From assembly GCA_963528875.1 (NCBI GenBank), contig CAURWT010000001.1, positions 180,001 through 212,000 of the forward strand: a stretch of DNA of 32,000 nt, written 5' to 3'. The notes under the pieces were generated by a model. It searched no databases. It saw only the letters and a list, made by a program, of their open reading frames with translations, and was not told the origin of the DNA. The position numbers were made by a program, and so were the translations under genes. Positions 1-32,000 of this stretch are shown one piece after another. The stretch is from an uncultured Candidatus Saccharimonas sp. GTDB lineage: Bacteria; Patescibacteriota; Saccharimonadia; Saccharimonadales; Saccharimonadaceae. Position 1 is the first letter of the stretch; each line of letters starts with the position of its first letter.

Positions 1-104
1 TAGATTCAAATGAAATTTTAAATCTTCCAAAAAATGAGCTTGAGTATTTACACCGGCAGTTTTTCCAAGCTGCGAAAGAAGTTTTTAAAAATCGATTATG
101 CTAG
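1..104 (+). CDS. 3' end of an unidentified CDS entering from the left edge (...DSNEILNLPKNELEYLHRQFFQAAKEVFKNRLC*)
   Basis: Frame 3 is open from the window edge to TAG at 102-104 and is followed by a hairpin terminator. The 33 visible residues carry no recognisable motif. Confidence 0.35.
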   Translation, partial: DSNEILNLPKNELEYLHRQFFQAAKEVFKNRLC

Positions 105-126
105 ATCCATATAGTATAAAATAAAA

Positions 127-159
127 GTCGCACAAAATGTGCGGCTTCTTTCTTTTTTT
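127..159. terminator. Bidirectional rho-independent terminator between the left-edge CDS and ruvA
   Basis: Stem gtcgcaca (127-134) pairs with tgtgcggc (138-145), with one G-U pair. T-rich runs follow on both strands. Confidence 0.5.
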
Positions 160-165
160 CAAAAT

Positions 166-741
166 TTAAATTCCAGCTTTCAGTGCCAAAGTAATGCGCT
201 CCTCTGTTGGTAAATCTCGCGGAATTTGTTCTAATGCTTTTGTTGCATCATTTAAATTAAACCCAAGAGCAATCAGAGCTTCTAAAGCCTCATCAGATGA
301 AAAATAATGAGGATTTTCAGTATTTTGTGATTTCGAAATCGCCATTCCAACTTTATCTTTTAAATCTAAAATTACACGCTCAGCTGATTTCTTACCAACT
401 CCAGATGCTTTTTGGATAAATTTTGCATCTTCGCAAGCAATTGAATTTCGAACATCTTCAGTTTCACCTAAACTCATAATTGCAACTCCAGCCCTTGGGC
501 CAATTCCTTGAACAGTAATTAAAAGTTCAAAAAGCTTTTTAGATGCCAAACTCGAAAAACCAAAAAGTTCTTGACTTCTATCGGTAATATTATGATATGT
601 GTAAAATTTAATATCATCGCCCAGAACTGCTCGTTCAAACTCATTTGCGGGAACGATAACTTCATATCCAACACCAGCAACATCCACAATCACGCTACCA
701 GCAAATTTTTCAACAATTTTTCCAGAAATATGTGCAATCAT
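166..741 (-). CDS. ruvA: Holliday junction DNA helicase subunit RuvA
   Basis: 191 aa. N-terminus MIAHISGKI...VDVAGVGYEV is the typical RuvA OB-fold start. Central helix-hairpin-helix segments (VQGIGPRAG, ASGVGKKSAERV) and a C-terminal domain III follow. Sits next to ruvC. Confidence 0.93.
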   Translation of the reverse strand: MIAHISGKIVEKFAGSVIVDVAGVGYEVIVPANEFERAVLGDDIKFYTYHNITDRSQELFGFSSLASKKLFELLITVQGIGPRAGVAIMSLGETEDVRNSIACEDAKFIQKASGVGKKSAERVILDLKDKVGMAISKSQNTENPHYFSSDEALEALIALGFNLNDATKALEQIPRDLPTEERITLALKAGI

Positions 742-771
742 TAAATTATTTTACCATAAACTCTTTAAGTT

Positions 772-1257
772 TTAAATACGCGTCATATAAAAATGCGTAA
801 TTGCAGCAGCGAGTGCATCGGCTGCATCATCTGGCTTCGGAATTTCAGCCAAATTTAAATTCGAACGCACCATTTCCTGCATTTGCTTTTTATTCGCTCC
901 ACCATAACCTGTTAAAGTTTGTTTAATCTGATTTGGAGTATATTCTGAAATTGGAATTTTTGATTGTTGAGCTACTAACATAGCCACACCACGAGCCTGA
1001 GCTACCGAAATTGCCGTTGTTACGTTTTTCGAAAAAAATAGTTTTTCAATTGAAACTTCATCTGGATTAGTTTCTGCAATAATCTCTTTCAAGCCATTAT
1101 AAATTTCTTCAAGCCGAATTTCAATTGGTGTATGAGCCGGAGTTGAAATAACACCACCAGTTACCATTTTTAAGGGCTTACCAATCTGGCAATCTACAAC
1201 GCCGAAACCCAAAATTCCAGTTCCGGGGTCAATTCCTAGAATTCGCCGCTTTTTCAT
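772..1257 (-). CDS. ruvC: Crossover junction endodeoxyribonuclease RuvC
   Basis: 161 aa. ILGIDPGTG catalytic-Asp start and C-terminal DDAADALAAAI motif are typical of RuvC. ATGA stop/start overlap with the upstream gene at 1254-1257. Confidence 0.93.
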   Translation of the reverse strand: MKKRRILGIDPGTGILGFGVVDCQIGKPLKMVTGGVISTPAHTPIEIRLEEIYNGLKEIIAETNPDEVSIEKLFFSKNVTTAISVAQARGVAMLVAQQSKIPISEYTPNQIKQTLTGYGGANKKQMQEMVRSNLNLAEIPKPDDAADALAAAITHFYMTRI

Positions 1258-2717
1258 TTTTTACCTTTTGAAAATTTCGCAAAAATATCTTTTCGAAATT
1301 CGAAAAATAAAATCGCTAAAAATACTAGAATCACAACAGCGATAATCCACCAACCCGTGAATTCGGCCTGTTTAGAATTTTCTTCCTCTTTTTTTACACC
1401 ATCACTAGCACCACTGTTTTTTACAACTTTTCTGCAACGATTCGTCTCTTCATTTCGCTCATATCCATCTTTACAAGGCGCTAGTTCTTTTTTAACTTCA
1501 TTACTGTTTTTTCTACAACGATTTGTTTCAGGATTTCGTGTATATCCTGGAGCGCATAAAACATCTTTTTTCGAAACTATTACACTTGAAATTTTTCGAC
1601 ACCTATTAGTTTCTGAATTGCGCTCATAACCTTCACGACATTCCAATGTAGCTTTTTCTACTAAAATTTTATTACATCGATTTGTTTCAAGATTTAAGAA
1701 ATAACCATTTTCACATTTTTTTTCTTGATTTTCTTCTTTAATCTTATTACAGCGATCAGTTTCTTCGTTTAAAAAATATCCTGCTTGGCAAGTTTTTTTA
1801 TTTTTTTCACAATGATTTTCAGAGTTTAAAAAGAATCCATCTTCACAAACTTGAAGAATATTTTCACTATTTTTTGTTATTTTAAAGCTTTGTTTCCATT
1901 CTTCTCCATCAAAAATCCAGCTTAAATTCTTCTTTGAGCCCTTCAATTCAATACTTTGAATTTCTTGTTTTTTTGAATTTAAAAGAATAATTTTATTATT
2001 GCCAGTTTTCGAAAATTTAAAACTATTTTCACTATTAAAATTAATTGTTAAAAAATCATTCGGTAAAATCTCTATATCTTTAAAATCTATTTTTTGTGGA
2101 TCTTTATTATTTCCTGCATAAATTTCAATCCCACATTTTTTAAGTGAAATTTTTTGATTTTTAGTATTTTTTAGCTCTAAAAACTGCTCATTCGAATTAA
2201 TTAAAACTTCGCTAATTTGTAAATTTTCACAAAAATCTTCTTCAATTTCAGCTAATCCGCCAGAACTAAAAATCACTTTTTTTTGTGAAATTTCAAAAAT
2301 ATCTTTATTAAAATTACGAATTAAAATATCATTTTTAGTAATTTCTGGCGCATTTTTTTCTTCGCACTTCATATTTTCTGCACATAAAAAATCAACTTTT
2401 TTGCCATCAATTTTAAGCTCAATCTGTTCACTCAATAAATCTTGACTCAAGATTTTTCCATCGCCATCTTTTTCGCTAAATAATATTTGTGCTTTTTTTA
2501 AAAAAATTCCGTTCGAAATTTCACCAATATTTTGATTATTCTGGATAATTTCAATTTTCGAAAACTGAAAATCTTCACCAAAATTTGAGATTTCCAGCAT
2601 TGAATTTGAAACTTTTGAAATTAAAATATTTTGCGTATTTAAAGCTTGAGTTTTATTTAAAAATCCCAAAAAAAGCGTAAATAAAACACTCAAAAAAATA
2701 ATTCTAGAAATCTTCAT
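1254..2717 (-). CDS. Secreted, C-terminally anchored surface protein with two LTD-like modules and six Cys-repeats
   Basis: 487 aa. N-terminal signal-like hydrophobic segment. ILISKV...LEISN and ISEVLINSNEQFLELKN resemble starts of lamin-tail-domain (LTD) modules. Six C-x2-G-[YF]-x-[RL]-N-x-E-T-[ND]-R-C-x-K repeats. C-terminal AEFTG + hydrophobic helix + basic tail. Confidence 0.8.
   Translation of the reverse strand: MKISRIIFLSVLFTLFLGFLNKTQALNTQNILISKVSNSMLEISNFGEDFQFSKIEIIQNNQNIGEISNGIFLKKAQILFSEKDGDGKILSQDLLSEQIELKIDGKKVDFLCAENMKCEEKNAPEITKNDILIRNFNKDIFEISQKKVIFSSGGLAEIEEDFCENLQISEVLINSNEQFLELKNTKNQKISLKKCGIEIYAGNNKDPQKIDFKDIEILPNDFLTINFNSENSFKFSKTGNNKIILLNSKKQEIQSIELKGSKKNLSWIFDGEEWKQSFKITKNSENILQVCEDGFFLNSENHCEKNKKTCQAGYFLNEETDRCNKIKEENQEKKCENGYFLNLETNRCNKILVEKATLECREGYERNSETNRCRKISSVIVSKKDVLCAPGYTRNPETNRCRKNSNEVKKELAPCKDGYERNEETNRCRKVVKNSGASDGVKKEEENSKQAEFTGWWIIAVVILVFLAILFFEFRKDIFAKFSKGKK
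1428..1847 (-). repeat. Six tandem coding repeats (about 20-28 codons each) of a two-Cys motif
   Basis: Repeat units: CEDGFFLNSENHCEK, CQAGYFLNEETDRCNK, CENGYFLNLETNRCNK, CREGYERNSETNRCRK, CAPGYTRNPETNRCRK, CKDGYERNEETNRCRK (aa 291-430 of the 487-aa ORF). Confidence 0.8.
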
Positions 2718-3714
2718 TTAAAAACTTTCTTTTTATTAAAATTGTAACTTCAAAAATAGCTAAGAAAATCAAATTTAAAACAAAATTATTATTTTCAGTT
2801 TTCAAAAATCCAGTGTTTGGTGCTAAAATTCGCCTCTGATTTTTTAAATTATCTATTTCATTATTTAACAAAATATCATTTTTAGTATTTTTTTCTGGCG
2901 GTTCTGGTTGCTTATCTTGGCTAAAAACTATATTTTTCTCATTTTTAAAATTATTTGAATCTTTAAAAATACTTTTTTCTTCATTTATATTAGCTTTATT
3001 TTCTTCTTTTCCCTTTTCAGAGTCCTCATTTTCAGGATTTAAAACTTTTTTATCTTCAGATTCATCTTCTCTTTTAGGAGCTTCAGGTTTTTTTTCTAAT
3101 TCATCTTTTTTATCGTTTAAATTTTCTGTTTTTTCAAGCTTTAATCCACCAAATCTTGGTGAATAATTATCAAGATTTCGTAAACCAAAATTATAATTAT
3201 TTCGAACTTCAGTAGTGGTCATCTTATCGCCGTTTTTGAGTATCTCAGCTTTCGAAACAGCAATTTTCTCAACACCATTATCACTTGGTTTTAGATCAGT
3301 TGAATTTTTAACCAGTCCTTTAATACATCTCTTTTTATCAGAACAAATATAATCTTTCAATTCACCATCAATATAAAGCCCCAAAATGGGTTTCTGACCA
3401 ATAGTATCAATATTTCGAAATTCTTCCTTAAATTTTACATCAGAATTCTGAGCATTTTGCGCAAAAGTCATATATTCTTGCGATTTAAAAATTCCATTTT
3501 GAACTTTTGCAATTTCAATTTGCTTTTGATTATTTTTAAGCGAAATTTCTTTAAATTTATAATCTTCACCACTATTAAAAAGTTCAACAAACTCCTTCGA
3601 ATCAGTAGCGTAAACTCGCGAGATATAGATCTTTTTATCTTCCGCAAAAGTATTTTTTGAAAAAATAAGAGCGATAAAAAAAGCAAAAAAACCAATAATT
3701 AAACTTTTTCTCAT
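2704..3714 (-). CDS. Secreted surface protein, paralog of the N-terminal module of the 487-aa protein, with a charged low-complexity stalk and a sortase-like C-terminus
   Basis: The ORF track starts at 3741, but AGGAGG lies directly upstream of the ATG at 3714 (MRKSLIIGFFAFF... signal peptide). IYISRVYATDSKEFVELFNSGEDYKF aligns with the neighbouring protein. E/K/D-rich region. C-terminal LAPNTG + hydrophobic stretch + KRK. Confidence 0.8.
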   Translation of the reverse strand: MRKSLIIGFFAFFIALIFSKNTFAEDKKIYISRVYATDSKEFVELFNSGEDYKFKEISLKNNQKQIEIAKVQNGIFKSQEYMTFAQNAQNSDVKFKEEFRNIDTIGQKPILGLYIDGELKDYICSDKKRCIKGLVKNSTDLKPSDNGVEKIAVSKAEILKNGDKMTTTEVRNNYNFGLRNLDNYSPRFGGLKLEKTENLNDKKDELEKKPEAPKREDESEDKKVLNPENEDSEKGKEENKANINEEKSIFKDSNNFKNEKNIVFSQDKQPEPPEKNTKNDILLNNEIDNLKNQRRILAPNTGFLKTENNNFVLNLIFLAIFEVTILIKRKFLNEDF

Positions 3715-3778
3715 TCCCTCCTCCTTTCCTAAAATGTCCAAAATATTTTAGCATAAACGAAATGAAAAATCAAGTAAA

Positions 3779-3809
3779 AATAATCTCACTCGCTTGGAGT
3801 GAGATTATT
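3779..3809 (-). terminator. Rho-independent terminator after rpmH
   Basis: Perfect stem aatctcact (3782-3790) / agtgagatt (3798-3806), extendable with flanking A/T pairs, followed by a T-run on the minus strand. Confidence 0.65.
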
Positions 3810-3810
3810 T

Positions 3811-3948
3811 TTAGACTGTAAGTCGTTTTCGGCCTTTTAGTCGGCGTCGTTTTAGAACTTTAATTCCAGCCTTTGAAGACATCTTATTTCGAAAACCGTG
3901 AGTTTTCGCACGATGTCGTTTATGTGGTTGATGTGTTCTTTTTGGCAT
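3811..3948 (-). CDS. rpmH: 50S ribosomal protein L34
   Basis: 45-aa ORF missing from the track because it is under 60 aa. My translation: [45 protein letters not shown]. The THGFR and KGRKRLTV motifs are canonical L34. Sits divergent from dnaA, the classical position. Confidence 0.9.
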
Positions 3949-3957
3949 ATCTATCCT

Positions 3958-3986
3958 ATTTTACAATTTAATATTTAAAAAATCAA
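3958..3986 (-). promoter_or_regulatory. Candidate rpmH promoter (TTGATT-17-TAAAAT)
   Basis: On the minus strand: -35 TTGATT (3981-3986), 17-nt spacer, -10 TAAAAT (3958-3963). The ATG at 3948 is only about 3 nt past the expected transcription start. Confidence 0.45.
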
Positions 3987-4065
3987 GTTGATTACTTTTC
4001 ATAAGCTTTTTAATCTGTTACTTAAACTTGAAATTTTACTAAATTCATTTTGTAGTATACCATAG

Positions 4066-4236
4066 TTTTCCACAAAAAACAAGGACTTTTCCACAGATAT
4101 TACAGTAGTATTTAAAAAATGTGGAAAAATTATTCTACTTTTCAAAAATTATAACATATTTTTTATTTCTTAAAATTTTAGGTTGTGGAAAACTCAAAAA
4201 TGTTATAGAATAGAATTATGAATGAGTTGTGGAAAA
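4066..4236. promoter_or_regulatory. Upstream DnaA-box cluster (oriC part 1 / dnaA autoregulation)
   Basis: Five 9-mers TTTTCCACA or their complement TGTGGAAAA at 4066-4074, 4087-4095, 4120-4128, 4184-4192 and 4228-4236. Each is one mismatch from the TTATCCACA consensus. Confidence 0.7.
4183..4211 (+). promoter_or_regulatory. Candidate dnaA promoter overlapping a DnaA box
   Basis: -35 TTGTGG (4183-4188) lies inside the DnaA box at 4184-4192. 17-nt spacer, then -10 TAGAAT (4206-4211). The expected start at +7 coincides with the A of the ATG at 4218. Confidence 0.4.
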
Positions 4237-5576
4237 ATATCTTAGCTGAACTCGAAATGGATCCTAAAATTCAAGGTGCGAATTTTAAGACTTGGTTTGC
4301 TGACACACAACTTTTATCTTTAGATAATGATCATGCAGTTATTGGTGCTAAAAATTCTTTCATAACTAACACTATTAAGAAAAAATATATCGAACATATT
4401 AAGAAAGCTTTTCGAAATAACGGTAAAAATCCCGAAATTATTTCTTTTGAGGTTATTTCTACAAAAAAGCTCAAAAAACAGGCCGAAGAAATCCCAGCAC
4501 CTTCTCTAAAAAAACCTTCTGTTGAAGATTTAATCAAGAAGAAAACTGAAAAAGCTAAACATTCTAGTGGTCTAAATAAAGATTACACTTTCGAAAATTT
4601 CATTGTTGGTGGCTCAAATGAATTAGCATATTTTGTTAGTCAAAATGTCGCAGAAAATCCTGGTAAAAAATATAATCCACTTTATTTTTATGGAGATTCC
4701 GGCCTTGGTAAAACACACTTAATGCAAGCGATCGGAAACGCAATTGAAGAAAAACATCCAGAAATGACTGTTCTTTATATTACAATTGAGAATTTTTATC
4801 GTGATTTTCTGGAAAATGTGCGTTCAAAAAAGCAAGGCTATGCCGATAAATATCGAAATGTTGATGTTTTAATTGTTGATGATATTCAGTTTATCTATGG
4901 AAAAGATAAAACTCAAGAGGAATTTTTTCACACCTTTAATGAGCTTCATCGCGTAAATAAGCAAATAATTCTTTCAAGTGATCGTGCGCCTTCTAGTATC
5001 CCAACTTTAACAGACAGGCTAAAAAGTCGTTTCGAAAGTGGAATGATGGTTGATATTCAGCTACCAGATTTCGAAACTCGCCAGAGTATCGTTGAAGCTC
5101 GCGCTGAACACGAAAAAGTTAAACTTGAACCAGAAGTTTCAGAATTTATCGCTGAAAATTATCGCACGAATATTCGAGAAATCATTGGAGCAGTTACTCA
5201 ACTAATTGCAATGGCGGAACTTAGAAACATCAAGCCAAGTCTCGAACTTGCACAAGGTTTAATTCAAAACAGCCGGCCAACAAGGCCAAATCACTTAAAC
5301 TCAAAAAAAATTATTGATAAAACTGCTAAGTATTTTGGAGTTTCGAAAGAAGATATTTTAAGTAAATCTCGGCAAAAAGATATTAATCATGCCCGTCAAA
5401 CAGCCTGCTATTTAATGAAGTATGAGCTAAAAATGAGCTTCCCGCAAATCGGTAAAGAATTTTCACGAGATCATTCGACCATTATGAATGGAGTTTCGAA
5501 AATTGAAAAAAGTATTAAATTAGATGCCGAAATTCGTTCACAAATTGAAGGATTAAGAGATTTAATTTATGAATAG
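4218..5576 (+). CDS. dnaA: Chromosomal replication initiator DnaA
   Basis: 452 aa. AAA+ Walker A GDSGLGKTHL, Walker B LIVDDIQF, C-terminal DNA-binding domain (RQ.AMYL-like ARQTACYLMK, DHSTIMNG). rpmH-dnaA-dnaN-recF synteny. Confidence 0.97.
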   Translation: MNELWKNILAELEMDPKIQGANFKTWFADTQLLSLDNDHAVIGAKNSFITNTIKKKYIEHIKKAFRNNGKNPEIISFEVISTKKLKKQAEEIPAPSLKKPSVEDLIKKKTEKAKHSSGLNKDYTFENFIVGGSNELAYFVSQNVAENPGKKYNPLYFYGDSGLGKTHLMQAIGNAIEEKHPEMTVLYITIENFYRDFLENVRSKKQGYADKYRNVDVLIVDDIQFIYGKDKTQEEFFHTFNELHRVNKQIILSSDRAPSSIPTLTDRLKSRFESGMMVDIQLPDFETRQSIVEARAEHEKVKLEPEVSEFIAENYRTNIREIIGAVTQLIAMAELRNIKPSLELAQGLIQNSRPTRPNHLNSKKIIDKTAKYFGVSKEDILSKSRQKDINHARQTACYLMKYELKMSFPQIGKEFSRDHSTIMNGVSKIEKSIKLDAEIRSQIEGLRDLIYE

Positions 5577-5579
5577 AGC

Positions 5580-6045
5580 TATGGAGGCTCTATTTTTATA
5601 TCTGTTAATTTGACAATAATTTTAGTTTAGTTTATAAAAAGCGAACAGTTATTTTTGTTCACTTTTGACTTTTTTGAATTATATTTTATTTATTTGTTAT
5701 AAAAATGTATGTTCTTCCCTCCACCCAGCTTGCAAAATATTATTTTTATTTCTTTATTATGTTTGACATTATTTCTATAATATTTTAATAAAATGTTGAA
5801 AGCCTGTGGAAAAATAGCTAATTTGTTGAGTGAAAGTTATTTAAATCTTGCCGAAAAAATCACCAAAGTTTTGCACAGGCTGGTTGTGCATATTTTCGAA
5901 AGCTTAAAATTATGGAAAAGTTATTATTTTTCCACAAAGTTTTTCAGAAAGTTTTACTTTGATTTTCCACACAAAAAATGGTATAATTTTAAGTAGTGAA
6001 AGCTTGGTTTTCCACAGTTTCCACAATACCTATTATTATAATTAC
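5580..6045. promoter_or_regulatory. oriC part 2: AT-rich region plus downstream DnaA-box cluster
   Basis: Very AT-rich stretch at 5580-5800. DnaA boxes at 5805-5813, 5928-5936, 5963-5971 and the tandem pair 6008-6016/6017-6025 (TTTTCCACAGTTTCCACA), plus a degenerate box at 5911-5919. A tattattataatta tract follows the last box. Confidence 0.7.
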
Positions 6046-6075
6046 CACTTTTTAAGAAAAAGGATTTAAATTTTT

Positions 6076-7170
6076 ATGGAACTGACTGTTAAGAAAGATG
6101 ATTTATCTAAAGCACTCAATAATATCTCAGGAATTGCAAGTAGCAAAACTAGCTTGCCAAGTTCTGAATATATTCTTTTTCAAACAGATGGTTCAAGACT
6201 TCTAGTTGCTGCTACAAATTTAGAAATTGCAATTTCGCAAAAAATTAGCGCAAGAATTGAAAAAACAGGTTCCATTTTAATGCCAGAAAAACTAACAAAA
6301 AGTTTTATTGATAGTTTACCTTCAAATAGTGAAGTTTCTTTTAAAGTTAATGGTGGAAATATTTCAATAGAAAGTGGAAATTATAAATCAAAAATTAATG
6401 GTAGTTTGGCTGAAGAATTTCCAGAGATACCGACTGTTGATGAACCAACCGCAAGATTCTTTATTGGCTCTGATATTTTTAAAGAGTCGGTCAGCCAAGT
6501 TGATACGGTAAGTAATGACACTTCCCGACCAATCTTAACTGGAGTTTTTCTTCATACTTTTGAAAATAATATTTATATGGCGGCAACTGATGGGTATCGT
6601 TTAAGTGAACGCAATCTTTTCGAAACAGACCAAGAATTCGAATCGCTCGTACCAAGTAATGTTTTAAAAAAGGTTTCAGGTGTAATTCCTGAAAAACTTG
6701 ATGAAATTGAAATCCTGATCAATGACAATCAAATTCAATTTATGGTTGGCGAAATTCTGGTTGTGAGCAATTTAATTGATGGAAAATATGTTGAATATCG
6801 GCGGTTAATCCCAGAATCAACTGAAACTGTTTTGAAGATGAAACGGGCTGATTTTATGCAAACAATTAAAGTTGCTGAGGTTTTTACAAGAGATTCTGGT
6901 GGAAGCATTACTTTACGAGCTGATGAAGAAACTTCGAAATTATCAATTCATACGATTGCGAGTGAAATTGGCGAAAGTACATCTGAGACTGAAGCCGAAA
7001 TTACTGGTGGTGGCGAAGTTACTTTAAATGTTAACTATATTAAGCAAGCTCTATCAGCAATTAAATCACCCGAAGTTTCTTTTGGATTTTCTGGAAAACT
7101 TGCGCCAACAGTTTTTAAAAGTACTGAAAGCGATGATTATATTCATATTGTGATGCCACTGAAAAGTTAG
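6076..7170 (+). CDS. dnaN: DNA polymerase III beta sliding clamp
   Basis: 364 aa, directly downstream of dnaA. ATDGYRL motif and C-terminal IVMPLK ending are typical of beta clamps. Confidence 0.95.
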   Translation: MELTVKKDDLSKALNNISGIASSKTSLPSSEYILFQTDGSRLLVAATNLEIAISQKISARIEKTGSILMPEKLTKSFIDSLPSNSEVSFKVNGGNISIESGNYKSKINGSLAEEFPEIPTVDEPTARFFIGSDIFKESVSQVDTVSNDTSRPILTGVFLHTFENNIYMAATDGYRLSERNLFETDQEFESLVPSNVLKKVSGVIPEKLDEIEILINDNQIQFMVGEILVVSNLIDGKYVEYRRLIPESTETVLKMKRADFMQTIKVAEVFTRDSGGSITLRADEETSKLSIHTIASEIGESTSETEAEITGGGEVTLNVNYIKQALSAIKSPEVSFGFSGKLAPTVFKSTESDDYIHIVMPLKS

Positions 7171-7177
7171 GATTTAA

Positions 7178-8215
7178 ATGATTTTAAAAACTCTGAGAGT
7201 TCAGAATTTTCGAACACATTCTGATTTTATTTTAGAAATTGGCGAAAAATCAACTCTTATTTCTGGCGCTAATGGTAGCGGAAAAACTTCCCTTCTTGAG
7301 GCAATTTATTTTGCACTGCAGGGCACGAGTTTTCGCTCGAGTGATAAAGAAATATTAAGAAATGATGGATCGAGCTGGTTTCGAATTGATTTAAAAGATT
7401 CAAAAGATTCGTTAAGAACGATTATTTTTAATGATGCTGTTCAAAAATCAAAAAAACAGTTCCTTGTTGATGGAAATAAAAAAGCACGTTTGGGTGCTAA
7501 TTTACGCATTCCTGTTGTACTTTTCGAACCAGATGACCTGCAACTTTTGAGTGGATCACCAATGCGACGAAGAAATTTTTTAGATTATTTTCTTTCACAA
7601 ATTTTCCCGAGTTTTCAATTGGCTCTTGCAAGATACAACAAGGCTTTAAAGCAACGAAACAATCTTTTGAAACGCAATAATGTTTCGAAAGATGAGCTTT
7701 TTCCTTGGAACTTAATGTTGGCGGAATATGGCGCAGAAATAATCTCTAAAAGACAAGATTTTTTAGAGCTTTTGAATTCAAAAATTGAGGAAGTTTATTT
7801 TGAAATTTCAGGCGTTAAAGATGAAATTAAAATTGATTATTTAGGTGAAAAGGTTTCGAAAAATGAAATTTTAGCTATTTTAAGCGAAAATATTGAACGT
7901 GATAAGATTCTGGGTTACACAAATTTTGGCCCACACAAGCATGATATTCAATTTATTTTTAATAAAAAGCCGGCGCAAAATGTGGCGAGTCGTGGTGAGA
8001 ACAGAAGTTTAGTTTTAGCTCTGAAATTTATTGAAACTGATATTTTAGCTGATTTAACTTCTAAAAGACCAATTGTTCTTTTGGATGATGTTTTTTCTGA
8101 GCTTGATGATGACCGACAGAAATTGTTAACTAAGCATTTTTCGAAATATCAAACAATTATTACTTCAACAAATGAAATTAAAGTTGAAGATTGTAAAATA
8201 ACCTCGCTGGAATAG
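7178..8215 (+). CDS. recF: DNA replication and repair protein RecF
   Basis: 345 aa. Walker A GANGSGKTSLLEAIYF, signature-like SRGENRS, Walker B VLLDDVFSELD. Positioned after dnaN. Confidence 0.93.
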   Translation: MILKTLRVQNFRTHSDFILEIGEKSTLISGANGSGKTSLLEAIYFALQGTSFRSSDKEILRNDGSSWFRIDLKDSKDSLRTIIFNDAVQKSKKQFLVDGNKKARLGANLRIPVVLFEPDDLQLLSGSPMRRRNFLDYFLSQIFPSFQLALARYNKALKQRNNLLKRNNVSKDELFPWNLMLAEYGAEIISKRQDFLELLNSKIEEVYFEISGVKDEIKIDYLGEKVSKNEILAILSENIERDKILGYTNFGPHKHDIQFIFNKKPAQNVASRGENRSLVLALKFIETDILADLTSKRPIVLLDDVFSELDDDRQKLLTKHFSKYQTIITSTNEIKVEDCKITSLE

Positions 8216-8225
8216 CAGAGGTTAT
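8198..8225. terminator. Hairpin between convergent recF and the PEGA gene
   Basis: Perfect 8-bp stem ataacctc (8198-8205) / gaggttat (8218-8225). The loop contains the recF stop codon. The flanking T-runs are modest. Confidence 0.4.
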
Positions 8226-8239
8226 TTAAATAAAACGTA

Positions 8240-8911
8240 TTAATGAAGGCTACAAGTTGGATCTATAAAATCAACTTTATATTTTTTGAAAATATTCTTT
8301 TCTTTAGATTCAAGCCAATTTGTTGCTAAATCTTTATAAAAATCATAGTTCGAACTATTGCATTTACTGAATATTCTAACCGATATATCTTTAACTTCTG
8401 TTTTATCTTTCGTATCTAGATTATAGGTTATTGAAAAGCCCGTAGGTAATGATGTTTTTGTTGCGTTTGTATATGGTAAATGTTTAACTATAGGGTGTTT
8501 TTCGGTTAATTTCTTCATTGTTTCTGTTATTTTTGCATAACCAGCGCCACTTCTAATTATATCGTCTTTCTCATGCTCATTATACCAAGTTCCGTTCGGA
8601 TCATTTTGAGCTAAAGCTAATGAAATATTTGTTTTTTGACCAGATTTAATTTCGAACTCTTTCGAGGCGCTTTCGAAACCATCCTTCGCAACTTCAACCT
8701 TATATTTGCCTGGTGTCATTGTATGAGTTCCGTTTTGGAATTTTTTACCGTTAATTGTTATATTTGAACTTTCTGGCGCGATGCTGAGTAGTAATTTACC
8801 GCAATAAATATCAGACCAAATCCACCAGCCTATAATTACTAACGATAGTATTCCAAAAATGGCCAGAACGGAATAAATTTTAACTTTAGTAGAATTATCA
8901 ATATTTTGCAT
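8240..8911 (-). CDS. Membrane-anchored PEGA-domain protein (last gene of the T4SS-like operon)
   Basis: 223 aa. One N-terminal TM (IYSVLAIFGILSLVIIGWWIW), then LLLSIAPESSNITINGKKF..GKYKVEVAKDGFES..ISLAL, which matches the PEGA pattern. Starts 3 nt after the upstream stop. Confidence 0.7.
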   Translation of the reverse strand: MQNIDNSTKVKIYSVLAIFGILSLVIIGWWIWSDIYCGKLLLSIAPESSNITINGKKFQNGTHTMTPGKYKVEVAKDGFESASKEFEIKSGQKTNISLALAQNDPNGTWYNEHEKDDIIRSGAGYAKITETMKKLTEKHPIVKHLPYTNATKTSLPTGFSITYNLDTKDKTEVKDISVRIFSKCNSSNYDFYKDLATNWLESKEKNIFKKYKVDFIDPTCSLH

Positions 8912-8914
8912 ATC

Positions 8915-10570
8915 TTAACCTTTCCATCGCCAAACTTCAACTTCGCCGAGGCTTTCCATAATCTGAAGATTCATTGGCTCAATAACGCCAGTTGTTCTAC
9001 TGTGTCCAGCATTTGCAACTTTATCTTCACCATTAACCTGAATATAGAATTCTATGTGAGCTGCAGCTCCACCACCAGTTCCTGATGATATAATATCGCC
9101 TGGCTTCATATTGCTTGTGCTTCCATTATAAGGGATTTTCTCATATTTATCTGGGTTACTGCGCATATATTGAACAAGATTTGCAACGCCACAACAATGC
9201 TTAGCGTATTCTGGATCAACAGTTGTACTCATGACCATAGAAACGAAAGCATCACAACTCATACCTTTTTGAACGTATGGTTCACTATAATTAATTAAGC
9301 CAGTTGCGCGCAAAGCTTCCATCTGCTTATCTGTCACCTCTCCGGCATAAGCGGCTGCTTTTTCTGATTCTGGGCGGGCAAGCTCCATTGCTCTATCTAC
9401 GATTGTCGCATTTCCGAGTTTTCCTACTGAAGACGAGCTACAGCTTCCTGATGAATTTGAAGAGCTGTTTCCATCATTTGCAATTTCTTCTTTAAGGAAT
9501 TTTACATAAGCTTCTTGACCTTCTACACTATGATGAACTCCATCTGCCGCATAGAGTTTATCTCTACCACCATTTTTTTCAACATAGCTCTTCCAATCTA
9601 AAATCTTCACCTCGTTATGTCTAGATGCGAAAGCTGAAAGTTTTTGGTTCACTACATTATAGTCAACATTTTGGTTTTTCGAAAAGTTATTTACCCAATA
9701 AATTTTCTTACCTTTAAGCTTGCCGACTAAAGCTTCTGCGGCATTTTCATCAAAGTTATCGTTAGTACCTAAGTTAATAACGACCGTATCATGAATTGTA
9801 TTTGGTAATTTTGATGTTGCAGCAGCAATTGAATCACCAACTGTTGCAGATACATTTGAACCACTGAAGGTTGATGATAATTTGTCTTGAACACCGACCG
9901 TAATTGAATCTCCAATGAAAGTTATAGGTCCTGAAGCCTTTCCTCTACCGCTAGAACCTTTTCCTGCGAATTGTGAAAGCATTTTATTTCCAACTTCTTC
10001 ACCTTCTTTAATACGGGCAGGCCGTAGGTCTTCCCTTGGCCTTTCGAAACCATTAGTCCAAGCTATGGTAGCCTCTCGGACTGTTGATGCTGATTTTACC
10101 ATATTAAGAGCTCTATTTTCTGGACCTTCCAGCTCTTGCCACAAGAAATTTAGCTGAACGCCAAGGTCGGACGCTGGTTTTCCTCTTTCTTTAGCATAAT
10201 TTTCGAGGTTTGTTCGCCGCCCGAATGACCACTGGGCAATACCATAACCAATTCCACTTCCAGCTTCAATTAAATCTGGTTGAAAATGGTTAGATTCACC
10301 CCAGAGACTTCCCATAACACCAGCAGTTTGTTCATCCGTTAAACCTTTTGATTTAAAAAAGTTCCAAATTTTTTCAGCATTATCGTTACCTTCAAGATTT
10401 ATGTCTGCCATATTACCGCTAGATGCTGGAGCGCAATCCTCGCCTGCATCGTAATAAATTATATCATTCAGTTTATAAAAACGTTCATCAAACTCAGCCC
10501 TCGCAATATTTGAAAGAGTGGAGGCTAAAATCAATGAGATTAAAATAATTGATGATATTTTTTTATACAT
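8915..10570 (-). CDS. Secreted three-domain cell-wall hydrolase: lysozyme-like + SGNH/GDSL esterase + NlpC/P60 (CHAP-like) peptidase
   Basis: 551 aa with a signal peptide (..NIARA/EF). aa 65-178: GVMGSLWGESNHF...GYGIAQWSFGRR...LNFLWQEL (phage-tail-lysozyme-like). aa 215-362: SGNH blocks FIGDSITVG, NLGTND, DGVHHS. aa 385-551: Cys/His pair (GMSCDAFV, AAHIEFY). Confidence 0.85.
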   Translation of the reverse strand: MYKKISSIILISLILASTLSNIARAEFDERFYKLNDIIYYDAGEDCAPASSGNMADINLEGNDNAEKIWNFFKSKGLTDEQTAGVMGSLWGESNHFQPDLIEAGSGIGYGIAQWSFGRRTNLENYAKERGKPASDLGVQLNFLWQELEGPENRALNMVKSASTVREATIAWTNGFERPREDLRPARIKEGEEVGNKMLSQFAGKGSSGRGKASGPITFIGDSITVGVQDKLSSTFSGSNVSATVGDSIAAATSKLPNTIHDTVVINLGTNDNFDENAAEALVGKLKGKKIYWVNNFSKNQNVDYNVVNQKLSAFASRHNEVKILDWKSYVEKNGGRDKLYAADGVHHSVEGQEAYVKFLKEEIANDGNSSSNSSGSCSSSSVGKLGNATIVDRAMELARPESEKAAAYAGEVTDKQMEALRATGLINYSEPYVQKGMSCDAFVSMVMSTTVDPEYAKHCCGVANLVQYMRSNPDKYEKIPYNGSTSNMKPGDIISSGTGGGAAAHIEFYIQVNGEDKVANAGHSRTTGVIEPMNLQIMESLGEVEVWRWKG

Positions 10571-13500
10571 TATGTGTCCTGTTTAATTAAATCTGGTGGA
10601 TAGAAAGATGCCGATGTTGATGGTATTGCGGAACCTTTCGAGAGTTCGAAATGTAGGTGTGATCCAGATGAACAGCCATAATTTCCTATAGTTCCAATAG
10701 TCTGGCCTTTCTTAACTTTCTCTCCAGTTTTAACTGAGTGTGAATCCATATGCCAATAGAAAGAATAGACATCTCCTTTGTGTTTAATAATTACGGCATG
10801 TGGACCGCCCATCATATCGGCTGTTCCGTATTTACATCCATTATATGGGGCTACATCGAAACCACCATTAACAACCTCACCATCGGCTACGGCATACACT
10901 TGTGCTCCGTGTGTCCACCCTTTTTCTTCATTAGCGAAATCGATAGCTGGGTGGTTTTGTCGAACTGGTGTGTTAAAGCCTTGGTCGTCTGATACTCCCT
11001 GTATCTTTCCATCCTTAACTTTAGTGTTTTTAAGCGGCCAAATAAATTCACCACTTAATTTTGATAACTCTGGATCTACTCCTCCTTTTGAATTAGATGA
11101 GCTATTGTTTCCACGACTTCCTCCGTTTGAATCTGGTTTAAATTCTTCATTCATTCCCATCTCTGTTCGAAGGTCAGTCAAAAATAGTGAATACCAGTTT
11201 GCTTTAGGATTTTTTTCAGTATTACAAATTCCGCCACGAGTTTCATCGTCATCATCTTCTGATGTTCCGATTGGTGATTTTCGATTGAAGCAATATTTAT
11301 CATATTTTTTCAAGTCGCCGCTCATATTAAATGTATCTAATAGATTGTTTGTTTCACTACTATTTTCTTTCTCTACAATATCACCCCATTCTTTAAGTTT
11401 ATTAACAACTTCTTCAGTGTCAGTTTCTGCTATACCCATATCAATACCAGTATAAACATTACAAAAAATATCGGTTGCGGCACCAGTATCCGTAATTGAT
11501 TTATCTTCACAGGTTTCCATATTGGCTGCAAAGTTTGCACTATTAGCTGCACTTGCTCCTGGCGTAATTGATGCGAATGATCTCTGCGCTCCGCCAATCA
11601 TTGATGGTAATAAACCTTTAATTGAGCCCAAAGTTCCAGCATAGGGCATCATATTACTTACAATCGAACCTAAGAAAGTATGCCGTGTGGTTGGATCAAA
11701 TGGACTATGAGTTTTTCGAATGTCTTCAGCATTTTCAGCAATTTGACGGTCGGTCTCTTGGCGAAATGCAATTGCTTGAGATTTAGTTAAAACGCCACCA
11801 CTTCCAGCCATTGAGTTCTTTGCCATCATCGCCGCAGATCCTGACATTATAGCGTTTCCAAAATTCTCGCCAGTTGTTGAATCATTTAGAATTGTGCCAG
11901 TTAAACCTTCACTTACATATTTCGAAATTGCACCCATGGCTTGATTTTTTAGTATCTCTGCAGCAACAGAAAGAGCTAATCCTAATGCTACTGCCCATAT
12001 TGCCACTTTTACAACATCGCCAATACATCCCCAAAAACCAGTTCCCATACATTTTAGTATTGTTAACGCTACTTGAGCTATACCTACTACTGCAGTAACT
12101 ATACCTGCAACTTTACAGCTTTGTCGTATGAACCAGCCCACCATTCCTGTAGTTAATGTATTCATTAAACTTGCGAACCATCCAGTAATTCCAACCTGGT
12201 AGTCCTTTGCTGAATCATCTAATTTCGAAACTCGGTCGTCATAAGCTACTGCTCGCCAACCTTGTGATTCAGTGGCGCTTTTGATACGGTCGTTATTTGA
12301 TGTAGAATCTGCAAAAAAAGCAAAAGCGTTTTTTAGTCTTGAAGTGTTAGAATTTTTACTGTCAGGATTTTTATTTTCTTTAGAATCTTTTTTATTGGCG
12401 ATGCCCATTAAATTATTGCCTTGTGCCGTAACTTCTTGCTGGGTTGCTTCACCGGCTTTAATTTTTGAAGCCATCGAGAGGAAAGACAAACCAAATTGAG
12501 CCAACACTTCAACTTTAGCTACTTTAGCAACACTCCAACCCATTGAAACTAATGCATAAACTCCACAAACTTTATCTACTGCACTTAAGCTGTTTAAGGT
12601 GCTGCTTGCACCTTCAAGTATTTCCAACCCCATGGCGGCTTTTTCAGATACACTTTGCGCACCTTTTTTAAGCTTATCTTTATATGTTTTTAGTTTTTCT
12701 TTAACTTTTCTAGTTCCTTCATCACCTTTTTGGGCTTTATTTTTACCTTCGTCGTCAGTATCTTCTTTGTCACCTGGTAATTTTTTAGAATCAGTTTCTC
12801 CATCTTTACTATGGTTGTTTGCTGTTTTCTTTATATCTTCATCGATTTCTTCTTCAGTCTTACCTTTATTATCTTTTTTTACTTTTGTAAAATTAAACCA
12901 ACCCTTGAGCTTTTGCCAAGATTTATCAAGAAAAGATGCAAAACGCCCACTAAAACTACGGCGAAAAGCTTGCCGCACATCTGGGTTTTTGGTTAAAATA
13001 TTTTTAATATCCTTAGAAGAATTATTTATTTCAATATTTCTACCATCTTTAATGTAGGTTAATTTTGAAATTTTTTTCCTTCCAAATAAGCTCTCCTTCT
13101 CATCTAAATCAACTTTAAAACCAGCTTTTTCAAGATTTTTGATGTTTCGGTCTGTTACTTTTGACATTCGGCAAACTAAGCCTGCTGGACTACAATTAGT
13201 ACCTTTTATTTTCAGCTTCATCACTTTAACAGAGCGATTATTCATACTTATTGCAGATGAATTGCGTTTCTCGGTAGTAATTTCTTCTATATGAACCTGA
13301 ATAAGTGAAATAATTCCTGTTGAAATTACAAAAATAAATACACTAGCTCCACCAAGAAGGCTGCCCGCTGCTGCCATTGCTCCTTTATTTTTAAAGAATG
13401 ATTTTGCAAGGTTTTTCCAACCGCCTCCTGCTGAGCTTGCTGTGTTGCGAGACTTATGAGTTCCACCGCCGCTCACATTGTTTTGCCAGCCACCAGATTG

Positions 13501-13737
13501 GACAGGTTTTGAATCTTTCGAAAGTGTTTCGGAATCGCTAATTCCAGAATTTGAAGCAGTAGAAGTTGAAGAATTTTCGGCACTCGCCAAAGCAGACGGA
13601 TTATAACCGTCATTTCCTCGAATAACTTCAGCATTTCCCCACCTACTTCTCGCTCGTTCAAGCGCAGATTGATTTGAATCACTCAAGTCGCTAAAATCAA
13701 GATTTTCATCTCTTTCGAAATCTCTAGCTGCTCCCAT
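10570..13737 (-). CDS. Large polytopic membrane protein with a C-terminal M23/LytM metallopeptidase domain
   Basis: 1055 aa. TM segment near aa 120-145 and a TM cluster near aa 520-600. The C-terminal domain carries HPAIDF (HxxxD) and GSHLHFE (HxH), roughly nt 10633-10965. TAATG stop/start overlap with the downstream hydrolase at 10568-10572. Confidence 0.85.
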   Translation of the reverse strand: MGAARDFERDENLDFSDLSDSNQSALERARSRWGNAEVIRGNDGYNPSALASAENSSTSTASNSGISDSETLSKDSKPVQSGGWQNNVSGGGTHKSRNTASSAGGGWKNLAKSFFKNKGAMAAAGSLLGGASVFIFVISTGIISLIQVHIEEITTEKRNSSAISMNNRSVKVMKLKIKGTNCSPAGLVCRMSKVTDRNIKNLEKAGFKVDLDEKESLFGRKKISKLTYIKDGRNIEINNSSKDIKNILTKNPDVRQAFRRSFSGRFASFLDKSWQKLKGWFNFTKVKKDNKGKTEEEIDEDIKKTANNHSKDGETDSKKLPGDKEDTDDEGKNKAQKGDEGTRKVKEKLKTYKDKLKKGAQSVSEKAAMGLEILEGASSTLNSLSAVDKVCGVYALVSMGWSVAKVAKVEVLAQFGLSFLSMASKIKAGEATQQEVTAQGNNLMGIANKKDSKENKNPDSKNSNTSRLKNAFAFFADSTSNNDRIKSATESQGWRAVAYDDRVSKLDDSAKDYQVGITGWFASLMNTLTTGMVGWFIRQSCKVAGIVTAVVGIAQVALTILKCMGTGFWGCIGDVVKVAIWAVALGLALSVAAEILKNQAMGAISKYVSEGLTGTILNDSTTGENFGNAIMSGSAAMMAKNSMAGSGGVLTKSQAIAFRQETDRQIAENAEDIRKTHSPFDPTTRHTFLGSIVSNMMPYAGTLGSIKGLLPSMIGGAQRSFASITPGASAANSANFAANMETCEDKSITDTGAATDIFCNVYTGIDMGIAETDTEEVVNKLKEWGDIVEKENSSETNNLLDTFNMSGDLKKYDKYCFNRKSPIGTSEDDDDETRGGICNTEKNPKANWYSLFLTDLRTEMGMNEEFKPDSNGGSRGNNSSSNSKGGVDPELSKLSGEFIWPLKNTKVKDGKIQGVSDDQGFNTPVRQNHPAIDFANEEKGWTHGAQVYAVADGEVVNGGFDVAPYNGCKYGTADMMGGPHAVIIKHKGDVYSFYWHMDSHSVKTGEKVKKGQTIGTIGNYGCSSGSHLHFELSKGSAIPSTSASFYPPDLIKQDT

Positions 13738-13769
13738 TTTATTCCTAAAACTCTATAATTTATAAATTA

Positions 13770-13778
13770 ATTTTACCA
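13770..13778 (-). promoter_or_regulatory. Candidate internal extended -10 promoter (TGgTAAAAT) ahead of the M23 gene
   Basis: Minus strand reads TGGTAAAAT. An AGGAA Shine-Dalgarno lies 5-6 nt before the ATG at 13737. Confidence 0.4.
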
Positions 13779-13800
13779 CATTTACGCTTGTGCTTCAAGC

Positions 13801-15660
13801 TTAAAATAATTCATTCGGATCGGCGTAACCGTTAGTCATCATATTGTCGCCCTGGCGATTTTTTGAACTATTTGGGCTGGTTGAAATAAGCTGATGTTCG
13901 GTGTCACTGGCGATGATTTGAATATGAACGTGATTTTGGCCTGCAAAGAATAATCCTTGCCCAACTGGGAAGTTCGAAAGGCGCTTTCGTTCTTCTTCGG
14001 TCAATTTAAAGACATCGCTCAAAACATCAACCGCACTTGAAGATTGTTTTAAAAGTAGCTGCATTGAGCTGTTTGAAACAATCGCTCGGCCCATTTTTGA
14101 ACCCATAAAGTCTTCAACGTCCTGCGAAATTGTAGTAAGGCCAAGATAATATTTTCGAGCACGTTTTGCTAAACTGAATAAGAAGTTTGCTGAATCATCG
14201 TATTTCATTAACTGCCAAGCTTCATCCACGATAAGCATTCGTTTTTTCTGTTCAGAACGCACAATATTCCAGATGTGAGAAAGCACAATGTACATCGCAA
14301 CTGGGCGAAGTTCATCTTCAAGGTCGCGAATGTTAAACACCACCATCGAGTTATTGATATCAATATTTGATTGCTGTGAGAAAATTCCTGCGAAAGTTCC
14401 GGTTGTGTATTTTCGAAGGCGTTGTGCCAAGCTTGGTCCGCTTCCATCCATATGGACTAAGGTGTCGTAAAGGTTATGAATTGTTGGTGGTGTTGAATTA
14501 TGTGTAAGCGGATCTGAAGTAATTCCAGCTCGAGCATAAGTGTCAATAATTGCTTGATCGAGGTCGGCTTCTTCATTTGGTGAAAGCCCAATTGATTGCC
14601 CTGCACTAGTTCCACCAAGCATTAATCGAAATAGACCGTGAAGCGTTACGATATTTGCACGAAGCGCGTTGTCTGCTTCTTCGGCATCAATAACGTGTGG
14701 TAAATCGAAAGGATTAATTCGAACATCCGAGTTTAAACTGAGGCGAATATAGCTTCCACCAACGGCATCGCTTAATTTTTGATATTCATTTTCTGGGTCG
14801 ATAATTAAGACCTCTGCACCCATCATCATTGTTCGAAGAGCTTCAAGTTTTACTGTAAAAGATTTACCAGCACCAGATTTTGCGAAAACCACCATGTTTG
14901 CATTTTCGAGTGTATAGCGGTCAAAGATTACGAGCCCATTATTGTGCATATTAACGCCATAAAGAACACCATTTTCTTGGGTTAAATCGGCAGAAGTAAA
15001 TGGAAATGAAGTTGAAATTGCACCAGTGTTCATATTTCGCCGAATTTGCAATTGGTCGGAAAGTTGTGGAACGGCAGATTTTAAACCTTGTTCCTGCTGG
15101 CTTGATGCAACTTTAGAAAACAGCATTTGCTGACCAAGCATTGTTTCAACTTTACTTCGAACAAAATTAAGCTCGTCAAGACTATCGGCATAAATTGTTA
15201 AATATAGACCGAAACGGAAGAACTTTTCAGCACCAAGTTGTAACTGATCTCGGAGCTCTTCGGCATCGTTCAAAGCAGCTTCAAGCGCTGGATCTCGGGT
15301 TCTACCTTTTTCGTTATTAATCGAAAGATCAGCTTCAAGCTGAGTAACTTTTCGACGAAGGTTTTTCATGACGATTTCAGTTTCAACAGGATAAATAAAC
15401 ATTGAAACATCTAAAACTTCATCAGCATTTAAGATTGGCGAAGCCCATCCAGTATAAAGCTGGCGGGGATAACCATAAACATAAATTGTTTGACCATATT
15501 TTGTGCCAAGTCGAAAATATCCTGAGTGAAATTCAAGACTTGATGGTGCGATTAAATCTCGCAAAGTGTTAATACCAGTTAAAAACGCTTGTTCAACTTC
15601 AGCTTGTTCTTGTGCTCGTTGTTGGGCTGCAATATCAACTGCATCTTTTTTCTTCACCAT
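13801..15660 (-). CDS. virB4: VirB4/TrbE-family type IV secretion ATPase
   Basis: 619 aa. Walker A FAKSGAGKSFT (aa 259-269), Walker B RMLIVDEAWQL (aa 474-484). N-terminal DLIAPSS...YGYPRQ...GW region is typical of VirB4-like ATPases of Gram-positive-type T4SS. Confidence 0.92.
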   Translation of the reverse strand: MVKKKDAVDIAAQQRAQEQAEVEQAFLTGINTLRDLIAPSSLEFHSGYFRLGTKYGQTIYVYGYPRQLYTGWASPILNADEVLDVSMFIYPVETEIVMKNLRRKVTQLEADLSINNEKGRTRDPALEAALNDAEELRDQLQLGAEKFFRFGLYLTIYADSLDELNFVRSKVETMLGQQMLFSKVASSQQEQGLKSAVPQLSDQLQIRRNMNTGAISTSFPFTSADLTQENGVLYGVNMHNNGLVIFDRYTLENANMVVFAKSGAGKSFTVKLEALRTMMMGAEVLIIDPENEYQKLSDAVGGSYIRLSLNSDVRINPFDLPHVIDAEEADNALRANIVTLHGLFRLMLGGTSAGQSIGLSPNEEADLDQAIIDTYARAGITSDPLTHNSTPPTIHNLYDTLVHMDGSGPSLAQRLRKYTTGTFAGIFSQQSNIDINNSMVVFNIRDLEDELRPVAMYIVLSHIWNIVRSEQKKRMLIVDEAWQLMKYDDSANFLFSLAKRARKYYLGLTTISQDVEDFMGSKMGRAIVSNSSMQLLLKQSSSAVDVLSDVFKLTEEERKRLSNFPVGQGLFFAGQNHVHIQIIASDTEHQLISTSPNSSKNRQGDNMMTNGYADPNELF

Positions 15661-15662
15661 AA

Positions 15663-16439
15663 TTAAAATTCTCCTTGATCTGGTCGCTCACCTTCAGCTT
15701 TTCGAACGAATAAACTTGCTGTATCATGAAAATCGCCCAAAGGTTCATAAACGGCCGTATCTGGGTTATAAACATTATAATAAAGTTCACCGAGTTCTTT
15801 AGTGTTTAATTGAACTGATTTGATTCCCATTTGGTAAAGACCACCAGTAATTGAATCAACGCGTTTTTTAATTTCTTCGCGTGCTTTATCCCAAGTGTTG
15901 CGGTCTATTTTCGAAATTTGAGCACCCGGTTTTGCAAAAATTTTACCAAAAAATCCTTTTGCTGAACCCTTTAAATTATTTAAGTCACCACTCGGATAAT
16001 AAGGAACCACAATAAAGAAAGATTTATCCATAATATTCGCACTTCGGCTAAGGCTATCAATAAAGTTAATGTAATCTTCCATTAAATCGCCAAGTAACAT
16101 ATTATCTTGAGCTACTTGAATTTCAGCCAATTTATTTAAATATGGTTCAATGTCAACTCGTTGTGAACGAACTAAAATCTGAATTGGAAAAGTTAATGCG
16201 TTCAAAAAACTTTGATAAGAATATTCCACACCCTCGCGTTCTCGTGCGCTCATAAGATCGAAGTTAATTGATTTGCAAGCAATAACAGCACGAAAGCTTC
16301 CGTCGCGCATTACCACCATTCCTTCGCGAAGTTCGGCGATTTCAAGCGAATTTTGTGTTGAAGATGGATTTGTTGGAGTATTTATATTTGTTTGGTTTTG
16401 GCTCTGATTTTGTTGATTATTAACTTGATTATTGTTCAT
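15663..16439 (-). CDS. Soluble T4SS-associated protein of unknown function with a Q/N-rich N-terminus
   Basis: 258 aa with no TM segment, packed 1-2 nt from both neighbours. The core (LEIAELREGMVVMRDGSFRAVIACKSINFDLMSAREREGV..FLNALTFPIQILVRS) reminds me of pre-ATPase N-domains of VirB4-like proteins. This is recollection only. Confidence 0.7.
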   Translation of the reverse strand: MNNNQVNNQQNQSQNQTNINTPTNPSSTQNSLEIAELREGMVVMRDGSFRAVIACKSINFDLMSAREREGVEYSYQSFLNALTFPIQILVRSQRVDIEPYLNKLAEIQVAQDNMLLGDLMEDYINFIDSLSRSANIMDKSFFIVVPYYPSGDLNNLKGSAKGFFGKIFAKPGAQISKIDRNTWDKAREEIKKRVDSITGGLYQMGIKSVQLNTKELGELYYNVYNPDTAVYEPLGDFHDTASLFVRKAEGERPDQGEF

Positions 16440-16440
16440 A

Positions 16441-17871
16441 TTACCTCAATGAAATTACTACTTCTTTTTCACCCAAGTCGACCTCGTTCGAATTTTCTTG
16501 GGCTTTCTTTTCTTTATCTGCTAGTTTGTTTGCTTGGCGTGCAAGTGTTTCCACCGAAAGATCTTTTCCCTCTGAAACTAATCTTTTCATTTCTGCGCTG
16601 ATCTTATTTGCAGATTCTCGTTCTGTGAGATGTCTTCTATTTACAAAAGGATTATTCTCTGGATTGGTAGAAATTCTAACTTTCGGATCTCGCTTTTCAT
16701 GCTCAACAGTTTCATTAATTTGCCTAATTCGTTCAAAACTGTTATTAATTCCTTCTAAATCTTGATTAAAATCATCTGGCGGATTTTCGAAATGGTTTTG
16801 TGGCTCTGATTGTTGAGCTGGTTGTGGTGCAGGTGGTGTAAAATTCGAAAGTGGCTGTGGTGAAGACTGCGTAAATTGCTGCGGTTGATTTTGCCAATTT
16901 GGTGAAATAACTGTTTGATTCATTGAATCTGGATAAGGATTGTAATTTAAATGAATATTTTCATCAAAATTTTGCTGCGGTTGATTTTGCCAATTTTTAT
17001 TTTGCTGAAAATTATTATAATTTTGTACTTGCGATTGATTCCAATTTTGCCAATTCGAAAAAGCCCCATTTTGCATTTGTGGCTGATTGTGGTTAAAATT
17101 CATTTGGTATTGATTTTGCTGATTCTGAGAAAAGGCTGTTGGCTTAGCTTCAGCTGGTTCTGAAACTTGAACATCTTCAAATTTAATATTGTCTGAACCT
17201 TCGTATCGATTTTTAGGGTCAAAATAATAAGTTTTGTCTTGAATGTTTTCCGAATTTTCATCTGTAAATTGTGCTAAATTTCGGGCCATATCAAGGTTTT
17301 GCATAATTTGCTGTTTTCGTCGCTGATCGTGTTGGTTTAATAAATTATCAACATTCGAAGAAACTCGTGAATTATCAAACATATCTTCGGCTGCACGAGC
17401 TTCATTTGAATATTCTTCACGAACAGTTGTATTAACTGGTGCAATAGAGTGTTTAATGGCCCACCCTTCAGTATCAACAATATCTGCTAAGTAGCTAAGT
17501 CTACGTGAGGCTTCATTTTGTGAAAGTTCTTTTGTGAGGTGCTCTTCTCTATTTACTGGTGCAGAAATTTGAATTAAATGTTCTACGCCATCCGGCTGCC
17601 AAAAACGCTTGTTTGGTTTTAAATAAAATGAAACAACTGCTGCAAGATAAGTTTCCATTGGTTGGTCTTTTCGAAGCGGTAAAGCAAGCGCACCAAAAAA
17701 GATAATAATAGGTAGTGGTAAAATAATTAGCCCCGGGAAAATTCCCCAAAGAAAAATCTCCAGCGCAATACAGCCTGCCACAATAATCAGGTAAATGAAT
17801 TGCCGAAAGTTAAACGGCCCAAGCAATTTGTCATCAGCCTCAACGTCTTGAGGAACTTTATAAACGCTCAT
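16441..17871 (-). CDS. PrgI-family (VirB3-like) membrane protein fused to a long Q/N/P-rich low-complexity region
   Basis: 476 aa. The N-terminus YKVPQDVEADDKLLGPFNFRQFIYL + two TM helices matches the PrgI-family pattern. aa 246-370 are dominated by Q, N, P and W (NWQNQPQQ occurs twice). The C-terminus is a charged, coiled-coil-like segment. Confidence 0.8.
   Translation of the reverse strand: MSVYKVPQDVEADDKLLGPFNFRQFIYLIIVAGCIALEIFLWGIFPGLIILPLPIIIFFGALALPLRKDQPMETYLAAVVSFYLKPNKRFWQPDGVEHLIQISAPVNREEHLTKELSQNEASRRLSYLADIVDTEGWAIKHSIAPVNTTVREEYSNEARAAEDMFDNSRVSSNVDNLLNQHDQRRKQQIMQNLDMARNLAQFTDENSENIQDKTYYFDPKNRYEGSDNIKFEDVQVSEPAEAKPTAFSQNQQNQYQMNFNHNQPQMQNGAFSNWQNWNQSQVQNYNNFQQNKNWQNQPQQNFDENIHLNYNPYPDSMNQTVISPNWQNQPQQFTQSSPQPLSNFTPPAPQPAQQSEPQNHFENPPDDFNQDLEGINNSFERIRQINETVEHEKRDPKVRISTNPENNPFVNRRHLTERESANKISAEMKRLVSEGKDLSVETLARQANKLADKEKKAQENSNEVDLGEKEVVISLR
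16876..16996. repeat. Perfect 25-nt direct repeat inside the Q/N-rich coding region
   Basis: ttgctgcggttgattttgccaattt occurs at 16876-16900 and again at 16972-16996, exactly 96 nt (32 codons) apart. Each copy encodes NWQNQPQQ. Confidence 0.85.
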
Positions 17872-17909
17872 TCTTTATTTGCCCACTTCTCCTTATTTCA
17901 ATAATATTA

Positions 17910-17918
17910 ATTTTAACA
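17910..17918 (-). promoter_or_regulatory. Candidate extended -10 promoter (TGtTAAAAT) for the prgI-like/virB4 transcription unit
   Basis: Minus strand reads TGTTAAAAT, about 40 nt upstream of the ATG at 17871. Confidence 0.45.
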
Positions 17919-17950
17919 TATTTTCGAAAAAAAATAAAGCTTAAAAATAA

Positions 17951-17980
17951 AATAGGCAAAACATTTAGATTCTGCCTATT
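17951..17980 (-). terminator. Hairpin terminator/attenuator overlapping the stop codon of the VirB6-like gene
   Basis: Perfect 8-bp stem aataggca (17951-17958) / tgcctatt (17973-17980), followed on the minus strand by TTATTTTT. The TAG stop (17976-17978) lies in the stem. Confidence 0.55.
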
Positions 17981-20681
17981 TCTTGTCTTTAATATTTTCG
18001 GGCTTCCAATTTCCTCCCAAAACTTTATCATAAAGACCTTTATTATTTAGTTCAATCTCTTTAAGCATTTTGCGAATTTCAGCACCTTGCACGGCATTGA
18101 GTTTTCCGTATTCTGAAGGGTTTTCGTTAATAGCCTTAACACTTTCGAGTGTGGATCTAATGGTTTCGTTCGACATATTCGAAATTGCTGATTTATCCCA
18201 AATGATTTTCATTGCGTCATTTGAAGCTTTAATGATTTTATCGTCTGAGACATTTTTAGCGTAATTGTCGTGAATGGCATTATAAACTTCTTTCGAATTC
18301 ATTCCATTTACGGCGATATTTTCAAGTGCTGCACCACCAATAAATTGAAGATCGTCTTTTTTGGTTTTCTTGAAAGCTTCAACCAAGTCGTTTCGGTTAG
18401 CGTTCAATTCTCCACCAATTTCAGTTTTACCAAGTGAATCGATAGCACCTTTTAAGTCGGTTGTTCCCATAAACTTCTCGGCTGTTGCAGCACGTAAGTT
18501 TTTAGTAATTTCGAAATCAATTCCATCTTTCTGGATTTTTTCACCCATATTTTTCGAAAAGATTTCACTATAATCATTGCCTGAAAAATTAAGCGATTTT
18601 GTAAGGTTTGTGAGTGATTCGACTTCTTCTTTGTTCTCTTTCGAAGCTGCTACTAAAGAACTTGCAAGCGCCGAGACTTTTCCAGCTTCACCACGCACGC
18701 CAGATGCGGTTTCGAGCAAGTCGTTGCTGTAGCGCATATTATTTGCCATTGCATTATTGAGTGAAAGATTATTATTCTTTTCAGCCAGTTTAAGAGCATT
18801 TGTTTGATTCATATTATCAACAAATCGAAGTGCTTGTTCGCCAAATTTCCCGCGTAAAGCTTTTAGTGATGCTTCGCTTAAATCAACAACACCGGTAATG
18901 TTTCCGTTTGCATCTTTTTTGAGTGTTGAATTAAATAATTCTGCTTTAATTTGTGAAAGCCCAGCATTTGTACTTGCGGTTGCACGATTAAGAGCTTCAG
19001 TTGCTAACATTTCCTGATATTGTGTATCTGAGTTTATTAAATGCTTTTTACGAGCATTATAATACATGTTCGAAAACGCATTCGAACCTTCTGGCATATT
19101 TTGAATTGCATCTCGTCTTTCATTTTCAAGCTCCGTAAAGCGTTCTTTTTGATATAATTCTGCAATTGATTTTGAAGCACCAATTCGACGTCGGCGGTTG
19201 TAGTTCATTTGACTAATTCGTACAGGTAGTGAATTTGGCTTTTCTGCAATTGCACGATTTCGATACATTTCTTGGTTTTCTGAAAGGAATTTCTTTGCAC
19301 GATCAACCGGACCTTTGTTTGGATTATTGATGATTCCAGCAAATTTACCAAGCAGACTACCGCTAATTCGCATAATTGTTGGCGTAATTGCTAGCGGCAC
19401 AACTTGTACTACGGCACCAAGTAAGAAAATTAAAAAGCTACCGTTCGAACTTGCAATAATTGTTGTTCCGATTAATTGCGAACCTCCAAAAAGAAGAGAA
19501 ATTAACGGATACATCACGAGCATCGTAGTAAATAAATCTTTCCATTTTTCGAACCATTTTTCAGTATTTGGCAAAATATTCGCCGCAAATGCAAGTGGCG
19601 CTAAGAAAACTAAAACAATAATAATTGCCTGTCGCGCGGCTAAAATTACTAAAGCTACAACCGCCGAATAAATTACCGCAACTAGTGCTCCAAGAATCAT
19701 CATTACTGCAGCACCAATATTACCCATAGTTGCAACCGTTACAGTGTAAGCGCCATAAGCCACCACGCCAGTTCCGCTCAAAACTGCAGCGGTCATATTT
19801 GACCAATCAAGATTAGCTGTTTTTATCTTATTTTCACCGCCATTATTAAAAATGCTATCTCTAATCCCAATCAAAAGATTTTGAGTTTGTGCGCCTAAAA
19901 TATTCGAAATATCAACTAAAATTGCACAAATATAATAAGAAACATTAATTAAAATTGCTGCAATAATTAGCTTTGGCAATAATTTCTTAATTCCATAATT
20001 ACTGATTCCAAAACCTGTTACTTGCGAATAAATTACAAAAACAAATCCAATCACAAAAAAGACGTTTGCAACATTTCGCATATAATCCCAAACTTGAAAA
20101 AGACCAGATTGATTAGATGTATAAAGTGGTTGAACTCGCAAAAATGCTTGGAGCCAGTCATAAATACCATCCATCCATTTCGAAATCGTATTAGCGACCA
20201 TACAAACCATCCAGCCACCGCCACCCTCAACACTACAAAGTGATTTATCTTCATTTTTCGAAACACCATCAACTTTAACATCTTGTGCTTCGCCGTTTTG
20301 TTTTACATTTCCAAGCGCACTTACATCAAATGAATAAATTTTTCCGCTTGAAGCATCATTCTCGTTTTCAAGAGCAATTACTGTTGTTTTATTTTCACCA
20401 GCATTTAATGAAGAATTTTCGGCATAAAGTTTTTTTGAACGAATTGATTCTGGGAATCTTGAAGTATCAGAAACTTTTGAATATGTTTTTCCGTTATATG
20501 TTATGCCATTTTTTGAAGAATCTGTCCATTTTGCTCCATCAATAGCAAGGGCGATATTCGAATTAAAAAATCCCAAGATTGCGACTACTGTAAAGATCGC
20601 GATGAAAAACACATTTCGAAAATCTTGAGTTTTTGCTTTTTTGAACCTCGCCAAAGTTTGCATATGACCTGATTTTATCAT
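17976..20681 (-). CDS. VirB6/TrbL-like polytopic T4SS channel protein with an N-terminal exposed domain and a long hydrophilic C-terminal half
   Basis: 901 aa. Signal/anchor segment, about 110-aa exposed region, then a block of at least 6 TM helices (aa ~150-450) of the kind seen in TrbL/VirB6, PrgH and TcpH-type proteins, then about 450 hydrophilic residues. The true start is probably Met7 (ATG at 20663) because a consensus promoter overlaps the first ATG. Confidence 0.8.
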   Translation of the reverse strand: MIKSGHMQTLARFKKAKTQDFRNVFFIAIFTVVAILGFFNSNIALAIDGAKWTDSSKNGITYNGKTYSKVSDTSRFPESIRSKKLYAENSSLNAGENKTTVIALENENDASSGKIYSFDVSALGNVKQNGEAQDVKVDGVSKNEDKSLCSVEGGGGWMVCMVANTISKWMDGIYDWLQAFLRVQPLYTSNQSGLFQVWDYMRNVANVFFVIGFVFVIYSQVTGFGISNYGIKKLLPKLIIAAILINVSYYICAILVDISNILGAQTQNLLIGIRDSIFNNGGENKIKTANLDWSNMTAAVLSGTGVVAYGAYTVTVATMGNIGAAVMMILGALVAVIYSAVVALVILAARQAIIIVLVFLAPLAFAANILPNTEKWFEKWKDLFTTMLVMYPLISLLFGGSQLIGTTIIASSNGSFLIFLLGAVVQVVPLAITPTIMRISGSLLGKFAGIINNPNKGPVDRAKKFLSENQEMYRNRAIAEKPNSLPVRISQMNYNRRRRIGASKSIAELYQKERFTELENERRDAIQNMPEGSNAFSNMYYNARKKHLINSDTQYQEMLATEALNRATASTNAGLSQIKAELFNSTLKKDANGNITGVVDLSEASLKALRGKFGEQALRFVDNMNQTNALKLAEKNNNLSLNNAMANNMRYSNDLLETASGVRGEAGKVSALASSLVAASKENKEEVESLTNLTKSLNFSGNDYSEIFSKNMGEKIQKDGIDFEITKNLRAATAEKFMGTTDLKGAIDSLGKTEIGGELNANRNDLVEAFKKTKKDDLQFIGGAALENIAVNGMNSKEVYNAIHDNYAKNVSDDKIIKASNDAMKIIWDKSAISNMSNETIRSTLESVKAINENPSEYGKLNAVQGAEIRKMLKEIELNNKGLYDKVLGGNWKPENIKDKK

Positions 20682-20700
20682 AATTTAACCCTTTTGTCAA
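20672..20700 (-). promoter_or_regulatory. Near-consensus promoter TTGACA-17-TGaTAAAAT for the VirB6-like gene
   Basis: On the minus strand: -35 TTGACA (20695-20700), 17-nt spacer, TG (20679-20680), -10 TAAAAT (20672-20677). The ATG at 20663 begins 9 nt after the -10, so the transcript would be nearly leaderless. Confidence 0.6.
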
Positions 20701-20768
20701 CCTTAAAATTAAGTTTTTAGAATAAAACACTTGCTTTTTCCCTAAAAATGGTTTAAAGTATAATTATC

Positions 20769-21218
20769 ATGGTAAACAAAATAAAAAATATAATAATAGT
20801 TGGGCTGATTTTGACAAGCTTTTTCGCGGCTTTTCAGAGTATTATTATTTCGAATTATGGCTCTAGCTATGCTTTTGCTGAAGAGCTTGTGGAGGATGGT
20901 AATGGAAATCTAACCACGCCAAATGGTAATAACGGTAAAAGTGGTGGATCTCCCGCTGAAGCAAAAACTGCAATTCTCCCTTCAGACTGGAAAATTGAAG
21001 ATATTTTAAATATGGTTTTAGTTGTAGTAACTACTGGCGTTGGAATTGCAGCAGTTGGCTCGATTGTCTTTGCTGGCGTTTTGTATATTACCGCTCGCGA
21101 TAATGCTGCACAAGTTTCGAAAGCTAAAACAATGATTATGAATACAATTATCGGTATTATAGCTTATATTTTAATGTGGGCGTTCTTAGAGTGGATTATT
21201 CCAGGAGGAATTTTATAA
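20769..21218 (+). CDS. VirB2/TrbC-like T4SS pilin paralog 1
   Basis: 149 aa. Signal peptide, variable region, then a two-helix hydrophobic core with a polar loop (AGVLYITARDNAAQVSKAKTMIMNTIIGIIAYIL) shared with the five following ORFs. Confidence 0.8.
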   Translation: MVNKIKNIIIVGLILTSFFAAFQSIIISNYGSSYAFAEELVEDGNGNLTTPNGNNGKSGGSPAEAKTAILPSDWKIEDILNMVLVVVTTGVGIAAVGSIVFAGVLYITARDNAAQVSKAKTMIMNTIIGIIAYILMWAFLEWIIPGGIL

Positions 21219-21646
21219 TGAAAAAGATTATTCTAGCGATTTTTATAACTTTTATGCCAGTTTTATATTTTTCGAATAGTGCTTATGCGGCTGGTTGTAA
21301 CGATAATCAAACTTTTTTCGGTCTCCCCGCTTGGTATCGTGGATTAACTAAATCTGGCGAAGGCGGATGCCAAATTAAAAATATTGGGCCGTCTGGAAAG
21401 GGTGAAGTTACTTTAGAACAGTTTGTCTGGACAGTGGTTGCGAATGTTATTGATATGGCCTTTCGAATTGCTGGTGTTGCTGCAATAGGATTCATTATTT
21501 ATGCAGGTTATCAATATATGATTGCTGTTGGTGACCCAGGAAAACTTGCAGGTGCTAAAAAATCACTAACTAATGCAATAATCGGACTAGTGATTGCGGT
21601 TCTTGCTTCAACAATAGTAACGTTTATATTAGGAATTTTAGGATAA
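21218..21646 (+). CDS. VirB2/TrbC-like T4SS pilin paralog 2
   Basis: I place the start at 21218 (MKKIILAIFITF...) rather than the track's 21176. AGGAGG lies upstream and there is a TAATG overlap with paralog 1. Cys pair (AAGC...GGC), then the core AGYQYMIAVGDPGKLAGAKKSLTNAIIGLVIAVL. Confidence 0.8.
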   Translation: MKKIILAIFITFMPVLYFSNSAYAAGCNDNQTFFGLPAWYRGLTKSGEGGCQIKNIGPSGKGEVTLEQFVWTVVANVIDMAFRIAGVAAIGFIIYAGYQYMIAVGDPGKLAGAKKSLTNAIIGLVIAVLASTIVTFILGILG

Positions 21647-21966
21647 TGAAAGAATATAGATTTTTAGCAGAAGCATCCTTTGATAAATCAAAAGTATTAA
21701 ACGGGATTGATACTTCAAATAAAAACAAAGCTAGCGATGCTTCGATGCAGAATGCTTTCAATACTGCTTTTATCTGGGCTGGAATTATCTGTGTAATTAT
21801 AATTATTGTGGCAGGATTAACATTTATAACGGCTGCCGGAAATCCAGGAACAATTTCGAAAGCAAAATCTGCACTAATTTACGCTTGTGTAGGTATTGTT
21901 GTAATCATATCAGCCGCACTAATTGTTAACTTAATTCTTGGCGGATTACTAACGGGGTCAATATAA
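21646..21966 (+). CDS. VirB2/TrbC-like T4SS pilin paralog 3 (no obvious signal peptide)
   Basis: 106 aa. TAATG overlap at 21644-21648. Hydrophilic N-terminus, then the core AGLTFITAAGNPGTISKAKSALIYACVGIVVII. Confidence 0.75.
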   Translation: MKEYRFLAEASFDKSKVLNGIDTSNKNKASDASMQNAFNTAFIWAGIICVIIIIVAGLTFITAAGNPGTISKAKSALIYACVGIVVIISAALIVNLILGGLLTGSI

Positions 21967-22514
21967 TGAAAAAAATAATTTTAATAAGTAGCATTTTATT
22001 CTCAATAATTCTATCACCTATTGCTTTTGCGGAAGGTGGAACTAATGGGACTAATGGTAGTGGAGGAACATTTAACGCTTGCAAACATGTTGTTTCTGGA
22101 AAGACTGCAGTTTGTTCTGGTGATTCAAAAAATGCTACAAATATTGCTAAAAATATAATCTCCATTTTCCTGTGGGTTGTTGGTATAGCGGCGGTTATTG
22201 TTATTATTTACGCGGGAATAACATTTGTAACAGCAGCTGGAAATCCATCAGCAATTGCTCGAGCCAAAACAATGATAATTTATGCTGTTATTGGTTTAGC
22301 AGTTGCAATTCTCTCTTATGCGATTGTTAATTTCGTTATTAACACTTCAAGTGGAAAAGGAGTTAATGGAGGACCATCTGGAAGCTCGGGCAATTCTAGT
22401 GAATCTAATAATTCAAGTGGCTCAACTAATACTGGATCACAAAGTAAAAACCAAAATGGTGAAAATAGTTCAGGACAAAGTTCAAGCGGTTCGAATAGCT
22501 CAAATAATAATTAA
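21966..22514 (+). CDS. VirB2/TrbC-like T4SS pilin paralog 4 with a S/N/G-rich C-terminal tail
   Basis: 182 aa. TAATG overlap at 21964-21968. Signal peptide, Cys pair (NACKHVVSGKTAVCSG), core AGITFVTAAGNPSAIARAKTMIIYAVIGLAVAILSYAIVNFVIN, then about 55 aa of S/N/G low complexity. Confidence 0.8.
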   Translation: MKKIILISSILFSIILSPIAFAEGGTNGTNGSGGTFNACKHVVSGKTAVCSGDSKNATNIAKNIISIFLWVVGIAAVIVIIYAGITFVTAAGNPSAIARAKTMIIYAVIGLAVAILSYAIVNFVINTSSGKGVNGGPSGSSGNSSESNNSSGSTNTGSQSKNQNGENSSGQSSSGSNSSNNN

Positions 22515-22534
22515 AACAATATAAGGAGAATAAA

Positions 22535-22924
22535 ATGAAGAAAATTTTAATAGCTTTTGGATTAATTCTTGCGGTGACTGGCTCTTTTGCCTTCAATGCT
22601 GGATTTTTCGAAAAACAAGCTTATGCAAATAGTGCAGCAGATTTAATTAAACAAGGTGCAGATTCAACAGGCCAACAAGATACTCGTTCAGCTGGTGATA
22701 TTGCTAAAGATGTTGTAAATATAATGTTCTTTATCATTGGTGTTATGGCGGTTATTATGATTATTTGGGGTGGAATTCGATATGTTCTTTCAGCTGGAAA
22801 TAGTGCTGCTCTCACTAGTGCGAAAAATACAATCGTCTACTCTATTATAGGTTTAATTATCGCAATCCTCGCATACGCAATTGTGAACTTTGTTATTAAT
22901 ACTGTTGCAGGCGGCAATCGGTAA
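22535..22924 (+). CDS. VirB2/TrbC-like T4SS pilin paralog 5
   Basis: 129 aa. AAGGAG Shine-Dalgarno upstream. Signal peptide, then core GGIRYVLSAGNSAALTSAKNTIVYSIIGLIIAILAYAIVNFVIN. Confidence 0.8.
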   Translation: MKKILIAFGLILAVTGSFAFNAGFFEKQAYANSAADLIKQGADSTGQQDTRSAGDIAKDVVNIMFFIIGVMAVIMIIWGGIRYVLSAGNSAALTSAKNTIVYSIIGLIIAILAYAIVNFVINTVAGGNR

Positions 22925-22985
22925 TCATAAGACTTCAGATTTAAGTTTGTTAAGTTGAATGATGGATGGCTAATAATTAAAATAC

Positions 22986-23013
22986 TTGCAAAATAGTAAA
23001 AATTTGATATAAT
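22986..23013 (+). promoter_or_regulatory. Promoter TTGCAA-16-TGaTATAAT for pilin paralog 6
   Basis: -35 TTGCAA (22986-22991), TG (23005-23006), -10 TATAAT (23008-23013). Confidence 0.55.
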
Positions 23014-23052
23014 TTAGGTATATATAATTTAAGAAAGGAAATGTAATTTAAA

Positions 23053-23469
23053 ATGAAAAATATTGTAAAAATGGCTCTATTGACCGCTGCGACAATATTC
23101 ACTGTTGGTGCTACTACACTTGTAACAATTCCAGCTTACGCTGCTGATTGTAAGGTTACTGGTGGTTTGAAATCTGCTGATAGCTGTGCTAAAGGTGTTC
23201 AAGAAGAAAATGGTGGTCCAACAAGCTTGTTTGATGGCGACTCTCCAATTTTCACGACTGCAATCAATATTATGTTATTTATAATTGGTATTCTTAGCGT
23301 GATTATGCTTATTTATGGTGGTATTCGCTATGTGCTTTCGAGTGGTGATGCTGGTGCTGTTCAAAACGCTAAAAATACAATTATGTATGCTATTATTGGT
23401 CTTGTAATTGCAATCCTTGCTTACGCAATTGTTAACTTCGTTATTCATTCGATTACTAATAAAGAATAA
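23053..23469 (+). CDS. VirB2/TrbC-like T4SS pilin paralog 6 (own promoter and terminator)
   Basis: 138 aa. Signal peptide (..IPAYA/AD), Cys pair (ADCKVTGGLKSADSC), core GGIRYVLSSGDAGAVQNAKNTIMYAIIGLVIAILAYAIVNFVIH. Confidence 0.8.
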   Translation: MKNIVKMALLTAATIFTVGATTLVTIPAYAADCKVTGGLKSADSCAKGVQEENGGPTSLFDGDSPIFTTAINIMLFIIGILSVIMLIYGGIRYVLSSGDAGAVQNAKNTIMYAIIGLVIAILAYAIVNFVIHSITNKE

Positions 23470-23483
23470 TAAAATAAATAAAA

Positions 23484-23509
23484 AGACTTCATTTTGCAGA
23501 GGTCTTTTT
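23484..23509 (+). terminator. Rho-independent terminator after pilin paralog 6
   Basis: Stem agacttc (23484-23490) / gaggtct (23499-23505), with one G-U pair, followed by a T-run. Confidence 0.6.
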
Positions 23510-23562
23510 ATTTATTCGAAAATTTGTAAATTTTAAAAAATAAACTGATATAATAAAAATCC

Positions 23563-23578
23563 CGAAGTTTATACTTCG
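23563..23578. terminator. Small hairpin downstream of hsp20
   Basis: cgaagt (23563-23568) / acttcg (23573-23578) with a 4-nt loop. T-rich flanks on both strands. Confidence 0.35.
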
Positions 23579-23592
23579 AGAATTTTATTTTT

Positions 23593-24060
23593 CTACAGAA
23601 CTTTAATTCGTGTTGCTTGAGTTTTAACCTTTGTAAAGCTGATTGTTAAAATTCCATCTTTCAACATTGCTTCAACTTCATCTTCTTTGATCGGAACTGG
23701 AAGAGTTAGTGTTCGGCTAAATTCTCCCCAGTAGCATTCTTGTGCATGATGAGCGATAATTCCCTCTTGATCACCAGGATTTAGACTTCCGCTAATCGTT
23801 AAAGTTCCATCTGAAAGTGAAACATCCAAGTCATTTTTATTCACACCCGCAGTTCGTGCTTTAACAAAAAGCTTATCTTCTGTTTCATAAACATCAACAG
23901 CTAATTGACCAGGAAGTTCATTTTCTTCTTCCGCAATTTCAATTTGTTCAGATCCGCTGAAAGCTTCGTTTTCTGAAGTTTCCATCAAATCATCCCCAAA
24001 ATTGAAAGCAGCTTCCAATTCATCATTCAAAAAGCTATCATCATTTTGTCTTCTAGCCAT
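23593..24060 (-). CDS. Hsp20/alpha-crystallin family small heat-shock protein
   Basis: 155 aa. LAVDVYETEDKLFVKARTAGVNKNDLDVSLSDGTLTISG...GILTISF is the alpha-crystallin domain pattern. Strong GGAGGAAAA Shine-Dalgarno before the ATG. Confidence 0.92.
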   Translation of the reverse strand: MARRQNDDSFLNDELEAAFNFGDDLMETSENEAFSGSEQIEIAEEENELPGQLAVDVYETEDKLFVKARTAGVNKNDLDVSLSDGTLTISGSLNPGDQEGIIAHHAQECYWGEFSRTLTLPVPIKEDEVEAMLKDGILTISFTKVKTQATRIKVL

Positions 24061-24151
24061 TTTTCCTCCGCATTAAATTTCCTAAATAAGATTAATTTAC
24101 TTTATTATACCGCACTTTTATTATATAATCAAGAGGTAGAAACGATTTTTT

Positions 24152-24805
24152 ATGAAGAAAAGCATATACGAAATAATTTTAAATTCTTTCGCACCAGATG
24201 AGTGTTATTTTTGCCAAAAATTAGGCGAACCTATTTGCAAAAAATGCCTTGAATCAAGGTGTAATTTTGGTAATTCCCTTTCTCGCTCGAATAGTATTAT
24301 CTCGAAAGAATTTTATCTTTCGAAAAGGTCTGGAGAGCTTCAAAAAATAGTTGATGAATTTAAATTTCAAAGCAAGAGGCAGAATACTTATTATCTCGCA
24401 AAACTTTTATCTGATTTTCTGCTTTCGAATAGCGAATTTATTAATAATCGTGAAAAATTAGTTTTAATTCCTGTTCCAACACTTTCGAACCACATTCGTG
24501 AACGTGGTTTAGATCATACTGAGCTTTTGGCTCGTCAGCTTGCAGAGAATCTAAAAATTGAAAAATCAACATTAATTAAAAGAATAGCAAAAACTACACA
24601 ACGTGGCAAAAATTTTAAAACGCGACAAATTCAGGCAAAAAGTAGTTATGAGTTTACGGGAGAAAAGCTTTCGAAAGATAAAATTTATGTAATTTTTGAT
24701 GATATTCGTACAACTGGTGCAACTTTAAATTCGATCGCAAACCTCCTCCATCAAAACGGTGCAAAAGAAATTTGGGCGTTTTATTTACTTCAGCAAGAAA
24801 AATAA
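24152..24805 (+). CDS. comFC: ComF-family protein (ComFC-like phosphoribosyltransferase-fold competence protein)
   Basis: 217 aa. N-terminal 4-Cys cluster (C..C...C..C) and C-terminal PRTase motif VIFDDIRTTGATL. Confidence 0.85.
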   Translation: MKKSIYEIILNSFAPDECYFCQKLGEPICKKCLESRCNFGNSLSRSNSIISKEFYLSKRSGELQKIVDEFKFQSKRQNTYYLAKLLSDFLLSNSEFINNREKLVLIPVPTLSNHIRERGLDHTELLARQLAENLKIEKSTLIKRIAKTTQRGKNFKTRQIQAKSSYEFTGEKLSKDKIYVIFDDIRTTGATLNSIANLLHQNGAKEIWAFYLLQQEK

Positions 24806-24806
24806 C

Positions 24807-24835
24807 TTGAGAATTCAAAAAAAATGTGATATAAT
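24807..24835 (+). promoter_or_regulatory. Promoter TTGAGA-17-TGaTATAAT for tRNA-Ser(UGA)
   Basis: -35 at 24807-24812, TG at 24827-24828, -10 at 24830-24835. The tRNA starts at 24847. Confidence 0.55.
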
Positions 24836-24846
24836 GGAAAATATCT

Positions 24847-24936
24847 GGAGAGGTGGCCGAGTGGTTGAAGGCACCGGTCTTGAAAACCGGCATGCGGTAA
24901 AACGTATCGAGGGTTCGAATCCCTCCTTCTCCGCCA
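24847..24936 (+). tRNA. tRNA-Ser (anticodon UGA), CCA encoded
   Basis: Folded by hand. Acceptor GGAGAGG/CTTCTCC, anticodon stem CCGGT/ACCGG with loop CTTGAAA, long variable arm, T-arm GAGGG-TTCGAAT-CCCTC, then G-CCA. Confidence 0.93.
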
Positions 24937-24944
24937 AAATAGGT

Positions 24945-24970
24945 AATTCTGCTTAACGGCAGGATTTTCT
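24945..24970 (+). terminator. Hairpin after tRNA-Ser(UGA)
   Basis: aattctgc (24945-24952) / gcaggatt (24959-24966), with one G-U pair, then T-rich sequence. Confidence 0.4.
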
Positions 24971-24987
24971 ATTTTAATAGAGATTTT

Positions 24988-25016
24988 TTGAATTTTTAAA
25001 TAGCTTATGGTATAAT
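24988..25016 (+). promoter_or_regulatory. Promoter TTGAAT-17-TGgTATAAT; the downstream gene would be nearly leaderless
   Basis: -35 at 24988-24993, TG at 25008-25009, -10 at 25011-25016. The ATG at 25026 starts 10 nt after the -10. No Shine-Dalgarno. Confidence 0.5.
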
Positions 25017-25025
25017 TAAAATATT

Positions 25026-25703
25026 ATGAATTTCGACAATGAAAACCGAAATGGCGTTCCTCGCGTAACGGGTTTGCCTGAATCACAATTTCGAACACCT
25101 GAGGCGGGTAGTTTTATGGCTGAAAACCCTAAAGAATCTACTGAGCCGGTTTTTGAAGAAGTTAAACCTTTTAATCCAGAAGAATATACACAAGTTCGTG
25201 AAGTTGAAAATAATCAATCGCCCACTGAAAATATTGCCGAAGAACGAGAAATTGTTAATTGGCAAGCTCAAGACTTAATAATTGGTGATAAAAATAAATC
25301 TTGGTATATTATATTTTCAATTATTATTTTAGCATTTTGTCTTTTTGCAATTTTGAACCAATCTTGGACTTTTCTTGCTTTAATTATAGTGTCAGCTATT
25401 GGAATTCTAACTCTTCGAAAATCAAACCACACTCAAATCATATCTTATAGTCTTTCGACGCACGGAGTTTATATGGGTGAAACTTTTCATTCCTATGGTG
25501 AATTTCGAGCTTTTGGTATTCGAAAAGAAACAAATACTTATGCTATTATTCTTTTGCCTAAAAAACGCTTTTCGCCCAGCACAATTATTTACTTCCCAAA
25601 GGAAAATGGTGAAAAAATCACAGATATTATTGGCGCTCGCCTACCGATGGAAGAAGTTAAGCTTGATTTAATCGATAAAATTATTCGAAAAATAAATCTT
25701 TAA
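25026..25703 (+). CDS. Hypothetical membrane protein (two TM helices followed by a small soluble domain)
   Basis: 225 aa. Acidic N-terminus, TM pair (WYIIFSIIILAFCLFAIL / WTFLALIIVSAIGILTL), and a C-terminal domain loosely reminiscent of bacterial PH-like domains. Confidence 0.7.
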   Translation: MNFDNENRNGVPRVTGLPESQFRTPEAGSFMAENPKESTEPVFEEVKPFNPEEYTQVREVENNQSPTENIAEEREIVNWQAQDLIIGDKNKSWYIIFSIIILAFCLFAILNQSWTFLALIIVSAIGILTLRKSNHTQIISYSLSTHGVYMGETFHSYGEFRAFGIRKETNTYAIILLPKKRFSPSTIIYFPKENGEKITDIIGARLPMEEVKLDLIDKIIRKINL

Positions 25704-25705
25704 TC

Positions 25706-25734
25706 TTGCAATATTTTAAAAAATGTGCTAAAAT
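25706..25734 (+). promoter_or_regulatory. Promoter TTGCAA-17-TGcTAAAAT for tRNA-Arg
   Basis: -35 at 25706-25711, TG at 25726-25727, -10 at 25729-25734. Implies a leader of about 50 nt before the tRNA. Confidence 0.55.
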
Positions 25735-25792
25735 TTAAATGTCTGCTTAGTGTGGAAGAACTTCAAAAGTTAGCTACTGAAAAGTAGCATAT

Positions 25793-25869
25793 GCACCTGT
25801 AGCTCAGCTGGATAGAGCGTTGGCTTGCGGAGCCAAAGGTCGTAAGTTCGAATCTTGCCAGGTGTACCA
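25793..25869 (+). tRNA. tRNA-Arg (anticodon GCG), CCA encoded
   Basis: Folded by hand, 77 nt. Acceptor GCACCTG/CAGGTGT, D-arm GCTC..GAGC, anticodon stem TTGGC/GCCAA with loop TTGCGGA (U33, G34 C35 G36, G37), T-arm GTAAG-TTCGAAT-CTTGC. Confidence 0.88.
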
Positions 25870-25877
25870 TAGAAAAA

Positions 25878-25902
25878 GCATCAGAGTAATCTGGTGTTTT
25901 TT
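25878..25902 (+). terminator. Rho-independent terminator after tRNA-Arg
   Basis: catcaga (25879-25885) / tctggtg (25890-25896), with one G-U pair, followed by TTTTTT. Confidence 0.55.
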
Positions 25903-25911
25903 CTATTTTGG

Positions 25912-25920
25912 TGATATAAT
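25912..25920 (+). promoter_or_regulatory. Extended -10 promoter TGaTATAAT placing the start on the ATG of the deacetylase gene
   Basis: The -10 TATAAT at 25915-25920 is followed 7 nt later by the A of the ATG at 25927. No Shine-Dalgarno. Confidence 0.5.
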
Positions 25921-25926
25921 CGTTTT

Positions 25927-27384
25927 ATGATTAAAAAAATACCAAAAAGAATAAAAAATAGTAAGATTATATATATTTCAATTATCATTTTATTACTTTT
26001 ACTGAGTGGAATTATATTTCTTAATAAAATTAACCATAATGTAGAAGAAAAACACAATCAAGATATTACAAAGTATTATTTTAAAGATTCGAAATATAAT
26101 GGAATTAGCTCAAAATTTATTGAAAGAAAAAATTCAAAAGAAGATGCTATATTAGAAATCCCTGTTACGAAGAATAATAAAATCAATGAATTTATAAATA
26201 ATAAAATTCAAGAAATTGATGATACTTTTAAAGATGATGCGAAAAAATCAACTTTCGAAAATATTTCAACTGAAAGAATTAGCTATCAAGTTTATTATAA
26301 TAACGATGATGCTATTTCAATTTTAATTTCAATCAAACAAGATACTCATGGAGCGAATTTGAATGATCAAAATTTATTTTGGACTTTCAATGCTAAAAAT
26401 GGAGAAATTATAAAATTTAGTGACTTTTTAAACAATAAAGAGAAAGATAAATCTAATATTTTAGAAATTATTAAAAATAAAATTCAAGATTATTTAAAAA
26501 ATAGTAAAAAAGAATTCTCGAATGAAATTTTGAATGATTTAGATTTTGAAAGTTTCGAAAATATAATAATATTAGATAAACAAACGATTGATTTCCCTTT
26601 CTCTAAAGGTCAAATTATTCCTTCTAATTTTTCTTCGGTTCAATTTCAAATTAAAATTTCAGAAATTTCTAATTTCTTGCAAAATGATTTTTCAAGAAAA
26701 ATATTCGAAGTTCCTGATATACAAAATTCGAAACAAGTTCAAAAGACAGCGCCATTAACTTCTCAATCTCCTCTTCTTGATAAAGATTGTTCGAAATGTA
26801 TTGCTTTAACCTTTGATGATGGACCGGGCATATATACTGATAAACTGCTTTCTTATCTTCAAAGTTATAAAGCGAAGGCAACTTTCTTCATGATTGGCCC
26901 AAGTGCTCAGAGATATCCTTCTATTGTAAAGCGAGTTTTTGATAATGGACATCAAATTGGTAATCATACTTGGTCTCATTCTTCCTTGCCAAGCCTATCT
27001 CCTGCGCAAATTCAAAATGAAATAGCCTCAACCAATAATATTTTACAAGGAATTACGGGTGTAAAACCTACTACACTTAGACCTCCATATGGTGCAACTA
27101 ATGCGGCCGTGCAAAGAGTTGTTTCTAATCTTGAAATGAGTTCAGTTTTATGGTCTGTTGACACTCGCGACTGGGCGGATAGAAATTCGAATATTGTTTG
27201 CAATAGAGCAATCTCGAACGTACGACCCGGTGCAATAATTTTAATGCATGACATTCACCGAACATCAGTTGAAGCGGTTCCATGTATTCTGCAGAATTTA
27301 AGTTCTCAAGGTTATCAATTTGTAACTGTTGATAAGTTGCTTGGTAATCTTCAGCCTGGGCATATATATTATTCAGCAAAATAA
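25927..27384 (+). CDS. Membrane-anchored polysaccharide (peptidoglycan-type) deacetylase, NodB homology domain
   Basis: 485 aa. N-terminal TM and a K/N-rich unknown domain of about 270 aa. The C-terminal NodB domain shows the motifs LTFDDGP, HQIGNHTWSH, LRPPYG and ILMHD. Confidence 0.88.
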   Translation: MIKKIPKRIKNSKIIYISIIILLLLLSGIIFLNKINHNVEEKHNQDITKYYFKDSKYNGISSKFIERKNSKEDAILEIPVTKNNKINEFINNKIQEIDDTFKDDAKKSTFENISTERISYQVYYNNDDAISILISIKQDTHGANLNDQNLFWTFNAKNGEIIKFSDFLNNKEKDKSNILEIIKNKIQDYLKNSKKEFSNEILNDLDFESFENIIILDKQTIDFPFSKGQIIPSNFSSVQFQIKISEISNFLQNDFSRKIFEVPDIQNSKQVQKTAPLTSQSPLLDKDCSKCIALTFDDGPGIYTDKLLSYLQSYKAKATFFMIGPSAQRYPSIVKRVFDNGHQIGNHTWSHSSLPSLSPAQIQNEIASTNNILQGITGVKPTTLRPPYGATNAAVQRVVSNLEMSSVLWSVDTRDWADRNSNIVCNRAISNVRPGAIILMHDIHRTSVEAVPCILQNLSSQGYQFVTVDKLLGNLQPGHIYYSAK

Positions 27385-27407
27385 ATCTTTATTTAATCTC
27401 TGATATA

Positions 27408-27416
27408 TGATAAAAT
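27408..27416 (+). promoter_or_regulatory. Extended -10 promoter TGaTAAAAT for tRNA-Ser(CGA)
   Basis: TG at 27408-27409, -10 TAAAAT at 27411-27416. The tRNA starts at 27426. Confidence 0.45.
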
Positions 27417-27425
27417 GTAAATATT

Positions 27426-27515
27426 GGAGAGGTGGCCGAGTGGTTGAAGGCGCACGACTCGAAATCGTGTATGCGGGCAACCGTATCGGGGGTTCGAATC
27501 CCCCCTTCTCCGCCA
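27426..27515 (+). tRNA. tRNA-Ser (anticodon CGA), CCA encoded
   Basis: Folded by hand, 90 nt. Acceptor and D-arm are identical to the Ser(UGA) gene. Anticodon stem CACGA/TCGTG with loop CTCGAAA, long variable arm, T-arm GGGGG-TTCGAAT-CCCCC. Confidence 0.93.
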
Positions 27516-27522
27516 CGAAAGT

Positions 27523-27545
27523 AGCTCGCGTTTGCGGGCTTTTTT
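27523..27545 (+). terminator. Rho-independent terminator after tRNA-Ser(CGA)
   Basis: agctcgc (27523-27529) / gcgggct (27534-27540), with one G-U pair, followed by TTTTT. Confidence 0.6.
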
Positions 27546-27553
27546 CGTATCTA

Positions 27554-27582
27554 TTGACTTTAGCTTTAGTGTCTGTTAAAAT
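27554..27582 (+). promoter_or_regulatory. Promoter TTGACT-17-TGtTAAAAT ahead of the 131-aa membrane protein gene
   Basis: -35 at 27554-27559, TG at 27574-27575, -10 at 27577-27582. Confidence 0.55.
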
Positions 27583-27634
27583 TGAAAGATATTTTTATAA
27601 ATAGTTCTTTTAGAAATGAGGTCAATGTCAATAT

Positions 27635-28030
27635 ATGAAAAAGATGTTTTTTCAATTTGTTTTTGTTTATGTGTTTTCGCTAATTGCTGCGATATTACTG
27701 TTAATTCTCAAATCAGAAAGTTCAGAATTTAGCTATTTTATAGCACGAATTTTACTTTTTGGATACAGCGTACTAACGAGTGCGTTGCTTTTTGTTCCAA
27801 GATTTATAATAGGGTTATTAGAGAAGATTTTTAAGAATAGTGTTGATGACCTTAATGAATCTCTGGAAGATTCAATATCTTGGCCATATATTGTTTTATT
27901 TGTTTTTATTCTAGATGTATTCTTCGGATTAACTTTATTGATCCCTATATATGTTATTATACAATCTAGTTATATTTTATATAGGTTTGCTAGGATATAT
28001 AAAACTTTAATTTCAGAAAATCCAGAATAA
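27635..28030 (+). CDS. Hypothetical small polytopic membrane protein
   Basis: 131 aa with 3-4 hydrophobic helices and no recognisable motif. Lies in the TTCGAA-free segment. Confidence 0.6.
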   Translation: MKKMFFQFVFVYVFSLIAAILLLILKSESSEFSYFIARILLFGYSVLTSALLFVPRFIIGLLEKIFKNSVDDLNESLEDSISWPYIVLFVFILDVFFGLTLLIPIYVIIQSSYILYRFARIYKTLISENPE

Positions 28031-28239
28031 TAACCTCTCTAAGTCAGCAAAAGCTGGTTTTTTTATTTTTTAAAAATAAAAAAACTGCTATTTTTCTGAT
28101 TCCGATAATGTATTTGAAATAAAAAAGAATGCTGACAAATAAACATTCTTTTTTATGTTCACTTTGATAAACATTATAAAATTTGTCTGTTTAGTTACCA
28201 AAAAGCTACCAATAGATTTGTAATTTTTAAAAAATAAAT

Positions 28240-28326
28240 TAGTAGTACTATATTTAAATACCTAGTTATCTAAAAGAATAAATTTACTAGATTAGTAAAT
28301 TAGAATTTGCCAGTAATGATATTACT
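28240..28326. repeat. Three short palindromes sharing TAGTA/TACTA-type half-sites in a 400-bp AT-rich non-coding gap
   Basis: tagta-g-tacta (28240-28250). aatttacta-gat-tagtaaatt (28281-28301, perfect 9-bp arms). agtaat-gat-attact (28312-28326). Confidence 0.4.
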
Positions 28327-28430
28327 ATAGTTTGTTTCTATATAATCATTTATGGTTATTGAAGGAAAATACATTAATAACTACTATGTGCTTTTTTATA
28401 TAGCCTAGATGATTTTTACAAACACCCAGA

Positions 28431-30293
28431 TTATATATTAGCTAGCTTTGATTTGTAAAATTCTAACTCATCGTTAATTCTCATAACATAAAAAATGACT
28501 ATTTGGAGCAACTCTAAGTATTTTTTTTGATGTTCCTCTTCACTTTTATAAGAAAATTTTCCATGAGAGAATTTATTTCGAATCTTCAACCCATTACCAT
28601 ATTTTTTATCATCCAAAATATAAGATAAATAATTACTTTCATATTCAGAAAAAAGATTATCTGAATATTCACAATACCCTTTCTTGCAAAGGTCTTCTGT
28701 AATATCTAGTATCAATTTATCTTTATAGTATAGGCAATACGTACCTGACTTCCATAATTTATTCAAAATGTTAATTTCTTGGAAATTTGTAAATTTTATT
28801 ACATCATTTGATAGTCTTAAAATGTTCTTTTCTATTAGGATTTTTATTTGTTCTACCTGATAATCAGCAAAATCAGAAATCTTTACTCCTTCTTTTATAT
28901 GTTTGAAGAAGGTTTTAAGTTCTTTTTTTGATGAAATAAAGCTAAGTGGACTTTGGTCAGAAAAAAGCGCAGAGAACAATGCAGAATTATCAGGTGTGTT
29001 GTTCAATTTGATAAATTTTTTCTCATTGAACGATTTTAATGAAGCATAAGAGGAGGCTTTAGATTTAATCTCTAATAAATCTTGGTTGATTTCCCCATTT
29101 CTAACAAATAGTTCGTATTGGTCTAAGATACTATCCATTTCACAAATTATTGATTTCCCTCTTTCGTAATAAGAGGATTCTTTATTAGAAGCATGGAAAT
29201 GAAAACCTTTTATATCTAACTCCGTTTCAAGATAAATATTGAAATACCATTCTATTATCTCTTCGACATCAATTTTATTTTGTTTTAAGTAATTAAAATA
29301 TACCTTAAATAATAAATTGTGGTAAAATTTTAAGTGAGGACAATAAGAATCATAATGAGCATTTGATTTGTGAGAAAAGAAACGAGTGAAGCTGAATGTT
29401 TCTTCATTCGCAACTAGCCAATGCAATCCCGTTTCACGATTAAAGAAGCCAAGTAAATAAAAATTATTTAATAACGTCGGAAAATCATGATGTTCATCTA
29501 GTATAGTTTTATTTAAAAGAATACCATTCTCAATAGGCTCACATAATTTATCAGAATCTAAAGGCTTGATGCCAACTGATATAGAGTAATGCATCCCTTC
29601 ATTAGTTTCAAAATGTTTTTCCCAAAATTTATCACTTTTTCTTTTAGCTAAAAGCTTAACCTCATCATCAAACTCATATTTGCTTAATTTTTTATAATCA
29701 ACAATTGATTGTAAATAATTTGGGTTAATATTATCTTTCTGACAATATTCTCTTGCTAGATTATTTATCTCTTCATTTGTGATACCTAACTTAATGTATA
29801 AACCATTAGAATCTATGAATTTTCCTGATTGATGATTTAAGAAAAATTCTATATTTCTGGACCGAGAGAGAAAATTTTCTTTGATAACTTGCGGAAATAG
29901 GCTAATCAGTTTTGCAACATTTCTAAGATTTATTGTCTGGATATTATATTTTTTAATATATGATTCAAACTGACTAACATCATCTTTATTAATTTTTCCT
30001 AAGAATAATACTAACTCCCAGAATATGTCTTTATAAAAAATGTCAATGCTATCATAGTCTATTTCAAAAATGGTAATTGGGAAATTCTTGGATATATCGT
30101 TATGAAATTTTGAAATTAGATGTTTGAAGTTATAAAATTGATTTTCTTTTTTAATTAATTTCAGGATTAAATAGGTTTCTATTAAATTATTAATTTCAGC
30201 CGAAGGTCTATAAGCTTTAATGCAGTTTAGAGCTATATCATATTGGTATGGCTCTATTACATTGTTAGGAGTATGAAATCTTTTATGTTGCAT
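28431..30293 (-). CDS. Large uncharacterised protein with a C-terminal HEPN-like RNxxxH motif; candidate defence effector
   Basis: 620 aa, very AT-rich, K/N/F/Y-rich. No P-loop or nuclease motif that I recognise, except GLKIRNKFSHGKF (R572-H577, nt 28563-28580) followed by a predicted helix. Starts 77 nt downstream of the MmeI-like gene on the same strand. Confidence 0.75.
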   Translation of the reverse strand: MQHKRFHTPNNVIEPYQYDIALNCIKAYRPSAEINNLIETYLILKLIKKENQFYNFKHLISKFHNDISKNFPITIFEIDYDSIDIFYKDIFWELVLFLGKINKDDVSQFESYIKKYNIQTINLRNVAKLISLFPQVIKENFLSRSRNIEFFLNHQSGKFIDSNGLYIKLGITNEEINNLAREYCQKDNINPNYLQSIVDYKKLSKYEFDDEVKLLAKRKSDKFWEKHFETNEGMHYSISVGIKPLDSDKLCEPIENGILLNKTILDEHHDFPTLLNNFYLLGFFNRETGLHWLVANEETFSFTRFFSHKSNAHYDSYCPHLKFYHNLLFKVYFNYLKQNKIDVEEIIEWYFNIYLETELDIKGFHFHASNKESSYYERGKSIICEMDSILDQYELFVRNGEINQDLLEIKSKASSYASLKSFNEKKFIKLNNTPDNSALFSALFSDQSPLSFISSKKELKTFFKHIKEGVKISDFADYQVEQIKILIEKNILRLSNDVIKFTNFQEINILNKLWKSGTYCLYYKDKLILDITEDLCKKGYCEYSDNLFSEYESNYLSYILDDKKYGNGLKIRNKFSHGKFSYKSEEEHQKKYLELLQIVIFYVMRINDELEFYKSKLANI

Positions 30294-30370
30294 ATCTGTG
30301 ATATCCTTCTTAAATTTGTGCGTTTCTATGTGATGCTTAAAGTAATTGAGTTTATCTTGAAGACTTTTTA

Positions 30371-32000
30371 TTATTTGGTTTTTGTTATATCTTCATACAT
30401 CTCAAACAATCTTGCTACTGTTTCACTTTCGGTTAACCAAGTTTTCTTGCCATCAATATTTTTTTGCATACCATAAGCTTCCATAACCGCTTTATCGTTA
30501 GCTTGGTGGGCTTGACGAAGTTCAGCAGGCATGGTTAACTCATCATAGAGATCTGCCAAGGAGCTATCGGGATATAGCGCACGTGCATCAAGAATAGCTT
30601 GGGCAGTTTTAGAAATCTTCTCTTTTTGAGCTTCGGTCACTTCTGGCCAAGGGAAGTTGTTGTAAACTATCTTAGCTGAATAACGATAATCTGATTTAAG
30701 ACGACCAGCAACCGTACGCATCCAAGCCATATGGACATTAGAAGTTAAAATACTAAAGTCATAAAGAGTAGCATTTGGAATAATTTGTACAGCATCACTT
30801 GAAATTATTTGACCATCGATAAAACCAATCGGTATATATCTTCTGTTTTCTGAAGATACCCTTGGAATTAGTAAATAATCATTATCATTATGTCTTATCT
30901 CTTGGAATTCCATGGCTCTTTCAGCGCTATCTTGAGTTTGTTTTTTAGGACTATTTTGTCGAAACTCTTTTACTAATTGTATCCTATTTAGAATTGGCGG
31001 AATATTCCGTAAAGTACTAGGATTTTGTCCTACTAACCATAAGCAATATCTTTCTTTATTGTTTATAAATTCTGAAGCTCCATATACTTGCCGTATCATT
31101 AAGTCAGCTTGTGGATATTTCTTAATAAGTTCGTTCTTTTCTTGCAATGTTAAGAAAAGATATCCCCCATCAGTTGGTTTACTGCCATAAACCATTGGTA
31201 AGACTTTGCATATTGGCTTGCTTCTGCTATCAATGAAAATTAGGTCTCCATCGATTAAATATGGATTAATTTGTTGAACAATTATTTTTGTTTCGTTATC
31301 ATAAATAACTTTGTTTTTTGAATTATCCAATACAGAAAATCCAATTATTACACAGTGAACAGCTGCTTTATCTTTTGCTTCACTATTCCACTTAAATGTT
31401 CTGTATGCAAAGTCTATATGGATTCCAAATCGTTCGTAAAGTGGTTTCCAGACACTAGACACTTGCTCTCCCTGAGTTATTGAATTTGTTGATACTAGAG
31501 CAGTTCGTATAGAACTTCCTTGCATTAGGAGGCTCGCTTTAAAATACCATGCTGAAACAAAATCAATTTTGCCAGCTGTTTTATATGGTTTACTGTTCTC
31601 ATCAACATAGACACTCAATAAATCAGCTTTTTGCTTAGGTGATTGGAGTGAATACCCCAAAAATGGTGGATTACCAATAATATAGCTCAACTTATGTTTA
31701 GGAACCACTGTCTCCCAATCAATCTCTAAAGCATTCCCTTCAACAATATTTGTATAAGACTTAAGAGGTAGAAAATCAATGTTTGTATATACAATATCTT
31801 TAGTCTCTTCCAACATTTGGCTTTCTGCAATCCAAAGTGCGGTTTTAGCTACAGAAACGGCAAAGTTATTAATCTCAATGCCATAAAATTGATTCAGTTG
31901 GACTTTGATAAGTTCTTGTCCGACGTCAAGCGCAACAGTGTCTCCCACATAGAGCTTAATGGCTTCATTCTCTAAGCGTCGAAGAGAAACGTATGTTTCC
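30371..32000 (-). CDS. MmeI-family (Type IIG/IIL) N6-adenine DNA methyltransferase / RM fusion, N-terminus outside the window
   Basis: The frame stays open upstream of the track's GTG at 31948 all the way to the window edge (..ETYVSLRRLENEAIKLYVGDT..). YGIEIN, IIGNPPF (motif IV, nt 31661-31672), STNSITQGEQV, FAYRTFKW, and the C-terminal NNFPWP...LADLYDELTMPAELRQAHQANDKAVMEAYG are hallmarks of MmeI-like enzymes. Confidence 0.88.
   Translation of the reverse strand, partial: ETYVSLRRLENEAIKLYVGDTVALDVGQELIKVQLNQFYGIEINNFAVSVAKTALWIAESQMLEETKDIVYTNIDFLPLKSYTNIVEGNALEIDWETVVPKHKLSYIIGNPPFLGYSLQSPKQKADLLSVYVDENSKPYKTAGKIDFVSAWYFKASLLMQGSSIRTALVSTNSITQGEQVSSVWKPLYERFGIHIDFAYRTFKWNSEAKDKAAVHCVIIGFSVLDNSKNKVIYDNETKIIVQQINPYLIDGDLIFIDSRSKPICKVLPMVYGSKPTDGGYLFLTLQEKNELIKKYPQADLMIRQVYGASEFINNKERYCLWLVGQNPSTLRNIPPILNRIQLVKEFRQNSPKKQTQDSAERAMEFQEIRHNDNDYLLIPRVSSENRRYIPIGFIDGQIISSDAVQIIPNATLYDFSILTSNVHMAWMRTVAGRLKSDYRYSAKIVYNNFPWPEVTEAQKEKISKTAQAILDARALYPDSSLADLYDELTMPAELRQAHQANDKAVMEAYGMQKNIDGKKTWLTESETVARLFEMYEDITKTK

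Follow-up and report, generated by a model that had tools for sequence, protein, structure and literature searches.

TTCGAA, a strongly over-represented hexamer and candidate highly iterated palindrome in a clade of oral Saccharibacteria

The uptake sequences of the Neisseriaceae (DUS) and Pasteurellaceae (USS) are 9 to 12 nt long, non-palindromic and recognized in the unmethylated state, in Neisseria by the pilin ComP, and preferential uptake of DNA carrying them is experimentally established. Many DUS are also inverted-repeat terminators between genes. Transformation of Campylobacter jejuni involves methylation-dependent DNA discrimination by the orphan methyltransferase CtsM, and its 6-bp palindromic m6A-type motif RAATTY, very frequent largely because the C. 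jejuni genome is AT-rich, is a self-mark that licenses transformation. A genome hosting an active restriction enzyme normally avoids its own palindrome. The “highly iterated palindrome” HIP1 (GCGATCGC), a GC-rich 8-mer with a phylum-wide, 15- to 300-fold excess, is conserved by selection (PMC5861425), tied to methyltransferases (PMC4390886), raises natural transformation in a methylation-dependent way and co-varies with pilus and competence genes (Elhai 2015; Xu et al. 2018; Kamoku & Nielsen 2024, preprint; Rodriguez-Cruz et al. 2026, preprint).

The 32,000-nt window analyzed here represents the dnaA/T4SS region in the genome of an oral, Nanogingivalaceae-like Saccharibacterium (TM7). Its hexamer TTCGAA resembles HIP1 and the alternate HIPs in being a short exact palindrome that is present throughout the lineage and many-fold over-represented in every reading frame as well as in spacers. 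As with those palindromes, conservation between genomes exceeds background, which implies a DNA-level force, horizontally acquired DNA has few copies or none, the sequence matches a methyltransferase-type recognition site, and the host lineage is naturally transformable. Unlike HIP1, TTCGAA is a 6-mer with an AT-rich core, its excess is about 10-fold, and it is limited to a genus-to-family-level clade of the Patescibacteria with a genome probably below 1 Mb, as the phylum and one contig of 666 kb suggest. HIP1 has a known cognate methyltransferase and transformation effect, while both are proposed from sequence for TTCGAA. With DUS and USS it shares a density between about one and a few copies per kb, a lineage-specific, “dialect”-like variation (a T...A flank preference in the genus of the window, weak in the trait-bearing species L025), a placement mostly where proteins tolerate it, sometimes altering residues, depletion in recently acquired islands, spacing evener than random in several genomes, and competent hosts with extensive recombination; preferential uptake, in contrast, would be an analogy. 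The nearest mechanistic model for a TTCGAA tag, if it is one, would be CtsM/RAATTY, albeit with a known methyltransferase in C. jejuni and a putative one in the TTCGAA clade, and for RAATTY we know of no description of a similar, clade-specific enrichment by a factor of 10 that is accompanied by population-genetic drive. Mild avoidance, in line with hosts of restriction-modification systems, was found in other Saccharibacteria, in contrast to the roughly 10-fold over-representation in the clade. The BstBI/AsuII-type Type II systems and the methyltransferases M.SspP33I and M.SspP37I have the identical recognition sequence (PMC5930826), which proves that bacterial proteins reading exactly TTCGAA symmetrically exist.

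TTCGAA occurred 99 times in the window, about 10-fold more often than the 10.9 copies expected from composition, and was the most over-represented of all 4,096 hexamers (z = 29); the runner-up palindromes reached only about 3-fold their expectation. The massive over-representation claimed in the original prediction was therefore real, and its estimate of about 95 copies outside tRNAs agreed with the exact count. Three further copies in tRNA T arms were kept out of the counts because TTCGAA is there part of the universal feature GTTCGAATC; the tRNA-Ser(CGA), thought to be meaningfully linked to the motif, is an ordinary tRNA with this T arm. Markov models raised the expectation to 19 (order 1), 34.5 (order 2) and 50 copies (order 3). 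The order-4 expectation of 90.6 is no refutation since this model re-uses motif-derived 5-mers and absorbs itself: TTCGA is followed by A in 80% and TCGAA preceded by T in 83% of the cases.

After 1,000 within-gene synonymous-codon shuffles, 27.6 ± 4.3 copies (maximum 43) were expected in the core genes and 91 observed, with 19, 21 and 51 copies in the three frames compared to 6.4, 8.0 and 13.1 expected. Intergenic DNA (2,007 nt, 23% GC) contained three sites instead of 0.59 (p = 0.02), confirming occurrence between genes; the density was 3.6 per kb in genes and 1.5 per kb in spacers. An artefactual excess, caused by composition, by codon usage, by a dipeptide bias or by neutral mutation that depends on sequence context, has practically no probability left. 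The predominance of the frame nnT-TCG-AAn (51 of the 91 genic sites) and the order-4 model may be quoted for it, but the former coincides with a 3- to 5-fold enrichment in every frame and in spacers under nulls that keep protein sequence and codon usage, and the latter is built on parts of TTCGAA. Moreover, truly codon-driven hexamers (CCACCA/TGGTGG) track the coding strand, the same proteins of sister lineages are without TTCGAA, and a mutational bias would neither skew allele frequencies nor invert the pattern of control hexamers as described below. The artefact was accordingly not supported by codon-aware nulls, polymorphism or sister lineages, and over-representation is confirmed for each of the three frames and for the spacers.

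Table 1. Features of the 32-kb window and exact positions of TTCGAA in its motif-rich core
Feature	Position	Strand	Remarks
Motif-rich core chromosome	1..27520		98 TTCGAA, 95 outside tRNAs, 3.5 per kb
dnaA	4218..5576	+	6 sites, all three frames: AFRN, TFEN, RFES, DFET, GVSK, GVSK
dnaA-dnaN spacer TTCGAA	5895..5900		oriC-type region with DnaA-box-like sites
Intergenic TTCGAA	17923..17928		Spacer between PrgI-like and VirB6-like genes
VirB6/TrbL_3-like T4SS gene	17976..20681	−	14 sites, 5.2 per kb; Pfam TrbL_3
Intergenic TTCGAA	23515..23520		Spacer between pilin gene and hsp20
ComF-family (ComFC-like) phosphoribosyltransferase-fold competence gene	24152..24805	+	Pfam Pribosyltran, PRTase_3 ComF-like
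tRNA-Ser(UGA)	24847..24936	+	T-arm TTCGAA at 24914, left out of counts
tRNA-Arg(GCG)	25793..25869	+	T-arm TTCGAA at 25847, left out of counts
tRNA-Ser(CGA)	27426..27515	+	T-arm TTCGAA at 27493; border between core and island
Strain-variable defence island	27520..32000		Adjoins tRNA-Ser(CGA); extends about 1.3 kb past window end, up to pgi
131-aa ORF	27635-28030	+	In defence island
PDC-S56 homologue	28431-30293	−	Pfam, PADLOC
MmeI-family Type IIG/IIL RM	30371-31948	−	N-terminus beyond window; Pfam, PADLOC
TTCGAA starts, core	332, 447, 860, 1028, 1292, 1299, 1570, 2008, 2191, 2512, 2557, 3201, 3251, 3414, 3596, 3888		Exact count
TTCGAA starts, core	4411, 4590, 5031, 5070, 5342, 5495, 5895, 6619, 6637, 6933, 7209, 7380, 7523, 7684, 7855		Exact count
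TTCGAA starts, core	8140, 8349, 8651, 8672, 9678, 10043, 10645, 11166, 11715, 11921, 12224, 13517, 13714, 13973		Exact count
TTCGAA starts, core	14412, 14718, 14832, 15156, 15701, 15910, 16487, 16786, 16844, 17054, 17354, 17670, 17923		Exact count
TTCGAA starts, core	18178, 18292, 18510, 18553, 18640, 19069, 19081, 19444, 19548, 19903, 20179, 20257, 20557, 20615, 20849		Exact count
TTCGAA starts, core	21116, 21271, 21462, 21855, 22490, 22607, 23515, 24319, 24424, 24484, 24670, 24914, 25090		Exact count
TTCGAA starts, core	25414, 25519, 25684, 25847, 26088, 26254, 26554, 26704, 26727, 26790, 27186, 27493		Exact count

The placement of the sites is summarized in Table 1. Counts of 14 in the VirB6-like gene, where 11 are in the frame nnT-TCG-AAn, and of 14 between 13.8 and 18.0 kb had been given correctly, as had the two GVSK sites of dnaA and the spacer sites at 17923 and 23515; dnaA contains one site fewer than the seven counted before, and the site at 3888, thought to be intergenic, is inside rpmH. 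There was no clustering at the origin in the dnaA-dnaN region. The highest motif density of any gene (four sites, 6.1 per kb) was that of the ComF-family gene, which matched TIGR00201 (comF family) with E = 4e-24, below the curated cut-off. The competence context further includes recA, recX, ruvB and a gene for a T2SSE/PilB-type ATPase just upstream. Both TCG and CGA had been described as rare codons occurring mainly in the motif; TCG was half motif-embedded (51 of 101), and CGA was the commonest Arg codon, with only 21 of its 100 copies within TTCGAA.

The unit is the palindrome itself, six contiguous base pairs matched exactly, and its flanks show a weak preference for T...A. T preceded the motif in 64% and A followed it in 62% of the sites, so that TTTCGAAA, assumed to represent most copies, accounted for a plurality of 42 of the 95 non-tRNA sites (44%); these 8-mer sites were retained no better than the remaining ones. 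Around the sites, no information was present outside position ±1, which argues against a repeat element, and no spaced half-site variant was enriched. A repeat element, a codon artefact and a polar motif were all rejected as identity of TTCGAA. Its spacing was evener than random at four loci of three species (coefficient of variation 0.69 to 0.79, p = 0.001 to 0.04), of which the window and L001 overlap and represent one species, but not in the trait-bearing species L017 and L025 (coefficient above 1).

Contrary to the uniform distribution assumed up to 27,634, the run of sites ends at 27.5 kb owing to a foreign island that starts at this point. This island contained a single copy, at 28,577, which is the chance level expected from composition (1.5) and not below it, whereas the density of the core would predict 15.5 (P = 3e-6), and the density picks up again at pgi. 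The island site is empty in L097 and L102, its content differs among L099, L100, L104 and L128, and the MmeI gene was found in three copies, 75 to 79% identical and all without TTCGAA. The island serves as an internal negative control, and horizontally or recently acquired DNA lacks the enrichment in TTCGAA. The pattern could also be a by-product of restriction-modification by a resident BstBI/AsuII-type system, with a methylated chromosome tolerating sites that are selected against in incoming DNA and an excess that has other causes. A classical restriction site, a mobile defence island without the motif and the mild avoidance in other Saccharibacteria, which suggests that such enzymes circulate in the phylum, would agree with this; restriction, however, accounts for avoidance instead of an excess by a factor of 10, the copy number in the island is not below compositional expectation, and a mechanism for the positive drive is missing, so that this possibility is very improbable.

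Related genomes, as proposed, revealed a clade-specific enrichment. All close relatives and a single Ca. Nanogingivalis MAG had observed/expected ratios of 5.5 to 13. Two independent collections agreed on this: at DnaA-anchored loci, trait-bearers reached 6.6 to 12 and more than 50 others at most 1.8, and at deacetylase-anchored metagenome loci the values were 5.5 to 13 and at most 2.3. Other Saccharibacteria (883 kb) showed mild avoidance (ratio about 0.55), with 151 copies in the pooled outgroups instead of 250 to 276. The 666-kb contig CAKAEX010000001 is a motif-bearing example, and CAYXHY01, RZZT01 and PRLK01 are motif-free sisters. The trait is that of a genus-to-family-level, Nanogingivalaceae-like clade of Saccharibacteria; no earlier report of TTCGAA hyper-abundance in Saccharibacteria was found in the literature. 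Between species, site positions turn over fast while the density stays, and per-gene identities are mosaic, indicating inter-species recombination.

Sites were conserved above background in four comparisons (43% versus 23%, 72% versus 47%, 38% versus 24%, 30% versus 11%). In same-codon controls, TCG was retained in 10 of 16 cases within the motif and in 3 of 19 elsewhere (p = 0.006), CGA in 11 of 12 and 11 of 37, respectively (p = 0.0004). Polarized polymorphisms included 19 gains with a mean derived frequency of 0.59 and 13 losses with 0.17 (p = 0.002), and 15 control WWCGWW hexamers displayed the reverse (gains 0.28, losses 0.67; p = 0.0017 and 0.00017). Gains thus reached high population frequencies, losses remained rare, and synonymous positions within the motif were kept: a motif-specific directional force acts on fixation, not on mutation, and on DNA rather than protein, as predicted. 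Proteins are sometimes changed to fit TTCGAA, since amino-acid identity to outgroups was 48% at motif codons and 61% elsewhere (p = 7e-6); at two dnaA sites, outgroups have IEK/VTN or IPK/LSP in place of VSK. USS are reported to carry a similar cost in residue changes. The allele-frequency and retention signals fit an uptake drive, biased heteroduplex repair or ordinary selection on another function of the sites alike.

Uptake, methylation or protein binding, and repair, as originally suggested, were the right candidates. Repair that leaves a footprint solely of T:G-to-C:G changes is disfavored, since its precursors TTTGAA and TTCAAA were not depleted and reached 2- to 3-fold outgroup levels, and the sum of TTCGAA and both precursors (TTTAAA not counted) was 5 to 6.5 per kb compared to 1 to 2 per kb in outgroups, indicating that sites were built from other sequences, too. 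A broader version, doubtful yet to be taken seriously, does without uptake: coupled to methyl-directed or very-short-patch-like repair, an orphan methyltransferase specific for TTCGAA would fix replication or recombination heteroduplexes toward the full site, so that sites ratchet into the genome as Elhai modeled for HIPs; selection might contribute by keeping enough sites to direct mismatch repair. TTCGAA is identical to a Type II recognition palindrome for which cognate m6A methyltransferases are known (PMC5930826), alternate HIPs follow methyltransferases of matching specificity (PMC4390886), a gene-conversion-like bias yields exactly the observed allele frequencies and retention, and 13 of the 19 gains started from TTTGAA or TTCAAA. 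On the other hand, 5 to 6 of the 19 gains involved outer positions or transversions, the central CpG had no excess short-term mutability, 3.5 sites per kb exceed the saturation at about 1 per kb predicted by Elhai's model (PMC4390886), and the proposed search for a TTCGAA methyltransferase or endonuclease, extended to nicking enzymes and receptors, found none in about 90 kb of clade DNA.

Ordinary selection on binding sites of an abundant dimeric chromosome-organizing or nucleoid protein, or on sites for another genome-wide DNA transaction, is quite improbable. A dimer would suit the palindromic symmetry, sites are conserved and fairly even in several genomes, their distribution is genome-wide and not promoter-associated, and Xu, Lawrence and Durand put forward selection on chromosome structure in the case of HIP1 (PMC5861425). 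There is, nevertheless, no candidate protein, positions turn over rapidly between species at kept density, no clustering occurs at oriC or any landmark, even spacing is not universal, and the motif-free state of the long-resident RM gene is left unexplained.

The most apt description of TTCGAA is a lineage-specific “highly iterated palindrome” outside cyanobacteria. With a probability of roughly 40%, it may act as a probably methylated self-DNA tag favored in natural transformation and recombination, the likeliest of the mechanisms considered. A dimeric reader encoded elsewhere in the genome, most plausibly a TTCGAA-specific (m6A) methyltransferase or another DNA-binding protein, would recognize it as a symmetric, Type-II-like site. 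TTCGAA would label “self/kin DNA” during natural transformation, (methylated) motif-bearing fragments would be preferentially taken up, protected or recombined, and repeated ComEC/ComF/RecA-mediated exchange among strains and species could drive it to high, fairly even density, a molecular drive as proposed for USS and DUS and recently for methylated HIP1. The comF-family gene, the mosaic recombination, the motif-poor variable island and the HIP1 precedent give indirect support by analogy. All experimentally established uptake sequences are, to our knowledge, 9 to 12 nt long and asymmetric, and a 6-mer would provide little specificity as an uptake signal. The motif-free MmeI copies require repeated import or some exemption, which also counts against a self-DNA tag, as do the uneven spacing in L017 and L025 and the negative search for a methyltransferase, nuclease or receptor in about 90 kb of clade DNA. 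ComEC-dependent natural transformation is experimentally established in Saccharibacteria, and readily transforming cultured members received DNA without a special motif (PMC10633639), so that uptake specificity is no phylum trait; m6A methylation of TTCGAA as a Type II motif is documented (PMC5930826 and a preprint). If the reading as a self-DNA tag is true, TTCGAA would mark “self” DNA for gene exchange in these tiny, mouth-dwelling Saccharibacteria.

TTCGAA occurred 99 times in the window, and 98 of these copies were located in the motif-rich core between positions 1 and 27,520. After subtraction of three copies in tRNA T-arms, 95 remained, which is exactly the number of non-tRNA copies given in the original prediction. 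The expected copy number was 10.9 in a model of order 0, 19 in order 1, 34.5 in order 2, and 50 in order 3. A Markov model of order 4 yielded 90.6 copies, but this value is circular and no refutation because such a model is built from TTCGA and TCGAA, and 80% of the TTCGA and 83% of the TCGAA 5-mers sit inside TTCGAA. Among all hexamers, TTCGAA ranked first for over-representation (z = 29), and none of the remaining 6-bp palindromes in the window exceeded about 3-fold its expectation.

Synonymous-codon shuffling within each gene keeps the protein and the per-gene codon usage, the latter being already inflated by the motif. The core genes contained 91 copies compared to 27.6 ± 4.3 after shuffling (maximum of 43 in 1,000 shuffles). 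The enrichment was about 3- to 4-fold in each frame, with 19, 21, and 51 observed versus 6.4, 8.0, and 13.1 shuffled copies, and the true spacers contained three sites in 2,007 nt at 23% G+C versus 0.59 expected (p = 0.02). Instead of being confined to one frame by a dipeptide bias, the excess was present in all three frames and in the spacers, and a codon or dipeptide explanation was ruled out by the synonymous-codon and codon-order shuffles together with the intergenic excess. Independently produced assemblies, covering many samples and pipelines, contained the motif, which excludes an artifact of assembly. An artifact of composition, for which the circular order-4 value might be quoted, has next to no credibility. 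Other details of the original prediction needed adjustment: dnaA contained six sites instead of seven, and the 8-mer form TTTCGAAA, thought to comprise most copies, accounted for 44% of the sites. The claim that the rare codons TCG and CGA occur mainly within the motif was borne out in part for TCG, half of which (51 of 101) was motif embedded, but not for CGA, which is the commonest arginine codon, with 21% of its copies in the motif.

An alignment of the 95 sites carried information at positions −1 (T, 64%) and +1 (A, 62%) only and about zero beyond. This means that TTCGAA does not belong to a longer repeat, and a dispersed repeat element of the REP or MITE type was excluded by the unconserved flanks across these sites. 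Only the contiguous palindrome was enriched, with TTC-N1-6-GAA and GAATTC at background level. Full TTTCGAAA sites were retained between species no better than sites with other flanks, indicating that the unit is the 6-mer; a spaced half-site (TTC-Nx-GAA) or the 8-mer as the true unit was supported neither by the enrichment nor by the retention comparison. The preference for the T...A flanks was strong in the genus of the window, with both flanks in 43% to 55% of the sites versus 15% to 27% for neighboring words, and weak in a distant carrier, L025 (30% versus 26%). TCGA outside the motif was not enriched, and overall CpG was at expectation. No clustering of TTCGAA was found at the replication origin, which rules out a role in origin sequestration as known from GATC and SeqA. 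A polar chromosome motif such as Chi or KOPS/AIMS was rejected because TTCGAA reads the same on both strands and shows no clustering at the origin. CCACCA, CACCAG, and TCACCA were also over-represented across the clade (z of 6 to 9), and these words follow the coding strand as runs of GGT-GG glycine codons. The excess of CCACCA and TGGTGG is an ordinary codon effect, and the strand-following pattern of such a translation-level signal is absent for TTCGAA.

The window has a G+C content of 33.5% and is densely coding (see the table). Identical copies of its proteins were present on contigs as long as 290 kb from many human metagenome assemblies, and a scan of species-representative genomes placed the window in the Saccharibacteria. 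Its DnaA shared 98% to 100% identity with oral metagenome-assembled genomes (MAGs) named “Candidatus Saccharimonas sp.,” 93% with “Candidatus Nanogingivalaceae bacterium,” and 62% with Ca. Nanogingivalis (TM7 group G6). [quoted passage not shown] The six tandem T4SS-pilin paralogues differed among strains with an identical deacetylase, with lengths of 149/130/106/182/129/132 aa in one allele set and 144/142/106/140/129/138 aa in another, which suggests rapid pilin diversification. The tRNA-Arg gene has the anticodon GCG, while CGA is used 100 times in the window; a bacterial tRNA-Arg of this kind usually has the anticodon ACG, and a tRNA-Arg(UCG) must be encoded outside the window. At the position of tRNA-Ser(UGA), ARAGORN predicted a “tRNA-???” whose anticodon has four bases (tgaa) in two further species of the clade; either the anticodon loop may be enlarged or the prediction may be an artifact.

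Features of the window and of related loci collected for comparison (L numbers)
Feature	Coordinates	Position or remark
ruvA, ruvC, two surface-type proteins of no known kind, rpmH		First block of window
dnaA, dnaN, recF		After rpmH; DnaA-box-like sites in flanking spacers
Monoderm-type type IV secretion cluster		Phage-tail-lysozyme/GDSL protein, M23 peptidase, VirB4, TraC-like, PrgI-like, TrbL/VirB6-like, six T4SS-pilin paralogues
Six tandem T4SS-pilin paralogues	Window 20769-23469; L086 and L087 4843-7543	
hsp20, ComF-family gene, tRNA-Ser(UGA), tRNA-Arg(GCG), polysaccharide deacetylase, tRNA-Ser(CGA)		After T4SS cluster, in that order
tRNA-Arg(GCG)	Window 25793-25869	
“tRNA-???” (tgaa)	L128 8747-8838; L103 8830-8920	At tRNA-Ser(UGA) position
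131-aa ORF, 620-aa ORF, truncated MmeI-family enzyme		Last block of window
Motif-poor defense island	Window 27520-32000, on to ~33.3 kb; L087 11600-17400	Between tRNA-Ser(CGA) and pgi
Island gene: 131-aa ORF		Content varies among strains
Island gene: homologue of PADLOC candidate defense family PDC-S56		E = 7e-114
Island gene: 941-aa MmeI-family Type IIG/IIL RM enzyme	Window 30371-31948; L087 14445-17270; L096 4387-7185; L099 12150-14969	
CCACCA examples	Window 899, 1154, 9069, 14340	
TGGTGG examples	Window 6897, 7005, 23160	

The motif density collapsed at tRNA-Ser(CGA). The last 4.5 kb of the window contained one site versus 1.5 expected from the composition and 15.5 at the density of the core (P = 3e-6). 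On longer contigs, this gap was a 5.8-kb block that ended just before pgi, where the motif density resumed at once. The outgroup loci were not syntenic around tRNA-Ser(CGA) in the synteny comparison. Within the clade, the island site was empty in L097 and L102, with pgi directly following tRNA-Ser(CGA); it held the 131-aa ORF alone in L100, L104, and L128, and this ORF plus the MmeI gene in L099. Strains without the island had the full motif density (3.96 per kb in L097), and the island is far younger than the motif trait. The MmeI-type enzyme was consequently rejected as the cause of the motif, since its island varies among strains and is missing in the full-density strains L097 and L102. Three copies of the MmeI gene with 75% to 79% identity contained no TTCGAA at all in genomes with two to four sites per kb, which may point to repeated import from outside the clade or to an exemption from the drive.

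The distribution of the motif was followed in DnaA-anchored loci of 79 species-representative genomes. All relatives with a DnaA identity of at least 80%, comprising several species, had an observed-to-expected ratio (O/E) of 6.6 to 11, and one Ca. Nanogingivalis MAG (DnaA identity of 62%) had an O/E of 12. Two MAGs at 59% to 60% DnaA identity and more than 50 remoter Saccharibacteria had an O/E of 1.8 or less, often with zero copies. Independent metagenome contigs anchored at the deacetylase gave the same picture, with an O/E of 5.5 to 13 at 59% identity or more and no excess at 50% or less. Pooled outgroup Saccharibacteria (883 kb) contained 151 copies versus 250 to 276 expected (O/E of 0.55), so that TTCGAA was the seventh most avoided among 64 palindromes. 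Restriction-type palindromes are usually avoided, and the host of a resident Type II restriction system would be expected to avoid its target, in contrast to the 10-fold excess in the clade; avoidance was found only in the outgroups. That the excess arose as a by-product of a restriction system, an idea to which the restriction-site form of the palindrome lends itself, is therefore very improbable.

No iterated palindrome of comparable strength was found in the other sampled lineages. A general tendency of Saccharibacteria to develop lineage-specific palindromes was excluded because no other locus exceeded a z of about 6. Three other loci (L028, L059, and L057) had a mild excess of ACTAGT (12 versus 2.4), GCCGGC (16 versus 3.7), or GCCGAC (50 versus 11.8), all far weaker than that of TTCGAA in the window. 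A three-gene neighbor-joining tree grouped the motif-bearing genomes into a single clade, whose sister was the motif-free pair L026/L028. Assemblies that carry the motif include CAKAEX010000001 (666 kb), CAUQWN01, CALHIM01, CAUQGB01, CAURNE01, and JBAQCW01, and sisters devoid of it include CAYXHY01, RZZT01, JAGOOS01, and PRLK01 (N. gingivitcus HOT-870). In the tree of DnaA alone, L027 (NZ_PRLK01000017, Ca. Nanogingivalis gingivitcus HOT-870) nested inside the motif-bearing group. This 3.8-kb contig has no TTCGAA, a G+C content of 27%, and outgroup-like states at the relevant positions; the placement could reflect a secondary loss, two separate gains, or a (compositional) tree artifact. The distant carrier L025 (JBAQCW010000010, Ca. 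Nanogingivalis sp., 21 kb) had a CpG O/E of 1.67 and five copies of TTTAAA versus about 17 expected, a shortage that may be avoidance of a DraI/AhaIII-type site.

The conservation of the sites was evaluated in protein-guided codon alignments of eleven genes. Sites of the window were kept in other motif-bearing species above the average of same-frame hexamers (43% versus 23%, 72% versus 47%, 38% versus 24%, and 30% versus 11%). Every species also possessed private TTCGAA sites, indicating that the positions turn over while the density is held. When a serine codon stayed TCN, TCG was retained in 10 of 16 cases in the motif versus 3 of 19 outside (p = 0.006), and CGA was retained in 11 of 12 cases in the motif versus 11 of 37 outside (p = 0.0004). 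This trend was repeated in two other species and was absent in comparisons with motif-free outgroups. At very short divergence, codons inside the motif differed as often as those outside; it is therefore fixation, and not the mutation rate, that is affected, and an m5C-type hypermutability of the central CpG was rejected since there was no short-term excess of loss. The motif also came at the expense of protein conservation: amino acid identity to the outgroups was 48% at motif codons versus 61% elsewhere (p = 7e-6), for instance with changes from IEK/VTN to VSK in DnaA and from VA to FE in DnaN.

Polymorphisms among about 16 strains, polarized with four outgroup species, agreed with an effect on fixation. 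The derived-allele frequency had a mean of 0.59 (median of 0.77) for 19 gains of TTCGAA and a mean of 0.17 for 13 losses (gains versus losses, p = 0.002). Fifteen other WWCGWW control hexamers in the same pipeline behaved oppositely, with 0.28 for gains and 0.67 for losses, so that TTCGAA differed from the controls with p = 0.0017 for gains and p = 0.00017 for losses. This excludes a general CpG effect, a GC-biased effect, or a polarization artifact, and TTCGAA is maintained by a motif-specific directional force, a fixation bias. The population-genetic signals do not discriminate between a self-tag, methyltransferase-coupled repair, and a nucleoid-protein site. A site for a nucleoid protein under ordinary selection could leave the same fixation bias but is an improbable explanation.

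Thirteen of the 19 gains were synonymous changes from TTTGAA or TTCAAA to TTCGAA, and five to six occurred via outer positions or transversions. The precursors TTTGAA and TTCAAA were not depleted, and the pool of TTCGAA, TTTGAA, and TTCAAA was 3- to 4-fold larger in the clade, with 5 to 6.5 per kb versus 1 to 2 per kb in the outgroups; a simple conversion of a preexisting pool, as predicted by a Vsr-type T:G repair model, thus does not account for the motif. For both reasons, the footprint of a Vsr-like T:G-to-C:G repair was rejected. Biased repair coupled to a methyltransferase, with no role in uptake, would also be compatible with the bias in fixation, and it is an unlikely explanation, albeit less so than a nucleoid-protein site.

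Per-gene identity across species was mosaic when positions 1 to 15660 of the window were compared with four related loci (L017, L019, L021, and L024). L024 shared 98% identity with the window in ruvC, 82% in dnaA, 64% in recF, and 96% in the gene for the lysozyme, and L019 shared 99% in dnaN and 91% in dnaA; these sequence comparisons indicate frequent homologous recombination between species in these lineages. The ComF-family gene was the most motif-dense gene of the window, its comF-family match being below the NCBIfam cut-off, and recA, recX, ruvB, and a T2SSE/PilB-type ATPase gene were located just upstream of the window. Natural competence via ComEC has been shown by experiment in other Saccharibacteria (PMC10633639). 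In the window, L001, L019, and L024, the sites were spaced more evenly than expected at random (coefficient of variation [CV] of 0.69 to 0.79, p = 0.001 to 0.04), the window and L001 being overlapping and from the same species; the spacing was not even in L017 and L025 (CV above 1). Type II m6A methylation at TTCGAA has been documented for M.SspP33I and M.SspP37I (PMC5930826) and in a thermophile MAG (preprint). Besides the MmeI-type enzyme of the island, no DNA methyltransferase was found in about 90 kb of clade DNA; the nonsyntenic open reading frames of L009 to L025 and L096 to L128 encode AspRS, ABC transporters, TrmB-like and RlmH-like RNA methylases, a MurE-like ligase, G6PD, and HIT.

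TTCGAA is thus a lineage-specific, hyper-abundant, exact palindrome that is absent from recently acquired DNA. Its phenomenology is that of the closest known class, the cyanobacterial HIP1, which is conserved by selection (PMC5861425) and tied to methyltransferases (PMC4390886). As in this class, TTCGAA was far above every background model not already containing the motif, occurred in all coding frames and in noncoding DNA outside any longer repeat, and was conserved between genomes beyond background. HIP1 proper, however, is GCGATCGC in cyanobacteria, and TTCGAA belongs to a Saccharibacterium. The phenomenology of the uptake sequences DUS and USS fits as well, with an excess of the genome-wide type that is restricted to one lineage and does not extend to DNA of recent acquisition, but these signals are asymmetric and comprise 9 to 12 nt, whereas TTCGAA is a 6-bp palindrome with a weak 8-mer extension that is no better conserved. 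TTCGAA is outside the definitions of HIP1 proper and of classical DUS/USS and was regarded as a further case of an iterated palindrome or uptake signal; both the phylum and the AT-rich core, which resembles a restriction site, are new for this kind of motif. The literature searched contained no mention of TTCGAA together with Saccharibacteria, and the HIP literature consulted dealt with cyanobacteria only.

The mechanism we favor, with a probability of about 40%, is that TTCGAA is read symmetrically by a Type-II-like protein and serves as a self- or kin-tag in transformation. The reader of the site would most plausibly be a TTCGAA m6A methyltransferase. The tag would bias the uptake, survival, or recombination of transforming DNA, and repeated DNA exchange might then push TTCGAA to its high density. 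A more specific proposition is more doubtful and put forward tentatively: TTCGAA, in the probable form TTCGA(m6)A, would serve natural transformation in a Patescibacteria lineage as a tag for kin recognition or DNA uptake, and this tag would have arisen independently of the DUS of Neisseria, the USS of Pasteurellaceae, and HIP1.

To our knowledge, short palindromes that are hyper-abundant and maintained by a force acting on the DNA were, until now, essentially a peculiarity of cyanobacteria (HIP1), and we know of sequence-specific uptake signals from only two proteobacterial families. TTCGAA appears to provide a clear and independent example from an ultra-small epibiont living in the human mouth. 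Motif-free sister lineages, the island as a built-in negative control, and abundant population data from public oral metagenomes are at hand, and these comparisons make the purpose and spread of iterated palindromes testable by comparative genomics. If TTCGAA is indeed a kin or uptake tag, it would have no precedent in the candidate phyla radiation, and no earlier system of this kind would consist of just a 6-bp restriction-site palindrome. The patchy distribution, with presence in the genus of the window and one Nanogingivalis MAG but not in sister MAGs, would then reflect the gain or loss of one transferable determinant. The density of the motif can also serve directly to bin DNA of the clade and to flag horizontally acquired DNA therein. 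The genetic tractability of Saccharibacteria is only now emerging, via natural transformation; should TTCGAA, methylated or not, promote uptake or recombination, including the motif in constructs could make this uncultured clade genetically accessible.

What the first reader, a model, noticed from the sequence alone, without database searches (positions are those of the whole stretch)
8240..23469. Origin-proximal type IV secretion-like locus mixing Gram-positive-type parts with VirB2-type pilins and lacking DNA-transfer genes
Two divergent units share a 90-bp control region (20682-20768). The minus-strand unit encodes VirB6/TrbL-like, PrgI(VirB3)-like, a 258-aa unknown, VirB4, a 1055-aa M23 membrane protein, a three-domain wall hydrolase and a PEGA protein. 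Gene spacing is -1 to +3 nt inside two blocks. Those blocks are set off by a terminator at 17951-17980 and candidate internal promoters at 17910 and 13770. The plus-strand unit encodes six VirB2/TrbC-like pilins. The window shows no relaxase, VirD4-type coupling ATPase, VirB11, VirB8/9/10 or integrase. The locus sits 25 bp from recF at the chromosomal origin. It carries the host-typical TTCGAA density of about 3 per kb. It therefore looks like a long-resident chromosomal machine rather than an ICE. PrgI-type and multi-hydrolase parts are typical of monoderm conjugation systems, which normally lack VirB2 pilins, so the combination is unusual. From memory, similar gene sets occur in Saccharibacteria/CPR genomes and their function is poorly resolved. 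Plausible roles are effector or contact-dependent delivery into a host cell, or ComB-like DNA uptake.
Basis: partly seen in the sequence, partly recalled or inferred. Interest (0 to 1): 0.8.

Follow-up and report, generated by a model that had tools for sequence, protein, structure and literature searches.

The report
Known Saccharibacteria type IV secretion locus
This is the chromosomal, origin-adjacent type IV secretion-like machine with six pilin genes that all Saccharibacteria carry; it was already described and shown to be essential for their life on host bacteria in 2023-2025, so the finding is correct but not new.

Summary
Thirteen genes in two divergent units sit 24 bp from recF, next to a dnaA-flanking origin. 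They encode VirB6-like, PrgI/VirB3-like and VirB4 proteins, a giant M23 membrane protein, a secreted multi-domain hydrolase, a PEGA protein and six VirB2-like pilins. No relaxase, coupling protein or integrase is present.

The interpretation also holds, but the system is published. The window matches Southlakia epibionticum SEML1_0005-0019 gene for gene. That system is essential by Tn-seq (Wang 2023), was surveyed across 3,035 Patescibacteria genomes (Quinonero-Coronel 2025) and has been reviewed (FEMS Microbiol Rev 2025). The window comes from an uncultured Nanogingivalis-related Saccharibacterium.

Refinements from this work:
- The 258-aa "unknown" is a TrsD-like, split-off VirB4 N-terminal domain.
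- Both divergent promoters are conserved and give near-leaderless mRNAs. The VirB6-like start is probably Met7 (20663).
- VirB4 is about 82% identical across Saccharibacteria, where DnaA, DnaN and RecF are about 48%.
- The hydrolase catalytic modules are swapped between lineages.
- The "unusual" pilin plus Gram-positive combination also occurs outside CPR. Embleya and Streptomyces plasmids have it with a coupling protein and relaxase; Pontibacillus and Priestia replicons have it too.

Function remains inferred. The most likely role is a VirB4-driven pilus or conduit to the host cell, not conjugation.

The parts
8240..8911 (-). Exported PEGA-domain protein, 223 aa (counterpart of SEML1_0005)
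   Evidence: Pfam PEGA 30.8 bits. It has an N-terminal hydrophobic anchor. It is poorly conserved, about 30% identity over half its length.
8915..10570 (-). Secreted three-module wall hydrolase, 551 aa: signal peptide, Phage_lysozyme2, GDSL/SGNH esterase and a CHAP-like C-terminus
   Evidence: Pfam hits. The lysozyme module is kept in 29 of 30 orthologues. The other modules are swapped: C39_2, GDSL, Amidase_3, glucosaminidase, GH43, GDPD.
10570..13737 (-). 1055-aa polytopic membrane protein with a C-terminal M23 endopeptidase
   Evidence: Pfam M23 71.5 bits at residues 929-1035. The C-terminal catalytic domain varies among orthologues: M23 in 16 of 32, VanY in 4, CHAP in 2, NlpC/P60 in 1. A 1051-aa M23 protein follows virB4 in Pontibacillus.
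13770..13798 (-). Candidate internal promoter TTGAAG-17-TGgTAAAAT for the hydrolase block
   Evidence: Promoter scan; extended -10 match; AGGA Shine-Dalgarno 5 nt before the ATG. Not tested experimentally.
13801..15660 (-). VirB4 ATPase, 619 aa, CD1110 (MPF_FATA) type, lacking the first ~175 residues of full-length VirB4
   Evidence: NCBIfam NF045971 373.5 bits > 325, aligned to profile positions 176-734 of 752. PDB 4ag5 VirB4 E 6e-49. Median 82% identity across 61 distant Saccharibacteria.
15663..16439 (-). TrsD-like protein, 258 aa: a separately encoded VirB4 N-terminal domain (counterpart of SEML1_0009)
   Evidence: NCBIfam TrsD E 1.7e-7, plus hits to the N-termini of three VirB4 models. 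All 32 orthologues hit TrsD. The AF2 model has pLDDT 58, and its top 14 Foldseek PDB hits are all R388 TrwK/VirB4.
16441..17871 (-). PrgI/VirB3-like membrane protein, 476 aa, with a long Q/N-rich C-terminal extension
   Evidence: Pfam PrgI 42.1 bits at residues 5-90. Only the first ~190-225 residues are conserved in distant relatives.
17910..17918 (-). Extended -10 element TGtTAAAAT, a candidate promoter of the PrgI-TrsD-VirB4 block
   Evidence: There is no good -35 element, so this is a candidate only.
17949..17982 (-). Intrinsic terminator after the VirB6-like gene
   Evidence: 14-bp stem followed by a U-run; -15.7 kcal/mol, z = -3.9.
17976..20663 (-). Extended VirB6/TrbL-like polytopic protein, 895 aa from Met7 (901 aa from the first ATG at 20681)
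   Evidence: Pfam TrbL 19.3 bits, below cut-off. Five of 27 orthologues hit TrbL. Homologue P0071 (E 6.6e-23) scores 34 bits, above the cut-off of 25.9. The start is revised because the conserved -10 element overlaps the first ATG.
20664..20768 (.). Divergent control region with two back-to-back promoters. P_virB6: TTGACA (20700-20695), 17 nt, TGaTAAAAT (to 20672), 8 nt, ATG 20663. P_pil: TTGCTT (20731-20736), 17 nt, TAAAGT (20754-20759), 9 nt, ATG 20769.
   Evidence: The hexamers and start codons are invariant in 7 sequences, including two whose VirB6 is only 42-48% identical (alignment A1; sequence). Both transcripts would have 2-3-nt leaders, which is an inference.
20769..21218 (+). Pilin 1, 149 aa, VirB2-like
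   Evidence: PF18895 24.2 bits, just below cut-off; NF045849 E 5e-7. Its N-terminal mature segment is hypervariable between strains.
21218..21646 (+). Pilin 2, 142 aa
   Evidence: PF18895 50.7 bits. The ATG overlaps the pil1 stop codon by 1 nt.
21646..21966 (+). Pilin 3, 106 aa, the only one without an N-terminal signal peptide
   Evidence: PF18895 44.6 bits; sequence.
21966..22514 (+). Pilin 4, 182 aa, with an S/G/N-rich variable C-terminal tail
   Evidence: PF18895 38.1 bits; strain variation in the tail.
22535..22924 (+). Pilin 5, 129 aa
   Evidence: PF18895 47.3 bits.
22986..23013 (+). Candidate separate promoter for pilin 6: TTGCAA, 16 nt, TGaTATAAT
23053..23469 (+). Pilin 6, 138 aa
   Evidence: PF18895 42.1 bits. 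The AF2 model shows a signal helix followed by a two-helix hairpin with pLDDT 84-90. It is 55% identical to pilin 5.
23560..23581 (.). Hairpin between the convergent pil6 and hsp20 genes; reads as a terminator on both strands
4066..6016 (.). Context: dnaA flanked by two DnaA-box clusters (TTTTCCACA five times and four times), a bipartite oriC about 2-4 kb from the locus

Best explanation
This is the Patescibacteria-type chromosomal type IV secretion system, in the compact form common in Saccharibacteria.

Inferred mechanism. A membrane translocon is formed by the VirB6-like channel or platform, the PrgI/VirB3-like anchor and a two-piece VirB4 ATPase (the TrsD-like N-domain plus the 619-aa ATPase). 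This translocon extracts Sec-inserted VirB2-like pilins from the membrane and polymerises them into an extracellular filament or conduit. The membrane-anchored M23 peptidase and the secreted lysozyme/esterase/CHAP enzyme open peptidoglycan for its passage: the epibiont's own wall and probably the host's.

The apparatus serves contact-dependent exchange with the host bacterium. That could be export of proteins or import of host molecules. It does not serve relaxase-dependent conjugation.

Shown here: gene identities, operon layout, vertical inheritance at oriC, absence of T4CP and relaxase in the locus, and extreme conservation of VirB4.

Shown elsewhere: orthologues are essential for epibiotic growth in S. 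epibionticum.

Inferred: pilus assembly, the target of the hydrolases, and the cargo and its direction.
For: - Domain assignments.
- One-to-one gene order with SEML1_0003-0022, including six pilins, hsp20, comF and tRNA-Ser, read from Wang 2023 Tables S1/S2. In that study all T4SS genes and all pilins are classed as essential.
- Synteny with dnaA-dnaN-recF in the Saccharibacteria loci that extend that far, among 80 species-level genomes.
- VirB4 median identity is 82% and TrsD-like 67%, against DnaA 49%, DnaN 47% and RecF 48% in the same genomes.
- TTCGAA density is the same inside and outside the locus.
- Five of six pilins have Sec signal peptides with AxA sites, and all have a two-helix core.
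- Between-strain variation is confined to the pilin segments outside the helical core, as expected for surface-exposed parts.
- The hydrolase catalytic modules are exchanged between lineages while the scaffolds are kept, consistent with adaptation to different wall chemistries.
- In VirB/D4 systems, pilus biogenesis needs VirB4, VirB3, VirB6 and VirB2 but not VirD4 (established knowledge; reviewed in PMC12857230).
Against: - No filament has been seen for any Patescibacteria T4SS.
- The VirB6 assignment rests on sub-threshold and transitive hits.
- No VirB5-like tip protein and no VirB8-like protein is present in this window.
- The fold search with the pilin model was non-specific.
- Essentiality in co-culture does not separate a host-interaction role from an intrinsic envelope role.
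- A VirD4 homologue may exist elsewhere in the genome. One does in S. epibionticum, where it is non-essential.
Confidence: 0.85

Rival explanations
1. It is a DNA or nucleotide import machine, working like the archaeal Ced/Ted system or H. pylori ComB. The VirB2-like pilus and the VirB6/VirB4 translocon would pull host DNA into the epibiont, which cannot make nucleotides.
For: The composition parallels Ced: VirB2-like, VirB6-like and VirB4-like parts with no relaxase or T4CP. VirB4 weakly matches the CedB and CedD models. A comF-like gene is a conserved neighbour. Import of DNA or other macromolecules from hosts is the hypothesis put forward in PMC12102498.
Against: In S. epibionticum, deleting comEC abolishes transformation but the strain stays viable, while the T4SS is essential. 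The neighbouring comF-like gene SEML1_0021 is non-essential. CedB scores 45 bits against a cut-off of 700.
Confidence: 0.15
2. It is an ordinary integrated conjugative element, or a conjugative T4SS whose coupling protein, relaxase and integrase lie outside the window.
For: VirB4 belongs to a family typical of conjugative elements. The closest non-CPR relatives in Embleya and Streptomyces carry a T4CP and a replication-relaxation protein next to virB4. tRNA genes lie nearby.
Against: No integrase, relaxase or T4CP was found in 32 kb or within +/-10 kb in 80 related genomes. The locus holds the same position between recF and hsp20 in the related Saccharibacteria loci long enough to show both flanks, with protein divergence tracking the host genes. 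Its TTCGAA signature is native. Only 109 relaxases were found in 3,035 Patescibacteria genomes.
Confidence: 0.03
3. It is an intrinsic envelope machine. The T4SS-derived apparatus would export or position wall hydrolases and pilin-like membrane proteins for the epibiont's own wall growth or budding, independent of the host.
For: Three of the seven minus-strand genes are wall-active or wall-associated. Essentiality was measured only in co-culture. VirB4 is conserved more strongly than the replication proteins, as expected for a housekeeping function.
Against: The hydrolase modules vary between lineages, whereas a purely self-directed function should track the epibiont's own conserved wall. The pilin surface segments vary between strains, which suggests an outward-facing interaction.
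Confidence: 0.1

Closest known systems
Southlakia epibionticum ML1 T4SS, SEML1_0005-0019 (Wang et al. 2023, Cell; PMC10633639)
   Same: The gene order and sizes are the same: recF | PEGA, lysozyme-type hydrolase, ~1100-aa membrane peptidase, VirB4, ~260-290-aa partner, PrgI, VirB6-like | six pilins | hsp20, comF-like, tRNA-Ser. No relaxase or T4CP lies in the locus. It sits at the origin.
   Different: The window lacks counterparts of SEML1_0004, 0011 and 0012. SEML1_0012 is the NTF2/VirB8-like gene and is non-essential. 44 of 59 Saccharibacteria loci share this compact form. The big protein ends in M23 here, not in a DD-peptidase (Hedgehog/DD-peptidase group; top structural match a Peptidase M15B domain-containing protein). 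The secreted hydrolase has a GDSL module instead of a second lysozyme-like module. PrgI is longer (476 aa against 301 aa).
Patescibacteria VirB4 clade and its T4SS repertoire (Quinonero-Coronel et al. 2025, Microb Genom; PMC12102498)
   Same: VirB4, TrsD, PrgI/VirB3, VirB6 and VirB2-like arrays of 2-11 genes, with the relaxase absent and proximity to dnaA/dnaN. All of this is described there.
   Different: Nothing essential differs. The paper states that VirB2-like pilins are absent from MPF_FATA and that the Patescibacteria VirB4 clade contains no homologues from other origins. The relatives found here suggest pilin-bearing Gram-positive kin exist.
CD1110-family Gram-positive conjugative T4SS (for example C. 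botulinum pCDC3875 and a Brevibacillus plasmid; of the pCF10/CTn type)
   Same: The order VirB6 - PrgI - VirB4 - large wall hydrolase is shared. VirB4 passes the CD1110 cut-off.
   Different: Those systems have a full-length ~790-aa VirB4, a CD1115 T4CP, a relaxase and no PF18895-type pilin. VirB4 is only ~30% identical.
Pilin-bearing T4SS clusters on Embleya/Streptomyces linear plasmids and Pontibacillus/Priestia large replicons (found here)
   Same: They carry PF18895 pilin(s), a VirB6-like protein, PrgI, a TrsD-like domain and a VirB4 of ~620-645 aa that is 37-40% identical. Pontibacillus also has a 1051-aa M23 protein directly after virB4.
   Different: They have one or two pilins, co-oriented with the operon, rather than six in a divergent unit. 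In the actinobacterial versions TrsD is fused to PrgI, and a T4CP and a replication-relaxation protein are present. They are not at a chromosomal origin.
Archaeal Ced/Ted DNA-import systems (PMC9905601)
   Same: They combine a VirB2-like pilus, a VirB6-like protein and a VirB4-like ATPase, are chromosomal and have no relaxase or T4CP.
   Different: Sequence similarity is only remote: CedB 45 bits against a cut-off of 700. They have no wall hydrolases. Their import function is not supported here.
Mycoplasma ICE T4SS (Mbov_0395 pilin-like protein, Mbov_0397 VirB4)
   Same: All six pilins match NF045849 (E 2e-8 to 5e-7). VirB4 matches NF045975 at 270 bits, and the TrsD-like protein matches that model's N-terminus.
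   Different: All scores are below the equivalog cut-offs. The Mycoplasma systems are mobile elements with a fused, full-length VirB4.

Membership tests
Patescibacteria-type chromosomal T4SS (Wang 2023; Quinonero-Coronel 2025) | VirB4 of the MPF_FATA-nested type | tested here: met
   NF045971 373.5 bits > 325. 80-100% identical to VirB4 of 80 Saccharibacteria genomes.
Patescibacteria-type chromosomal T4SS (Wang 2023; Quinonero-Coronel 2025) | TrsD-like gene next to virB4 | tested here: met
   TrsD E 1.7e-7, below the family cut-off of 200 bits. All 32 orthologues hit TrsD. The top 14 Foldseek hits are VirB4.
Patescibacteria-type chromosomal T4SS (Wang 2023; Quinonero-Coronel 2025) | PrgI/VirB3 homologue near virB4 | tested here: met
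   PF12666 42.1 bits > 27.
Patescibacteria-type chromosomal T4SS (Wang 2023; Quinonero-Coronel 2025) | VirB6/TrbL-like polytopic protein | tested here: met
   The direct hit is sub-threshold: 19.3 bits against 25.9. The feature is met only through a transitive link, P0071 (E 6.6e-23), which scores TrbL 34 bits. The gene position is conserved.
Patescibacteria-type chromosomal T4SS (Wang 2023; Quinonero-Coronel 2025) | Tandem array of divergent VirB2-like (PF18895) pilins | tested here: met
   Six genes, five above the cut-off. Pairwise identity is 27-55%.
Patescibacteria-type chromosomal T4SS (Wang 2023; Quinonero-Coronel 2025) | Chromosomal location near dnaA/dnaN, with no relaxase in the cluster | tested here: met
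Patescibacteria-type chromosomal T4SS (Wang 2023; Quinonero-Coronel 2025) | Essential for epibiotic growth | not testable with these tools
   Known only for S. epibionticum orthologues.
Integrative conjugative element / conjugative MPF_FATA T4SS | Relaxase | tested here: not met
   No relaxase domain in the window ORFs scanned. tblastn with two relaxase types gave no hit in the window or in 80 loci. The rest of the genome could not be searched.
Integrative conjugative element / conjugative MPF_FATA T4SS | VirD4/TcpA-type coupling protein | tested here: not met
   Same searches. It may exist elsewhere in the genome, which could not be tested.
Integrative conjugative element / conjugative MPF_FATA T4SS | Integrase with flanking att repeats; variable insertion site | tested here: not met
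   No integrase was found. The flanks are identical in the related Saccharibacteria loci that reach them. Att repeats were not searched for.
Integrative conjugative element / conjugative MPF_FATA T4SS | VirB8-like (NTF2 fold) component such as PrgL, TraM or TcpC | tested here: inconclusive
   There is no Pfam hit and no spare ORF. The fold of the PEGA protein's C-terminal domain was not modelled. The S. epibionticum counterpart of that gene (SEML1_0012) is absent here.
ComB-type DNA-uptake T4SS (H. pylori) | ComB7-ComB10 outer-membrane core homologues | tested here: not met
   No VirB7/8/9/10 domains. The organism is a monoderm according to the literature.
Ced/Ted archaeal DNA importer | CedB-type ATPase at the equivalog level | tested here: not met
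   NF041017 45.4 bits against a cut-off of 700.

The most novel reading that the evidence does not exclude
The pilin-plus-monoderm combination may not be a CPR invention or a chimera with diderm parts. On this reading, the Saccharibacteria system descends from a previously unrecognised pilin-bearing subclass of Gram-positive T4SS. That subclass still exists as apparently conjugative modules (pilin, VirB6, PrgI::TrsD, VirB4, T4CP, relaxase) on Streptomycetaceae linear plasmids. It also exists as modules without an adjacent relaxase or intact T4CP gene on Bacillaceae megareplicons (T4CP-like fragments lie 5-13 kb away). The CPR version would then have arisen by loss of the T4CP and relaxase, amplification of the pilin to six paralogues, and fixation at oriC, possibly after transfer from actinobacterial hosts. 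This would also mean that some classical Gram-positive conjugation systems build VirB2-type pili.
Probability: 0.4. Interest if true: 0.55.

Novelty: already known. Interest (0 to 1): 0.3.

Why it matters
The system itself matters. It is the first T4SS reported to be essential to the bacterium that carries it. It is a leading candidate for how ultrasmall CPR epibionts exploit their hosts, and its cargo is unknown. This window adds only another member.

The useful increments are practical:
- A compact 13-gene version that lacks the non-essential VirB8-like gene.
- Defined, conserved, near-leaderless promoters for both units.
- A clear annotation of the split VirB4.
- Evidence that the wall-hydrolase modules are the lineage-variable, possibly host-matching parts.
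- Culturable Gram-positive relatives (Embleya, Streptomyces, Pontibacillus) in which pilus formation by this T4SS subclass could be tested genetically.

Tried and rejected
- hhalign of the 258-aa family against the locus's own VirB4 family gave no similarity. This is expected in hindsight, because that VirB4 lacks the N-domain and the alignments were too shallow (Neff 1.8).
- phmmer and profile searches of the 258-aa family against PDB sequences found nothing. Only the fold search did, and on a mediocre model (pLDDT 58, TM about 0.32).
- A profile of VirB6-like orthologues against PDB sequences gave only low-complexity noise.
- A Foldseek search with the pilin-6 model returned generic helical hairpins and no VirB2/TraA pilins. 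This is uninformative for so simple a fold.
- PF19590 and PF26593 are precomputed on homologues of the VirB6-like and 258-aa proteins. They are not in the Pfam copy I could scan, so I could not confirm their names.
- I considered that the Priestia 1.08-Mb 'plasmid' might be a misassigned CPR genome. I did not pursue it. The region's GC (33.7%) and neighbours are inconclusive, and the record is unannotated.
- The ICE hypothesis was rejected on synteny and on the absence of mobility genes.
- I did not model the PEGA protein or the N-terminal 900 residues of the M23 protein.

Full report
**What is in the window**

The 32-kb window has about 33% GC. It carries, in order:
- ruvA, ruvC and two lamin-tail-domain proteins;
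- dnaA, dnaN and recF;
- the locus in question (8240-23469);
- hsp20, a comF-like phosphoribosyltransferase, tRNA-Ser, a DUF5673 protein, tRNA-Arg, a polysaccharide deacetylase and a second tRNA-Ser;
- a low-GC segment with a 620-aa protein that has no family match and an MmeI-type restriction-modification gene.

dnaA is flanked by two clusters of the box TTTTCCACA: five copies at 4066-4236 and four at 5805-6016. The locus therefore lies 2-4 kb from a bipartite oriC. The recF and PEGA genes converge with a 24-bp gap.

**Check of the observation**

Profile searches support the names.

| Gene | Evidence |
|---|---|
| PEGA protein | Pfam PEGA 30.8 bits |
| Secreted hydrolase | Phage_lysozyme2 121.5 bits, GDSL 31.3 bits, weak CHAP |
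| 1055-aa membrane protein | Peptidase_M23 71.5 bits at its C-terminus |
| VirB4 | NCBIfam CD1110 family, 373.5 bits against a cut-off of 325; E 6e-49 to the solved VirB4 domain 4ag5 |
| 476-aa protein | PrgI 42.1 bits in its first 90 residues |
| Six pilins | PF18895 T4SS_pilin, five above the cut-off; pilin 1 at 24.2 against 26.6 bits |
| VirB6-like protein | TrbL 19.3 bits against 25.9 |

The VirB6 call is the weakest:
- Only 5 of 27 orthologues reach E < 0.01 against TrbL.
- A homologue that matches the window protein at E 6.6e-23 does pass the TrbL cut-off, at 34 bits.

Other points of the observation also hold:
- Spacing within blocks is -1 to +3 nt, with 63- and 104-nt gaps between blocks.
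- The terminator after the VirB6-like gene is real as a structure: 14-bp stem, -15.7 kcal/mol, z = -3.9.
- No relaxase, coupling ATPase, VirB11, VirB8/9/10 or integrase domain was found in the ORFs scanned, which are the annotated gene set.
- TTCGAA occurs at 3.09/kb inside the locus and 3.10/kb outside it. This is five times the dinucleotide-shuffle expectation, so the locus carries the same compositional signature as the rest of the window.

**Corrections and additions to the anatomy**

*The 258-aa "unknown" is a split-off VirB4 N-terminal domain.*
- It matches NCBIfam TrsD (E 1.7e-7) and the N-terminal 100-230 positions of three different VirB4 models. The 619-aa VirB4 aligns only from position 176 of the CD1110 model.
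- All 32 orthologues tested match TrsD.
- An AlphaFold model is only moderate (pLDDT 58). Even so, its 14 best PDB matches are all chains of R388 TrwK/VirB4 (probability 0.77-0.99).
- VirB4 is therefore encoded in two pieces.

*The divergent control region holds two conserved promoters.* On the minus strand:
- TTGACA (20700-20695), 17 nt, then TGaTAAAAT (ending at 20672).
- This element overlaps the first in-frame ATG at 20681 and precedes an invariant CATATG by 8 nt.
- The start is therefore most likely Met7 at 20663, with a 2-nt leader.

On the plus strand:
- TTGCTT (20731-20736), 17 nt, TAAAGT (20754-20759), then 9 nt to the pilin-1 ATG.

These hexamers and start codons are invariant in seven sequences, including two whose VirB6 proteins are only 42-48% identical. 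Neither gene has a Shine-Dalgarno sequence.

*Further promoter and start-site notes.*
- Extended -10 motifs of the same type precede the PrgI block (17910-17918), the hydrolase block (13770-13778) and pilin 6 (23005-23013). These are candidates, not demonstrated promoters.
- Pilin 2 starts at 21218, overlapping the pilin-1 stop codon.

**Whose genome, and is the locus resident?**

A scan of one genome per species with VirB4 returned 80 loci:
- Nearly all records whose title gives a taxon are labelled Saccharibacteria, Saccharimonas or Patescibacteria MAGs. Three short contigs sit in bins labelled otherwise.
- Near-identical contigs are labelled uncultured Candidatus Saccharimonas sp.
- The closest named genus is Candidatus Nanogingivalis (TM7 group G6), with VirB4 90% identical.

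tblastn of all window proteins against these loci shows one gene order in the loci long enough to reach the flanks: dnaA-dnaN-recF | (PEGA)-hydrolase-big peptidase-VirB4-TrsD-like-PrgI-VirB6-like | pilins | hsp20-comF. The dnaA/dnaN/recF side is seen in 53-57 loci and the hsp20/comF side in about 25.

This rules out a recently integrated element. The conservation is also uneven. Across 61 distant genomes the median identities are:

| Protein | Median identity |
|---|---|
| VirB4 | 82% (over 97% of its length) |
| TrsD-like | 67% |
| DnaA | 49% |
| DnaN | 47% |
| RecF | 48% |
| Big peptidase | 24% |
| Pilin cores | 36-45% |

The loci were chosen by VirB4 similarity, which inflates the VirB4 figure somewhat. 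That bias cannot explain a gap of this size within the same genome pairs.

**Comparison with the literature**

The system is published.
- Wang et al. 2023 (PMC10633639) describe an "apparent T4SS (SEML1_0006-0019)" in Southlakia epibionticum. They say it most resembles Gram-positive conjugative systems, has essential pilin subunits, and lacks recognisable coupling and relaxase proteins.
- Their tables list, after recF: a PEGA protein, a lysozyme/cysteine-protease hydrolase, a 1114-aa protein with a C-terminal peptidase, VirB4, a 294-aa unannotated protein, PrgI, two extra genes, a VirB6-like protein, six pilins, hsp20, a comF-like gene and tRNA-Ser. One of the two extra genes is NTF2/VirB8-like and non-essential. 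This matches the window gene for gene apart from three genes the window lacks.
- 44 of 59 Saccharibacteria loci share the window's compact VirB6-PrgI junction.
- Quinonero-Coronel et al. 2025 (PMC12102498) surveyed 3,035 Patescibacteria genomes. They report the MPF_FATA-nested VirB4 clade, TrsD, PrgI, VirB6, 441 arrays of 2-11 VirB2-like pilins, the near absence of relaxases, and proximity to dnaA/dnaN.
- A 2025 FEMS review repeats this. It notes six pilins in S. epibionticum and calls the system the first T4SS essential to its bearer.

The finding is not new.

**How it most likely works**

*Shown here:* the parts list, the three-plus-two transcription-unit layout, vertical inheritance at the origin, and the absence of T4CP and relaxase from the locus. 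For that last point, tblastn with T4CP and relaxase proteins from the nearest conjugative relatives found nothing in the window or in 1.36 Mb of related loci.

*Shown by others:* essentiality of the orthologues in co-culture.

*Inferred:*
- VirB3, VirB4, VirB6 and VirB2 are the subset that suffices for pilus biogenesis in VirB/D4 systems, without VirD4. This is established knowledge, reviewed in PMC12857230.
- Five of six pilins have Sec signal peptides ending in AxA, and all have a two-helix core.
- Among near-identical strains, variation is confined to the N-terminal mature segment of pilin 1 and the S/G/N-rich tail of pilin 4. The helical core is invariant. This is what surface exposure in an assembled filament would predict.
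- The wall enzymes keep their scaffolds but exchange catalytic heads between lineages. The big protein ends in M23, VanY, CHAP or NlpC/P60. The secreted enzyme keeps its lysozyme module and adds C39-like, GDSL, amidase, glucosaminidase, GH43 or GDPD modules. This fits adaptation to differing wall chemistries, plausibly those of the hosts.

I therefore favour a VirB4-driven pilus or conduit directed at the host cell, with cargo and direction unknown.

*Rivals:*
- DNA import in the manner of Ced or ComB remains possible. It is disfavoured because a comEC deletion is viable while the T4SS is essential, and because the adjacent comF-like gene is dispensable in S. epibionticum.
- A purely self-directed envelope role cannot be excluded, because essentiality was measured only in co-culture.

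**Is the combination really unusual?**

Partly not.
- All six pilins match the NCBIfam model for a Mycoplasma ICE "pilin-like conjugal transfer protein" better than they match diderm TrbC/VirB2.
- tblastn against plasmids found the closest VirB4 relatives (37-40% identity) on Embleya and Streptomyces linear plasmids and on Pontibacillus and Priestia large replicons.

These relatives carry PF18895 pilins next to the same module.

| Replicon | Gene content near virB4 |
|---|---|
| Pontibacillus | Two pilins, a VirB6-like protein, a VirB3-like protein, a TrsD-like protein, VirB4 and a 1051-aa M23 protein. No adjacent relaxase; only a T4CP-like fragment about 13 kb away. |
| Embleya | An unannotated pilin ORF (72 bits), a VirB6-like protein, a PrgI::TrsD fusion and VirB4, followed by a T4CP, a replication-relaxation protein and an NlpC/P60 hydrolase. 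|
| Streptomyces sp. BHT-5-2 | The same arrangement as Embleya. |

Ordinary CD1110 plasmids from Clostridium and Brevibacillus differ. They have a full-length VirB4, a T4CP and a relaxase, and no such pilin.

In a quick neighbour-joining tree without support values, the pilin-bearing Gram-positive VirB4s group with the Saccharibacteria clade. This suggests that the pilins came with a Gram-positive T4SS subclass rather than being co-opted from diderm systems. That point is not made in the papers I read. It needs a proper phylogeny that includes the other CPR classes.

**Verdict**

- Novelty: already known.
- Interest is low to moderate. The system is important and its function is open, but this window adds a further member plus some annotation refinements and one testable evolutionary lead.

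Noticed in passing
whole window; sites listed: The palindrome TTCGAA (often TTTCGAAA) occurs 99 times (3.1/kb) against 19 +/- 4.5 expected. It holds 10.6% of all CpG in the window. It falls in all three codon phases and in intergenic DNA, so it is a DNA-level signal. It is patchy among relatives: 2-3.7/kb in the window's species group and in two Nanogingivalis-like MAGs (L015, L018), but 0.1-0.5/kb in N. gingivitcus (L014), L016, L017 and all other Saccharibacteria. An uptake-signal-like sequence or a methyltransferase footprint are possible; it remains unexplained.
   Followed up: partly
window 28583-32000: This segment has no TTCGAA site, where about 10 would be expected at the window's density. 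Its GC falls to 0.25-0.27 at 28-30 kb. It holds a 620-aa protein with no family match and an MmeI-type restriction-modification gene (MTase, TRD and C domains; the ORF is 525 aa and begins just after a stop codon). It is probably a recently acquired defence islet.
   Followed up: no
window 748-756, 20672-20680, 25008-25016, 25912-25920 and others: The extended -10 motif TGNTAWAAT is enriched threefold (26 against 8.8 +/- 2.8). It often ends 6-9 nt before a start codon (ruvA, the VirB6-like gene, the DUF5673 gene, the polysaccharide deacetylase) or about 10 nt before a tRNA. This suggests that leaderless or near-leaderless mRNAs are common in this organism.
   Followed up: partly
window 4066-4236 and 5805-6016: There are two DnaA-box clusters (TTTTCCACA), one on each side of dnaA, forming a bipartite oriC. 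The 67-aa ORF at 5793-5996 lies inside the second cluster and is probably not a gene.
   Followed up: partly
window 23593-24060 (hsp20) and 24152-24805 (comF-like): hsp20 is convergent with the last pilin gene. Its position is conserved across Saccharibacteria (61% median identity) and it is listed as essential in S. epibionticum. The comF-like neighbour is non-essential there. Whether hsp20 has any link to the T4SS is unknown.
   Followed up: no
window 13801-15660 compared with 4218-8215: VirB4 is about 82% identical across Saccharibacteria species whose DnaA, DnaN and RecF are only 47-49% identical. This is an unusually slow-evolving secretion ATPase.
   Followed up: yes
window 8915-13737; orthologues in L012-L077: The catalytic modules of the two wall enzymes are exchanged between lineages. 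One lineage (L070) carries a GH43 module and another a glycerophosphodiester phosphodiesterase module. These hint at non-peptidoglycan envelope targets such as arabinan or teichoic acid.
   Followed up: partly
L082 9520-10050 (Embleya sp. NBC_00896 plasmid NZ_CP108778): A 176-aa T4SS_pilin ORF (PF18895 72 bits) has no entry in the gene table between two annotated genes. It lies upstream of VirB6-like, PrgI::TrsD, VirB4, a T4CP and a relaxase-like gene. This is a VirB2-like pilin in an apparently conjugative actinobacterial module.
   Followed up: yes
L083 9456-19009 (Pontibacillus sp. ALD_SL1, 898-kb replicon NZ_CP062975): A free-living Bacillota carries the same module as the window: two pilins, VirB6-like, VirB3-like, TrsD-like, VirB4 and a 1051-aa M23 protein. 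It sits beside flagellar genes. The only mobility-related trace is a T4CP-like fragment about 13 kb away.
   Followed up: partly
L088, L089 (Jeotgalibacillus 603-kb and C. perfringens pJFP838A 404-kb 'plasmids'): Split-VirB4 modules (PrgI, TrsD-like, ~640-aa VirB4, large M23 protein) sit among genes for an RNA-polymerase-like protein, SecA, ClpX, a sigma factor and a prepilin peptidase. The nature of these very large replicons is unclear. In Jeotgalibacillus, the protein annotated as an RNA polymerase matched my M23-protein HMM.
   Followed up: no
L090 6561-7424 (Chlorohelix plasmid): A PEGA-domain protein lies about 2.5 kb upstream of a related VirB4 gene in a Chloroflexota plasmid. The association of PEGA with this VirB4 type may therefore extend beyond CPR.
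   Followed up: no
window 1254-3741: Two adjacent, overlapping genes encode secreted or membrane proteins with weak lamin-tail-domain matches. They lie immediately upstream of oriC, have the lowest GC in the window (0.23) and have no homologues in the related loci examined.
   Followed up: no

Follow-up and report, generated by a model that had tools for sequence, protein, structure and literature searches.

Six tandem genes in the genome of an uncultured Candidatus Saccharimonas sp. very probably encode VirB2-like pilins of the T4SS_pilin family, which belong to a chromosomal, origin-proximal, monoderm-type type IV secretion system (T4SS) and form the ortholog of the essential six-pilin array of Candidatus Southlakia epibionticum. 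They lie between positions 20769 and 23469 on the + strand of the window, that is the whole stretch of 32,000 nucleotides analysed here (GCA_963528875.1 CAURWT010000001.1:180001-212000), and share a common C-terminal two-helix core. The array is divergent from a monoderm-type T4SS cluster beside dnaA-dnaN-recF, in a G6/Nanogingivalis-related Saccharibacterium from human samples.

This kind of array has been published. It was described in Saccharibacteria, including G6, by McLean et al. (2018, 10.1101/258137), and the six-gene array SEML1_0014-0019 of S. epibionticum ML1 was classed as essential by Wang et al. (2023, Cell, PMC10633639). The observation is correct and, since its direct counterpart has been published as essential in a cultured relative, not new. 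What is added here is the ancient collinearity of the array positions, the leaderless third gene, a Cys-bracketed LPAWY motif in the second protein and a contrast in selection between the heads and the cores of the proteins.

The six genes, their shared core and expression signals

All six open reading frames proposed by a sequence-only reading of this DNA were present on the + strand. They encode P1, a pilin paralog of the position-1 type (20769-21218, 149 aa), P2 (21218-21646, 142 aa counted from the ATG), the short P3 without a signal peptide (21646-21966, 106 aa), P4 with an S/N/G-rich tail (21966-22514, 182 aa), P5 without Cys (22535-22924, 129 aa) and P6, the candidate major pilin (23053-23469, 138 aa). 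The first four are joined by the three TAATG stop/start overlaps that this reading had noticed, found at 21216-21220, 21644-21648 and 21964-21968, and tight coupling at these first three junctions was seen in all loci examined. Alignment of the six proteins gave invariant G, G, AK and G columns, in agreement with the shared module claimed earlier. The motif as it had been written fits this module except in P1, which has A-R-D-N instead of x-G-[ND], and the core sequence quoted for paralogs 4 to 6 needs correction for P4, which has AILSYAIVNFVI where AILAYAIVNFVI was given. The contrast drawn between heads and cores is real, with 10-32% identity between paralogs in the heads and 27-69% in the cores. 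The array is not a chance pattern, since six adjacent open reading frames match one Pfam family (E 3.5e-5 to 1.5e-13) and dozens of related genomes also have the array.

Two hydrophobic C-terminal helices separated by a short loop were recognised by hydropathy in all six proteins and in the AF2 models of P2 and P6. Read from the sequence, Sec-type, cleavable-looking signal peptides with AxA-type sites occur in five of the six, P3 being the exception. In P1 the signal peptide is 37 aa long (AFA|E), helix 1 exceeds that of the others by 4 residues, and the C-terminus, ...IPGG(I/V)(L/F), is conserved. The Cys pairs noted earlier in paralogs 2, 4 and 6 are C27/C51, C39/C50 and C33/C45, respectively. 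In P2 (signal peptide AYA|A) the pair brackets a conserved F-G-L-P-A-W-Y-R-G-L in the head, and the LPAWY motif with its invariant Trp was seen in 17 homologs; the AF2 model shows a helical hairpin (66-102/107-141; core pLDDT about 85-88), and its head contains small beta elements. P3 begins with 33 hydrophilic residues that lead into the two-helix core and, as previously noticed, has no hydrophobic N-terminal segment, which is also absent in every ortholog inspected. P4 (AFA|E) has a head Cys pair that is conserved in orthologs and a tail of 57 aa, close to the 55 aa first reported. The length of this tail ranges from 15 to 77 aa across strains with 99-100% identical VirB4, and Tandem Repeats Finder revealed no repeat structure accounting for that variation. 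P5 has a signal peptide, a strong AAGGAG ribosome-binding site and a core 69% identical to that of P6. In P6 (AYA|A) the Cys pair is lineage-specific, and a conserved LFGDxxIFTT segment leads into helix 1. Its core helices (66-95/100-135) were modelled with a pLDDT of 90 or more, and the homolog search returned 3550 sequences.

Between P1 and the divergently transcribed VirB6-like gene, the intergenic region (20682..20768) carries promoter-like sites on both strands. P1 has a TATAAT 5 nt upstream of its ATG and is without a Shine-Dalgarno sequence. That the last gene has signals of its own had been proposed from a near-consensus promoter and a terminator, both of which we found. The promoter-like site (22986..23013, + strand) consists of TTGCAA, a spacer of 16 nt and a TG-extended TATAAT (10/12 positions matched plus the TG); six relatives, all human-associated, have a 10-12/12 match 30-42 nt upstream of their last pilin gene. 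The hairpin terminator (23473..23516, + strand; -19.1 kcal/mol, z -6.52) was not equalled in folding by any of 200 shuffled sequences, and is potentially bidirectional, as an A-run precedes and a U-run follows the hairpin. No RNA structure was detected in the spacer between P5 and P6 (z 0.46). A scan of the window against Rfam returned three tRNAs and nothing else.

Family membership and T4SS neighbourhood

The gathering scores are 26.6 bits for PF18895 (T4SS_pilin) and 27.9 bits for PF04956 (TrbC/VirB2), and the cut-off of NF045849 is 40 bits. Five proteins pass for PF18895 (P2 51.1, P3 44.6, P4 38.1, P5 47.3 and P6 42.1 bits), and P1, at 24.2 bits, falls slightly under. P1 is tied to the family by its match to an HMM derived from the locus (79 bits), by a BLAST match to P4 (47.8 bits), and by the match of its S. 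epibionticum ortholog SEML1_0014 to PF18895 (2.6e-12). The T4SS gene context that also counts for membership of PF18895 is present, with VirB4, PrgI, TraC-like and TrbL_3 genes adjacent. None of the six reaches the gathering score of PF04956, the best being P2 with 20.4 bits (E 5.9e-4), followed by P3 (19.1), P5 (14.8) and P6 (13.6); these four weak matches cover corresponding parts of the profile. Among family homologs 14 of 74 gave TrbC matches, and fused homologs whose cores are about 55% identical to that of P6 score 30-36 bits, above the TrbC threshold. By the curated test the six proteins are thus not members of PF04956, and homology at the level of the superfamily is likely because homologs so close to P6 in their cores do pass. 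The identification as VirB2/TrbC-type T4SS pilins, already offered by the sequence-only reading, is supported by these scores together with the T4SS neighbours. That reading would have had to be given up in the absence of profile similarity or in favour of a holin or immunity protein, and our search pointed to neither.

All six proteins also match NF045849, 'Mbov_0395 family pilin-like conjugal transfer protein', under its cut-off (29.2-33.9 bits, E 2e-8 to 5e-7). A profile of 74 family members found no match among all PDB sequences at E up to 10. When the AF2 models of P2 and P6 were compared with the PDB by Foldseek, no match reached E <= 0.001, and those returned were non-specific helical hairpins (chemoreceptors, ATP synthase subunit c, BAR domains); this outcome is uninformative on a relation to solved pilins such as VirB2 and TraA and does not count against one. 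A tblastn search with P2 of 72,556 plasmids gave one weak match, to a Pontibacillus gene annotated as Mbov_0395 pilin-like, so that the family appears essentially absent from sequenced plasmids at the sensitivity of tblastn with this query.

The neighbouring T4SS genes are all on the - strand. Divergent from the array lies the gene of a VirB6/TrbL-like polytopic membrane protein (17976..20681, 901 aa; precomputed PF19590 TrbL_3 match, PF04610 TrbL E 0.001), followed by those of a PrgI (VirB3-like) family protein (16441..17871, 476 aa; PF12666 1.3e-10), a TraC-like T4SS protein (15663..16439, 258 aa; precomputed PF26593 match, none in our own Pfam search) and a VirB4-type ATPase (13801..15660, 619 aa; PF19044 P-loop_TraG 3e-28, plus AAA_10 and DUF87). 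Compared with the VirB4 proteins of Saccharibacteria in 80 genomes, it shows 80-100% identity. Two cell-wall hydrolase genes (8915..13737) code for proteins of 1055 aa (M23 peptidase) and 551 aa (lysozyme plus GDSL) (PF01551 6.7e-20, PF18013 3.8e-35, PF13472). The window encodes neither a coupling protein nor a relaxase. On the 3' side of the array the window contains an Hsp20 gene (- strand), a ComFC-like PRTase gene and a tRNA-Ser.

Orthologs and selection at each array position

Among Saccharimonadia loci with a flank that extends as far as the array, most have an array of 5-6 genes at this site. In comparisons across lineages the best match was the protein's own array position in 250/250 cases for P1 and for P2, 167/250 for P3, 186/250 for P4 and 223/250 for P6. 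By these matches, each position is an ancient ortholog group, collinear across Saccharimonadia. Orthologs also keep position-specific hallmarks, namely the LPAWY of P2, the Cys pair of P4 and the LFGDxxIFTT of P6, and the position-3 gene codes for 90-108 aa in every six-gene array surveyed, without a hydrophobic N-terminus in those inspected. The most conserved paralog is P6, whose ortholog core identity (64-98%) was the highest of the six in 7/8 genomes compared. One relative (L087) has five genes but still six cores, owing to a two-core fusion. The halves of such fused homologs could not be assigned to P3 or P5 by sequence, both being most similar to the core of P6, which evolves slowly.

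At unsaturated distances dN/dS was 0.05-0.45 for heads and 0-0.15 for cores, and the dN of heads was 2-5 times that of cores; the heads evolve faster than the cores, yet under purifying selection. The earlier description of the heads as hypervariable is overstated: they differ between paralogs, but the heads of orthologs are recognisably conserved. In one strain (L013) the P1 head displays a local jump in dN and dS together, suggesting recombination, and the S/N-rich tails differ in length and in the paralog that carries them between close strains.

The closest known counterpart, SEML1_0014-0019, comprises six pilins of 132, 185, 103, 126, 127 and 138 aa, all scored GD/ES/ES by Tn-seq (PMC10633639), polar effects being possible in part for the first five genes. 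In both genomes six tandem PF18895 genes are divergent from a VirB6-like gene and are followed by Hsp20 (- strand), a ComFC-like PRTase and tRNA-Ser, the cluster is origin-proximal, the third gene is short (103 vs 106 aa) and the last codes for 138 aa. The position-specific types are shared, including the short third gene without signal peptide. The differences are that the window represents another Saccharibacteria lineage, that its P4 has a long S/N/G-rich tail and that essentiality is known in ML1 only. The TM7x array (McLean et al. 2018/2020; 10.1101/258137) is similar in having 4-6 small signal-peptide proteins, noted there as VirB2-related and present in G6 genomes. Quiñonero-Coronel et al. 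(2025, PMC12102498) counted 441 patescibacterial VirB2 arrays, of 2-11 VirB2-like pilins near virB4 with a mean within-array identity of about 25%, abundant in Saccharimonadia and with the T4SS near dnaA. The array in the window resembles these in its tandem VirB2-like pilins near virB4 and in the proximity of the T4SS to dnaA. That study stresses the variability of the arrays and suggests versatility of host range, whereas the array in the window is made of conserved ortholog groups under purifying selection.

With the TrbC/VirB2 pilins of diderm T4SSs (PF04956; T-pilus, RP4) the six proteins have in common the signal peptide, the helical hairpin, a short charged loop and VirB3-, VirB4- and VirB6-like neighbours. 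They differ by N-terminal heads of 20-45 aa and by their monoderm envelope. Those systems have one major pilin plus VirB5, while six types, apparently non-redundant, are co-encoded in the window. The Mbov_0395 proteins of Mycoplasma ICEs (NF045849) likewise belong to a monoderm or wall-less T4SS and have a pilin-like core of two helices, but are encoded by single genes and not by a six-member array, and the scores of the proteins in the window lie below their cut-off.

Alternative readings and a proposed role

That the six are unrelated small membrane proteins, such as holins or bacteriocin-immunity proteins resembling pilins by hydrophobicity only, would agree with the generic helical hairpins returned by Foldseek; given the specific T4SS_pilin matches above threshold and a linkage to VirB4 and VirB6-like genes conserved in dozens of genomes, this can practically be dismissed. 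No such family occurred among the Pfam or NCBIfam matches, and the gene context is that of a T4SS. The TM7x array was later treated as one of Sec-secreted effectors delivered to the host bacterium ('six putative effector genes'), and the cleavable-looking signal peptides of five of the six could be read in this way. It is nevertheless very improbable, as two long hydrophobic C-terminal helices are predicted with high confidence in every member, and soluble effectors are incompatible with a set whose members all belong to a pilin family.

Another reading takes the six as interchangeable versions of one pilin, with exposed heads diversifying under host-range or antigenic pressure. In Bartonella and Anaplasma phagocytophilum, several VirB2-like genes in tandem diverge in their exposed parts and have been taken for antigenic or host-range variants in the work cited in PMC12102498, where variation is also suggested for Patescibacteria. 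The mutually unalignable heads, their higher dN, the possible recombination in P1 and the shifting tails are all consistent with such a cassette. We consider it unlikely, since the positions are old ortholog groups in constant order across Saccharimonadia, each head keeps its hallmarks, head dN/dS stays below 0.5, and essentiality of all six S. epibionticum orthologs is not expected of redundant variants. An array of the Bartonella/Anaplasma type, produced by lineage-specific duplication and diversifying selection, was rejected on the ancient orthologs and the head dN/dS of 0.05-0.45. Conserved order, purifying selection and the essential orthologs point instead to distinct roles. Of the two interpretations left open by the sequence-only reading, pilin types with major and minor roles are thus favoured over antigenic or host-specific head variation, in view of the collinear positions, the leaderless third gene, the P2 motif and the purifying selection on the heads; the assignment of these roles to paralogs rests on gene architecture and conservation.

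The six hairpin proteins might also stay in the cytoplasmic membrane as channel or stator parts of the T4SS translocon and never extend into a filament. Pilin-like proteins of the wall-less Mycoplasma ICEs are assumed to be membrane-resident. In line with this, all six match NF045849 at 29-34 bits, the sole plasmid match bears the Mbov_0395 annotation, and the fused two-core versions would be four-helix membrane proteins. Monoderm T4SSs are generally pilus-free (PMC12102498); T4SS pili have never been observed in Patescibacteria, a T4SS filament being likewise unreported in Saccharibacteria, and the role of the T4SS has been termed 'completely unknown' (PMC11665869). On the other side, all six scores stay under the 40 bits required for NF045849, and the family is probably homologous to the pilus-forming VirB2/TrbC. 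Cys pairs of disulfide type in extracytoplasmic heads, together with long exposed tails, also suit a surface structure better than a buried one. We regard membrane residence as a serious but doubtful alternative.

For a filament, a sequence of steps can be proposed. Five propilins would be exported by Sec and cleaved after AxA, while P3 would be inserted uncleaved. All six would then reside in the membrane as helical hairpins, with the Lys-bearing loop (..G-[ND]-x5-6-A-K..) in the cytoplasm and the heads and C-termini facing outward. The VirB4 ATPase and the VirB6-like/PrgI-like platform would extract the pilins and polymerise them into an extracellular filament or conduit, which would cross the wall where the hydrolases of the cluster have opened it. 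P6, with its own conserved promoter, strong ribosome-binding site, terminator and slowest evolution, would be the major structural subunit. P1 to P5, in one translationally coupled operon, may be non-redundant minor subunits for initiation, tip or adaptor functions, their distinct heads kept within each ortholog group. Such a filament probably serves epibiotic contact with the host bacterium, for the transfer or uptake of molecules, and not conjugation.

Going further, we tentatively propose, as a possibility on which we would not yet rely, that the six paralogs together build one heteromeric VirB2-type filament, in which each is obligatory and none can replace another, P6 forms the shaft and P1 to P5 are ordered minor subunits, including a P3 of leaderless type and a P2 with an LPAWY/disulfide head. 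The conserved order, the essential class of the six orthologs in ML1 and the six cores kept in five genes fit this proposal. If true, it would be an architecture without known counterpart among T4SSs, the first in a monoderm, and a feeding or exchange conduit linking an ultrasmall epibiont with its host.

The window holds no new kind of system and offers a clean human-associated example of a known one. Few machines have been shown to be indispensable to the epibiotic lifestyle of Saccharibacteria, and the T4SS with its pilin array is one of them. The position-specific types, the purifying selection, the promoter of the last gene and the P2 motif indicate a set of distinct structural parts and not a variation cassette, and direct experimenters to P6, the candidate shaft, and to P2 and P3 as subunits that seem special.

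Organisation of the pilin array and its signals

The six tandem pilin genes (P1 to P6, 20769-23469, + strand) encode proteins of 149, 142, 106, 182, 129 and 138 amino acids. P1 to P4 are joined by three TAATG stop/start overlaps (21216-21220, 21644-21648 and 21964-21968), gaps of 20 nt and 128 nt separate P4 from P5 and P5 from P6, and P6 is preceded by a promoter match (TTGCAA-16-TG-TATAAT) and followed by a hairpin (-19.1 kcal/mol, z -6.5) with a U-run. In the alignment all six proteins end in a common module of two long hydrophobic helices and a short loop, hereafter the core, with invariant G, G, A-K and G columns. Cores are 27-69% identical between paralogs, the top pair being P5-P6, and the N-terminal heads 10-32%, which is chance level. 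Hydropathy and visual inspection revealed signal-peptide-like N-termini with an AxA end in five of the six paralogs, with predicted cleavage at AFA/E (P1 and P4), AYA/A (P2 and P6) and AYA/N (P5), and none in P3. One Cys pair each was found in P2 (27/51), P4 (39/50) and P6 (33/45), and P4 carries a C-terminal S/N/G-rich tail of 57 amino acids.

A sequence-only reading had described this array accurately overall, including the shared two-helix core, the unrelated heads, the three overlaps, the Cys pairs, the missing signal segment of P3, the promoter and terminator of P6, and the tail, which it counted as 55 amino acids. Two motif details did not hold: P1 shows D where the motif claimed for all six proteins requires G, and the actual sequence of P4 is AILSYAIVNFVI.

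P1 has no Shine-Dalgarno sequence and a TATAAT-like box stands just before its ATG (20740-20771). Such a box lies 4-9 nt upstream of the P1 ATG in many Saccharimonadia (the same junction in related loci L018, L020, L022, L024, L038, L041, L043 and L048), so that the mRNA from which P1 is translated may be leaderless or nearly so. P2 takes its Shine-Dalgarno sequence from the 3' end of P1, where it is formed by the codons (CCAGGAGGA) for the conserved C-terminal Pro-Gly-Gly.

Family membership and genomic context

In a Pfam search P2 to P6 scored 38-51 bits against PF18895 (T4SS_pilin, 'Type IV secretion system pilin'), above its gathering score of 26.6 bits, and P1 fell slightly under it (24.2 bits). 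Four of the six paralogs weakly matched corresponding parts of the TrbC/VirB2 profile (PF04956; best E 5.9e-4), and all six gave sub-threshold matches to the NCBIfam Mbov_0395 pilin-like conjugal transfer protein. Among 74 family members aligned with P6, PF18895 was matched by 74, DUF6112 by 33 and TrbC by 14. Several homologs with ~55% core identity to P6 reached 30-36 bits against TrbC, above its gathering score, which links the PF18895 and TrbC families transitively. The AlphaFold2 model of P6 is a helical hairpin with a core pLDDT of at least 90, and that of P2 repeats the hairpin and adds, with moderate confidence, small beta elements in the head. Comparison with solved structures was uninformative: Foldseek of the models returned generic hairpins only, and a profile search of the PDB with the family gave no match.

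The array is divergent from genes for a VirB6/TrbL-like protein of 901 amino acids (17976-20681, - strand), a PrgI (VirB3-like) protein, a TraC-like protein, the VirB4 ATPase, an M23 peptidase protein and a lysozyme/GDSL protein, and the whole lies beside recF-dnaN-dnaA. These T4SS neighbours and the PF18895 scores of P2 to P6 support the earlier identification as pilins, and the profile evidence as a whole supports placing all six in the T4SS_pilin family with a VirB2-type reading. Two other assignments were considered: secreted effectors are contradicted by the two transmembrane helices, and holin or immunity proteins by the profile matches and the T4SS context.

In the best promoter match of the VirB6-like gene (TTGACA-17-TAAAAT, 11/12, 20657-20700), the -10 box falls within the start of the ORF as annotated, and the true start may be a Met seven codons downstream (about 20663). 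For an MmeI-family restriction-modification gene (30371-31948, - strand), the domain search matched the methyltransferase domain from its position 58 onward and no nuclease or N-terminal domain; a truncation or frameshift at the edge of the window is possible. The neighbouring 620-aa ORF (28431-30293, - strand) had no Pfam match. Very low G+C (0.23-0.26, versus about 0.35 elsewhere) was seen at 2001-3000, 26001-27000 and 28001-29000, one of these stretches lying within the genes for LTD-domain surface proteins and another in the region of the polysaccharide deacetylase gene.

The window array belongs to an already published kind. McLean et al. (10.1101/258137) found it in G1, G3, G5 and G6 Saccharibacteria, and Quiñonero-Coronel et al. 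2025 (PMC12102498) counted 441 arrays, each with 2-11 pilin genes, across 383 assemblies of Patescibacteria, with a mean identity of 25%, and remarked on their proximity to dnaA. In Candidatus Southlakia epibionticum ML1, six PF18895 proteins (SEML1_0014-0019; 132, 185, 103, 126, 127 and 138 amino acids; supplementary tables of Wang et al. 2023, PMC10633639) are encoded divergently from a VirB6-like gene, and Hsp20, a ComFC-like gene and tRNA-Ser come next. The order is exactly the same in the window, where Hsp20 (- strand), a ComFC-like phosphoribosyltransferase and tRNA-Ser(TGA) lie 3' of the array (23593-24936) and correspond to SEML1_0020-0022, so that synteny reaches past the T4SS. The VirB4 of the window is 98-100% identical to those of human-sample MAGs labelled Candidatus Saccharimonas/Saccharibacteria and of UMGS1907, 90% identical to that of Candidatus Nanogingivalis gingivitcus (TM7 G6, HOT-870) and about 80-84% to those of environmental Saccharimonadia; the same pilin array occurs on near-identical contigs from several metagenomes.

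Positional orthology and evolution of heads and tails

An HMM built from the six window cores was used to scan 86 related loci. Five to six pilin genes were found at the same place in nearly every locus with enough flank. For 20 six-gene arrays, the best match of each protein in other-lineage genomes was tallied by array position. It fell at the own position in 250/250 cases for both P1 and P2, 167/250 for P3, 186/250 for P4, 69/250 for P5 and 223/250 for P6; the P5 matches landed mostly at P6 (140/250), its closest relative.

Across Saccharimonadia each position shows hallmarks of its own. P1 has a helix 1 four residues longer and ends in ...IPGG(V/I)(F/L), P3 is always short and without signal peptide, the Cys pair of P4 is retained, and P6 keeps LFGDxxIFTT, its Cys pair being confined to the window's close relatives. 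P2 is marked by a Cys-bracketed F-G-L-P-A-W-Y-x-G-L with the Trp invariant in 17 homologs (in full C-x(2-5)-[FL]-[FL]-G-L-P-A-W-Y-x-G-L...C-x-[IV]-K, residues 25-55, 21290-21380), predicted by AF2 to form small beta hairpins (pLDDT about 68); to our knowledge no function has been described for this motif. Junctions 1-3 overlap or nearly so and a spacer precedes the last pilin gene in all loci examined; in the human-associated clade this spacer bears an extended -10 promoter, matching at 10-12 of 12 positions, 30-42 nt upstream of the ATG. At the sequence level, these comparisons show the paralogs to be ancient non-redundant classes.

Heads of orthologs are less conserved than cores (for example 48-84% versus 80-98% identity with L018), and P6 is the most conserved paralog. 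At unsaturated distances, Nei-Gojobori dN/dS spanned 0.05-0.45 in the heads and 0-0.15 in the cores, and by this measure the heads are under relaxed purifying rather than diversifying selection. The 'hypervariable/antigenic' reading proposed earlier is not supported. That the array might be a variation cassette is contradicted by the positional orthology, by the dN/dS values and by the essentiality of the six ML1 orthologs, all classed GD/ES/ES (supplementary tables, Wang et al., PMC10633639).

In L013, otherwise a close strain, the P1 ortholog (4418-4882, versus 20769-21218 in the window) has a head dS of 0.84 and dN of 0.22 and a core dS of 0.25, a local mosaic that suggests recombination in the head-coding segment.

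The P4 tail (22341-22514) is strain-variable, with 57 amino acids in the window, 15 in two strains and 52-77 in others (compared loci: L009 3270-3689; L014 3269-3688; L015 3102-3707; L018 1802-2386 and 2436-3041; L025; L020). A similar Ser/Asn/Gly-rich tail is found on P5 or P6 in L018, L025 and L020, and none on the pilins of the environmental relatives compared. Since it is cut to 15 amino acids in two strains and shifts between P4 and P5 in relatives, the tail is, judging from these comparisons, dispensable; in the human-associated clade, to which it would be specific, it may act as a surface spacer or be a substrate for glycosylation.

Some relatives have fused two-core T4SS_pilin proteins of 166-178 amino acids without signal peptide (P0058 at L087 8001-8501; P0053, P0062, P0072, P0074, P0080 and P0085). 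In L087 and near-identical contigs the fusion occupies array position 3, giving five genes and still six cores. Of the seven fusions scanned, five passed the TrbC/VirB2 gathering score. Such a fusion suggests that, once the structure is assembled, the two cores lie next to each other and share one topology. An extra T4SS_pilin gene in opposite orientation was seen a few kb past the array in L020 (755-1198), L069 (65-361) and L073 (155-583), and none in the window.

A putative filament and its role

The behaviour of VirB2-type pilins is established for F, T and RP4 pili and serves here as the model. By analogy, the propilins would be Sec-inserted and, after cleavage, would stay membrane-embedded as hairpins whose basic loop is cytoplasmic and whose two termini lie outside. 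A VirB4-powered machine would then draw them out to build a filament, its lumen lined by the loop and its outer face formed by the N-terminal head and C-terminus. P6, with its own promoter, strong ribosome-binding site, terminator and slowest evolution among the paralogs, would be the shaft subunit; P1 to P5 would be minor subunits made by coupled synthesis in lower amounts, and the heads and S/N-rich tail would decorate the surface. The serious alternative is that P1 to P6 stay in the membrane as translocon parts and never form a long filament.

No coupling protein or relaxase was matched among the larger ORFs of the window scanned, and recognisable ones are also reported lacking in S. epibionticum (PMC10633639), which points away from conjugation and towards a T4SS serving exchange with the host bacterium. 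Since arrays of this kind have been published before, the discovery value is low; the biology is worth experiments.

Follow-up and report, generated by a model that had tools for sequence, protein, structure and literature searches.

Does the DNA that follows the tRNA-Ser(CGA) gene in this 32,000-nucleotide stretch of an oral Saccharibacterial genome (the window) constitute a genomic island, and, if it does, where does the island begin and end, what does it carry, and where did it come from? The initial annotation placed a probable defence island directly behind the tRNA, suggested the tRNA 3' end as its site of integration, and expected it to run past the right edge of the window. The 3' ends of tRNA genes are classical attachment sites for islands. 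Coordinates beyond 32,000 refer here to an extended sequence, in which the window was prolonged via identical metagenome contigs.

Composition of the segment

The palindrome TTCGAA occurs 99 times in the 32-kb window, against 19 +/- 4.5 in dinucleotide shuffles, and 98 of these sites lie at or before position 27493. By motif count, the single site past the tRNA, and the sole one of the island, is at 28577-28582, exactly as had been claimed; the host density of 3.6 per kb predicts about 16 sites between 27516 and 32000, close to the earlier estimate of about 15. Within the 5,260-bp insert delimited below, one site was observed and 18.9 are expected at host density (Poisson P = 1.2e-7). The TTCGAA-free gap in the extended sequence spans 5,253 bp (28577-33830) and ends inside pgi, approximately 1.8 kb beyond the window edge; it is the longest in 40 kb, the runner-up measuring 1,293 bp. 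The island is not itself depleted, as its count is at the chance level given by mononucleotide expectation (~2); it is the host that is enriched, approximately tenfold. The island lacks the palindrome of the host because it is recent and foreign.

In the host, TTCGAA/TTTCGAAA is an iterated palindrome that is independent of reading frame. It thereby resembles HIP1 (GCGATCGC), a cyanobacterial motif known as the highly iterated palindrome and infrequent in newly acquired DNA, since the host palindrome is likewise frame-independent, strongly enriched, and missing from a foreign block. The host motif and phylum are different, however, and TTTGAA and TTCAAA, the products of deamination, are not depleted: both stand about twofold above mononucleotide expectation. 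Depletion of these two words is what a VSP-repair-type drive for TTCGAA would predict, and such a drive is neither supported nor excluded. A literature search returned no paper tying TTCGAA to Saccharibacteria or Patescibacteria.

Other measures of composition are less telling. The low G+C reported at 27.6-30.3 kb is real (0.25-0.27 at 27.5-30.5 kb), but native stretches are equally poor (0.23 at 2.0-3.0 kb and 0.26 at 25.5-27.0 kb), and G+C is therefore not diagnostic of the island. The tetranucleotide distance of the island (23.4) falls inside the host range (9-30), and neither overall G+C nor global tetranucleotide distance separates the island from native low-GC stretches. Of the windowed profiles that had been proposed as a check, then, the TTCGAA desert stands out, but G+C and tetranucleotide distance show no outliers. 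A Markov score of host versus Streptococcus is negative, that is, Streptococcus-like, solely at 28-33 kb, so that the atypical composition of the segment resides in its TTCGAA count and Markov score and not in its G+C or tetranucleotides.

Boundaries and insertion site

Comparison with relatives that have an empty site or an MmeI-family gene only places the insert at 28083-33342 (5,260 bp), of which 28083-32000 lies within the window. Its left junction (28079-28089) is where homology to the empty-site genome L042 stops (28082), homology to the MmeI-only genome L041 stops (28078), and homology to Gemella sanguinis begins (28089). Its right end lies 27 bp past the pgi stop codon. The island does overrun the window edge, as was anticipated, but by only 1,342 bp.

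The tRNA-Ser(CGA) gene itself (27426-27515, plus strand; ARAGORN, Rfam) is a native neighbour. It is followed on the plus strand by a terminator-like hairpin found by pattern scan (27523-27540) and by a gene for a 131-aa membrane protein (27635-28030) with 3-4 hydrophobic segments in its hydropathy profile. Although the initial annotation had counted this small membrane protein among the cargo, its gene is native, because the empty-site genome and every Saccharibacterial relative have it and no Streptococcus or Gemella locus examined gave a match. The protein is 50% identical at the amino acid level in L042 and 66-67% in L021, L030, and L041, its gene is partly deleted in L028, and it has no match in Pfam, NCBIfam, or PADLOC. 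The terminator of the gene (28041-28060, plus strand; pattern scan) is kept in the empty-site sequence and is the last native sequence before the insert, which accordingly sits in the terminator region between the 131-aa gene and the convergent pgi. The AT-rich gap of about 400 bp with palindromes that had been noticed here is real (28031-28430): it is non-coding, contains AT-only inverted repeats, and lies between two convergent gene ends.

These boundaries bear directly on whether the segment is a classical tRNA island, placed by a tyrosine-recombinase integrase at the tRNA-Ser(CGA) 3' end, with its integrase gene and att repeat past the window edge. The TTCGAA-poor stretch does begin right after the tRNA, and the islet shares with tRNA-linked genomic and pathogenicity islands its position near a tRNA gene, its foreign composition, and its variable presence. 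However, the empty-site genome keeps a 128-aa gene between the tRNA and pgi, so that 567 bp, including a native gene, separate the junction from the tRNA; the tRNA is therefore not the integration site, and the island does not start directly behind it. The initial annotation had correctly seen neither an integrase nor a tRNA-end repeat within the window, but neither turned up further right, where it had proposed to look: the housekeeping genes pgi and Mur ligase directly follow MmeI, and neither the island nor the 10 kb to its left and right yielded an integrase or recombinase. Searches for direct and inverted repeats across the island and the tRNA gave AT-rich chance matches only, with no att-like repeat, no repeat of the tRNA 3' end, and no target-site duplication. 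The tRNA-island reading is very unlikely, having already been refuted at this locus by the empty-site comparison. In the relative L022, tRNA-Ser(CGA) is located elsewhere, beside polA, without an island.

Neither a target-site duplication nor a microhomology series, nor any other signature of a donor-recipient junction, was established. An Rfam scan of 24.5-32 kb recovered three tRNAs and sub-threshold matches overlapping them and nothing else, and the island had no match in a phage collection. A 40-aa open reading frame upstream of MmeI (33208-33330 in the extended sequence) is frame-shifted in L041 and belongs to no family, and is probably not a gene.

Presence and absence among relatives

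Three states of the locus are preserved in a sister species, namely empty (L042), MmeI only (L041, the complete Nanogingivalaceae genome CP076102.2), and MmeI together with the second cargo gene, PDC-S56 (L021). We assign these three genomes to one species because their flanks are mutually 94-98% identical. In L042, which is otherwise collinear, pgi is followed directly by the 128-aa gene, tRNA-Ser(CGA), and a deacetylase gene, with approximately 6 bp where the island sits; the comparison of related genomes that had been suggested thus reveals a clear presence/absence polymorphism among close relatives. L028, L030, and every one of the 19-21 contigs from the window's own species carry, like L021, both MmeI and S56. 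L022-L024 and L043 were set aside as clean empty sites owing to rearranged synteny.

Island and flanks have also diverged to different extents, which points to decoupled histories. Among close relatives the flanks are 95-99% identical and the island only 57-97%, whereas in the distant relative L021 the flanks are 68-82% identical and S56 91-97%. The AT-rich non-coding tail of the S56 module (28083-28430) is 96% identical to L021 despite these divergent flanks. In a neighbour-joining tree, S56 from Saccharibacteria, set among the streptococcal copies, does not form a single clade. TTCGAA sites in the flanks turn over among lineages, and MmeI has none in the window, L021, and L041. Zero sites in three lineages would need either repeated replacement or recent spread.

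The same zero count is the point in favour of a vertically inherited native region, with its odd composition arising from local selection, for example against TTCGAA in these genes. Against this, one species contains an empty site, the island is more alike between species than its flanks are, and its identity to another phylum reaches 94%. The presence/absence data already contradict such a vertically inherited region, and its probability is negligible.

A type IIG enzyme and a candidate HEPN protein

The larger part of the right-hand cargo gene lies in the window (30371-32000, minus strand; the C-terminal 542 codons), and the full gene of 941 aa extends to 33196. Its window part matches Pfam MmeI_Mtase, MmeI_TRD, MmeI_C, and Eco57I, to which the full product adds MmeI_N and MmeI_hel. 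A PD-ExK nuclease (MmeI_N), a helical spacer, a gamma-class N6-adenine methyltransferase, a target-recognition domain (TRD), and a C-terminal domain are thus predicted in one polypeptide, as in the MmeI family of type IIG restriction-modification enzymes. PADLOC assigned it to REase_MTase_IIG (E = 1e-214), and it matched the type IIG/IIL enzyme MmeI (PDB 5HR4) collinearly over its full length (E = 4.6e-200). The D...ExK nuclease motif (D...EQK) aligns with the nuclease-motif stretch of MmeI, an NPPF motif is present, and the gene reads as intact. The islet enzyme therefore shares with MmeI all five MmeI Pfam domains and both motifs; it differs in that its TRD alleles are swapped between lineages. 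The swap-prone TRD region (30600-31500, minus strand) is only 54-75% identical to L021 and L030, and the matching stretch of the gene alignment shows S. australis at 88-90% identity and the Nanogingivalaceae genome at 84-92%. Such an enzyme would mark self DNA and cut unmarked invaders.

Downstream of MmeI on the same strand, beyond a spacer that includes the right end of the S56 module (30294-30379; homology to MmeI-only L041 resumes at 30380), lies the 620-aa PDC-S56 gene (28431-30293, minus strand), which PADLOC recognised over nearly its full length (residues 3-615, E = 6.6e-114). The protein is predicted to be all-alpha-rich and carries a C-terminal HEPN-type motif, R572-N573-x3-H577 (RNxxxH, within Rx4-6H). 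Across 55 relatives of 22-44% identity, N573 and H577 never vary, and conservation of R572 is 90% or more. Its AlphaFold model had a pLDDT of 89.8, and a Foldseek search of this model against the PDB gave nothing significant (best E = 0.42; Csx1-Crn2 at E ~1.3). The window protein itself had no Pfam or NCBIfam match, and sub-threshold Pfam matches occurred among its relatives (DUF4209 in 5 of 55, HEPN_RiboL-PSP in 1 of 55). Matches to CNOT1 in a PDB sequence-profile search (E ~0.007) were weak and judged spurious. No paper mentioning PDC-S56 was found in a literature search.

From the conserved motif and the weak profile matches, we regard S56 as a candidate HEPN protein that may act as an RNase, and RNxxxH would place it among the HEPN ribonuclease-type abortive-infection effectors. 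HEPN proteins of the DUF4209/C6orf70 family have been described in restriction-modification operons (Anantharaman et al. 2013, PMC3710099). S56 resembles them in having RNxxxH near the C-terminus, in being large and helical, and in adjoining a restriction-modification gene, but lacks a Pfam match of its own, only the 5 sub-threshold relatives pointing to the family, and has no significant structural match.

Of the defence cargo that had been proposed, the MmeI-family enzyme and the HEPN-motif protein are thus borne out by Pfam, PADLOC, and motif. With two clustered PADLOC defence genes, one of them (S56) a candidate system, the segment qualifies as a defence island, a concept that includes integrase-less islands and hotspots between conserved core genes. 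Like those, the islet has housekeeping flanks, strain-variable content (empty, one gene, or two), and exchange of modules; it is distinguished by its very small size (5.3 kb), its location in a reduced epibiont genome of ~0.7 Mb, and cargo that is ~94% nucleotide-identical across phyla. Small defence islets in variable hotspots are an ordinary type of element, and this one is not new in kind. An anti-phage function of the islet appears plausible.

Relatedness to oral Bacillota and origin of the islet

The island DNA is 82-94% identical to Streptococcus and Gemella DNA, and, together with the TTCGAA scarcity and the empty site in L042, this upholds the claim of a compositionally foreign segment. 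Over the whole S56 module, non-coding tail included (28089-30317), identity to Gemella sanguinis is 94.05%, and that species retains a 198-bp remnant of the MmeI 5' end. At the nucleotide level, the S56 gene itself shares 93.6% identity with isolates of S. mitis and S. cristatus. MmeI is 88-89% identical at the amino acid level to proteins of S. australis, S. parasuis, and S. salivarius; the S. australis copy sits on an element with an integrase, DUF3173, and Rep, and related copies occur on streptococcal plasmids. Streptococcus sp. HSISM1 has MmeI and then S56 in the same order, and partial homology to the S56-module tail. Identity of ~94% to mouth Streptococcus and Gemella implies acquisition across phyla.

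High identity alone gives no direction, and the block is fixed in the window's species, so the genes could in principle be native to Saccharibacteria and have been acquired by Streptococcus and Gemella. We consider such a reverse transfer unlikely. The TTCGAA signature of the host is missing from the Saccharibacterial and the Bacillota copies alike, most genes having 0-1 sites. At least 11 Streptococcus genomes, from several species, carry S56, and the defence genes around it vary; very many contigs of Gemella sanguinis carry it as well, whereas the Saccharibacterial gene is confined to a single locus, in two species, where its presence is polymorphic. Streptococcal MmeI, moreover, is carried on integrative elements and plasmids.

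Donors and recipient co-occur in oral samples, and 1,069 nt of S56 in L021 match S. infantis exactly, as might be seen if Bacillota reads had been joined to a Saccharibacterial contig during assembly or binning. Yet the same junctions recur, with Saccharibacterial core genes on both sides, in more than 20 contigs assembled independently from different samples with different assemblers, and the MmeI junctions are also found in a closed genome of 691,584 bp, which makes such an artefact extremely improbable. Some relatives are metagenome scaffolds, and mosaic S56 alleles, such as that shared by L021 and S. infantis, could be partly assembly artefacts.

The explanation that we hold to be very probable is, therefore, a 5,260-bp integrase-less defence islet in an ultra-small oral Saccharibacterium of Nanogingivalaceae type, derived from the Bacillota mobile defence pool and later exchanged piecewise. 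The block would stem from mobile defence genes circulating among oral Bacillota (Streptococcus, Gemella) and would have been inserted into the short terminator region between pgi and the 131-aa gene. Saccharibacterial species and Bacillota would since have exchanged it in pieces, with swaps of the TRD and replacement of S56 alleles among the changes. Natural competence has been described in Saccharibacteria, which incorporate DNA through homologous recombination (PMC10633639). Presumably, then, natural transformation brought the islet in, and illegitimate or homology-facilitated recombination joined it to the chromosome.

Implications

Saccharibacteria have tiny genomes, few known defences, and hardly any routes of gene gain on record. 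In the present locus, a defence module can be traced at base-pair resolution from the mobile pool of oral Bacillota into a CPR genome and on between CPR species, with three intermediate states (empty, MmeI only, and MmeI plus S56) all preserved in one species. The islet offers a concrete substrate for testing natural transformation in situ, S56 is a candidate restriction-modification-linked HEPN effector for experiment, and the TTCGAA signature could serve as a simple genome-wide screen for recently acquired DNA in the host lineage. It is tempting to speculate, albeit with considerable doubt, that DNA still passes repeatedly between Nanogingivalaceae and oral Streptococcus and Gemella, and that the lineage-specific TTCGAA/TTTCGAAA palindrome is made by a currently active drive and provides a marker and rough clock for foreign DNA. 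Were this so, Nanogingivalaceae would take up Bacillota DNA in situ by natural transformation, or would associate physically with Bacillota, and not only with the known actinobacterial hosts.

Apparent truncations of MmeI in L010 (a scaffold gap) and L019 (a contig end) are artefacts, and the only real one is a nonsense SNP at codon 14 in one sampled population (two contigs, L007 and L016).

Boundaries and local gene order

The initial annotation had proposed a foreign defence island, and this core reading is borne out by identity to Bacillota DNA, a desert of the palindrome TTCGAA, a relative with an empty site and a defence-type cargo. BLAST breakpoints define the block: homology to the empty locus L042 stops at 28082 and restarts at 33343, and homology to L041 (CP076102.2) stops at 28078 and restarts at 30380. 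The insert therefore spans 28083-33342 (5,260 bp) and comprises an S56 module (~28083-30379) and an MmeI module (30380-33342). The comparison of the locus among relatives that the annotation proposed did reveal presence and absence, with L042 empty, L041 carrying MmeI only and a third locus, L021, carrying both; the flanks of the three are 94-98% identical to one another, and they therefore represent one species. At L042, pgi is followed by ~85 bp and then by a 128-aa gene, tRNA-Ser(CGA) and a deacetylase gene. The junction sequences show that the empty site consists of two terminators lying between convergent genes, and the hairpin AAAAACCGCC...GGCGGTTTTT, just 3' of pgi, has its two arms split by the insert. 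Among more distant relatives (L022-L024 and L043) synteny is rearranged, such that the tRNA adjoins polA and pgi adjoins a MacB/ABC transporter, and there is no island at either place.

The proposed linkage to tRNA-Ser(CGA), in contrast, does not hold. ARAGORN identifies tRNA-Ser(TGA), tRNA-Arg(GCG) and, last, tRNA-Ser(CGA) at 27426-27515 (+). Between this tRNA and the island lies a 131-aa membrane-protein gene (27635-28030), which had been counted as cargo. Homologues with 50-67% amino acid identity occur in all Saccharibacterial loci compared, including the empty L042, and none was detected in any Bacillota locus compared; the gene is native. With this gene intervening and the junction set by the relatives, the tRNA is thus 567 bp away, and its 3' end is not repeated at the other island boundary. 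In the close relative L028, the native 131-aa gene is partly deleted next to the island junction (74 aa align; match to window 27860-28142).

With contig L001, the available sequence grows to 40,293 nt (window coordinate = 40294 minus L001 coordinate). The exact 620-aa S56 protein is found on at least 21 metagenome contigs and the exact deacetylase on 19, and these contigs share 98.4-100% identity with the window. The extension completes the MmeI gene (941 aa, 30371-33196), beyond which lie a doubtful 40-aa ORF, pgi (33370-34413), a Mur ligase gene and other housekeeping genes. The integrase expected further right is absent from this extension, and the island and its surroundings contain neither integrase nor transposase genes, nor an att repeat. 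Homologues of pgi carry the name Candidatus Saccharimonadales, and the closest complete genome is that of a Candidatus Nanogingivalaceae bacterium.

Defence cargo

The MmeI homologue has all five MmeI domains and matches 5HR4 over its full length (E = 4.6e-200). Its D...EQK stretch lines up with the part of MmeI that holds the nuclease motif, and the NPPF motif is present. On account of these features, it is presumably an active single-chain restriction-modification enzyme. On two contigs from one sampled population (L007 and L016), a C-to-T change creates a nonsense codon at MmeI codon 14 (L001 7137, extended coordinate 33157), leaving an 862-aa product with a downstream start. Because of this later start, the mutation possibly inactivates the nuclease domain.

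The S56 protein (28431-30293, minus strand) matches PADLOC PDC-S56 (E = 6.6e-114) and no Pfam or NCBIfam family. The S56 family is a large one, with 1,017 clusters at 50% identity. Across 55 members (22-44% identity), N573 and H577 are invariant and R572 is at least 90% conserved, all within the consensus ...LDLRNKYxHG..., and this motif is the Rx4-6H signature of HEPN proteins. Five of the 55 members weakly match DUF4209, which has been classed as a HEPN family found in restriction-modification operons (Anantharaman et al., PMC3710099). AlphaFold models the protein with confidence (pLDDT 89.8, pTM 0.86), and the model has no significant structural neighbour in the PDB. We infer that S56 is a candidate RNase-type abortive-infection effector.

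TTCGAA and base composition

The window contains 99 TTCGAA sites, compared with 19 +/- 4.5 in dinucleotide-preserving shuffles. As the initial annotation had counted, a single site lies past the tRNA, at 28577; the other 98 lie at or before 27493. In the host the hexamer has a density of 3.6 per kb, roughly ten times the mononucleotide and five times the dinucleotide expectation, and its extended form is TTTCGAAA (T at -1 in 81 and A at +6 in 80 of 127 sites). Since all three codon frames are used (54/23/19) and intergenic sites occur too, the host's TTCGAA is a palindrome iterated at the DNA level and not a codon effect. The island holds one site against a chance expectation of ~2, so that the contrast reflects enrichment in the host and not depletion in the island. 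The probability of finding at most one site in the insert at host density is 1.2e-7 (Poisson), and the gap from 28577 to 33830, where normal density resumes, is the longest in 40 kb.

G+C is indeed low at 27.5-30.5 kb (0.25-0.27), as had been noted, but native stretches are equally low. Global tetranucleotide distance does not set the island apart from the host, and an order-3 Markov host-versus-Streptococcus score, scanned over the extended sequence, is negative only in 28-33 kb.

The palindrome region covers window 1-27500 and extended 33830-40293, and the palindrome is also found in L021, L022-L024, L041 and L042. Sites occur in terminators as well and turn over between lineages. Enrichment extends to relatives with 34-42% G+C; L043 is not enriched (2 sites in 5.9 kb). 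A literature search found no paper linking TTCGAA to Saccharibacteria.

Origin and exchange of the modules

A scan of species-representative genomes recovered S56 at 14 loci, 12 in Streptococcus (including S. mitis, S. cristatus, S. infantis and S. halitosis) and two in Candidatus Saccharimonas MAGs. Nucleotide identity of the S56 gene (28462-30283) to its counterparts in S. mitis and S. cristatus is 93.5-93.7%. A very common allele (92% amino acid identity) belongs to Gemella sanguinis, identified through exact RpoA and SecY matches. Its DNA matches 28089-30317 at 94.05% identity, which is the entire S56 module, including the AT-rich non-coding tail to the island junction, and the locus also keeps 198 bp of the 5' end of MmeI as a remnant (90% identity). 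The G. sanguinis block (L044-L047, 4987-8208) is flanked by an adhesin gene on one side and by the end of the ribosomal protein operon on the other, and GyrI-like and DUF1706 genes stand where MmeI would be. In S. mitis and S. cristatus (L025 and L026, ~6000-13200), S56 neighbours Nmad2/Nmad3, an FRG-domain protein and an HTH regulator; placed amid other defence-type genes and not beside MmeI, it thus acts as an independent cassette.

Proteins from S. australis, S. parasuis and S. salivarius, as well as the copy in the Nanogingivalaceae genome, share 88-89% amino acid identity with the MmeI protein. In S. australis the gene rides on a small element with an integrase, DUF3173 and a Rep protein; streptococcal plasmids carry related copies, and no relatives were found in phages. 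In Streptococcus sp. HSISM1, a degraded S56 comes after MmeI, so that the gene order is that of the island; nucleotide identity is ~80%. TTCGAA counts in the Bacillota loci are at chance level.

Among Saccharibacteria, the island and its flanks differ in their degree of divergence. Compared with the close relatives L028 and L030, the island is mosaic and 57-97% identical, though the flanks are 95-99% identical; compared with L021, the S56 module is 91-97% identical, though the flanks reach only 68-82%. There are at least two types of MmeI TRD region, and each is present in both phyla. An NJ tree of S56 places the Saccharibacterial copies in two groups that are nested among streptococcal ones. 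The L021 copy of S56 is identical to S. infantis OMI786 over 1,069 nt, which may be partly an assembly effect because L021 is a metagenome scaffold. Together, these sequence patterns indicate that the block was acquired from Bacillota and spread among Saccharibacterial species via homologous flanks, with alleles still being replaced. Such a history would also account for the lack of TTCGAA build-up in MmeI, seen in most lineages even though sites in the flanks come and go.

Saccharibacteria take up DNA by natural competence and incorporate it through homologous recombination. The engineered cassette used in the study concerned was, like the island, placed in intergenic DNA where two ORFs converge (PMC10633639). 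We infer that the likeliest acquisition route has two steps. Bacillota DNA would first be taken up in dental plaque and enter the terminator region by illegitimate or homology-facilitated recombination; the block would then move between Saccharibacterial genomes by homologous exchange. The island is a small defence hotspot of an ordinary kind. Three features stand out: its identity to DNA of another phylum, the polymorphism with three states and the iterated TTCGAA palindrome of the host.

Neighbouring regions

In its leftmost 27 kb, the window encodes ruvA, ruvC, dnaA, dnaN, recF, cell-wall hydrolases, a type IV secretion cluster and several pilin paralogues. The positions of dnaA, dnaN and recF (4218-8215) and of ruvA and ruvC (166-1257), together with a change of GC-skew sign at about 4 kb, suggest a replication origin within the window, with the island ~24 kb away. 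The secretion cluster (TraC-like, PrgI, TrbL_3) and the six small T4SS-pilin paralogues that follow it occupy 13801-23469. The paralogues vary in number and sequence among strains otherwise 98-100% identical (e.g., L001 and L002), and we therefore regard this as a strain-variable pilin cassette region. The polysaccharide deacetylase gene (25927-27384) sits between tRNA-Arg(GCG) and tRNA-Ser(CGA), which in L022 are merely ~110 bp apart. Because its G+C is low (0.26) yet its TTCGAA density is host-like, this gene is probably an older rearrangement or insertion.

What the first reader, a model, noticed from the sequence alone, without database searches (positions are those of the whole stretch)
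28431..32000. MmeI-like methyltransferase/RM gene paired with a 620-aa unknown protein bearing a HEPN-type RNxxxH motif: candidate undescribed two-gene defence module
The two genes lie on the same strand, 77 nt apart, with a GAAGGA ribosome-binding site before the second, so co-transcription is likely. The first has all MmeI-family hallmarks (NPPF, STNSITQGEQ, FAYRTFKW, C-terminal LADLYD..MP..L..AH). MmeI-type enzymes normally act as single-polypeptide systems, so a conserved partner would be unexpected. The partner has no P-loop or classical nuclease signature that I can see. It does end with ..KYGNGLKIRNKFSHGKF.. followed by a helix. This is the R-[polar]-x3-H signature of HEPN RNases, which are common toxin or effector domains in abortive-infection and RM-linked systems. 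The large N-terminal 550 aa could be a sensor. The partner may be an Abi-like backup to the RM enzyme, or a regulator of it.
Basis: partly seen in the sequence, partly recalled or inferred. Interest (0 to 1): 0.7.

Follow-up and report, generated by a model that had tools for sequence, protein, structure and literature searches.

The report
RM-linked HEPN-like defence candidate gene
The 620-aa protein belongs to a large, untested family of candidate phage-defence genes (PADLOC PDC-S56) with an invariant HEPN-type RNxxxHG motif; the family often sits inside restriction-modification operons, but its pairing with the MmeI-type enzyme here is confined to one lineage and is not an obligate two-gene system.

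Summary
Two minus-strand genes lie 77 nt apart: an MmeI-family type IIG RM gene, cut off by the window end, and a 620-aa ORF with an RNxxxH motif.

The 620-aa protein is not undescribed. It matches PADLOC's single-gene candidate PDC-S56 over its full length (E 6.6e-114). PDC candidates were predicted from embedding in BREX, DISARM or type I RM operons and have not been tested.

The family is large, with 1017 clusters at 50% identity. N573 and H577 are invariant and R572 is present in 133 of 135 diverse members. Sub-threshold Pfam hits to the HEPN families DUF4209 (C6orf70) and RiboL-PSP fall on the motif. AF2 models are confident (pLDDT 92-93), but Foldseek found no PDB match, so the HEPN fold is unconfirmed.

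The MmeI pairing is not conserved:
- It occurs only in Ca. Saccharimonas and one Streptococcus, where the 620-aa gene is broken.
- Relatives 83-92% identical sit alone on streptococcal integrative elements or behind a DUF1706 gene.
- In at least 10 of 44 distant lineages the gene lies in type I RM operons, commonly hsdM-hsdS-X-hsdR, as PrrC does.

Most likely reading: an autonomous, RM-associated HEPN-like RNase effector that moves as a promoter-less cassette.

The parts
28431..30293 (-). 620-aa gene, a member of PADLOC candidate family PDC-S56. The predicted protein is mostly alpha-helical, with tandem winged-helix-like inserts (about aa 420-545) and a C-terminal HEPN-like module (about aa 550-620).
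   Evidence: ORF. PADLOC PDLC05039 E 6.6e-114, residues 3-615 against profile 7-643/649. AF2 pLDDT 92.9, pTM 0.90. Weak winged-helix Foldseek hits for the C-terminal half.
28563..28580 (-). Codons for R572-N573-K-F-S-H577, the RNxxxH(G) motif and putative HEPN catalytic dyad.
   Evidence: N573 and H577 are 135/135 and R572 is 133/135 in alignment A1. In the AF2 model the motif lies in a short helix (571-576) before a 35-residue C-terminal helix (585-619). DUF4209 and RiboL-PSP sub-threshold alignments cover this region.
30294..30370 (-). 77-nt intergenic leader with GAAGGA (30304-30309), 10 nt before the ATG. No terminator-like or promoter-like site was called on this strand.
   Evidence: Sequence and scan. 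The leader is conserved in all MmeI-linked loci and also in the MmeI-less S. mitis locus L014.
30371..32000 (-). 3' 542 codons of an MmeI-family type IIG restriction-modification gene (methyltransferase, TRD and C-terminal domains). The N-terminal nuclease and helicase-spacer part lies beyond the window.
   Evidence: PADLOC REase_MTase_IIG E 1e-214, profile positions 377-910/912. Full-length syntenic copies of 933-941 aa carry MmeI_N and MmeI_hel.
28089..28430 (-). Conserved non-coding 3' region that travels with the 620-aa gene. It ends in an AGAATG...CATTCT hairpin flanked by A/T runs (about 28121-28154), probably the transcription terminator.
   Evidence: 94% identity to L019 in an unrelated context. 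Present in L004, L006 and L025, and interrupted in L013. No ORF above 37 aa. No Rfam match.

Best explanation
The 620-aa protein is a member of the PDC-S56 family. I read it as a self-contained defence effector whose C-terminal RNxxxHG module is a HEPN-type, metal-independent RNase site. HEPN enzymes usually form this site by dimerisation. The large helical N-terminal part and the tandem winged-helix inserts would act as the sensor and regulator.

The gene spreads horizontally as a promoter-less cassette made of an RBS, the ORF and a roughly 340-nt 3' region. It lands downstream of other genes, preferentially inside or just after restriction-modification operons. In this Ca. Saccharimonas genome it sits behind, and is probably co-transcribed with, a full MmeI-type type IIG enzyme.

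The likely logic is layered defence. RM attacks incoming DNA, and the HEPN-like protein provides an RNA-targeting, abortive-infection-type second line. It does not need MmeI specifically.

Shown: family membership, motif invariance, gene order and the variable contexts.

Inferred: the HEPN fold, RNase activity, the defence function and the trigger.
For: - Family: full-length PDC-S56 match. PDCs were defined by embedding in BREX, DISARM or type I RM and are untested.
- Size: 1017 representative clusters at E<=1e-3, mostly 620-670 aa.
- Motif: R572 133/135, N573 and H577 135/135. The family consensus LRNKYxHG equals the RNxxxHG signature.
- HEPN link: sub-threshold hits to DUF4209 (8 of 40 members, 12-16 bits) and HEPN_RiboL-PSP, all aligned on the motif. 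DUF4209/C6orf70 is listed as a HEPN family that 'occurs in R-M related operons' (PMC3710099).
- RM context: hsdM-hsdS-hsdR-X at L031 with a 78-nt gap. At least 10 of 44 dereplicated metagenomic lineages carry type I RM subunits on the same strand. hsdM-hsdS-X-hsdR recurs with gaps of 1-4 nt or overlaps.
- Immediate neighbours: HsdR-type 6-7 and HsdS 4 of 67, plus a C5 methylase, an AspBHI-like REase, AbiEii, KAP NTPase, ApeA and PLD-helicase-DUF3427.
- Autonomy: relatives at 83-92% identity lack MmeI.
- Cassette behaviour: homology to L019 starts 24 nt before the ATG and extends 342 nt past the stop.
- Each partner decays alone: MmeI is split in L026 and p620 is split in L013.
Against: - No Pfam HEPN model reaches its gathering score. 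PDB profile searches found no HEPN.
- No experiment exists for PDC-S56; a full-text search found 0 papers.
- No antitoxin or obvious regulator is seen beside solo copies.
- Several contexts show no defence gene nearby (L035, the Pseudoalteromonas plasmid).
Confidence: 0.55

Rival explanations
1. Functionally coupled guard, the first reader's model in PrrC-like form. The 620-aa protein binds the adjacent RM enzyme (MmeI here, HsdMSR elsewhere) and is held latent by it. It fires as an RNase when a phage anti-restriction factor disables the RM enzyme.
For: - The hsdM-hsdS-X-hsdR order with 1-4 nt gaps or overlaps is the prrA-B-C-D arrangement (PrrC description in PMC3710099).
- The MmeI-p620 block, with its conserved 77-78 nt junction, is shared by Saccharimonas and Streptococcus sp. 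HSISM1, so it has moved or persisted as a unit.
- No promoter or terminator was called between the genes.
Against: - Near-identical copies (92% aa) work in contexts with no RM neighbour.
- The RM partners belong to unrelated architectures (type I versus type IIG), which makes one specific protein interface unlikely.
- It has no ABC ATPase domain like the one in PrrC and RloC.
- MmeI is truncated in L026 while the p620 gene is intact, which a toxin restrained by MmeI should not tolerate.
Confidence: 0.2
2. Not a nuclease. The RNxxxHG module is a non-catalytic nucleic-acid-binding or ligand-binding HEPN-like element, as in MtlR. The protein would be an accessory or regulatory factor, using its winged-helix domains for example in DNA or RNA binding or in RM regulation.
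For: - Tandem winged-helix-like domains give weak MarR, PadR and SelB Foldseek hits.
- There is a weak MIF4G-like N-terminal similarity to CNOT1, E about 1e-3.
- Non-catalytic HEPN domains are known (PMC3710099 abstract).
- No fold-level HEPN match was found.
Against: - Non-catalytic HEPN families typically lose the R/H dyad. Here it is invariant over roughly 25%-identity divergence.
- Its distribution on mobile elements and in defence operons fits an effector better than a housekeeping regulator.
Confidence: 0.15
3. A selfish or addiction cargo gene of mobile elements, such as a toxin-like stabilisation module, with no direct role in phage defence. On this view its RM proximity only reflects shared integration hotspots.
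For: - It sits on small integrase, Rep_trans and XRE elements, on ICE-like regions and on plasmids.
- It is AT-rich relative to its hosts (26.6% versus 33.5% GC).
- It shows 88-94% nucleotide identity across phyla.
Against: - Its precise same-strand insertion inside type I RM operons, in many independent lineages, is typical of defence cargo. [quoted passage not shown]
- No cognate antitoxin gene travels with it.
Confidence: 0.1

Closest known systems
PADLOC PDC-S56 (phage defence candidate, single gene; Payne et al., bioRxiv 10.1101/2024.01.29.577857)
   Same: Full-length HMM match (E 6.6e-114). It is a single-gene unit. Homologs are embedded in type I RM operons, which is the criterion used to nominate PDCs.
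   Different: PDC-S56 is only a bioinformatic candidate, with no published function, domain assignment or test.
DUF4209 / C6orf70 (ERMARD) HEPN family (Anantharaman et al. 2013, PMC3710099)
   Same: It has the same RNxxxHG signature before a C-terminal helix. Bacterial members are reported in R-M related operons. The recurrent sub-threshold Pfam alignments fall exactly on the motif.
   Different: Scores are 12-16 bits against a 22.3-bit cut-off, so it is not a formal member. The roughly 550-aa N-terminal architecture is unrelated to the TPR or WD40 fusions described for C6orf70.
PrrC / RloC anticodon nucleases
   Same: It has a C-terminal HEPN-type Rx4-6H module. Family members sit between hsdS and hsdR of type I RM operons, exactly as prrC does. 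The proposed role is likewise a second-line, RNA-targeting defence.
   Different: It has no ABC ATPase or P-loop domain and a different N-terminal fold. It is often solo, and here it sits beside a type IIG enzyme. No evidence of interaction with the RM enzyme or of tRNA cleavage exists.
HEC-08 (DUF3644 HEPN protein embedded in Hma systems; same Payne et al. study)
   Same: It is a single-gene HEPN-motif protein found by embedding in a defence operon. In HEC-08, mutating the Rx4-6H histidine abolished defence.
   Different: It belongs to a different HEPN family with an N-terminal HEPN and zinc-ribbon C-terminus. No sequence relationship was shown here.
MmeI-family type IIG RM enzymes (neighbour gene)
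   Same: The neighbour has all five MmeI Pfam domains in syntenic full-length copies, plus the NPPF catalytic motif.
   Different: MmeI enzymes are single-polypeptide systems with no known partner. The partner seen here is lineage-restricted.

Membership tests
HEPN superfamily | Rx4-6H motif with a polar residue (N/D/H) after R, conserved across the family | tested here: met
   R572 133/135, N573 135/135, H577 135/135. Family consensus LRNKYxHG.
HEPN superfamily | All-alpha four-helix up-down bundle with the motif at the start of the last core helix | tested here: inconclusive
HEPN superfamily | Significant profile match to a curated HEPN family | tested here: not met
   DUF4209 scored 12.1-16.3 bits (cut-off 22.3). 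HEPN_RiboL-PSP scored 13.4 bits (cut-off 28.4). HEPN_Apea had E 0.31. All are sub-threshold but aligned on the motif.
HEPN superfamily | Metal-independent endoribonuclease activity dependent on R and H | not testable with these tools
   Needs biochemistry or mutagenesis.
PADLOC PDC-S56 | Full-length match to the family HMM | tested here: met
   PDLC05039 E 6.6e-114, 379.8 bits, residues 3-615 against 7-643/649. The second model PDLC05038 matches only residues 479-614.
PADLOC PDC-S56 | Homologs embedded in BREX, DISARM or type I RM operons (the nomination criterion) | tested here: met
   L031, L038, L057, L073, L083, L105 and L107, among others. At least 10 of 44 lineages.
PADLOC PDC-S56 | Demonstrated anti-phage activity | not testable with these tools
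   PDCs are described as untested. No paper mentions PDC-S56.
PrrC/RloC anticodon nucleases | N-terminal ABC ATPase (Rad50/SbcC-like) domain | tested here: not met
   No Pfam or NCBIfam ATPase hit and no P-loop. The model is helical with winged-helix inserts.
PrrC/RloC anticodon nucleases | Gene embedded between hsdS and hsdR of a type I RM locus (PrrC) | tested here: met
   Met for distant homologs (L057, L073, L083, L105, L107). Not met for the window copy, which follows a type IIG gene.
Obligate two-gene MmeI + 620-aa module | Conserved co-occurrence of the two genes across relatives | tested here: not met
   MmeI is upstream in 3 of 14 genome loci and in the Saccharimonas P0036 contigs. 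It is absent from the P0008 contexts (92% identity), from 11 Streptococcus loci, from plasmids, and from the listed family tallies for the neighbours of the 44 metagenomic lineages.
MmeI-family type IIG RM (neighbour gene) | MmeI methyltransferase, TRD and C-terminal domains with the NPPF motif | tested here: met
   Pfam E 1e-69, 5e-77 and 2e-23. NPPF is visible in the translation.
MmeI-family type IIG RM (neighbour gene) | N-terminal endonuclease domain on the same polypeptide | tested here: inconclusive
   It lies outside the window. It is present in the syntenic copies L004, L013 and L025 (MmeI_N 3e-36 to 3e-37).

The most novel reading that the evidence does not exclude
The family could be an ATPase-less, PrrC-like 'restriction guard': a latent HEPN RNase that docks onto RM enzymes of different architectures and fires when phage anti-restriction factors disable them. 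The partners would include a single-chain MmeI-type type IIG enzyme, for which no partner protein is known. It would also be spreading between Saccharibacteria (CPR) and oral streptococci as a promoter-less cassette.
Probability: 0.2. Interest if true: 0.65.

Novelty: new member of a known kind. Interest (0 to 1): 0.4.

Why it matters
PDC-S56 is a large family, with more than 1000 clusters at 50% identity, and it is entirely uncharacterised. This analysis gives it three things:
- a concrete and testable catalytic hypothesis (R572, N573, H577);
- a confident structural model;
- a documented PrrC-like position in type I RM operons, plus one type IIG context.

If the family is an RNase effector, it would add an ATPase-less class to the RM-linked HEPN second-line defences.

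The 88-94% nucleotide identity between copies in Ca. Saccharimonas and in Streptococcus also documents recent exchange of defence cargo between phyla in the oral microbiome.

For the scan itself, the main result is a correction. The two-gene MmeI module is not a conserved system, and the partner gene was already catalogued as a candidate.

Tried and rejected
- Foldseek against the PDB with the full-length model and with the C-terminal-half model: nothing at E<0.1. The hits were TPR, HAT and 14-3-3 repeats for the full-length model and winged helices for the half model.
- PDB sequence-profile searches gave only a marginal CNOT1 MIF4G hit for residues of about 65-167 (E about 1e-3) and nothing for the C-terminal half. 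I treat the MIF4G hit as an unverified lead.
- NCBIfam scans gave nothing meaningful.
- tblastn against the phage collection found no match, so the gene is not phage-borne in INPHARED.
- The second and third protein searches were largely wasted. The A1 profile re-found close relatives. The C-terminal profile A8 returned only short fragments of the same family. One fragment is named DUF4145 by UniRef, but Pfam here does not confirm that.
The narrower alignment A4 worked.
- I looked for an antitoxin, small ORF or known RNA in the conserved 3' region and found none. The covariation test was uninformative because the copies are nearly identical.
- I considered tRNA-Ser as an integration site. No integrase and no att repeat was examined within the window. 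The island is only the two genes between pgi and a 131-aa gene.
- The held part of the Payne et al. supplement does not include the PDC-S56 row.
Full report
**1. What is in the window.**

Both genes lie on the minus strand. The 620-aa ORF runs 28431..30293. Upstream of it, an MmeI-like ORF ends at 30371 and has no stop up to base 32000, so only its last 542 codons are in the window. The gap between them is 77 nt, with GAAGGA 10 nt before the ATG. The consensus scan called no terminator-like or promoter-like site on that strand between the genes, so co-transcription here is plausible.

The MmeI identification is solid.
- Pfam gives MmeI_Mtase, MmeI_TRD and MmeI_C at 1e-69, 5e-77 and 2e-23.
- PADLOC gives REase_MTase_IIG at 1e-214, matching profile positions 377-910 of 912.
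- Syntenic full-length copies (933-941 aa) carry the MmeI_N nuclease and helicase-spacer domains too.

The neighbour is therefore a complete type IIG restriction-modification enzyme.

The window's flanks are 95% identical to a Ca. Saccharimonas (TM7) MAG. Three tRNA genes lie nearby.

**2. The 620-aa protein is already catalogued.**

It has no Pfam or NCBIfam hit. It matches PADLOC model PDLC05039, 'PDC-S56', over its full length (E 6.6e-114).

PDC systems come from Payne et al. (bioRxiv 10.1101/2024.01.29.577857). They nominated 145 'phage defence candidates' because the genes are embedded in BREX, DISARM or type I RM operons. The authors describe them as untested. No paper in the library mentions PDC-S56.

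**3. Family and motif.**

An exhaustive phmmer search found 1017 representative clusters (50% identity) at E<=1e-3 and 338 at E<=1e-30. Most are 620-670 aa and match end to end.

In an alignment of 135 members at 20-45% identity to the query, only N573 and H577 are invariant, and R572 is R in 133 of 135. The family consensus is N-x5-NG-x-D-L-R-N-K-Y-x-H-G, followed by Y592 and IKINDEF. This is the commonest form of the HEPN Rx4-6H signature, with a polar residue after R.

Scanning family members against Pfam gave only sub-threshold hits, but they recur in the same place.
- DUF4209 hit 8 of 40 members (best E 0.006), the family consensus (14.5 bits, profile positions 55-86 of 89) and two independent C-terminal fragments (16.3 and 15.8 bits).
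- HEPN_RiboL-PSP hit 3 of 40 members (13.4 bits, profile 134-189 of 191).
- HEPN_Apea hit one member.
- All these hits align on the RNxxxH segment.

DUF4209 is the C6orf70 HEPN family of Anantharaman et al. 2013. They list it as Rx4-6H-conserved and as occurring 'in R-M related operons' (PMC3710099). From my own recollection, Pfam describes DUF4209 as carrying a conserved RNxxxHG motif.

**4. Structure.**

AF2 with the 135-sequence alignment gave pLDDT 92.9 and pTM 0.90. The C-terminal half alone (residues 305-620, 40 sequences) gave pLDDT 92.2.

The protein is mainly helical, with small beta elements. The motif sits in a short helix (571-576) followed by a 35-residue terminal helix.

The HEPN fold is therefore neither confirmed nor excluded. 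HEPN bundles are short and divergent, and Foldseek handles them poorly; that last point is my inference. A marginal sequence-profile hit of residues of about 65-167 to the CNOT1 MIF4G domain (E about 1e-3) was not followed up.

**5. Is MmeI a conserved partner? No.**

Among 14 loci from species-representative genomes, MmeI lies directly upstream in only three. Two are Ca. Saccharimonas MAGs syntenic with the window. The third is Streptococcus sp. HSISM1, where the 620-aa gene is broken into three ORFs.

The other eleven are S. mitis, S. cristatus, S. infantis, S. halitosis and unnamed Streptococcus loci. Ten of them carry the gene at 83-90% identity (L014 at 73%, L012 at 55-56%). In several, the gene is solo cargo of small elements encoding a tyrosine integrase, a Rep_trans initiator and XRE regulators, often next to an Nmad2/Nmad3 pair.

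The closest relative outside the species (P0008, 92% aa) follows a DUF1706 gene by 6 nt, close to a ribosomal-protein operon, with no RM gene nearby. At the DNA level the window's homology to that locus is 94%. It starts only 24 nt before the ATG and runs 342 nt past the stop. The mobile unit is thus RBS + ORF + a conserved non-coding 3' region, that is, a promoter-less cassette.

In the Saccharimonas lineage (P0036, 89% aa) the order is always pgi, MmeI, p620, a 131-aa gene, then polysaccharide deacetylase. One contig there has MmeI split into 845 + 89 aa.

The 77-78-nt junction is conserved in all MmeI-linked loci. It also persists in the MmeI-less S. mitis locus L014. The pair has therefore persisted or moved as a block at least once, but neither gene depends on the other.

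**6. The family-wide association is with RM systems in general, mainly type I.**

- A 31%-identical homolog (P0126) lies 78 nt after hsdM-hsdS-hsdR on the same strand.
- A metagenome scan with a narrower alignment returned 80 loci, which collapse to 44 lineages at 85% identity.
- phmmer tagging found type I RM subunits on the same strand within four genes in at least 10 of the 44. Eight of the 44 contigs are too short to judge.
- The recurrent order is hsdM-hsdS-X-hsdR (L057, L073, L083, L105, L107; HsdS-to-X gaps of 1-4 nt where the two genes are adjacent (L057, L083, L105, L107), X-to-HsdR gaps small or overlapping) or hsdM-hsdS-hsdR-X (L038).
- Pfam and PADLOC tallies of the 67 immediate neighbours agree, with HsdR-type 6-7 and HsdS 4.
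- Singletons include a C5 DNA methylase, an AspBHI-like REase, AbiEii, KAP NTPase, ApeA_NTD1 and IS66.
- Other neighbours include two PLD-helicase-DUF3427 proteins and an SMC/ABC-type ATPase.
- No MmeI-family neighbour appeared in these lineages.
- Plasmid homologs in B. thuringiensis, Pseudoalteromonas and Enterococcus have no RM neighbour. The Enterococcus copy sits among recombinases, a TIR protein and helicases.
- A Lactococcus-type copy lies on an ICE-like region.

Chance adjacency to a type I RM operon should be well under 1% per gene (my estimate), so the enrichment is real. The hsdS-X-hsdR position is the one PrrC occupies in the prr locus (PMC3710099).

**7. Mechanism.**

Best reading (about 0.55): an autonomous HEPN-like RNase effector, with an N-terminal sensor region, that rides in or behind RM operons as a second defence layer. 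The MmeI adjacency here is one instance of that habit.

The specific guard model has the protein held latent by the neighbouring RM enzyme and released when RM is inhibited. It remains possible (about 0.2). Four observations weaken it:
- nearly identical copies occur in RM-free contexts;
- the RM partners have unrelated architectures;
- there is no PrrC-like ATPase domain;
- either partner can decay on its own.

A non-catalytic or regulatory role (about 0.15) and a purely selfish mobile-element role (about 0.1) cannot be excluded without experiments.

**8. Novelty and score.**

The gene is a new instance of a catalogued but unstudied candidate family. Its kind, an RM-linked HEPN-type second-line effector, has been known since PrrC and the 2013 HEPN survey.

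New here:
- the motif-level HEPN assignment for PDC-S56;
- the confident model with winged-helix inserts;
- the type IIG context;
- the cassette-like mobility;
- the exchange between Saccharibacteria and Streptococcus.

The claimed undescribed two-gene module is not supported. Interest 0.4.

Noticed in passing
window 28089-28430 (- strand); L019 7867-8208; L013 11867-11979 and 15913-16046: A non-coding region of about 340 nt downstream of the 620-aa gene is carried with it into unrelated genomic contexts (94% identity). It has no ORF above 37 aa and no Rfam match. It ends in an AGAATG...CATTCT hairpin flanked by A/T runs. In L013 it is split by an insertion of about 3.9 kb. Whether it is a long 3' UTR, a regulatory RNA or a recombination site is unknown.
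   Followed up: partly
window 28089-30317 vs L019, L001, L003, L013: The gene is 88-94% identical at the nucleotide level between Ca. Saccharimonas (CPR) and Streptococcus or other oral-metagenome contigs. Its GC is 26.6% against 33.5% for the window. Both point to recent horizontal transfer across phyla.
   Followed up: partly
window 28142-32000 vs L004 8293-12156; window 18137-27860 vs L004 12159-21863: Between the window and its closest MAG, the MmeI+p620 block is 88.7% identical whereas the flanking core genes are 95.2% identical. The defence block is either evolving faster or has been replaced by recombination.
   Followed up: no
L001 8108-9630, also L005, L007, L010, L011: In Streptococcus integrative elements the 620-aa gene sits next to a divergently oriented Nmad2/Nmad3 gene pair (nucleotide-modification-associated domains). 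This may be another defence cargo.
   Followed up: partly
L026 3109-5922: In one Saccharimonas contig the MmeI gene is split into 845 + 89 aa while the downstream 620-aa gene is identical to intact loci. Conversely, in Streptococcus sp. HSISM1 (L013 10001-11867) the 620-aa gene is in three pieces behind an intact MmeI. Assembly errors are not excluded.
   Followed up: no
window 24759-24956 and 27407-27604 (+): Two listed ORFs (65 aa each) overlap tRNA-Ser genes (24847-24936 and 27426-27515) and are almost certainly spurious.
   Followed up: yes
620-aa protein residues ~65-167 (window ~29793-30101, -): A marginal profile match (E about 1e-3) to the MIF4G domain of CNOT1 in the PDB hints at a HEAT/MIF4G-like helical repeat in the N-terminal region.
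   Followed up: no
window 27635-28030 (+): A 131-aa predicted membrane protein with no Pfam hit is conserved between tRNA-Ser and the defence block in the related Saccharimonas loci L006 and L025-L030 (not called in L004).
   Followed up: no
PADLOC model PDLC05038 vs residues 479-614: A second PDC-S56 HMM matches only the C-terminal winged-helix + RNxxxH part (E 1.2e-23). PDC-S56 may therefore contain a subfamily that shares the C-terminal module but has a different N-terminus.
   Followed up: no
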